From Nannocystales bacterium (lineage in GTDB: Bacteria; Myxococcota_A; Polyangia; Nannocystales; Nannocystaceae), in the NCBI GenBank assembly GCA_050633305.1, contig JBOEGF010000064.1:1-21522 (forward strand): DNA of 21,522 bases. The letters are read 5' to 3'. Shown here one piece after another: positions 1 to 21,522 of the stretch. Under the pieces are notes generated by a model. The model was not told the DNA's origin and did no database searches. It saw nothing but the letters and a program-made list of their open reading frames with translations. A program made the translations under genes and the position numbers. The first letter of the stretch is position 1. The number at the start of each line of letters is the position of its first letter.

Positions 1-15
1 CGCCGGCCGAAGCGA

Positions 16-33
16 GGGAACCGAGAGGTTCCC
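16..33. terminator. Perfect stem-loop 5 nt downstream of the hisB stop (possible terminator or 3' stabiliser)
   Basis: GGGAACC-GAGA-GGTTCCC, 7-bp stem. No U-tract on either strand. The loop is a GNRA tetraloop only on the + strand. Confidence 0.3.
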
Positions 34-38
34 CTAAA

Positions 39-629
39 TCAGATCATTCCCTTGGTCGACGGGATCCCCATGGCAGGGTCCGCCGCACAGGCCATCCGAA
101 ACGCCCGCGCGAACGCCTTGAAGCTGGCCTCGACCACGTGGTGCACGTTTCCGCCTGCCCTCAGGTGGAGATGCAGGTTCATGCGGGACTGCACGACGAG
201 CGCTTGGAAGAACTCTTTGACCAGGTCGCAGTCGAAGGTCCCCAGCCACCGTCCGGAGATGACGGGCAGGTCAAACACGAGATACGGGCGCCCGCCGAGA
301 TCGAGCGCACAATCGACGAGCGTCTCGTCCATCGCCAACGAGAAATGCCCGAAGCGATGAATCCCGACTCGGTCACCGAGCGCCTCGTCGATGGCGGACC
401 CGAGCACCAAGCCGACGTCCTCCACGGTGTGGTGACCGTCGATCTGAACGTCCCCCGTCGCCTGGACGGACAGCGCCATCGCCCCGTGCTTCGCAAACGC
501 CTCGAGCATGTGGCTGAGGAACGGGACCGGGGTGTCGATGCTCGGCGGTGCCGGAGCATCATCGGGAAGCACCAAGTCTACGGCGATGTCCGTCTCTTGG
601 GTCTTGCGAGCAACACGTGCGGTTCTCAT
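39..629 (-). CDS. hisB: Imidazoleglycerol-phosphate dehydratase (196 aa)
   Basis: Starts MRTARVARKTQETDI and contains FLSHML, DGHHTVEDVG, MDETL, GGNVHHVVEASFKAFARA and C-terminal IPSTKG. ATG at 629 has GGAG upstream and overlaps the upstream TGA (ATGA). Confidence 0.96.
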   Translation of the reverse strand: MRTARVARKTQETDIAVDLVLPDDAPAPPSIDTPVPFLSHMLEAFAKHGAMALSVQATGDVQIDGHHTVEDVGLVLGSAIDEALGDRVGIHRFGHFSLAMDETLVDCALDLGGRPYLVFDLPVISGRWLGTFDCDLVKEFFQALVVQSRMNLHLHLRAGGNVHHVVEASFKAFARAFRMACAADPAMGIPSTKGMI

Positions 630-1165
630 GCGATCGTCTCCTCTTGCAGCGCGACCGGACCGTCGGGGTCCTCGAGGATCCGAGACTCGAGGTCCCGCAA
701 CCCCGGCGCATCTTCCAGGCTCAGCCCCAGCTGCGTATCGATCCACGCCGCGCGCAGCAACCCACGCTCGAGCTTGCTGACCGCGGCGCGGTAGTAGATC
801 CGGGCGAAGTTGTTCGAGATTTGGCGCTCTTGCGGCGAGCGTCGGCGCGCCCGAGCCACATCGTCCAGACGGTGCGCTCCCCGGAGCCGCGCCTCGTCGT
901 AGGCCACCCGCAACTGCGGATCACTGAGCACAGAAAATGCCTCTGAGATCCTCTTGTAGACGGTGTACGCGCTGCGCTGAAGAGACCCGGCACCGAAGGC
1001 GACGAATCGGTCCGGATGCAGGCGCTGGGCGCGATCGTAGTATGCGTCGCGGATGGCGACGTAGTCACTGCTGGGCCGCACGCCGAGGAACTCGTAGTAC
1101 GTCATGTGCTCGAGGCCCTCCTGCAAGGAGAGCACGTGAGCACGGAGGTCGTCGGGCGTGTCCAT
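626..1165 (-). CDS. J-domain (class C DnaJ-like) protein with C-terminal TPR-like helices (179 aa)
   Basis: YYEFLGV...IRDAYYDRAQRLHPDRF...YKRISEAFSVLSDPQLRVAYD is a J-domain with intact HPD. No G/F region or Zn finger. Start taken at MDTPDD (1165), 16 nt after the Hsp70 stop. Confidence 0.88.
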   Translation of the reverse strand: MDTPDDLRAHVLSLQEGLEHMTYYEFLGVRPSSDYVAIRDAYYDRAQRLHPDRFVAFGAGSLQRSAYTVYKRISEAFSVLSDPQLRVAYDEARLRGAHRLDDVARARRRSPQERQISNNFARIYYRAAVSKLERGLLRAAWIDTQLGLSLEDAPGLRDLESRILEDPDGPVALQEETIA

Positions 1166-1181
1166 CGATCGGGTCGGTGCG

Positions 1182-2816
1182 CTAGCGAGGCACGATGGTG
1201 CCGCCGCTCGAAGGAATGCCAGCGGAGGCCATCCGTGTGGCCATCTGCTCGATCTCTTGGTCGTCGAGACCCCCCAGCACCCGCATCGTGGCGACCTGCT
1301 GCTGCCCCGTCTCTTTGTCCATGGCTCGAACCTCGAGCAAGCCGTCGGCATTGATCTCGAACGTGACGGCGACCGTCACCTCGCCGCGCGGTGCGTCCCG
1401 CAGCCCCGAGAGCACGAGCTCCCCCAGCTTGAGGTTGTTCTCGAACACCTCGTCTTCGCCCTGCGAGACCTGGATCCGCACGTAGCGCTGGTTGTCGGTC
1501 GTGGTGGTGAACATCCGGGTCTGCTCCAGCGGAATGGCGCTGTTGCGCTCGATGATGAAATCCACGTAGCCACCGAGGGTGTGAATCCCGAGGCTCCGCG
1601 GGACCACGTCAAGCAGCACCGCCGAGGACCCCGAGGACGGTGCTGAGACTCCGCCGTCGGCCATCGGCACGAGTGACCCCATCAGCGCGGCACCTTGAAT
1701 CGCCGCACCAACGGCGACAACGCTCATCGGGTTGATCGAGGTCTGCGGCTTCTTGCCGAACGTCTCCTCGACGATCGAACGCACCAGCGGCAACCGGGTC
1801 GTCCCGCCGACGAGAACGATTTCATCGACCTGGTGCGGCGAGAGCCCGGCACACCGCAGCGCGTCTTGGCAAACCGGAATCGTGCGCCGAATGATGGGCT
1901 CGATGTAAGGCTGCAGGTCTTCCTCGCGGAGCGTGAAGTCCAGATCACTGCGTTGCCCCGGCAAGACCTCCTCGACGTGTACCGACGCGGAGTTCTGCGA
2001 GCTGAGCTGGATCTTCACCTGCTCGGCCACGGCACGGAGCCGCTCCAGAGCGACGGGGTTGTCCTGAACCGACACGCCTCTTTGCTGCTTGAAGGCGTTG
2101 ACCATCAGACGGAGGATCACCTCGTCGATGTCATCGCCCCCGAGGAACATCTCGCCCGAGGTCGCGAGCACTTCGAACACGTTCCGGGTGATCTGCAGGA
2201 TGGTGACGTCGAACGTCCCGCCCCCGAAGTCGTAGACCGCGATGACGCGGTCGGTGTCTTCGATGTAGCCGTACGCGAGTGCGGCGGCGGTGGGCTCGTT
2301 GATCACGCGAATGACGTCGAGTCCTGCCAGGCGAGCCGCGATGCGCGTCGCGCTGCGCTGCGAATCGGTGAAGTTGGCGGGCACCGCGATGACCGAGCGC
2401 CGGACACGACGACCAAGCGCCTCCTCCGCCATCTGCCGGAGGTACGTGAGCACATGCGCACCGACCTCAACGGCGCTGACGACCTTGCCGCCGGCCTCGA
2501 TCATGATCGCTTCGTTCTTGCCCTCGAGGATCTTGTACGGGACGCGTTGCCGCATCTCGACGACCTCGGGCGAGCCAAAGCGCCGGCCGATCAGTCGCTT
2601 CGAGGAGTAGATGACGTTGGTCGGGTCGACGGACCGCCGCTTCTTGGCGCGGGATCCGACCATCCAGCGGCCATCTGCCATCGCAGCCACAACCGAGGGG
2701 ATGATGCGGTCCTCACCACGTCGCACGACGGACGCACGTCCATCCCGAACGACCGCGCACGCCGAGTTCGTCGTTCCCAGGTCAATACCGAGGACGGGCT
2801 CCTGTTCGGTCGCCAT
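1182..2816 (-). CDS. Hsp70/DnaK paralog lacking most of the alpha-helical lid (544 aa)
   Basis: GIDLGTTNS, KRLIGRRF, INEPTAAALAYG, DFGGGTFDV, LVGGTTRLP, linker VLLDVVPRSLG and beta-SBD (FTTTTDNQ, VTFEINADGLLEV). Ends soon after GLDDQEIEQM. Start taken at MATEQEP (2816). Confidence 0.92.
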   Translation of the reverse strand: MATEQEPVLGIDLGTTNSACAVVRDGRASVVRRGEDRIIPSVVAAMADGRWMVGSRAKKRRSVDPTNVIYSSKRLIGRRFGSPEVVEMRQRVPYKILEGKNEAIMIEAGGKVVSAVEVGAHVLTYLRQMAEEALGRRVRRSVIAVPANFTDSQRSATRIAARLAGLDVIRVINEPTAAALAYGYIEDTDRVIAVYDFGGGTFDVTILQITRNVFEVLATSGEMFLGGDDIDEVILRLMVNAFKQQRGVSVQDNPVALERLRAVAEQVKIQLSSQNSASVHVEEVLPGQRSDLDFTLREEDLQPYIEPIIRRTIPVCQDALRCAGLSPHQVDEIVLVGGTTRLPLVRSIVEETFGKKPQTSINPMSVVAVGAAIQGAALMGSLVPMADGGVSAPSSGSSAVLLDVVPRSLGIHTLGGYVDFIIERNSAIPLEQTRMFTTTTDNQRYVRIQVSQGEDEVFENNLKLGELVLSGLRDAPRGEVTVAVTFEINADGLLEVRAMDKETGQQQVATMRVLGGLDDQEIEQMATRMASAGIPSSGGTIVPR

Positions 2817-2825
2817 CGTGGCCGC

Positions 2826-2834
2826 AGTGTAACA
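2826..2834 (-). promoter_or_regulatory. Putative extended -10 element (TGnTACACT) for a leaderless or near-leaderless Hsp70 transcript
   Basis: Minus strand TGTTACACT ends 9 nt before ATG 2816. No SD-like sequence in the gap. Confidence 0.4.
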
Positions 2835-3071
2835 ACCCCCTGCGAGGACACCTAAAGACCCCACTTCCTTCCAAAACCCGCTGAAGCCGGCGCCCCCCCA
2901 AGTCGAGGGCCCACCCGGGCCCGTCCGGGGAGGGGTGAGCGAAGGGCGGCTCCGCCCACGCGATTCGCTTCGCGACTCGCTTCCGGGCCCCGCGTTGTCG
3001 CGACAGGAGTCGCGAAACGCTCCGGCCAGCCGCAGCGAGGGGAGCCAAGCGGTTCCCCTCATGGACAGAGA

Positions 3072-3692
3072 CTAGATCGGCGATTCCGGCACCATGATGA
3101 TGTCGCCCGGCTCGATTGGGAGGTCTTGGGCGCGACTCTCGACGATCGCCTGAACGTCGATCTCCACCGTCTTGCGACCCTGGGCGGTCTCCCGGATCAG
3201 CTTCACCTTGCGTTGCTGGGCTTGTGTGGTGAGGCCGCCAGCGAGCGAGATCGCCTGCATGATCGTGAGCGTGCCGTCGTGGGGATAGGAGCCGGCCTCC
3301 TTCACTTCGCCCAGCACGGTGATCTGCTCGGGGTTCTGCCGCTCCAGCAGCGAGACGCTGACCTGAGGGTCACGCAGCCACCCATCGGCGAGCTTGCTCT
3401 CGATGTCCGCGGCGACATCGCCGGGATTGCGGTCGAGCGCGGGCACCTCTCCGATGCGCGGGAACCGAATCGAACCGTCGGCGGACACGACGTACTCCCC
3501 CGACATTTCCTCTTGGCCACGGACAACGATGTCGAGCTTGTCGCCGGCGCGCACGTCGTCGGACTTGGGCGTGGTCGCCGGCGGAGGCAAGACGACTGGT
3601 CCGGTTGTTTTGGGGCAGCCGGAGACAACCACGACCACCAACGCCCAAACGAGGGCGATTCCCAGCGACGTCAGACTAGATGCGGATCGCAC
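3072..3692 (-). CDS. OPX/Wza-family polysaccharide export lipoprotein, short D1D2 type (Poly_export plus one SLBB domain, no D4 helix)
   Basis: Lipobox VVSG|C. Poly_export motifs GDKLDIVVRGQEEMSGEYVVSADGSIRFPRIGEV and WLRDPQVSV. SLBB motifs ITVLGEVKEAGSY, TIMQAISLAGGLT, DLPIEPGDIIMVPES, then stop. GTG 3692 puts Cys at position 26; ATG 3731 is an alternative start. Confidence 0.88.
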   Translation of the reverse strand: MRSASSLTSLGIALVWALVVVVVSGCPKTTGPVVLPPPATTPKSDDVRAGDKLDIVVRGQEEMSGEYVVSADGSIRFPRIGEVPALDRNPGDVAADIESKLADGWLRDPQVSVSLLERQNPEQITVLGEVKEAGSYPHDGTLTIMQAISLAGGLTTQAQQRKVKLIRETAQGRKTVEIDVQAIVESRAQDLPIEPGDIIMVPESPI

Positions 3693-5121
3693 CGATGAGC
3701 CAAGCGGTGTGTTTGATGTAGCCGAGTTCATCGGGGAATTCCGTGGGTGCGTCTGGGTCCCCCGGGACGGGGTCAAGAGGATAGACCACGGTGAACTGTG
3801 TGCTGTCGACCAACATCGTGTAGCTCAGACCGAGTGAAAAAATGCGTCCAAGCGGCTGGTCGACCTTCGCGAGCAGGGTGAACAGGGTGTGCTCCGACTG
3901 GTACCCCTGGGCACCACGACCCTCATAGCGGGTGACGTCCGGCGTTTCTTCCCCCTCGACCGGAAGACCCGAATAGGTCCGCCCGATCACCCCGAGCCCG
4001 GCCTGCAGGTTCATGCGCCAACGGAACTGATGACTGGCAAGGAAGTTCGCGCCGTTGTCGACGTAGTAGTTGCCGAAGATCGAGTCGGTGAACGTCCGGG
4101 CGCCGTTGAGGCTCAGCGTGGTGCGCAGCGTCGGGAAGTAGCTCAAGCCGACGTTGCCCAAGAACGAACCGAAGTTCGGACCGTTCTCATCGTCTCGGTA
4201 AAAGCCCCAGCCCCAGCCGACCAACGCACTGAGGGCGACCTTCTTCCCGATCTGGCCTCGGTACCCGCCCAAGAGGCGATGCGCGAAACTGTCCTCGTTG
4301 CGACCCAACCCGGGCGAGACACAGCAGTCGGTGTAGAAGGTCCAGTCGAAGTTGTAGTTGAGAACCAGCGCCGACTTGGGCAGGAAGCGCCACTTGGTCT
4401 CGTGGGCCAGCCCATGACGCATGTGGTTGCTCTTGGCCAACTCATCGAGGCCGAACCGCATGTAACGGTTGCGGTAGCCCAGCAAGAGCGAGAGCCGGCC
4501 ACCGCCAGGACGCGCGATGAAGTCCAGCGCGCCTTCTTGTTCGATGCGGTTGAAGTTGAAGTCGGTTCCGCGGCTCTCGATGCTGCCCGGTGACGCGCCG
4601 CGGAACACGTCGTCGGAGAACCGGATCTCGAACCGGCGGCCGGGCAACAACGACAACCGAAGGCCAGCACCAAACGAGAACTTCGGCACCGTCCGAATAA
4701 CCTCGTCGCCCGAGAGGAACTGACGGAAGCCCGCGATGACGCCGATGTTGTAGTCGGCCAGGCGAGACGTTCGCTCGGGCGGCGTCTGCAGAACGCCACC
4801 AACCACGTCGCGGCTCCCCACCCCAATCCAACCGGTCGGGTAGAGGAAGGCGCCCGCCCTGCGCCCTTCATTGCGAGCGTTGTTGAAGATGTTGGAGTCG
4901 ACTCCCACGGGCAGCGCGATGCCCCCGTGGAACTTGGACTTCTTCCCGACCTTCAGGCCATCGCCGTCGGCAACGCGCGGCAGGTTCTGTGCCCCACCCG
5001 CCCGAGCAATCGCCGGCGACAAGCCGCACAGGAGCGAGAAGAGAATCCCGGCGAACAGCGTCCACAACCCCGCGCGGCGGCGGGTGACCTCGAAGGTCGG
5101 TCTCGGAAAAGCGGAAGACAA
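3676..5121 (-). CDS. Outer-membrane beta-barrel protein, probably the EpsX/Wzp-type barrel partnered with short OPX proteins (481 aa)
   Basis: Signal peptide (RRRAGLWTLFAGILFSLLCGLSPAIARA), many alternating amphipathic strands (KWRFLPKSALVLNY, GYRGQIGKKVALSALVGWGWG, VGLSYFPTLRTTLSLNG), and overlap with the OPX gene. TTG start. Strand number not determined. Confidence 0.75.
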   Translation of the reverse strand: MSSAFPRPTFEVTRRRAGLWTLFAGILFSLLCGLSPAIARAGGAQNLPRVADGDGLKVGKKSKFHGGIALPVGVDSNIFNNARNEGRRAGAFLYPTGWIGVGSRDVVGGVLQTPPERTSRLADYNIGVIAGFRQFLSGDEVIRTVPKFSFGAGLRLSLLPGRRFEIRFSDDVFRGASPGSIESRGTDFNFNRIEQEGALDFIARPGGGRLSLLLGYRNRYMRFGLDELAKSNHMRHGLAHETKWRFLPKSALVLNYNFDWTFYTDCCVSPGLGRNEDSFAHRLLGGYRGQIGKKVALSALVGWGWGFYRDDENGPNFGSFLGNVGLSYFPTLRTTLSLNGARTFTDSIFGNYYVDNGANFLASHQFRWRMNLQAGLGVIGRTYSGLPVEGEETPDVTRYEGRGAQGYQSEHTLFTLLAKVDQPLGRIFSLGLSYTMLVDSTQFTVVYPLDPVPGDPDAPTEFPDELGYIKHTAWLIGAIRI

Positions 5122-5338
5122 GTGGCGCGGCTCTGGCGGGAGGCTAACCGAAGGTCCGCCGCGTTCCCAAGGCAGCGACGAAGCTCGGCGATAGGACGCA
5201 GGGTCCCCACAGGAGTGCGGCCCCCCAGCCAGACTCGTGACAATTTTTTCGAGCGCAAAGCCGCGAAATTGCAGCTGTGCGCTCGTTCAGGACGGCGGTG
5301 CGTCGTCTGGTGCAAACCTAAGCGGGCAGGCGCTCAAG

Positions 5339-5926
5339 CTACGCAGACGGCGACGCAACGGTCGGTGGCTGCGCTTCGTCGATAGCCGGCGGAATGTCCG
5401 GCTCGGTCGGCGCGATCGTCGGATCCTGAATTGGGATCCCGTCGGTCTTGTCGAGCTCGTTTCGCGTCACGTCGTCGCGATCTTCGAGCTCCTGTTCGCC
5501 CGAGCAGCCCTTTGCAGAGGCCATGACACCGTCCATCGCATTTGCGGCGGCCTGAAGCTTTTCAGCGGCGAAAGACTTCGCCTGCGCAGATGCCGTCGAG
5601 TCGCGGAGCACCATGAGCTCCGGGGTGGCCGTGGACATGATGTCCTGCGCCCGAGTGACTTTGTCCTCGAGACAGCCGGCAAGCTGAGCGTCGCCGTCGG
5701 CTTTGGCGGCCTGCGCCATCTTGCCGAGCTGCGCCATGGAGCCCTCCAAACGCGACTGAGCCTTCGATACGGCCCCCGCGTCGTACGTTTTGTCCGTGCC
5801 CGCCTCATCCGAAGACGGAGGGGCTTCGGGAGCAGGAGCAGCGAGAGAGAGTCCCCCCACCAAGACGGCCGGAAGCAGCGCTGTGAGCGCTGCGGCCTTC
5901 GCAAACAATCGAACCGGACCTGCCAT
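5339..5926 (-). CDS. Secreted/periplasmic helical protein with two Cys and a Pro/Asp-rich tail, function unknown (195 aa)
   Basis: Signal peptide MAGPVRLFAKAAALTALLPAVLVGGLSLA, Ala-rich helices with AGCLEDK and AKGCSGE. TAATG overlap with the upstream gene. Confidence 0.8.
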   Translation of the reverse strand: MAGPVRLFAKAAALTALLPAVLVGGLSLAAPAPEAPPSSDEAGTDKTYDAGAVSKAQSRLEGSMAQLGKMAQAAKADGDAQLAGCLEDKVTRAQDIMSTATPELMVLRDSTASAQAKSFAAEKLQAAANAMDGVMASAKGCSGEQELEDRDDVTRNELDKTDGIPIQDPTIAPTEPDIPPAIDEAQPPTVASPSA

Positions 5927-7272
5927 TACGAACCTGAGAATACCACGGAGAAGGAAACGTCAGCGCCTTCCTCGGCCCCGTTCATCGGGAAGCGCCACCC
6001 TTTGATCTTGGCTTTGGTGCAGGCTTTCACCCCCGCATGGCCCAGCGTGTCCTCTTCGATGGCCACGCTGGTCACACTGCCCATCACGTTGATGACGATG
6101 GCGAAGCTCATCTTGCCCGACAAGTCCGGCTGGACCCGAAGCGCCTTGTTGTAGCAGTGCTGAAGTGCGCTGGTGCGGTGCTTGATCGTGGCCTTGATAG
6201 CCTTCTTGTCACCACCGCCGGCCGCGCTGGTACCGGACGCCTTGGCGCGCCCTTTGATCTTGCGCTCCCGTTTCTTGACCCCCTTGTCGACGGCCGGACC
6301 ATCGCCGGTATCGAACCCTTTGGTCTGGGTCAGTTGGCCGTGGAGGTCGATGCCGTCGCCGCCGATCGGCGCGAGGTCTCCGAGTGGGCCGTTGGCTTCG
6401 ACCGTGGTCGTGAAGCCAGCGTCTGCGAACTCGCCGAGGCGGTTCTCTGTGCTCTGGATGACATCGAACACGGTGCCGGGACCGTCTCCGCCGTACGTGC
6501 CGAGCACCCGTGCCACGCCCACGCTGCGGGCTTGCTTGACCGCCGCCTTGGAGAACTTCTTCGGCTTCTTGTCGAGCTTCTTGTTGTTCTCGGGCTTGGG
6601 CTTGTCCTTGGTCTCGACGACATCCTCGTCTTCCTCGGCAAGCTGGTCTTCGTCGATCTCTTCTTCCTCGGGCTCTTCCTCGCGCTCGTCCTTGGGCTTG
6701 TGTCCGACGGCGACGAGGAAGCGCTCATCGATGTCCATCTCATCGTGGACAGGGACCTCGCTGAAGTTCGCCCAAAGGAACACGGGCCCCAGAAGACCGG
6801 TCGCGATGAGCTGCGAGTACACGAACAGCGCGCCGACCATGCCGACGACCGAGGCTTTGAAGATCGCTGGGAACGGAAGGCGCGGCGGAACCGGCTTCGG
6901 CGGCCCGAACTGAAACACCAAGGTGCTCTGCCCGATGCGGAGCTTGCCCTTGGCGCGCGGGTCCAGCTTGATGCGACAGGTGTTCCCCTTACCGTATCGC
7001 TGGCGGAGCTTCGCCACGGAAACGGCCTTCTTGCCGACCCGAACCTTTCCGCGTGTGTCAGGCGGAAGATCGAGGAAGTAGGCCCCCTGACGAACGTCGA
7101 ACAGCTGGTGCCGCGTCGGCGCCTTCTTTCCGAAGAGGACAACATCGGCGTTGTGGTGGGTACCCACGCTGACGCCCCCCGGCGCGGTCTGATGCAGATC
7201 CTCGCTGACCGTCTCGTCGACGACCACGACGAGCCGCAGAACTTTGGAACCTGATTTGGAGGGGGCGCTCAT
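5926..7272 (-). CDS. GltG/PglI-like inner-membrane transducer: FHA-like N-domain, TM helix, charged linker, AgmX/PglI (TonB-C-like) C-terminal domain (448 aa)
   Basis: N-domain ends AKGKLRIGQSTLVFQFGPPKP, followed by a hydrophobic segment, an acidic then Lys-rich linker and a Gly-rich region. C-domain LQHCYNKALRVQPDLSGKMSFAIVINVMGSV...VKACTKAKIKGWRFP...VSFSVVF. Confidence 0.85.
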   Translation of the reverse strand: MSAPSKSGSKVLRLVVVVDETVSEDLHQTAPGGVSVGTHHNADVVLFGKKAPTRHQLFDVRQGAYFLDLPPDTRGKVRVGKKAVSVAKLRQRYGKGNTCRIKLDPRAKGKLRIGQSTLVFQFGPPKPVPPRLPFPAIFKASVVGMVGALFVYSQLIATGLLGPVFLWANFSEVPVHDEMDIDERFLVAVGHKPKDEREEEPEEEEIDEDQLAEEDEDVVETKDKPKPENNKKLDKKPKKFSKAAVKQARSVGVARVLGTYGGDGPGTVFDVIQSTENRLGEFADAGFTTTVEANGPLGDLAPIGGDGIDLHGQLTQTKGFDTGDGPAVDKGVKKRERKIKGRAKASGTSAAGGGDKKAIKATIKHRTSALQHCYNKALRVQPDLSGKMSFAIVINVMGSVTSVAIEEDTLGHAGVKACTKAKIKGWRFPMNGAEEGADVSFSVVFSGS

Positions 7273-7510
7273 CCGCTTTGTTTGTTTTAGCAGTTTCTGC
7301 CGAAAAGGGGGTCGAAGAGAGGGAGGACGGACGCACTTCGGGTGGCGTCGCGAGGTACTCCTAAAGCATCAACCACGGGCGCGCCTTCTGTAGGGCTGAT
7401 TTGGGCCTGCACCCATCCGCCCCGGAGCGAGCTGGTGTCAGAAGCTGCAGTGACCATGCCACTCATGAGCGGAACGTAGAAGCGACAGGTTGGCGTGGAG
7501 GCAGAGGGTT

Positions 7511-7545
7511 CAAGGGCGGTCGAGGGCGGTCGAGGGCGGTCGAGG
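7511..7545. repeat. 10-bp tandem repeat (CGAGGGCGGT) x3.5
   Basis: caagggcggt cgagggcggt cgagggcggt cgagg. Confidence 0.8.
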
Positions 7546-7668
7546 TTCAGGGGAGCCGAGACATCAGCGTCAGGTTGCAGGACACAACGGTCATCCCCCG
7601 CCTGGCTTTCGCCCCCTAGAAGTGTATGTGCGCTCAGCGTCAGATCCGTCACAAAAACAGGTGCACAC

Positions 7669-7709
7669 AAAAAAAATCCGCGAGCAGATCCGGTCCGCAG
7701 GCTCGCGAA
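7669..7709 (-). terminator. Intrinsic terminator-like hairpin with U8 tract, downstream of the motor genes
   Basis: Minus strand UUCGCGAGC-(15 nt)-GCUCGCGGA-UUUUUUUU. 9-bp stem including one U-G pair that is possible only on the minus strand. Confidence 0.55.
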
Positions 7710-7715
7710 CGACAA

Positions 7716-7745
7716 ACGCGAGCAAGGCAAAAACCTTACTCGCGT
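7716..7745 (-). terminator. 12-bp hairpin (second terminator or anti-antiterminator)
   Basis: Minus strand ACGCGAGUAAGG-UUUUUG-CCUUGCUCGCGU followed by UUGUCGUU. One U-G pair, specific to the minus strand. Confidence 0.5.
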
Positions 7746-7859
7746 GAATCCAGCGAGACCCGCCGGCATCGCGACCGACGGGGGGAGCTGGTTGCGGCCG
7801 ACCGCTCGTGTCACGGGAGTGGACGAGCGGGGGCCGTTGGGTTCGACGTACCGGGCGGA

Positions 7860-8438
7860 TTAGCCGCCCAGCTGAATCACGCAGAATGCGTACTGCGAGT
7901 ACTCAGCCTTGCCGGCCGTGTACATCACCTTGACCAAGGTCGAGAACTTGAGGTTCACGTCGCCCACTAGGATGACCGTGCCCTCCCACTCCTCGCCTTT
8001 TTGGCCCGAGGTTTGTTTCGAGCGCTCCGCTTCCTCCGACATGAGGTCGAAAAGCGGACCGATCAGCTGACCGGTGACCTGCGTCGGGTCGACGTCACCG
8101 TTCTCGTCGAGCTGCACGACTCGCTGCGATCCAAACGTGATCGAACGTTGCGAGACGTACACCGGAACACCGTCCTGGATGGGCGCATCCGCCCGCGACA
8201 TCGGAACTTTTTGTCCCGCGGTCGGGGTGATGACGACCGGGTCGGTGCCGTAGCTCTTGAGCAGGTACACGACGATGATGGACACGACGTCCATCAGCGA
8301 GGTGATGTTGAGGTTGCCCTCTTCGATGTCGTTGTTGCGACGGGCGGCCTTCTTGGCTTTCTTCTTGGCGAGGAAAGCCTGCTGAGCCGCTTGTTGAGCC
8401 GCCAGCTGTGCCGCCTGATTTGCATGGTGGTCACTCAT
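7860..8438 (-). CDS. ExbD/TolR-family motor subunit (AglQ/AglS-like), conserved TM Asp retained (192 aa)
   Basis: LNITSLMDVVSIIVVYLLKSY TM segment and C-terminal VILVGDVNLKFSTLVKVMYTAGKAEY. ATG 8438 overlaps the upstream TGA (TGATG). Confidence 0.88.
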   Translation of the reverse strand: MSDHHANQAAQLAAQQAAQQAFLAKKKAKKAARRNNDIEEGNLNITSLMDVVSIIVVYLLKSYGTDPVVITPTAGQKVPMSRADAPIQDGVPVYVSQRSITFGSQRVVQLDENGDVDPTQVTGQLIGPLFDLMSEEAERSKQTSGQKGEEWEGTVILVGDVNLKFSTLVKVMYTAGKAEYSQYAFCVIQLGG

Positions 8439-9022
8439 CAGCCTGCACCTGCCTCTACGATGGGCGACCAAAACAGGCACTCCGCAGGAACTTCTTCACC
8501 CGCTGACACTGCATTCAAGAGAGTGCAGTCGCGGCCTCGAAGCGCATCCATCGTCTTGATGATGGCTTGCAGCGGGATGTCGTTCTCGGCGCTGATGGTC
8601 ACGACCGTTTCGTGTTGAAACAGCTTCTTGTACTCGATGGCCTTCGTCTCAAGGGCATCGTAGTTGTACCGATCGAAGTCGCTCAGATCCGATCCCGGCT
8701 TCGCCAGGGGGATCGTGGGCTTGCTCGAGTCGGCCGCCTTGCCGCCATCGGCGCCCGCCTGTTGGCCGGACGCGCTGACCCGGTACCCGTCACTCATGAC
8801 GAACACCTTCAGGTTCAGCGGTTTTTCTTCCTTCTTCTTTTCCTCTTCCTTCTGATCGGACTGAGCAGCGAACTTCGGCGGCGACACATTAATCGCCGCA
8901 AAGCGAGCCACCTCCATCGCGAGCAGAAGGGCCGGGATGAGAAGGAACATGACGTTCATGACCGGGATGAGGTTTGCTTCAACCTCTCCCTCATCAACGC
9001 TCTTTTTCTTACGTCTCGCCAT
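8438..9022 (-). CDS. ExbD/TolR-family motor subunit (AglQ/AglS-like) with Asn at the conserved TM Asp position (194 aa)
   Basis: EANLIPVMNVMFLLIPALL TM segment and VTISAENDIPLQAIIKTMDALR. SD-like AAGGAG upstream. Confidence 0.88.
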   Translation of the reverse strand: MARRKKKSVDEGEVEANLIPVMNVMFLLIPALLLAMEVARFAAINVSPPKFAAQSDQKEEEKKKEEKPLNLKVFVMSDGYRVSASGQQAGADGGKAADSSKPTIPLAKPGSDLSDFDRYNYDALETKAIEYKKLFQHETVVTISAENDIPLQAIIKTMDALRGRDCTLLNAVSAGEEVPAECLFWSPIVEAGAG

Positions 9023-9128
9023 GCGTCTCTCCTTCCTCCGTGGTGTGGGCAGACCCTGGGTTCACGGGATGCTTCCCTCGACGACCGTCTGGCTGCCGAG
9101 GATGAACATGTTCCGAACTCCCCAGAGA

Positions 9129-9761
9129 TCAGCCCTGACGCACTCGTGCGGCCAGGAGGTTCTCGAGCTTGACCGCGTAGAGATCCACTTCGTCGGAGAT
9201 CTTCTTGGCCAGGTTCGAGATGAAGATGTGGGAAGCAAGAAGCGGGATCGACACCATGAGACCGAAGCCGGTGGTGTTAATCGCGATCGAGATACCTTTT
9301 GCCAGAGCAGTTGCGCGCTGGTCAGCGGAGACGGTCGCAACCGCCTTGAACGCCTCGATCATCCCGAAGATGGTTCCGAGGAGACCCAGCAGAGTCGCGA
9401 TGTTCGCGAGCGCCGAGATCATCGGCACGCGCTTGGTGATGGCGGGGCCAACCTCAAGCATCGACTCTTCGATGGCAGCAGCGATGTCCGCCTCCGACTT
9501 GTTGGCGCGGGTCAGGCCAGCTTTGATCACGCGAGCCAGCGCAGCCTTGTCGGCGGCATTGCACAGCTTGATAGCGCGGTCGATGTTGTTGGCCATCACC
9601 AGCTTCTGGATCTGGTTGAAGAACTGTCCTCCGTTAATGTTGAAACGGAAAAACAGGAAGATGAAGCGCTCGATCATCACGCCTGCGCCCAAAATGGCAG
9701 TAAGGGCGATGGCGTGCATGAAAGCGCCGCCCTGCTGGTAGAACTCAGCAAAATTGTCCAT
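9129..9761 (-). CDS. MotA/TolQ/ExbB proton-channel protein (AglR-like, 210 aa)
   Basis: QGGAFMHAI...IERF, IQKLVMANNIDRAIKLC, LARVIKAGL, ANIATLLGLLGTIFGMIEAF, LAKGISIAINTTGFGLMVSIP. Three TM segments. Confidence 0.93.
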   Translation of the reverse strand: MDNFAEFYQQGGAFMHAIALTAILGAGVMIERFIFLFFRFNINGGQFFNQIQKLVMANNIDRAIKLCNAADKAALARVIKAGLTRANKSEADIAAAIEESMLEVGPAITKRVPMISALANIATLLGLLGTIFGMIEAFKAVATVSADQRATALAKGISIAINTTGFGLMVSIPLLASHIFISNLAKKISDEVDLYAVKLENLLAARVRQG

Positions 9762-9771
9762 GACTCGTTGT

Positions 9772-9778
9772 CCTCCTC
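9772..9778 (-). promoter_or_regulatory. Strong Shine-Dalgarno of the aglR-like gene
   Basis: GAGGAGG, 10 nt before ATG 9761. Confidence 0.75.
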
Positions 9779-9781
9779 ATC

Positions 9782-9920
9782 GTCGGCGGGACAGCAAGGC
9801 CCCGCATTGGTCCGCGGGACAGCAAGGTCCCGCATTGGTCGGCGGGACAGCAAGGCCCCGCATGGGTCGGCGGGACAGCAAGGCCCCGCTGTGGTCGACG
9901 GGACGGCAGGTCCCGCGGTG
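9782..9920 (-). repeat. Five tandem 28-bp palindromic (hairpin) repeats, no spacers
   Basis: + strand consensus GTCGGCGGGACAGCAAGGCCCCGCATTG at 9782, 9810, 9838, 9866 and 9894 (last unit 27 bp). Each unit contains GCGGGAC-N5/6-G(C/T)CCCGC, with first base A in the last unit. Confidence 0.92.
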
Positions 9921-10136
9921 ATACCGGTGGCACGTCGATACCCGGCTTGTTTCGTGTCTGTCTCGTAGGGGGGTGAAAAAAGATGCTCTGCATCGTGCCC
10001 TAACCCAGGGTGATTTGGCGAGCGAGAATGCGCGCGCGTTCCGCTCGTCCCCCGCGGTCATGACGCCCGCCGCCGAGTGCCGGCGACGGTGAATGCGGAG
10101 TGTAGAGAGATGGAGGTCCATCCCACCCGGGCGGGA

Positions 10137-10763
10137 TTAGAACAAAGGATCCTGTACGGACTCAAGCACCAAAGGTAAGAATTTCGCGTCGAGCCGCGCC
10201 CAATCGTACGCGGACTGCGAGCGACGTAAGATGAAGAATGCGTTTGGCTTCTCGAGTCGACCTTCGACCAAGAAGTCCTCGTCCAACGAGATCTTGCGAT
10301 CCGAGGCATCTGGGGCACGATCAGCGCCTTCGCCAGACGCGCGGGAGCCCCCGCGCTTCTTGCCGCGTTTCTTCTTGCTTTTGCCGCGCTTCGGCGGGTC
10401 AGCATCGGAGCCGGCGGGCGCGATGGTGCGCATCGCGACACGTTCCCCCTCGAGCGGCGCGCGCTGACGAGACGACGATGCTCGCAACGCACGTCGAGCG
10501 GCGGTGTCGAGAGGACCAGCACCGGTCTTCGTCGCTCGCGGTTTCGGCTTCGAGCCGGGAGCCTGCCGAGCCTGCCGACGAGCATCGTCGGCCGGTGGTT
10601 TCTTCGCTCGAGGCTCGGTCTTCGAAGCTTCGGGCGTGGACGCCGACGTCCCCTCAGCAGGCGCAGCGTTCACGGGGACGGCGACGAAACATGCCAAGAG
10701 GCCGAGCGCTCCGAACGAAGTCAGGACTGCGTTCCGCGATGTGATTCGGTTCGTGGTGCTCAT
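10137..10763 (-). CDS. GltF/CglF-like secreted protein with a long basic disordered region (208 aa)
   Basis: Signal peptide (...GALGLLACFVAVPVNA). C-terminal LDEDFLVEGRLEKPNAFFILRRSQ...FLPLVLESVQDPLF resembles the GltF family motif. Follows the gltE-like gene with an ATGA overlap. Confidence 0.75.
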   Translation of the reverse strand: MSTTNRITSRNAVLTSFGALGLLACFVAVPVNAAPAEGTSASTPEASKTEPRAKKPPADDARRQARQAPGSKPKPRATKTGAGPLDTAARRALRASSSRQRAPLEGERVAMRTIAPAGSDADPPKRGKSKKKRGKKRGGSRASGEGADRAPDASDRKISLDEDFLVEGRLEKPNAFFILRRSQSAYDWARLDAKFLPLVLESVQDPLF

Positions 10764-12604
10764 GTCCAACCTCGGGCGTCATTCCGCCGAGCCGTCGCCG
10801 GCAGGTTCGCGTCCTTCTTCAGATGGCTTGGAGACGTGACCCGTGCGTGACGTCTCCCGCCAAGATTAGTGTCGTCACGACGCAGCGGGTTCCCCGCCCT
10901 CGCACTTTTATTCCCAGGCTTTTGCACCCCCGGTTTCTGGGGTGCCGTCGGAGCGGGCTTCGACGGGGTGGGTTGGCCCGGTTTCGTCGCGGGCGCAGTG
11001 GGTTTTGCCGGTTTTGCTGGCGCGCTCGGGTTGCTCGCGGGCGGCTTCGAGCCTCCCGGCTTCGTCGGGGCCTTGGGAGATCCTCCCGGCTTCGCCGGAG
11101 CCTGTGGCGAACCGCCAGGCTTTGCGGGGGCCTGCGGAGATCCTCCTGGCTTGGCCGGCGCCTGCGTGGAACCACCGGGCTTCGCGGGTGCCTGCGGTGC
11201 TCCCGGTTTCGCGGGGGCCTGCGCAGACCCTCCCGGTTTCGCGGGGGCCTGCGCGGAACCTCCAGGCTTGGCGGGCGCCTGCGCTGATCCGCCTGGCTTC
11301 GCGGGCGCCTGAGTAGAACCGCCCGGCTTGCTCGGCGTCGATGGAGCTCCCGGTTTGGTGGGGGCGGCAGGAGATCCGCCCGGTTTCGCGGGGGTCGCCG
11401 GCGCCCCACCTGGCTTCGCTGGAGCCGCTGCATCACCGCCGGTGGCGGGCTGGGCCGCTCCATCCGTAGGTGCAGCATCCGCCCCGCCGGGAGCTTGCGG
11501 TGTCCCGGCCTCGGCAGCGGCTTTCGCAGCCCGTTCGGCCTTGCGTTTGGATGTCCGCTCCTCCCGCTCGATCCCTTTCTTTGCCAAGCGAATGTAGTCG
11601 TCGGCCCGCTCTACCGAGACAGGCGCGATGCGCTTCTTGGATCCCAGGCCTCGGGCGAGCGGCTCCGTCGTCGCGCGTCCGCCCGCGAGCTGTTTGTAGC
11701 GCTCCAGACTCGAGATCGCGGTCTGCAACCGTTTCGTCGTCGTCATGTCGCCCATGGTCTGGGCGTCGAGGTAGAGCACCCCGAGGTTGAAGTGCGCCTC
11801 GGGGTAGTTCCGCTGCAGCTCCAGCGCCTTGCGGATCTCCTTCTCAGCCTCGGGCAGCTTGCCCTGCGCTCGCAAGGCCGCTCCGTAGTTGAGGTGCGCC
11901 TTCGCGAAGCCCGGCTTGAGTTCGAGCGCGTACTCGAAACACGACGCCGCAGTGTTCACGTCTCCGGCCCGGAGGTAGCGGGTGCCCAGGTTGTTCCAAG
12001 CCGCGGCGTTCTTGTCGTCGGCCTCCGCCGCCTTTTTGAACGCCTGGGTCGCCATCTGGTCCTTACCCAACGACGCGAGCGCAAACCCTTGAAGGTTGTA
12101 GACCGCCGAGGTGTCCTTCGGCGTCCGGACCTTTTCGTCGACCGCGAGCGCAGTGGTGGTCACCGAGACAACCAGCTCGTGCTTGCCCTCTCGATAGAAC
12201 ACCTCAGCGAGAATCATCATCGCGTCGACGTTCTGCTCGTGGATCTTCAACGCGGCGCGAGCGTTGGTCACCGCCTCGGAGAACTTTTTCTGGTCGAGCA
12301 TCTTCCGCGCCTGCGCACTGCGCTGCCGCGAAGCCGCCATCTTGCGCTTCTCTTCCTCGGGGTCACGGTCTTGAACCTTGGGCAGGTCCTGCTCGGCCGG
12401 CTTGGCAGCGGCGCCATCCTTCGCGGAGGGCGACTTCGCCGACGCGTCGTCCGGCTCCATGTCTTCGAGGGCGGAGACGCGATCGGCTCCGGGGTCCTTC
12501 GTGGCCGCGCCATCCTTGTCGCAAGCTCCAGCCAGACATAGACCGGCACCCAGGCCAAGACCCAGAAAACCGCGCAGCAGTCGTCGGTTGTGCGGCTCGT
12601 TCAT
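10760..12604 (-). CDS. GltE/AglT-like TPR lipoprotein with a Pro/Lys/Gly repeat tail (614 aa)
   Basis: Lipobox LAGA|C. TPRs AAAWNNLGTRYL, AKAHLNYGAALR, PEAHFNLGVLYLD. ATGA overlaps at both ends. Confidence 0.85.
   Translation of the reverse strand: MNEPHNRRLLRGFLGLGLGAGLCLAGACDKDGAATKDPGADRVSALEDMEPDDASAKSPSAKDGAAAKPAEQDLPKVQDRDPEEEKRKMAASRQRSAQARKMLDQKKFSEAVTNARAALKIHEQNVDAMMILAEVFYREGKHELVVSVTTTALAVDEKVRTPKDTSAVYNLQGFALASLGKDQMATQAFKKAAEADDKNAAAWNNLGTRYLRAGDVNTAASCFEYALELKPGFAKAHLNYGAALRAQGKLPEAEKEIRKALELQRNYPEAHFNLGVLYLDAQTMGDMTTTKRLQTAISSLERYKQLAGGRATTEPLARGLGSKKRIAPVSVERADDYIRLAKKGIEREERTSKRKAERAAKAAAEAGTPQAPGGADAAPTDGAAQPATGGDAAAPAKPGGAPATPAKPGGSPAAPTKPGAPSTPSKPGGSTQAPAKPGGSAQAPAKPGGSAQAPAKPGGSAQAPAKPGAPQAPAKPGGSTQAPAKPGGSPQAPAKPGGSPQAPAKPGGSPKAPTKPGGSKPPASNPSAPAKPAKPTAPATKPGQPTPSKPAPTAPQKPGVQKPGNKSARAGNPLRRDDTNLGGRRHARVTSPSHLKKDANLPATARRNDARGWT
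11045..11422 (-). repeat. Coding tandem repeat, 13 units of ~PAKPGGSxQA (27-30 nt)
   Basis: Visible in both the translation and the DNA; units differ at synonymous sites. Confidence 0.9.
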
Positions 12605-15600
12605 CGCAAGTCCTCCACCTGCAGGTCGAGTGCAGGCTGCCGCAGCAACGGATACTCGTCGGGTTTGTAGATGTTCAGGCGCTCTCGAGCAGCGCGAGTG
12701 AACTCGTTCTCCACACTGTACGCCTTGGAGAGCTTGATCGTCGCCTCATACTCGGAGAGTGCGATCGCTTCGAACCGGTCCGCCGCCGCGCCCACGATGT
12801 CTTTGTAGGCAAACCAAGATTCGCTGTACTCCTTGAGCTGTTTGGGCACCGGAGCGTCGCGGAGGTTGATCGCGGTCTGCTCGAGCGCCTTGCCCTTGGA
12901 GAACGTGGCGCCCAACGCCCAGTCGACGCGCTTGTAGTCGACGACTTTGTCGAACTCACTGCTCGCGGCCACCACCGACTCGAGCAGCTGCTTGGATTCC
13001 TTCTCCAGCTTCTTGCGCTTGGTGCTCTTGATCTTGGATGCCGAGACCTTCTCGAGTTCGGCAGATGCCAACAGGAACTGCGCCTCGCTGGGGAAGTCAG
13101 CCGCCTCGGAGGCAGGTTTGAGCTGACGTGTCTCGAACTCGACGACGGTCTGACGGTAGTACTCGTCGGCTTTCTTCTGGTTGCCCAGCTGCTCGTGGGC
13201 CTGTCCGATTCGCAGCTGCGCCTCCACCACCCGCTCGCTCTGCCCCGCGTCCGCGGTGTGCTGGTTGAGGAAGGACTGGTACGCGGAGATGGTCTTCTTG
13301 TGGTTCTCGGTCTTGCCGAGCACCTGCGCAGCCTTGAACCGGGCCTCGGCAGCTTCCGCAGGGTCGGCGGTCTGCTCCGCGTAGCGTTGGTACATCTGCG
13401 AGCTGCGCTCGTACTCCTGCAACGCGTCGAGCACCTCGGCGGCGTTCTGCAGACTCTCGTCGCGGAACTCGCTGTCCTGGTAGCGCTCGTCCTCGGCGAG
13501 GATCGTGTACGACTTGACCGCTTCTTCGTACTCAAAGAACCGCGAGTGGTTGAAGCCGGTTCGCAGCAACGCATCGTCGGCGAACTCCGAGTCCGGGTAG
13601 CCGCTGTAGATGCGCTTGTAGGTTTGGCTCGCAGAGGAGAACCGCCCAATGTTCTCGTAGGCCACGGCGGCGTTGTTGAGAGCTCGGTCCGCGTTGGGGT
13701 CCTTGGGCGCCTGGTCGACCAACGCCACGTATCGGTCGGCAGCAGCCTCGAACTCCCCCGCGTCGTAGAGAATCGTCGCTTCTTTGAAACGAACGGCGTT
13801 GCCCAGCGCGGTGAGTTGGCCTGCGAACTTTTCCTTCTCGGCCCCTTCCCCGCAGCCCTTCGCCCCGAGTTTTTCGGTCCACTGCTGCGCGCCCTCGAGG
13901 TCCTCGAGCACGACGCGTGCATCGAGAATCGCTTGGCCGGCGTTGATGGCGATGTTCTGGCTGCAGTAGTCGTCGATGACCCGCTCGAACCGCCCCTGCG
14001 CTTCGTCGAACCGGAGGTAGCGCTGGGAGATCTCTGCAGCTTGGTAGGCCATCGTGCCGGCCTGCTCGGAGTCGGGGCGCAACGCCACGAAACGGTCGTA
14101 GGACTCCTGCAGCGAGCGCTCCACTTCGGGCACTTCCATTGGCGTGTCGAAGGGCCCTTCCATGCCGTCCTTGGGCATGTCGGGCCGCGCGTACCCGCCC
14201 GCGGTGATCTGGTCCTCCAAGTAGGACTCGTACGCCAGGACCGCTCCGATTGCGGCATCCTCCTGAAGGCGGTTGTCGATGTTCGAGTCACGGACCTGGC
14301 CGTACTGCTCGGCGGCGTTCAGGTACTCGTCGCTGTAGTACAGCGCATCGGCAAAGTTGTAGCGGTACTCGTACGACGACTCGGTGTCGGGGAACCGCTC
14401 CAGATACGCCTCGTACGCCCGCGCAGCGATCGCGTACTCGGCCTTCGCCTCCTCGTTCTTCCCCTCGCCGCGCAGCTCCTGGGCGTAGACGTGGTGATCG
14501 ACCGCCGTCGCCACAAGCGCGCCCTCGGCAAGCTTGAGCGCGGCTTCGATCGTGTCGGGATCATCCTCGTTGGCGTAGAACCACTTGGTGCCGCGGAGGT
14601 AGTTGGTGGCCAGCGCGTCCCGAGCCCTCGTCGCGCCGTCCTTCTGCTGGAGCATCTCGTGCGCCTTGAGGATGCGGTCTTGAATCGACGGTGCCGCCGC
14701 GGCCATGGGCCATCGGTCCAGGGTGCTCTGCCAGATGCCAATCGCGGTCTTGAAGTCGGTCTGATAGGCCAGCAGATCGCCCAGCGCAGCGTAGAGCTCG
14801 GGCACATGCCGCTCGTTGCCCCGCTCGCTGTAGTCGCGATCGAGGCGGCGGTATCCACGGGGGCGGTCGGGATTGCCGTCGTTGTCCCAGTCTTCCTCGA
14901 CGTAGGTCTTGGCGAGGTACTTGACCGCGTCGTCTCGAAGCGCGAGCGCGCCGGAGATTTCCTCGCTGTCGCGCCGTGCGTCCGCATAGCGGATGAACTC
15001 GTCGAACTTCTGTGCCGCCTGCGGGAACTCCCGCATGAGGTACAGAGTCCACGCCATGCGGATGAGCGCCTCGTCGTAGAGGTCGTCTTCGGGTGTGCCC
15101 GCGGCCTTGGCGTAGGCCTCCAGCGCCGGACCAAACTGGTCTGCGTCGTAGTGCGTCTCACCGATGCGCAGCCACGCCTCGGCCTCGAACTCGCTGTCCT
15201 TCTTCCACGCGTTGCAGTCCCCGTAGATGCCCTCGGGGAAGCGCTTCTCGGCCAGGTTCGAACCGTCCGCTTTGGGAGGGTCGAACTTGTTCGCGCACGC
15301 CAGCGCCAGGTAGCTCTGGCGAGACTGCTCGGGCTGCTCCATCTCGTAGAGCAGCGTGCCCATCATGTACAGCGCGCCATCGCCCAGGTGGAAGCGGGGG
15401 AAACGGCCCACGATGCCGCGGTACAGATCGACGGAGTCCGCGTAGTCGGCCTTGGGGCTCGGCGGCGGCTCGGCGTCGGGGTTCTTCTCCATCGCCTTCT
15501 GGTAGGCCTCGACCTCCTTCGCGAACGCATCCTCCTGCCGAGCAAGGCGTTCGGTGCTGGCCTCGAAGTGCAGCTCGGCCAGCCGATACATGATCTCCGG

Positions 15601-16089
15601 CGTCCAGGTCGCGTCGTCGGGGTGAACCTTGAGGAAGTCGCCGTAGCGCCGGATCGCCTGAGCCCGCATCTTTCGGGCCTTGGCCTGGTGGTCCCGGATC
15701 TGGCGATCGTAGTGGTTCTCGAGCGCCCGTCGGCCTTGGGCACCACCGATCTTCAGCTGCGAGGCGACGGTGTGCGCCGCGGCCTCCTGCGCCGCCTTGT
15801 AGCGCCCGAGGAGTTCCTCCATCGTGTCGAGCCCTTCGGACTCCGACGCGTCTTTGGGGCGCAGCGGAAGCGGAGCTTGGAGACGGCCCGCGTCGGTGGG
15901 TCGGATCTGCCGATCCAGCGGAACGCCCGAGCCCGGCTCCCCCGCGATTCGACGTTTGCGCTCCTTCTCGCGCTCTTCGTCGTTCCCGAGCTTGTTCATG
16001 TCGCCTGGCAGCATCCGGGCGGACACCGCCGTGGGCGCGAGCAGGCTCAGCCCCACGGCGAACGCGACGCTGGTGTGGAGGCGTTTCAT
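12601..16089 (-). CDS. GltD/AgmU-like large periplasmic TPR protein (1162 aa)
   Basis: Signal peptide. TPR/BamD-like repeats throughout (PEIMYRLAELHFE, AEAWLRIGETHYD, DRALNNAAVAYE, DDALLRTG). C-terminal AARERLNIYKPDEYP. Size and position fit gltD. Confidence 0.82.
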   Translation of the reverse strand: MKRLHTSVAFAVGLSLLAPTAVSARMLPGDMNKLGNDEEREKERKRRIAGEPGSGVPLDRQIRPTDAGRLQAPLPLRPKDASESEGLDTMEELLGRYKAAQEAAAHTVASQLKIGGAQGRRALENHYDRQIRDHQAKARKMRAQAIRRYGDFLKVHPDDATWTPEIMYRLAELHFEASTERLARQEDAFAKEVEAYQKAMEKNPDAEPPPSPKADYADSVDLYRGIVGRFPRFHLGDGALYMMGTLLYEMEQPEQSRQSYLALACANKFDPPKADGSNLAEKRFPEGIYGDCNAWKKDSEFEAEAWLRIGETHYDADQFGPALEAYAKAAGTPEDDLYDEALIRMAWTLYLMREFPQAAQKFDEFIRYADARRDSEEISGALALRDDAVKYLAKTYVEEDWDNDGNPDRPRGYRRLDRDYSERGNERHVPELYAALGDLLAYQTDFKTAIGIWQSTLDRWPMAAAAPSIQDRILKAHEMLQQKDGATRARDALATNYLRGTKWFYANEDDPDTIEAALKLAEGALVATAVDHHVYAQELRGEGKNEEAKAEYAIAARAYEAYLERFPDTESSYEYRYNFADALYYSDEYLNAAEQYGQVRDSNIDNRLQEDAAIGAVLAYESYLEDQITAGGYARPDMPKDGMEGPFDTPMEVPEVERSLQESYDRFVALRPDSEQAGTMAYQAAEISQRYLRFDEAQGRFERVIDDYCSQNIAINAGQAILDARVVLEDLEGAQQWTEKLGAKGCGEGAEKEKFAGQLTALGNAVRFKEATILYDAGEFEAAADRYVALVDQAPKDPNADRALNNAAVAYENIGRFSSASQTYKRIYSGYPDSEFADDALLRTGFNHSRFFEYEEAVKSYTILAEDERYQDSEFRDESLQNAAEVLDALQEYERSSQMYQRYAEQTADPAEAAEARFKAAQVLGKTENHKKTISAYQSFLNQHTADAGQSERVVEAQLRIGQAHEQLGNQKKADEYYRQTVVEFETRQLKPASEAADFPSEAQFLLASAELEKVSASKIKSTKRKKLEKESKQLLESVVAASSEFDKVVDYKRVDWALGATFSKGKALEQTAINLRDAPVPKQLKEYSESWFAYKDIVGAAADRFEAIALSEYEATIKLSKAYSVENEFTRAARERLNIYKPDEYPLLRQPALDLQVEDLR

Positions 16090-18509
16090 TCTCCGAGGTC
16101 CTCCAGGCCCATCTCGATGGCGAGGTCGAGTTCACGGATGTCGCGCTCGCGGACCCTCTCCAGCCGGCCAACCTCATCGGTCTCGGCCTCTTTCATCGCC
16201 CAAGCAACATCGAGCAGGCCCACTTCGGACCGCATCGTGAGGTTGCCGATCTCACCCACCACATCGACATAGGCCGCCTCCAGGACCGATGCCACCACGG
16301 CCTTCGTGTCCCCGGTGGTCTGGGTCAGCTCCACGAGGTAGCGGTCCAAGTTGGCCCGCTCCTCGACGAGGATGGTGACCGCGCCCTGGAGCCGCTTTGC
16401 GGCGGACCGCTCGAGGGCGCCACGGGTGTTGTCGACACGAACCTGCATGCCCTCCACCCGCTTCATGACCGTGGTCGCGTCGGGGTCTTTGGATGCCTTC
16501 GTCAGCGCGCCCCACATCCCTTGCAGATGTTTTCGGTAGGCGCGGTTGGCCTTCTGCTGCGCCGCCAACAGCGGGTCCTGGTAACGAACCGCCGACTTGG
16601 CGCGAGAGATCTTGTCCCGCAGCGCCTTGGATTCCTTCTCGAGCTCCGCAATCTCATTGCGCTGCGCGGCTGCCTGCTTCAGGAAGCCCTGACGGTCGAT
16701 CTTCTGGTCCTTGCGCGTCTCATCGTAGTAACGCTCGGCGGCGATCAGCTGCGCTCGCATCTCGCCGATGAACAGGTCCATCTTGTGCGCCTGCTCGCCG
16801 AGTCGCTCCAGTTTGGCGACCGTCTTGCGGTAGTCCGGCCCACGAGAGCCGAGTGGCTCATCGACGCGACGACGAAGCTTGCGCCGCTGTGATTCCATTC
16901 GGTCGAGCGAGGAGCCCTTGAGCTTCGAAGCGAGCCGGTAGACCAGGGCCTCGCGAACCTCGAGCAAGTCCTTGTCCACGTTGTCCAGACCGGTCGCGTG
17001 AGCGCCCAGGTCGTTGAACAGCCGCGCCTTTTCTCGCGCTTGCACGGCTTCTTCCATGCGCGCGAGCAGGTCTCGCGTTTCGGTCAGCTCCCGCTGCAGC
17101 ACCCCGACCTCGCGAGAGACCGCCTCAGCGTGCACCGCCGAGTCGAGCGTTCGTGCCACGGGCAGCGCCGCGGCAGGAAGCAGCGAGGTGAGCGAGAAGT
17201 TCTCCATGTCCTCGCCGACGACTGCGGCGAAGTACGCCCGAGCATCGGACTGTGTGGAGAGCTTGCTGGACATGCGCTTGCCCAACCGGTCGAACTCACG
17301 GCGCAGCGTCAGGAACTCTTCCTCCGCACTGGCGTAGTCGCGCTGCTGGATCTTGATCTTGCCGCGCAGCTGCTTGATCTCCGCCGAGATGGGAGACTCG
17401 GGGTCGTAGATCAGCAGAAGATCGAGCGCCTGGATCGCCTGCTCGTACTGCTTGTTTCCCAGCAGCGTCCACGCGGTCTCGTACATCGCCTCGGGGAAGA
17501 AGGGCGAATCGCGACCGATCTGTCGGTACGCGTTGACCGCTTGGTCCGACTCCCCGGTGTCGTGCCGGATGCGGCCGATCGCGAGCCAGGACAGCTCCTT
17601 GATCTGACGGTCGCGAGGGTTGCTGGGGTTGGCCTTGACGATGTTGCTGAACCGAGCGAGCGCATCATCGAGTTCGCCCGCGCCCACCGAGGCCGATGCC
17701 GCCACGTAGGCCGCTCGGACCCGCCATTGGGCCCCGGGCCCACCGCGGCTGATGGGAACGTCGAGCGGACTGAGCGACTCAAGCTCCTCGATGGCTTTGG
17801 CGTAGCGCTCGGTGAGGAACAGGTACCGCCCGTACGAGTAGCGGAGCTCGGCATCCCGGTCGGATCGCGGGAACGACTCCGCCCACTGCATCAATCGCTT
17901 GGCGTCGTCTTTGCTGACGATGCCGTCGGGAGGCGCCACGGAGATATCCACGCCCACGGACTGCAGGCGAGCTCGGACCTCAGGCGTGGCCGAGAGCCCC
18001 GGTCGTCGCGCAAAGCCATCGTCGCGGCGAGGAATCGCGAGGTCGAACAACCGCGCCACGGACAGCTGTTGAAAGCGCTTCGCGTCGGGTCGGCGATCGG
18101 AGAGGTTCTTGGAGAACAGCTCGATCGCCCACGCCTCCATGCCCATCTTGGTGAGCGCGTCTCCCAGGAAAAACACGGCCTGGGTGCCCGCGGGCGTCTC
18201 GCCGTAGTTTTCGACCAAGTCGAGGAACTTGATGGCGGCGCCTTCGTAGTCGCCCTCGGCCATTTGCAGTTGGCCAGACACCAGCTGCTTGGCCAACTGC
18301 GTGTCCGAGGGGACGGCCTCCTTGGCGGCGGCCCGCTCCGCCTTGACGACGCTGGCTTCCGATTCACGTAGCCGTTGCACGAGGTCGCCAAGCTTGGCGA
18401 CATCCTTCTTGCGACGGCGGGCGGGAGCAGCCTGCGCCTGAGTGGGCACTGCGATCGTGCCGGACACAACCGCGAGTGCGAGCAAAACCTGTTGGCAGGA
18501 GCGCTTCAC
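16086..18509 (-). CDS. GltC-like secreted TPR and coiled-coil protein (807 aa)
   Basis: GTG start, signal peptide ending AQA. TPRs ELSWLAIGRIRHD, YRQIGRDSPFFPEAMYETAW, IQALDLLLIYDPES, then a long heptad-rich C-half. The GltC relationship is inferred from architecture and gene order. Confidence 0.75.
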   Translation of the reverse strand: MKRSCQQVLLALAVVSGTIAVPTQAQAAPARRRKKDVAKLGDLVQRLRESEASVVKAERAAAKEAVPSDTQLAKQLVSGQLQMAEGDYEGAAIKFLDLVENYGETPAGTQAVFFLGDALTKMGMEAWAIELFSKNLSDRRPDAKRFQQLSVARLFDLAIPRRDDGFARRPGLSATPEVRARLQSVGVDISVAPPDGIVSKDDAKRLMQWAESFPRSDRDAELRYSYGRYLFLTERYAKAIEELESLSPLDVPISRGGPGAQWRVRAAYVAASASVGAGELDDALARFSNIVKANPSNPRDRQIKELSWLAIGRIRHDTGESDQAVNAYRQIGRDSPFFPEAMYETAWTLLGNKQYEQAIQALDLLLIYDPESPISAEIKQLRGKIKIQQRDYASAEEEFLTLRREFDRLGKRMSSKLSTQSDARAYFAAVVGEDMENFSLTSLLPAAALPVARTLDSAVHAEAVSREVGVLQRELTETRDLLARMEEAVQAREKARLFNDLGAHATGLDNVDKDLLEVREALVYRLASKLKGSSLDRMESQRRKLRRRVDEPLGSRGPDYRKTVAKLERLGEQAHKMDLFIGEMRAQLIAAERYYDETRKDQKIDRQGFLKQAAAQRNEIAELEKESKALRDKISRAKSAVRYQDPLLAAQQKANRAYRKHLQGMWGALTKASKDPDATTVMKRVEGMQVRVDNTRGALERSAAKRLQGAVTILVEERANLDRYLVELTQTTGDTKAVVASVLEAAYVDVVGEIGNLTMRSEVGLLDVAWAMKEAETDEVGRLERVRERDIRELDLAIEMGLEDLGE

Positions 18510-19372
18510 TTGGAGGACTTCTTGGGGGCCTTCGGCTTCGACTTGGCCTTCGACTTGGCCTTCGAGGACCGACGGCGCTGCTTCGGCAAGGGCCGCCCGC
18601 TGGCATCGAGCGGCTGCTCCTGCCAGTTCACGTTCGGCCGGTCCGTCATCTCGGTCGTCAGGTTGCCCTCTTCGTATCCCGACGAGACGATCTTGATGGC
18701 GCCGTTCTCAGGTGCGGTGAAGCTGTGCGAGCTGTTGGACTCGAAGCTGTAGCCGGACAGGTACGAGAACACGCCGTAGCCGTGCCCGGTGTAGGTCAGC
18801 TCGATCTGCACGGTGTGCGGCCCGGGGGGAAGGTTGCCGTCGAGAATGACCAGCTCGTCCTCGGTGTCGAGGCTGCCGGTCTCATCGTTTCGGGCGACGA
18901 TCTGCGCGCCATCGAGCGTGTACACGACCCGGACCAGCTTGAAGCCCGAGCCCATGAGGTTGCGATGCGCGAGAATGACCCTGCTGCCCGCCAGCACACC
19001 GCGAAGCACGGTCTCCTTGAGGAGCGAGAGCCGGGCTTTGCTGCGGAAGATCCGGTCCTTGAGGCCGTCGACATCGGTCTGCAGGGAGTTCAGTCGATCC
19101 CCGTAGAGATCGCTCTGACGAACATCGGACGATCCCTTGGCGCCACCGGCCCCCTCCATCGGGTTGACGGTGCCTTTCGCCGGTTTCTTCGCGGCCGCCG
19201 GCTTGGCTGTCTTCGGCTTCGCCGTCGTTGGCTTCGCCGCACCAGCCGCAGCCTTGGGCTTCGTCGGTGCGGGCGCCGCACTCGCTGGAGCAGCGCCCAA
19301 AACCAAGAAACAGAGCAGAGCGAACACGCCCCTGCCCCACACAATGGCTCGGTTCACACCACGCCTACGCAC
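18506..19372 (-). CDS. Secreted protein with a short coiled coil and a beta-rich domain, function unknown (288 aa)
   Basis: Signal peptide (...VFALLCFLVLGAAPASA), Ala/Lys/Pro linker, coiled coil LNSLQTDVDGLKDRIFRSKARLSLLKE, beta domain (YTLDGAQI...PGPHTVQIELTYTGHGYGVFSYLSGYSF) and basic tail. GTG 19372 chosen; GTG 19357 is possible. Confidence 0.8.
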   Translation of the reverse strand: MRRRGVNRAIVWGRGVFALLCFLVLGAAPASAAPAPTKPKAAAGAAKPTTAKPKTAKPAAAKKPAKGTVNPMEGAGGAKGSSDVRQSDLYGDRLNSLQTDVDGLKDRIFRSKARLSLLKETVLRGVLAGSRVILAHRNLMGSGFKLVRVVYTLDGAQIVARNDETGSLDTEDELVILDGNLPPGPHTVQIELTYTGHGYGVFSYLSGYSFESNSSHSFTAPENGAIKIVSSGYEEGNLTTEMTDRPNVNWQEQPLDASGRPLPKQRRRSSKAKSKAKSKPKAPKKSSK

Positions 19373-19379
19373 GCCTGCC

Positions 19380-19388
19380 ACGGTAACA
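19380..19388 (-). promoter_or_regulatory. Putative extended -10 element (TGnTACCGT) for a leaderless envelope-operon transcript
   Basis: Minus strand TGTTACCGT ends 7 nt before the in-frame GTG 19372. Confidence 0.4.
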
Positions 19389-19598
19389 GCACCCCCCCGC
19401 ACGAGCCACCAAACCGGCCGAAACTGACCCTCGCTCGAAACGGACCCGGACCGTCGTGGGTCGCCGCTGGTGTTGCAGGACATCGATCGTTGGTCGCGAC
19501 AACGACCTGGATCCGTGTCGAAAGATCGAGGGCTGCGCAGACGTCCAACGGCAGCGCCCAACGCGCCAGCCCGAGCAGGGCGCCGGATGGGGTCCTGC

Positions 19599-20777
19599 TC
19601 AGCGGTCGACGCGACGCCAGATGGCTTCGAGCAGCTTCGGAACGCCCTTCCCGGTGTGTGCCGAGATGACGAACAGCGGGATGTTCTTGGCCTTGAGATC
19701 AGCGCGCAGCTCTTTGATGAGCGCCTTGCCGTTGTCGTCCATCAACGTGTCCGACTTGTTCAGCGCCACGATCCGCGGCTGCCCATCAAACGTCCCGTAC
19801 TTGGAGAGCTCGGCCTCGATCGCATCGAGGTCGCCCAGTGGCTCCCGGTTGGGATCCACGTCGAGCGCCAACAGATGGAGCAAGACCCGAGTTCGCTCCA
19901 GGTGCCGCAGGAACTGATGACCCAGCCCTTTGCCCTCGGACGCCCCATCGATCAGCCCAGGGATGTCCGCGACGACCATCGTTCGTTGGTCGCTCATCGA
20001 CACGACGCCCAGCTGCGGGACGAGCGTGGTGAAGGGGTAGTCCGCGACCTTCGGTTGCGCGCGCGAGATCTTGGAGATCAGCGTCGACTTGCCCACGTTC
20101 GGGTAGCCCACGATGCCAACGTCGGCGAGCAACTTGAGTTCGAGCCGAACCCGCAGCGACTGACCCAAACGACCAGGCTCCGCGAACGAAGGCGTCCGGT
20201 TGGTCGGCGTCTTGAAGTGCATGTTGCCGCGACCACCGCGGCCGCCGGTCGCGATGACAACCCGCTGCCCAGGCTCGGTGAGATCGGCAAGCAGGGTCCC
20301 CACCTCGGGGATCTCGCCTTCGGCTGCAATGTCCGGAGCGCCGGGATCGTACGGCGCGGTCTTCCAATGGGAGTCACCGACCTCGTCGCCATGGTCGTCG
20401 ACGTAGATCGTCTCCATCGCGTCCTCGGGCAGATCTTCGGGATCGACCCCAGCCGCAGTCGCCGCTTCCTCGCCGGGCCCATCGACGTAGACCATGGTGC
20501 CGACCGGGATCTTCACGATGAGATCCTCGCCGCCACGGCCGTACTTCTGCTTGCTCGCGCCGTTGTTCCCGGACTCCGCGCGCAGGTGCTGGCGGTACTG
20601 CAGGTCGAGCAAGGTGTGGAAGTGATCGTCAGCGACGAACACGACGTCGCCCCCGTCGCCCCCGTCTCCGCCCGCGGGTCCGCCGTGCGGCACAAACGCT
20701 TCGCGCCGCCAAGAGACGGCACCGTTGCCCCCCTTGCCAGCGCGTACGAAGACCCGAACTTGGTCTACAAATTTCAA
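19599..20777 (-). CDS. obgE: Obg/CgtA GTPase with an internal acidic insertion and no C-terminal domain (392 aa)
   Basis: MKFVDQV...GGPAGGDGGDGGDV, GGRGGRGN, LELKLLADVG. G1 GYPNVGKST, G2 YPFTT, G3 DIPG, G4 NKSD, G5 ISA. TTG start. Follows rplU-rpmA. Confidence 0.97.
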   Translation of the reverse strand: MKFVDQVRVFVRAGKGGNGAVSWRREAFVPHGGPAGGDGGDGGDVVFVADDHFHTLLDLQYRQHLRAESGNNGASKQKYGRGGEDLIVKIPVGTMVYVDGPGEEAATAAGVDPEDLPEDAMETIYVDDHGDEVGDSHWKTAPYDPGAPDIAAEGEIPEVGTLLADLTEPGQRVVIATGGRGGRGNMHFKTPTNRTPSFAEPGRLGQSLRVRLELKLLADVGIVGYPNVGKSTLISKISRAQPKVADYPFTTLVPQLGVVSMSDQRTMVVADIPGLIDGASEGKGLGHQFLRHLERTRVLLHLLALDVDPNREPLGDLDAIEAELSKYGTFDGQPRIVALNKSDTLMDDNGKALIKELRADLKAKNIPLFVISAHTGKGVPKLLEAIWRRVDR

Positions 20778-20801
20778 CGGTTCCGCTCCAGAGCGAGCTG
20801 C

Positions 20802-21119
20802 CTACTCGGCAGCGCTGGGCGGGTTCTCGTTGAGCTTCTTCCAGTCGCCAAGCATCTCGTCGTTGGCCGGCTCGACCATGACGAACTTCTTCCGCCGGAT
20901 GCCGCGCTTGTAGAAGCGAACGGTTCCGCCGCGGAGAGCGAACAGAGTGAAGTCTCGACCGAGGCCCACGCCGGGTCCGGGGTGGACGTGCGTGCCCACC
21001 TGGCGGATGAGAATGTTGCCAGGAACGACCTCTTGCCCGCCGAACTTCTTGACCCCACGCATCTGTGCGTTGGAGTCGCGACCGTTCTTGATCGAGCCTT
21101 GTCCTTTTTTATGTGCCAT
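20802..21119 (-). CDS. rpmA: 50S ribosomal protein bL27 (105 aa)
   Basis: [16 protein letters not shown]...GVKKFGGQ...GNILIRQ...GRDFTLFAL. Confidence 0.97.
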
Positions 21120-21155
21120 CGATTGACCCTTTCTTAATCCGTTGGCGTGGCCGAA

Positions 21156-21479
21156 TCAGGCGCTGATCGATTTGATCTCGAGCGCGGTGTAGTACTGACG
21201 ATGGCCAGCCTTGCGACGGTAGTTCTTCCGACGCTTGAACTTGTAGACGACGAGCTTCTTGCCGCGGCCGTGCTTCTTGACCTCAGCCTCGACCTTGGCG
21301 CCCGCGACGTGGGGGGTGCCGACCTTGGCTCCGGAGCCCTTGCCCACGAGCAGGACTTCGTCGAAGGAGATCGTTGCACCGACGTCGGCGACGAGCTTCT
21401 CGACGCGAATCACGGCGCCCGGCTCGACGCGGTACTGTTTCCCGCCGGTCTTGATGACGGCTTGTTCTTGGCTGGACAT
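21156..21479 (-). CDS. rplU: 50S ribosomal protein bL21 (107 aa)
   Basis: [12 protein letters not shown]...VEKL...[26 protein letters not shown]. Confidence 0.97.
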
Positions 21480-21522
21480 ATCTGAGCTCAGTTCTCTCGA
21501 ATCTCTGGAAGCGGCGCGGAGC

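Follow-up and report, generated by a model that had tools for sequence, protein, structure and literature searches.

In Myxococcus xanthus, it is established that one motor serves two Glt-type complexes, Glt and Nfs (PMC3858216, PMC11761067). Motors of this group (AglRQS or M1, M2 and Agl-Nfs) combine one ExbB-like subunit with two different ExbD-like subunits, and the AglQ D28N substitution in M. xanthus abolishes proton conductance. Another glt-like cluster of that organism, G4 (MXAN_1919-1923), has been without an assigned function since Luciano 2011, as far as the accessible text of that article goes (PMC3169522). Export of biosurfactant polysaccharide (BPS) has been assigned to WzaB together with WzpB and WzcB (PMC7310880, PMC12819527), a system in which a Class-3 lipoprotein OPX adjoins an 18-strand barrel and the co-polymerase is encoded apart (PMC7310880, PMC9603273, PMC12819527, 10.1101/2022.04.04.486985). 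In the literature, the Snap-Flex model accounts for export with no need of a motor, and PMC12819527 mentions neither glt nor TonB.

The window analyzed here is a stretch of 21,522 nucleotides from a Nannocystales bacterium (assembly GCA_050633305.1, contig JBOEGF010000064.1, positions 1 to 21,522), in which both kinds of module lie side by side. The ORF list of the window contains twelve minus-strand ORFs, flanked by obgE (19599-20777) and an Hsp70 gene (1182-3062), in the order X, C, D, E, F, R, ExbD, ExbD, G, Y, barrel and OPX. Domain matches (TPRs in C, D and E, MotA_ExbB, two ExbD, an AgmX/PglI C-terminal domain in the GltG-like protein, and Poly_export plus SLBB in the OPX) agreed with an earlier note that had described twelve co-oriented envelope genes in this order. 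The order was kept in 13 of 13 family loci, up to the contig limits, and is not due to chance. As also noted earlier, gltA/B/H, wzc, wzx, wzy and glycosyltransferase genes had no match among the 18 window proteins scanned. A terminator-like hairpin of 13 pairs (7716-7745, minus strand, a consensus match only) sits in the 588-bp space from the second exbD to gltG, so that the block probably comprises at least two transcription units; a promoter scan stayed at chance level (1 found versus 1.6 expected).

The Glt-like part encodes, all on the minus strand, a GltC-like TPR protein (16086-18509), a GltD-like TPR scaffold (12601-16089), a GltE-like TPR lipoprotein whose tail is a Pro/Ala/Lys/Gly repeat (10760-12604), a GltF-like protein (10137-10769) and a GltG-like TonB-type transducer (5926-7272). 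With the Myxococcus-type genome G214 standing in for M. xanthus proteins, a FastTree phylogeny of GltD split G4, comprising the window and the Myxococcus-type loci, from G1, Nfs, G5 and the second glt cluster of the same genome (contig C5) with a support of 100. The order C-D-E-F-G is common to the window and to M. xanthus G4 as given in the accessible text of PMC3169522, and the lengths are 807 versus 809 amino acids for GltC and MXAN_1923, 1162 versus 1111 for GltD and MXAN_1922, and 448 versus 447 for GltG and MXAN_1919. Judged by sequence, the Glt-like genes are thus the orthologue of G4. The name GltF is justified mainly by position, that of MXAN_1920, and not by profile comparison (9% probability); conservation of F is limited to its last ∼55 amino acids. 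While the window carries an R-Q-S triplet between F and G, none of 20 Myxococcia loci does, and X and Y are not listed among the M. xanthus G4 genes in the accessible text of PMC3169522. A motor within a glt-like cluster is not new, since the Agl-Glt core complexes of Geobacter and Gammaproteobacteria have the same order of C, D, E, one more gene, R, Q, S and G according to the locus tags in Table S3 of PMC3169522; compared with these, the window block has an extra X upstream and Y, the barrel and the OPX downstream.

The whole block could also be taken for the gliding locus of the organism, given that no Agl-type motor besides this one was found in the genome or in five relatives. However, on the NCBIfam gliding models the block scored far under the cutoffs (GltC 50/450, GltE 30/225 and GltG 75/650 bits) and below the C5 cluster, which itself stayed beneath them (139 bits for a partial GltC gene, 96 for GltE and 356 for GltG); a true G1 GltE reached 737 bits on the GltE model. 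Moreover, it is C5 that falls on the gliding/Nfs side of the GltD tree, and a pair of gltA/B-like barrels is located on contig C11, whereas the motor-embedded block has no GltA/B/H platform, unlike the AglRQS-driven gliding Glt complex. The C-terminal aromatic tail of GltC/NfsC, presumably the GltB-binding part, is missing from the window GltC and from all G4 GltC proteins (0/108 with tail, versus 5/5 gliding-side GltC proteins inspected). We therefore regard identity with the gliding locus as highly improbable, and the data support the earlier view that the Glt-like part is something else.

The motor triplet consists of an AglR-like pentamer subunit with a MotA_ExbB domain (9129-9761, minus strand), an AglQ-like ExbD protein (8438-9022, minus strand) with Asn23 at the position of AglQ Asp28, and an AglS-like ExbD protein (7860-8480, minus strand) that retains the transmembrane Asp (ORF residue 64). 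Among 59 embedded motors, the AglQ Asp28 position was occupied by Asn in 50, Ser in 5 and Asp in only 4, while the AglS transmembrane Asp was kept in 58/58. The embedded type, in which the AglQ-like subunit has Asn or Ser and the AglR-like subunit has a Thr-Thr pair (52/59) but no Glu, thus differs from M1- and M2-type motors, in which both Asp residues are kept. In the window AglR, Ile159 stands at TolQ E173, and T130, T163 and T164 are apparently equivalent to T158, T185 and T186 of the PomAB sodium stator (PMC10374538), a mapping read from the ends of a weak profile match (E about 10). TolQ already carries two of these three threonines, and PomB, in contrast to the window stator pair, is a homodimer with two Asp residues. 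The AglR tree did not distinguish among M1, M2 or neither as the sister of the embedded type, and the structure matches included no solved AglR structure. Some members of this family glide, and the Asn-bearing motor is the sole Agl-type one found there. These residues suggest that the motor may function with a single stator Asp and perhaps use sodium, which makes its earlier designation as a proton motor doubtful. Doubtful, too, is the claim that the machine has its own motor: as the sole Agl-type motor found in the genome and five relatives, it probably serves gliding as well.

The OPX (3072-3776, minus strand) had been called an orphan. Its best PDB match was WzaB (PDB 9N9A; E 2.8e-24), whereas of two further OPX proteins in the genome, the one set against the same structure gave an E of 1.2e-11, and in a tree the window OPX fell into the WzaB clade with modest support (82-84). 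At another locus, with the order X-C-D-E-F-G-Y-barrel-OPX (L205), the OPX matched WzaB (PDB 9N9A) at 176/183 residues. The window OPX reached 74 of 320 bits on the EpsY model. It has the Class-3 features of Poly_export plus SLBB, short length, a lipobox (ORF residue Cys54; translation likely begins at 3731 or 3692) and an adjoining 18-strand barrel, but not the binding motifs, as it ends in Pro-Ile rather than Phe-Phe and has Arg-Asp for the twin-Arg motif; both motifs vary among linked OPX proteins, with Phe-Phe ends in 15/83. The barrel (3676-5121, minus strand) is by synteny the orthologue of WzpB (MXAN_1916), and an alignment-based fold, which replaced a single-sequence fold with a pLDDT of 30.5, gave 18 long strands (pLDDT 94.4, pTM 0.89). 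A stand-alone Wzc at G000:C19, scoring 552 bits against a profile built from cluster-linked Wzc proteins, is a candidate co-polymerase; it would then be encoded apart, as in the M. xanthus system. On sequence grounds, then, the OPX is the orthologue of WzaB (MXAN_1915) rather than of EpsY or ExoA, would be a component of a BPS-type exporter and is not an orphan, so that of the unassigned M. xanthus glt-paralogue cluster near an orphan OPX gene mentioned earlier, the cluster stands (G4, MXAN_1919-1923) and the orphan does not.

The two modules were linked well beyond the window, as a synteny survey proposed in the earlier note confirmed. Of 80 loci, 73 were informative and 7 were truncated; the barrel lay within 20 kb of the glt-like genes in 64 of the informative ones but not in the other 9, and all three modules were present in 27 loci of 11 families. 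Of 161 genomes, 123 had strong matches to both X and the barrel, 2 to X alone, 1 to the barrel alone and 35 to neither, although related genomes in these counts are not independent. Inheritance side by side, with no joint function, would agree with the hairpin within the block, with linkage broken in several families (18/60 informative named loci within a 10-kb flank) and with the housekeeping neighbors obgE and Hsp70, also conserved in some lineages (16/80 and 7/80 loci). Against this explanation, which we judge quite unlikely, the modules are retained when unlinked and lost jointly, X and the barrel being absent together inside families f7 and f34; the stop of gltG overlaps the start of Y; and a predicted complex, described below, depends on the barrel. 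An order search around genome G189 returned 3 genomes.

The same survey bears on the idea that the barrel is the outer-membrane anchor of G4 for a general envelope task, such as Tol-Pal-like tethering or remodeling, and that export is a second, separable use. The presence of the barrel indeed follows that of X more closely than that of the OPX (the 3 discordant genomes above, against 16/64 barrel loci without a linked OPX, 7 of these 16 genomes also lacking a clearly B-type OPX), and ftsK lies within 3 kb downstream in 15/80 loci. Yet the OPX is linked in the other 48/64 barrel loci, in 8 loci from 4 families Wzc comes immediately after it, none of 8 X-negative genomes yielded a B-type OPX, and a polar MXAN_1922 insertion in G4 leaves M. 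xanthus viable and its motility unaffected. On balance, we consider a general anchor possible but rather unlikely.

X (18506-19561, minus strand, 19372 being one in-frame start) is a secreted protein with a low-complexity N-terminus, a conserved coiled-coil/beta domain (about 18590-19120) and no named family. It is a near single-copy marker of G4 and, by its position, would be the counterpart of MXAN_1924. Y (5339-5926, minus strand) is secreted and helical, carries two conserved Cys residues and an extended tail, and remains next to the barrel where the locus splits; the ESM Atlas gave neither protein a family or fold name. Structure prediction, a kind of check also proposed earlier, placed X and Y on the barrel with a median ipSAE of 0.61 (runs 0.61, 0.38 and 0.64), whereas the best of three controls, which included one with the barrel replaced, reached 0.01. 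The ipSAE mark, only a rough guide for a three-chain job, is reached by 116/157 solved and 2/215 mismatched pairs. At least 34% of contacts were common to the runs, the partner pLDDT was at least 70, and all predicted barrel contacts were on the periplasmic side of an independent AlphaFold barrel model. The X interface includes its most conserved residues (F265, 0.99; Y267, 1.00) and is more conserved than the rest of X (mean 0.58 versus 0.47), which does not hold for the barrel (0.29 versus 0.32) or Y (0.34 versus 0.38). X is thus predicted to be an adaptor onto the periplasmic turns of the barrel, together with Y, which is itself predicted to touch X; the X-barrel contact would suit a general anchor equally well.

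We favor, with a probability of roughly 45%, the explanation that a G4-type machine holds a WzpB-type pore via X and that strokes of its ion-driven motor likely move the pore in the outer membrane, so as to spread or release polymer rather than to power its export. Following the published Agl-Glt model (PMC11761067), the R5-Q-S motor would pull GltG, whose periplasmic part would wrap GltD, with F bridging to GltC. In the predicted complex, X with the Y tail contacts the barrel at its periplasmic N-terminus and at turns T1, T6 and T7, and would thereby take the place of the GltA/B/H platform; gene order suggests that X also contacts C. Polymer would be carried by Wzc-WzaB-WzpB, as known in M. 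xanthus, with the candidate wzc standing alone on contig C19. By analogy with Agl-Nfs, the motor would reposition the secretion site, and it probably also serves the gliding-side Glt cluster on C5. Several points weigh against a motor-moved pore. An octameric WzaB, modeled on all eight periplasmic loops of the porin, could clash with X; neither FF nor RR is present in the window OPX; conservation is not raised at the interface for the barrel or for Y; linkage is broken in some loci, and some barrel loci have no linked OPX; the motor is missing from the cluster in 26/64 barrel-bearing and 20/20 Myxococcia loci; the Snap-Flex model needs no motor; and the polar MXAN_1922 insertion leaves motility unaffected, unlike loss of wzaB.

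The earlier note had proposed that proton-motive force may energize export, import or placement of a surface polymer; for export, the motor would pull open the pore or pull the polymer through. The resting porin is described with closed loops that a rigid WzaB could open only with difficulty, TPR proteins pair with 16- to 18-strand barrels in synthase pathways, AlgE had the top TM-scores (0.47-0.51) for the barrel among the fold matches listed, and an X-barrel contact is predicted. This proposal is nevertheless weakened by the motor-free published model and by genetics: wzaB mutants show swarm phenotypes and a motility defect, loss of BPS export impairing motility, but the MXAN_1922 insertion mutant is motile, so that BPS export in M. 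xanthus does not depend on G4. Since, in addition, X touches periplasmic turns distant from the surface gate, and the EpsX/EpsY and ExoA/ExoB systems have been described without such a cluster, we find it doubtful that the motor drives export.

New in these data are the co-occurrence of X and the barrel, the predicted docking of X, the missing GltC tail, the Asn/Ser AglQ-like subunit and the sole Agl-type motor found. At its most speculative, and we think it unlikely, G4 may be a phylum-wide motorized handle on a polysaccharide pore via X and Y, often with an asymmetric, sodium-coupled, single-Asp Agl-type motor that in this family also powers gliding, and a living form of a pore-moving ancestor of the gliding and spore-coat machines. 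The favored link through X would give G4, function-less since 2011, a job, and with a named adaptor and predicted contact residues it is directly testable in M. xanthus; it also bears on how Class-3 OPX pores are energized and gated. A natural equivalent of the null AglQ D28N, kept across many families, calls into question the view of 5:2 motors as two-Asp machines: the Asn-bearing motor must use one site or another ion, or be a non-conducting scaffold.

The window covers contig C64 from end to end; the genome to which it belongs measures 11.0 Mb and is 92% complete. Source names of barrel homologues (42-49% identity) suggest a member of Nannocystaceae. Between obgE and the Hsp70 gene, ORFs and domain matches bear out the twelve co-oriented genes that the earlier note had read there, all on the minus strand and in the order X, gltC-, D-, E- and F-like, aglR-, aglQ- and aglS-like (R, Q, S), gltG-like, Y, barrel and OPX, an order held in 13/13 loci of the window's family as far as the contigs extend. 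Since a terminator-like hairpin sits downstream of the motor genes and the gltG stop overlaps the start of Y, the sequence suggests that G, Y, barrel and OPX may form a separate transcription unit. Two non-coding tandem repeats are present, one between the gltF-like and aglR-like genes (28 bp x 4.9, window 9782-9916) and one ahead of gltG (10 bp x 3.3, 7513-7545). Beyond the OPX gene, window 626-3062 holds the Hsp70 gene, whose score falls short of the DnaK cut-off, together with a J-domain gene. OPX is followed by an Hsp70 gene in most loci of the window's family, and immediately so in families f34, f48 and f53 (6 loci).

In M. xanthus, the glt-paralog cluster G4 (MXAN_1919-1923) is listed by Luciano 2011 (PMC3169522) as having no known function, and its gene lengths are near those of window G, D and C. 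MXAN_1915/1916 are WzaB/WzpB, the OPX and barrel of the biosurfactant polysaccharide (BPS) pathway (PMC7310880; PMC9603273; PMC12819527; 10.1101/2022.04.04.486985; accessible passages). We compared 20 Myxococcia loci (20 of 57 genomes with an X match): X-C-D-E-F-G-Y-barrel-OPX was gap-free in 14, and none of the 20 had a motor inside the cluster. One of them, L205, has an OPX that shares 176 of 183 residues with WzaB, and curated cut-offs recognise the gliding cluster and EpsY in the same genome. A FastTree GltD tree (39 rows, with long-branch warnings) placed the window with G4 and apart from the gliding cluster G1, Nfs-like and G5-like clusters and the window genome's own second cluster on contig C5 (support 100), and an OPX tree of modest support (82-84) agrees with the WzaB-type/G4 assignment. 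It is thus near certain that the block is orthologous to G4 plus the WzaB-type translocon. The two trees, the L205 synteny and the WzaB match confirm the earlier view that the block is distinct from the gliding cluster and overturn its description of the OPX as an orphan; that the block is nevertheless the gliding locus, a reading that fails for the Glt part, is very improbable. A motor within a glt-like cluster is already known from the 2011 'core complex', whose genes run C, D, E, x, R, Q, S, G (PMC3169522, in part). The C5 cluster (L001:253-20000) comprises C, D, E, F, an FHA-bearing G and a giant TPR gene, and has two unrelated genes separating E from F; C5-type gltD was found in 5/5 relatives, in two copies in G015. 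The locus tags adjoining the X position of G4, MXAN_1925/1926, are mglA/mglB according to the matching passages of 10.64898/2026.08.28.747804, which make no mention of G4 genes. Luciano 2011 was the sole literature match for MXAN_1917-1922, and no link of G4 to a pore (glt with Wza, capsule or WzpB) was found in accessible passages, to which subscription papers and supplements may add.

Of 161 genomes sampled from across the phylum, 126 gave a match to the X profile (125 of them a strong one), and nearly always a single match. In the 20 kb downstream of X in 80 of these 126 genomes, picked for contig room and family spread, the proposed linkage of the glt-like genes to the barrel-OPX pair largely held across Myxococcota: the barrel was present in 64 loci and absent in 9, while in 7 the stretch was cut short. 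OPX was also present in 48 of the 64 barrel loci, and motor, barrel and OPX occurred together in 27 loci from 11 families; a complete motor was missing in 26 of the 64 barrel loci. Wzc lay directly after OPX in 8 loci and inside the stretch in 12. Anchoring on GltD with 10-kb flanks gave 42 named loci with a barrel, 18 with none despite room and 20 too short (n = 80; same collection, so that the two sets may overlap). Genome-wide, strong X and barrel matches occurred together in 123/161 genomes, while 2 had only X, 1 only the barrel and 35 neither, a count that scores five weak barrel matches and one weak X match as absent and ignores kinship. B-type OPX (at least 165 bits, a threshold of our own) was found in 9/16 genomes with unlinked OPX, 8/8 with split clusters and 0/8 without X (32 tested). 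In split loci, Y remains beside the barrel and X beside C. The barrel is tied more tightly to X than to OPX, as would suit a general envelope anchor, a reading to which we give a minor but real chance. In G074 the barrel gene is fragmented (L038, G074:C7:447836-449024). The window genome also encodes a stand-alone Wzc with fused kinase on contig C19 (L198:10402-12663), beside which no polysaccharide genes were recognised by eye.

At the position of AglQ Asp28, checked by numbering in an M1 (AglRQS-type) locus, the AglQ-like subunit has Asn in 50, Ser in 5 and Asp in 4 of 59 rows; in named loci the same position is N in 34, D in 3 and unresolved in 5 (n = 42). The AglS-like subunit has Asp in 58/58. 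AglQ and AglS are both described with Asp (PMC9389320, in part). The D28N exchange in M. xanthus AglQ abolished proton conductance (PMC3858216, in part). Among 59 R-subunit rows, which include a few non-cluster motors, 53 are aliphatic at the TolQ E173 position and 52 carry Thr-Thr. Three R threonines map to the PomA sodium site (PMC10374538, in part) via a weak match read from its ends (E about 10), and TolQ already has two of the PomA-like three. Our literature search on motor residues and sodium found nothing for the embedded motor. We consider it probably a one-Asp proton motor; sodium coupling is doubtful, and a non-conducting scaffold unlikely.

Cluster-motor profiles give 337, 206 and 209 bits for window R, Q and S, and 157, 88 and 35 bits for the next best genes of the genome, of which the first two are lone genes on different contigs; R subunits of M1 type and of the second Agl-type motor, M2, score 209-260 bits. 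An M1-type AglR query found the G4-embedded gene as best match in 5/5 relatives (E about 1e-33, against 1e-19 or weaker for the runner-up), and no AglR-like match lay near C5-type gltD in the 5/5 relatives carrying it. The embedded gene also ranked first in five near-closed genomes from other families, where second matches of unassigned class reached 1e-29. Genes resembling gltA/B were present in 5/5 genomes searched. Enhygromyxa, which we take to belong to the window organism's family, includes gliding members. Its isolates glide and require NaCl (PMC2953396, in part). Because the embedded motor is the only full Agl-type match found, C5-type gltD has no motor nearby, gltA/B-like genes are present and Enhygromyxa glides, the motor probably also serves the gliding-side cluster, much as AglRQS serves both Glt and Nfs (PMC3858216, in part), although a motor may have been missed in genomes that are 90-95% complete. 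The window genome has a lone, long-branched aglR-like copy (L002:9288-9902, contig C40) and a lone aglQ-like copy (L003:9893-10501, contig C24), both without partners, and L095 has a second, identical aglR copy after gltG. L103 and L076 have an M2-type motor within G4 that retains both Asp and is inverted in the latter locus, a hint that M2 is the motor of G4 where the cluster has none. Genomes G090 and G163 have M1-like and M2-like triplets back to back (L250-L253) and a G4 without motor; judged by locus tags, a comparable pair occurs in Sorangium (PMC3169522, in part).

In the Agl-Glt model, GltA/B/H barrels are the docking site of GltC (PMC11761067, in part). An aromatic C-terminal motif, present in 5/5 gliding-side GltC inspected and in 0/108 G4 GltC, would be the part that docks on the barrels; since G4 GltC lacks it, X was chosen as partner in a fold of barrel, Y and X. 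The median score was 0.61 (runs 0.61, 0.38 and 0.64), with contact agreement of at least 34% and partner pLDDT of at least 70, and three controls, including X with the barrel replaced, gave at best 0.01. The score mark was reached by 116/157 solved and 2/215 mismatched pairs, counts that apply no more than approximately to a three-chain job with our own alignments. Predicted contacts involve barrel ORF residues 51-53, 105-112, 330-335, 363-373 and 423, Y residues 148-160 and X residues 204-206, 260-280 and 297-313. The barrel contacts fall, by strand parity, on the periplasmic face of a separate AlphaFold barrel model. The X interface is its most conserved surface; no conservation enrichment was found on the barrel or Y side. 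The fold supports rather than shows X-barrel binding, and we regard the predicted contact as likely. Among the periplasmic turns of the barrel, conservation is highest in T3 and T4 (window about 4370-4520); these are not part of the predicted X site and may be where the OPX binds. That the two modules are mere neighbours fits the loci with broken linkage but neither the joint loss nor the predicted complex, and is distinctly improbable.

It is also improbable that the motor energises export itself, a reading weakened by the normal movement of an MXAN_1922 mutant, as opposed to BPS export mutants, and by a published tripartite model that needs no motor (PMC12819527), both from accessible passages. 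Our best reading, at roughly 45%, is that the G4 machine moves the secretion pore via X. Force would pass from the motor to GltG, on through D, F and C to X and so to the barrel, and the moving pore would spread or release polymer, as Agl-Nfs does with the spore coat.
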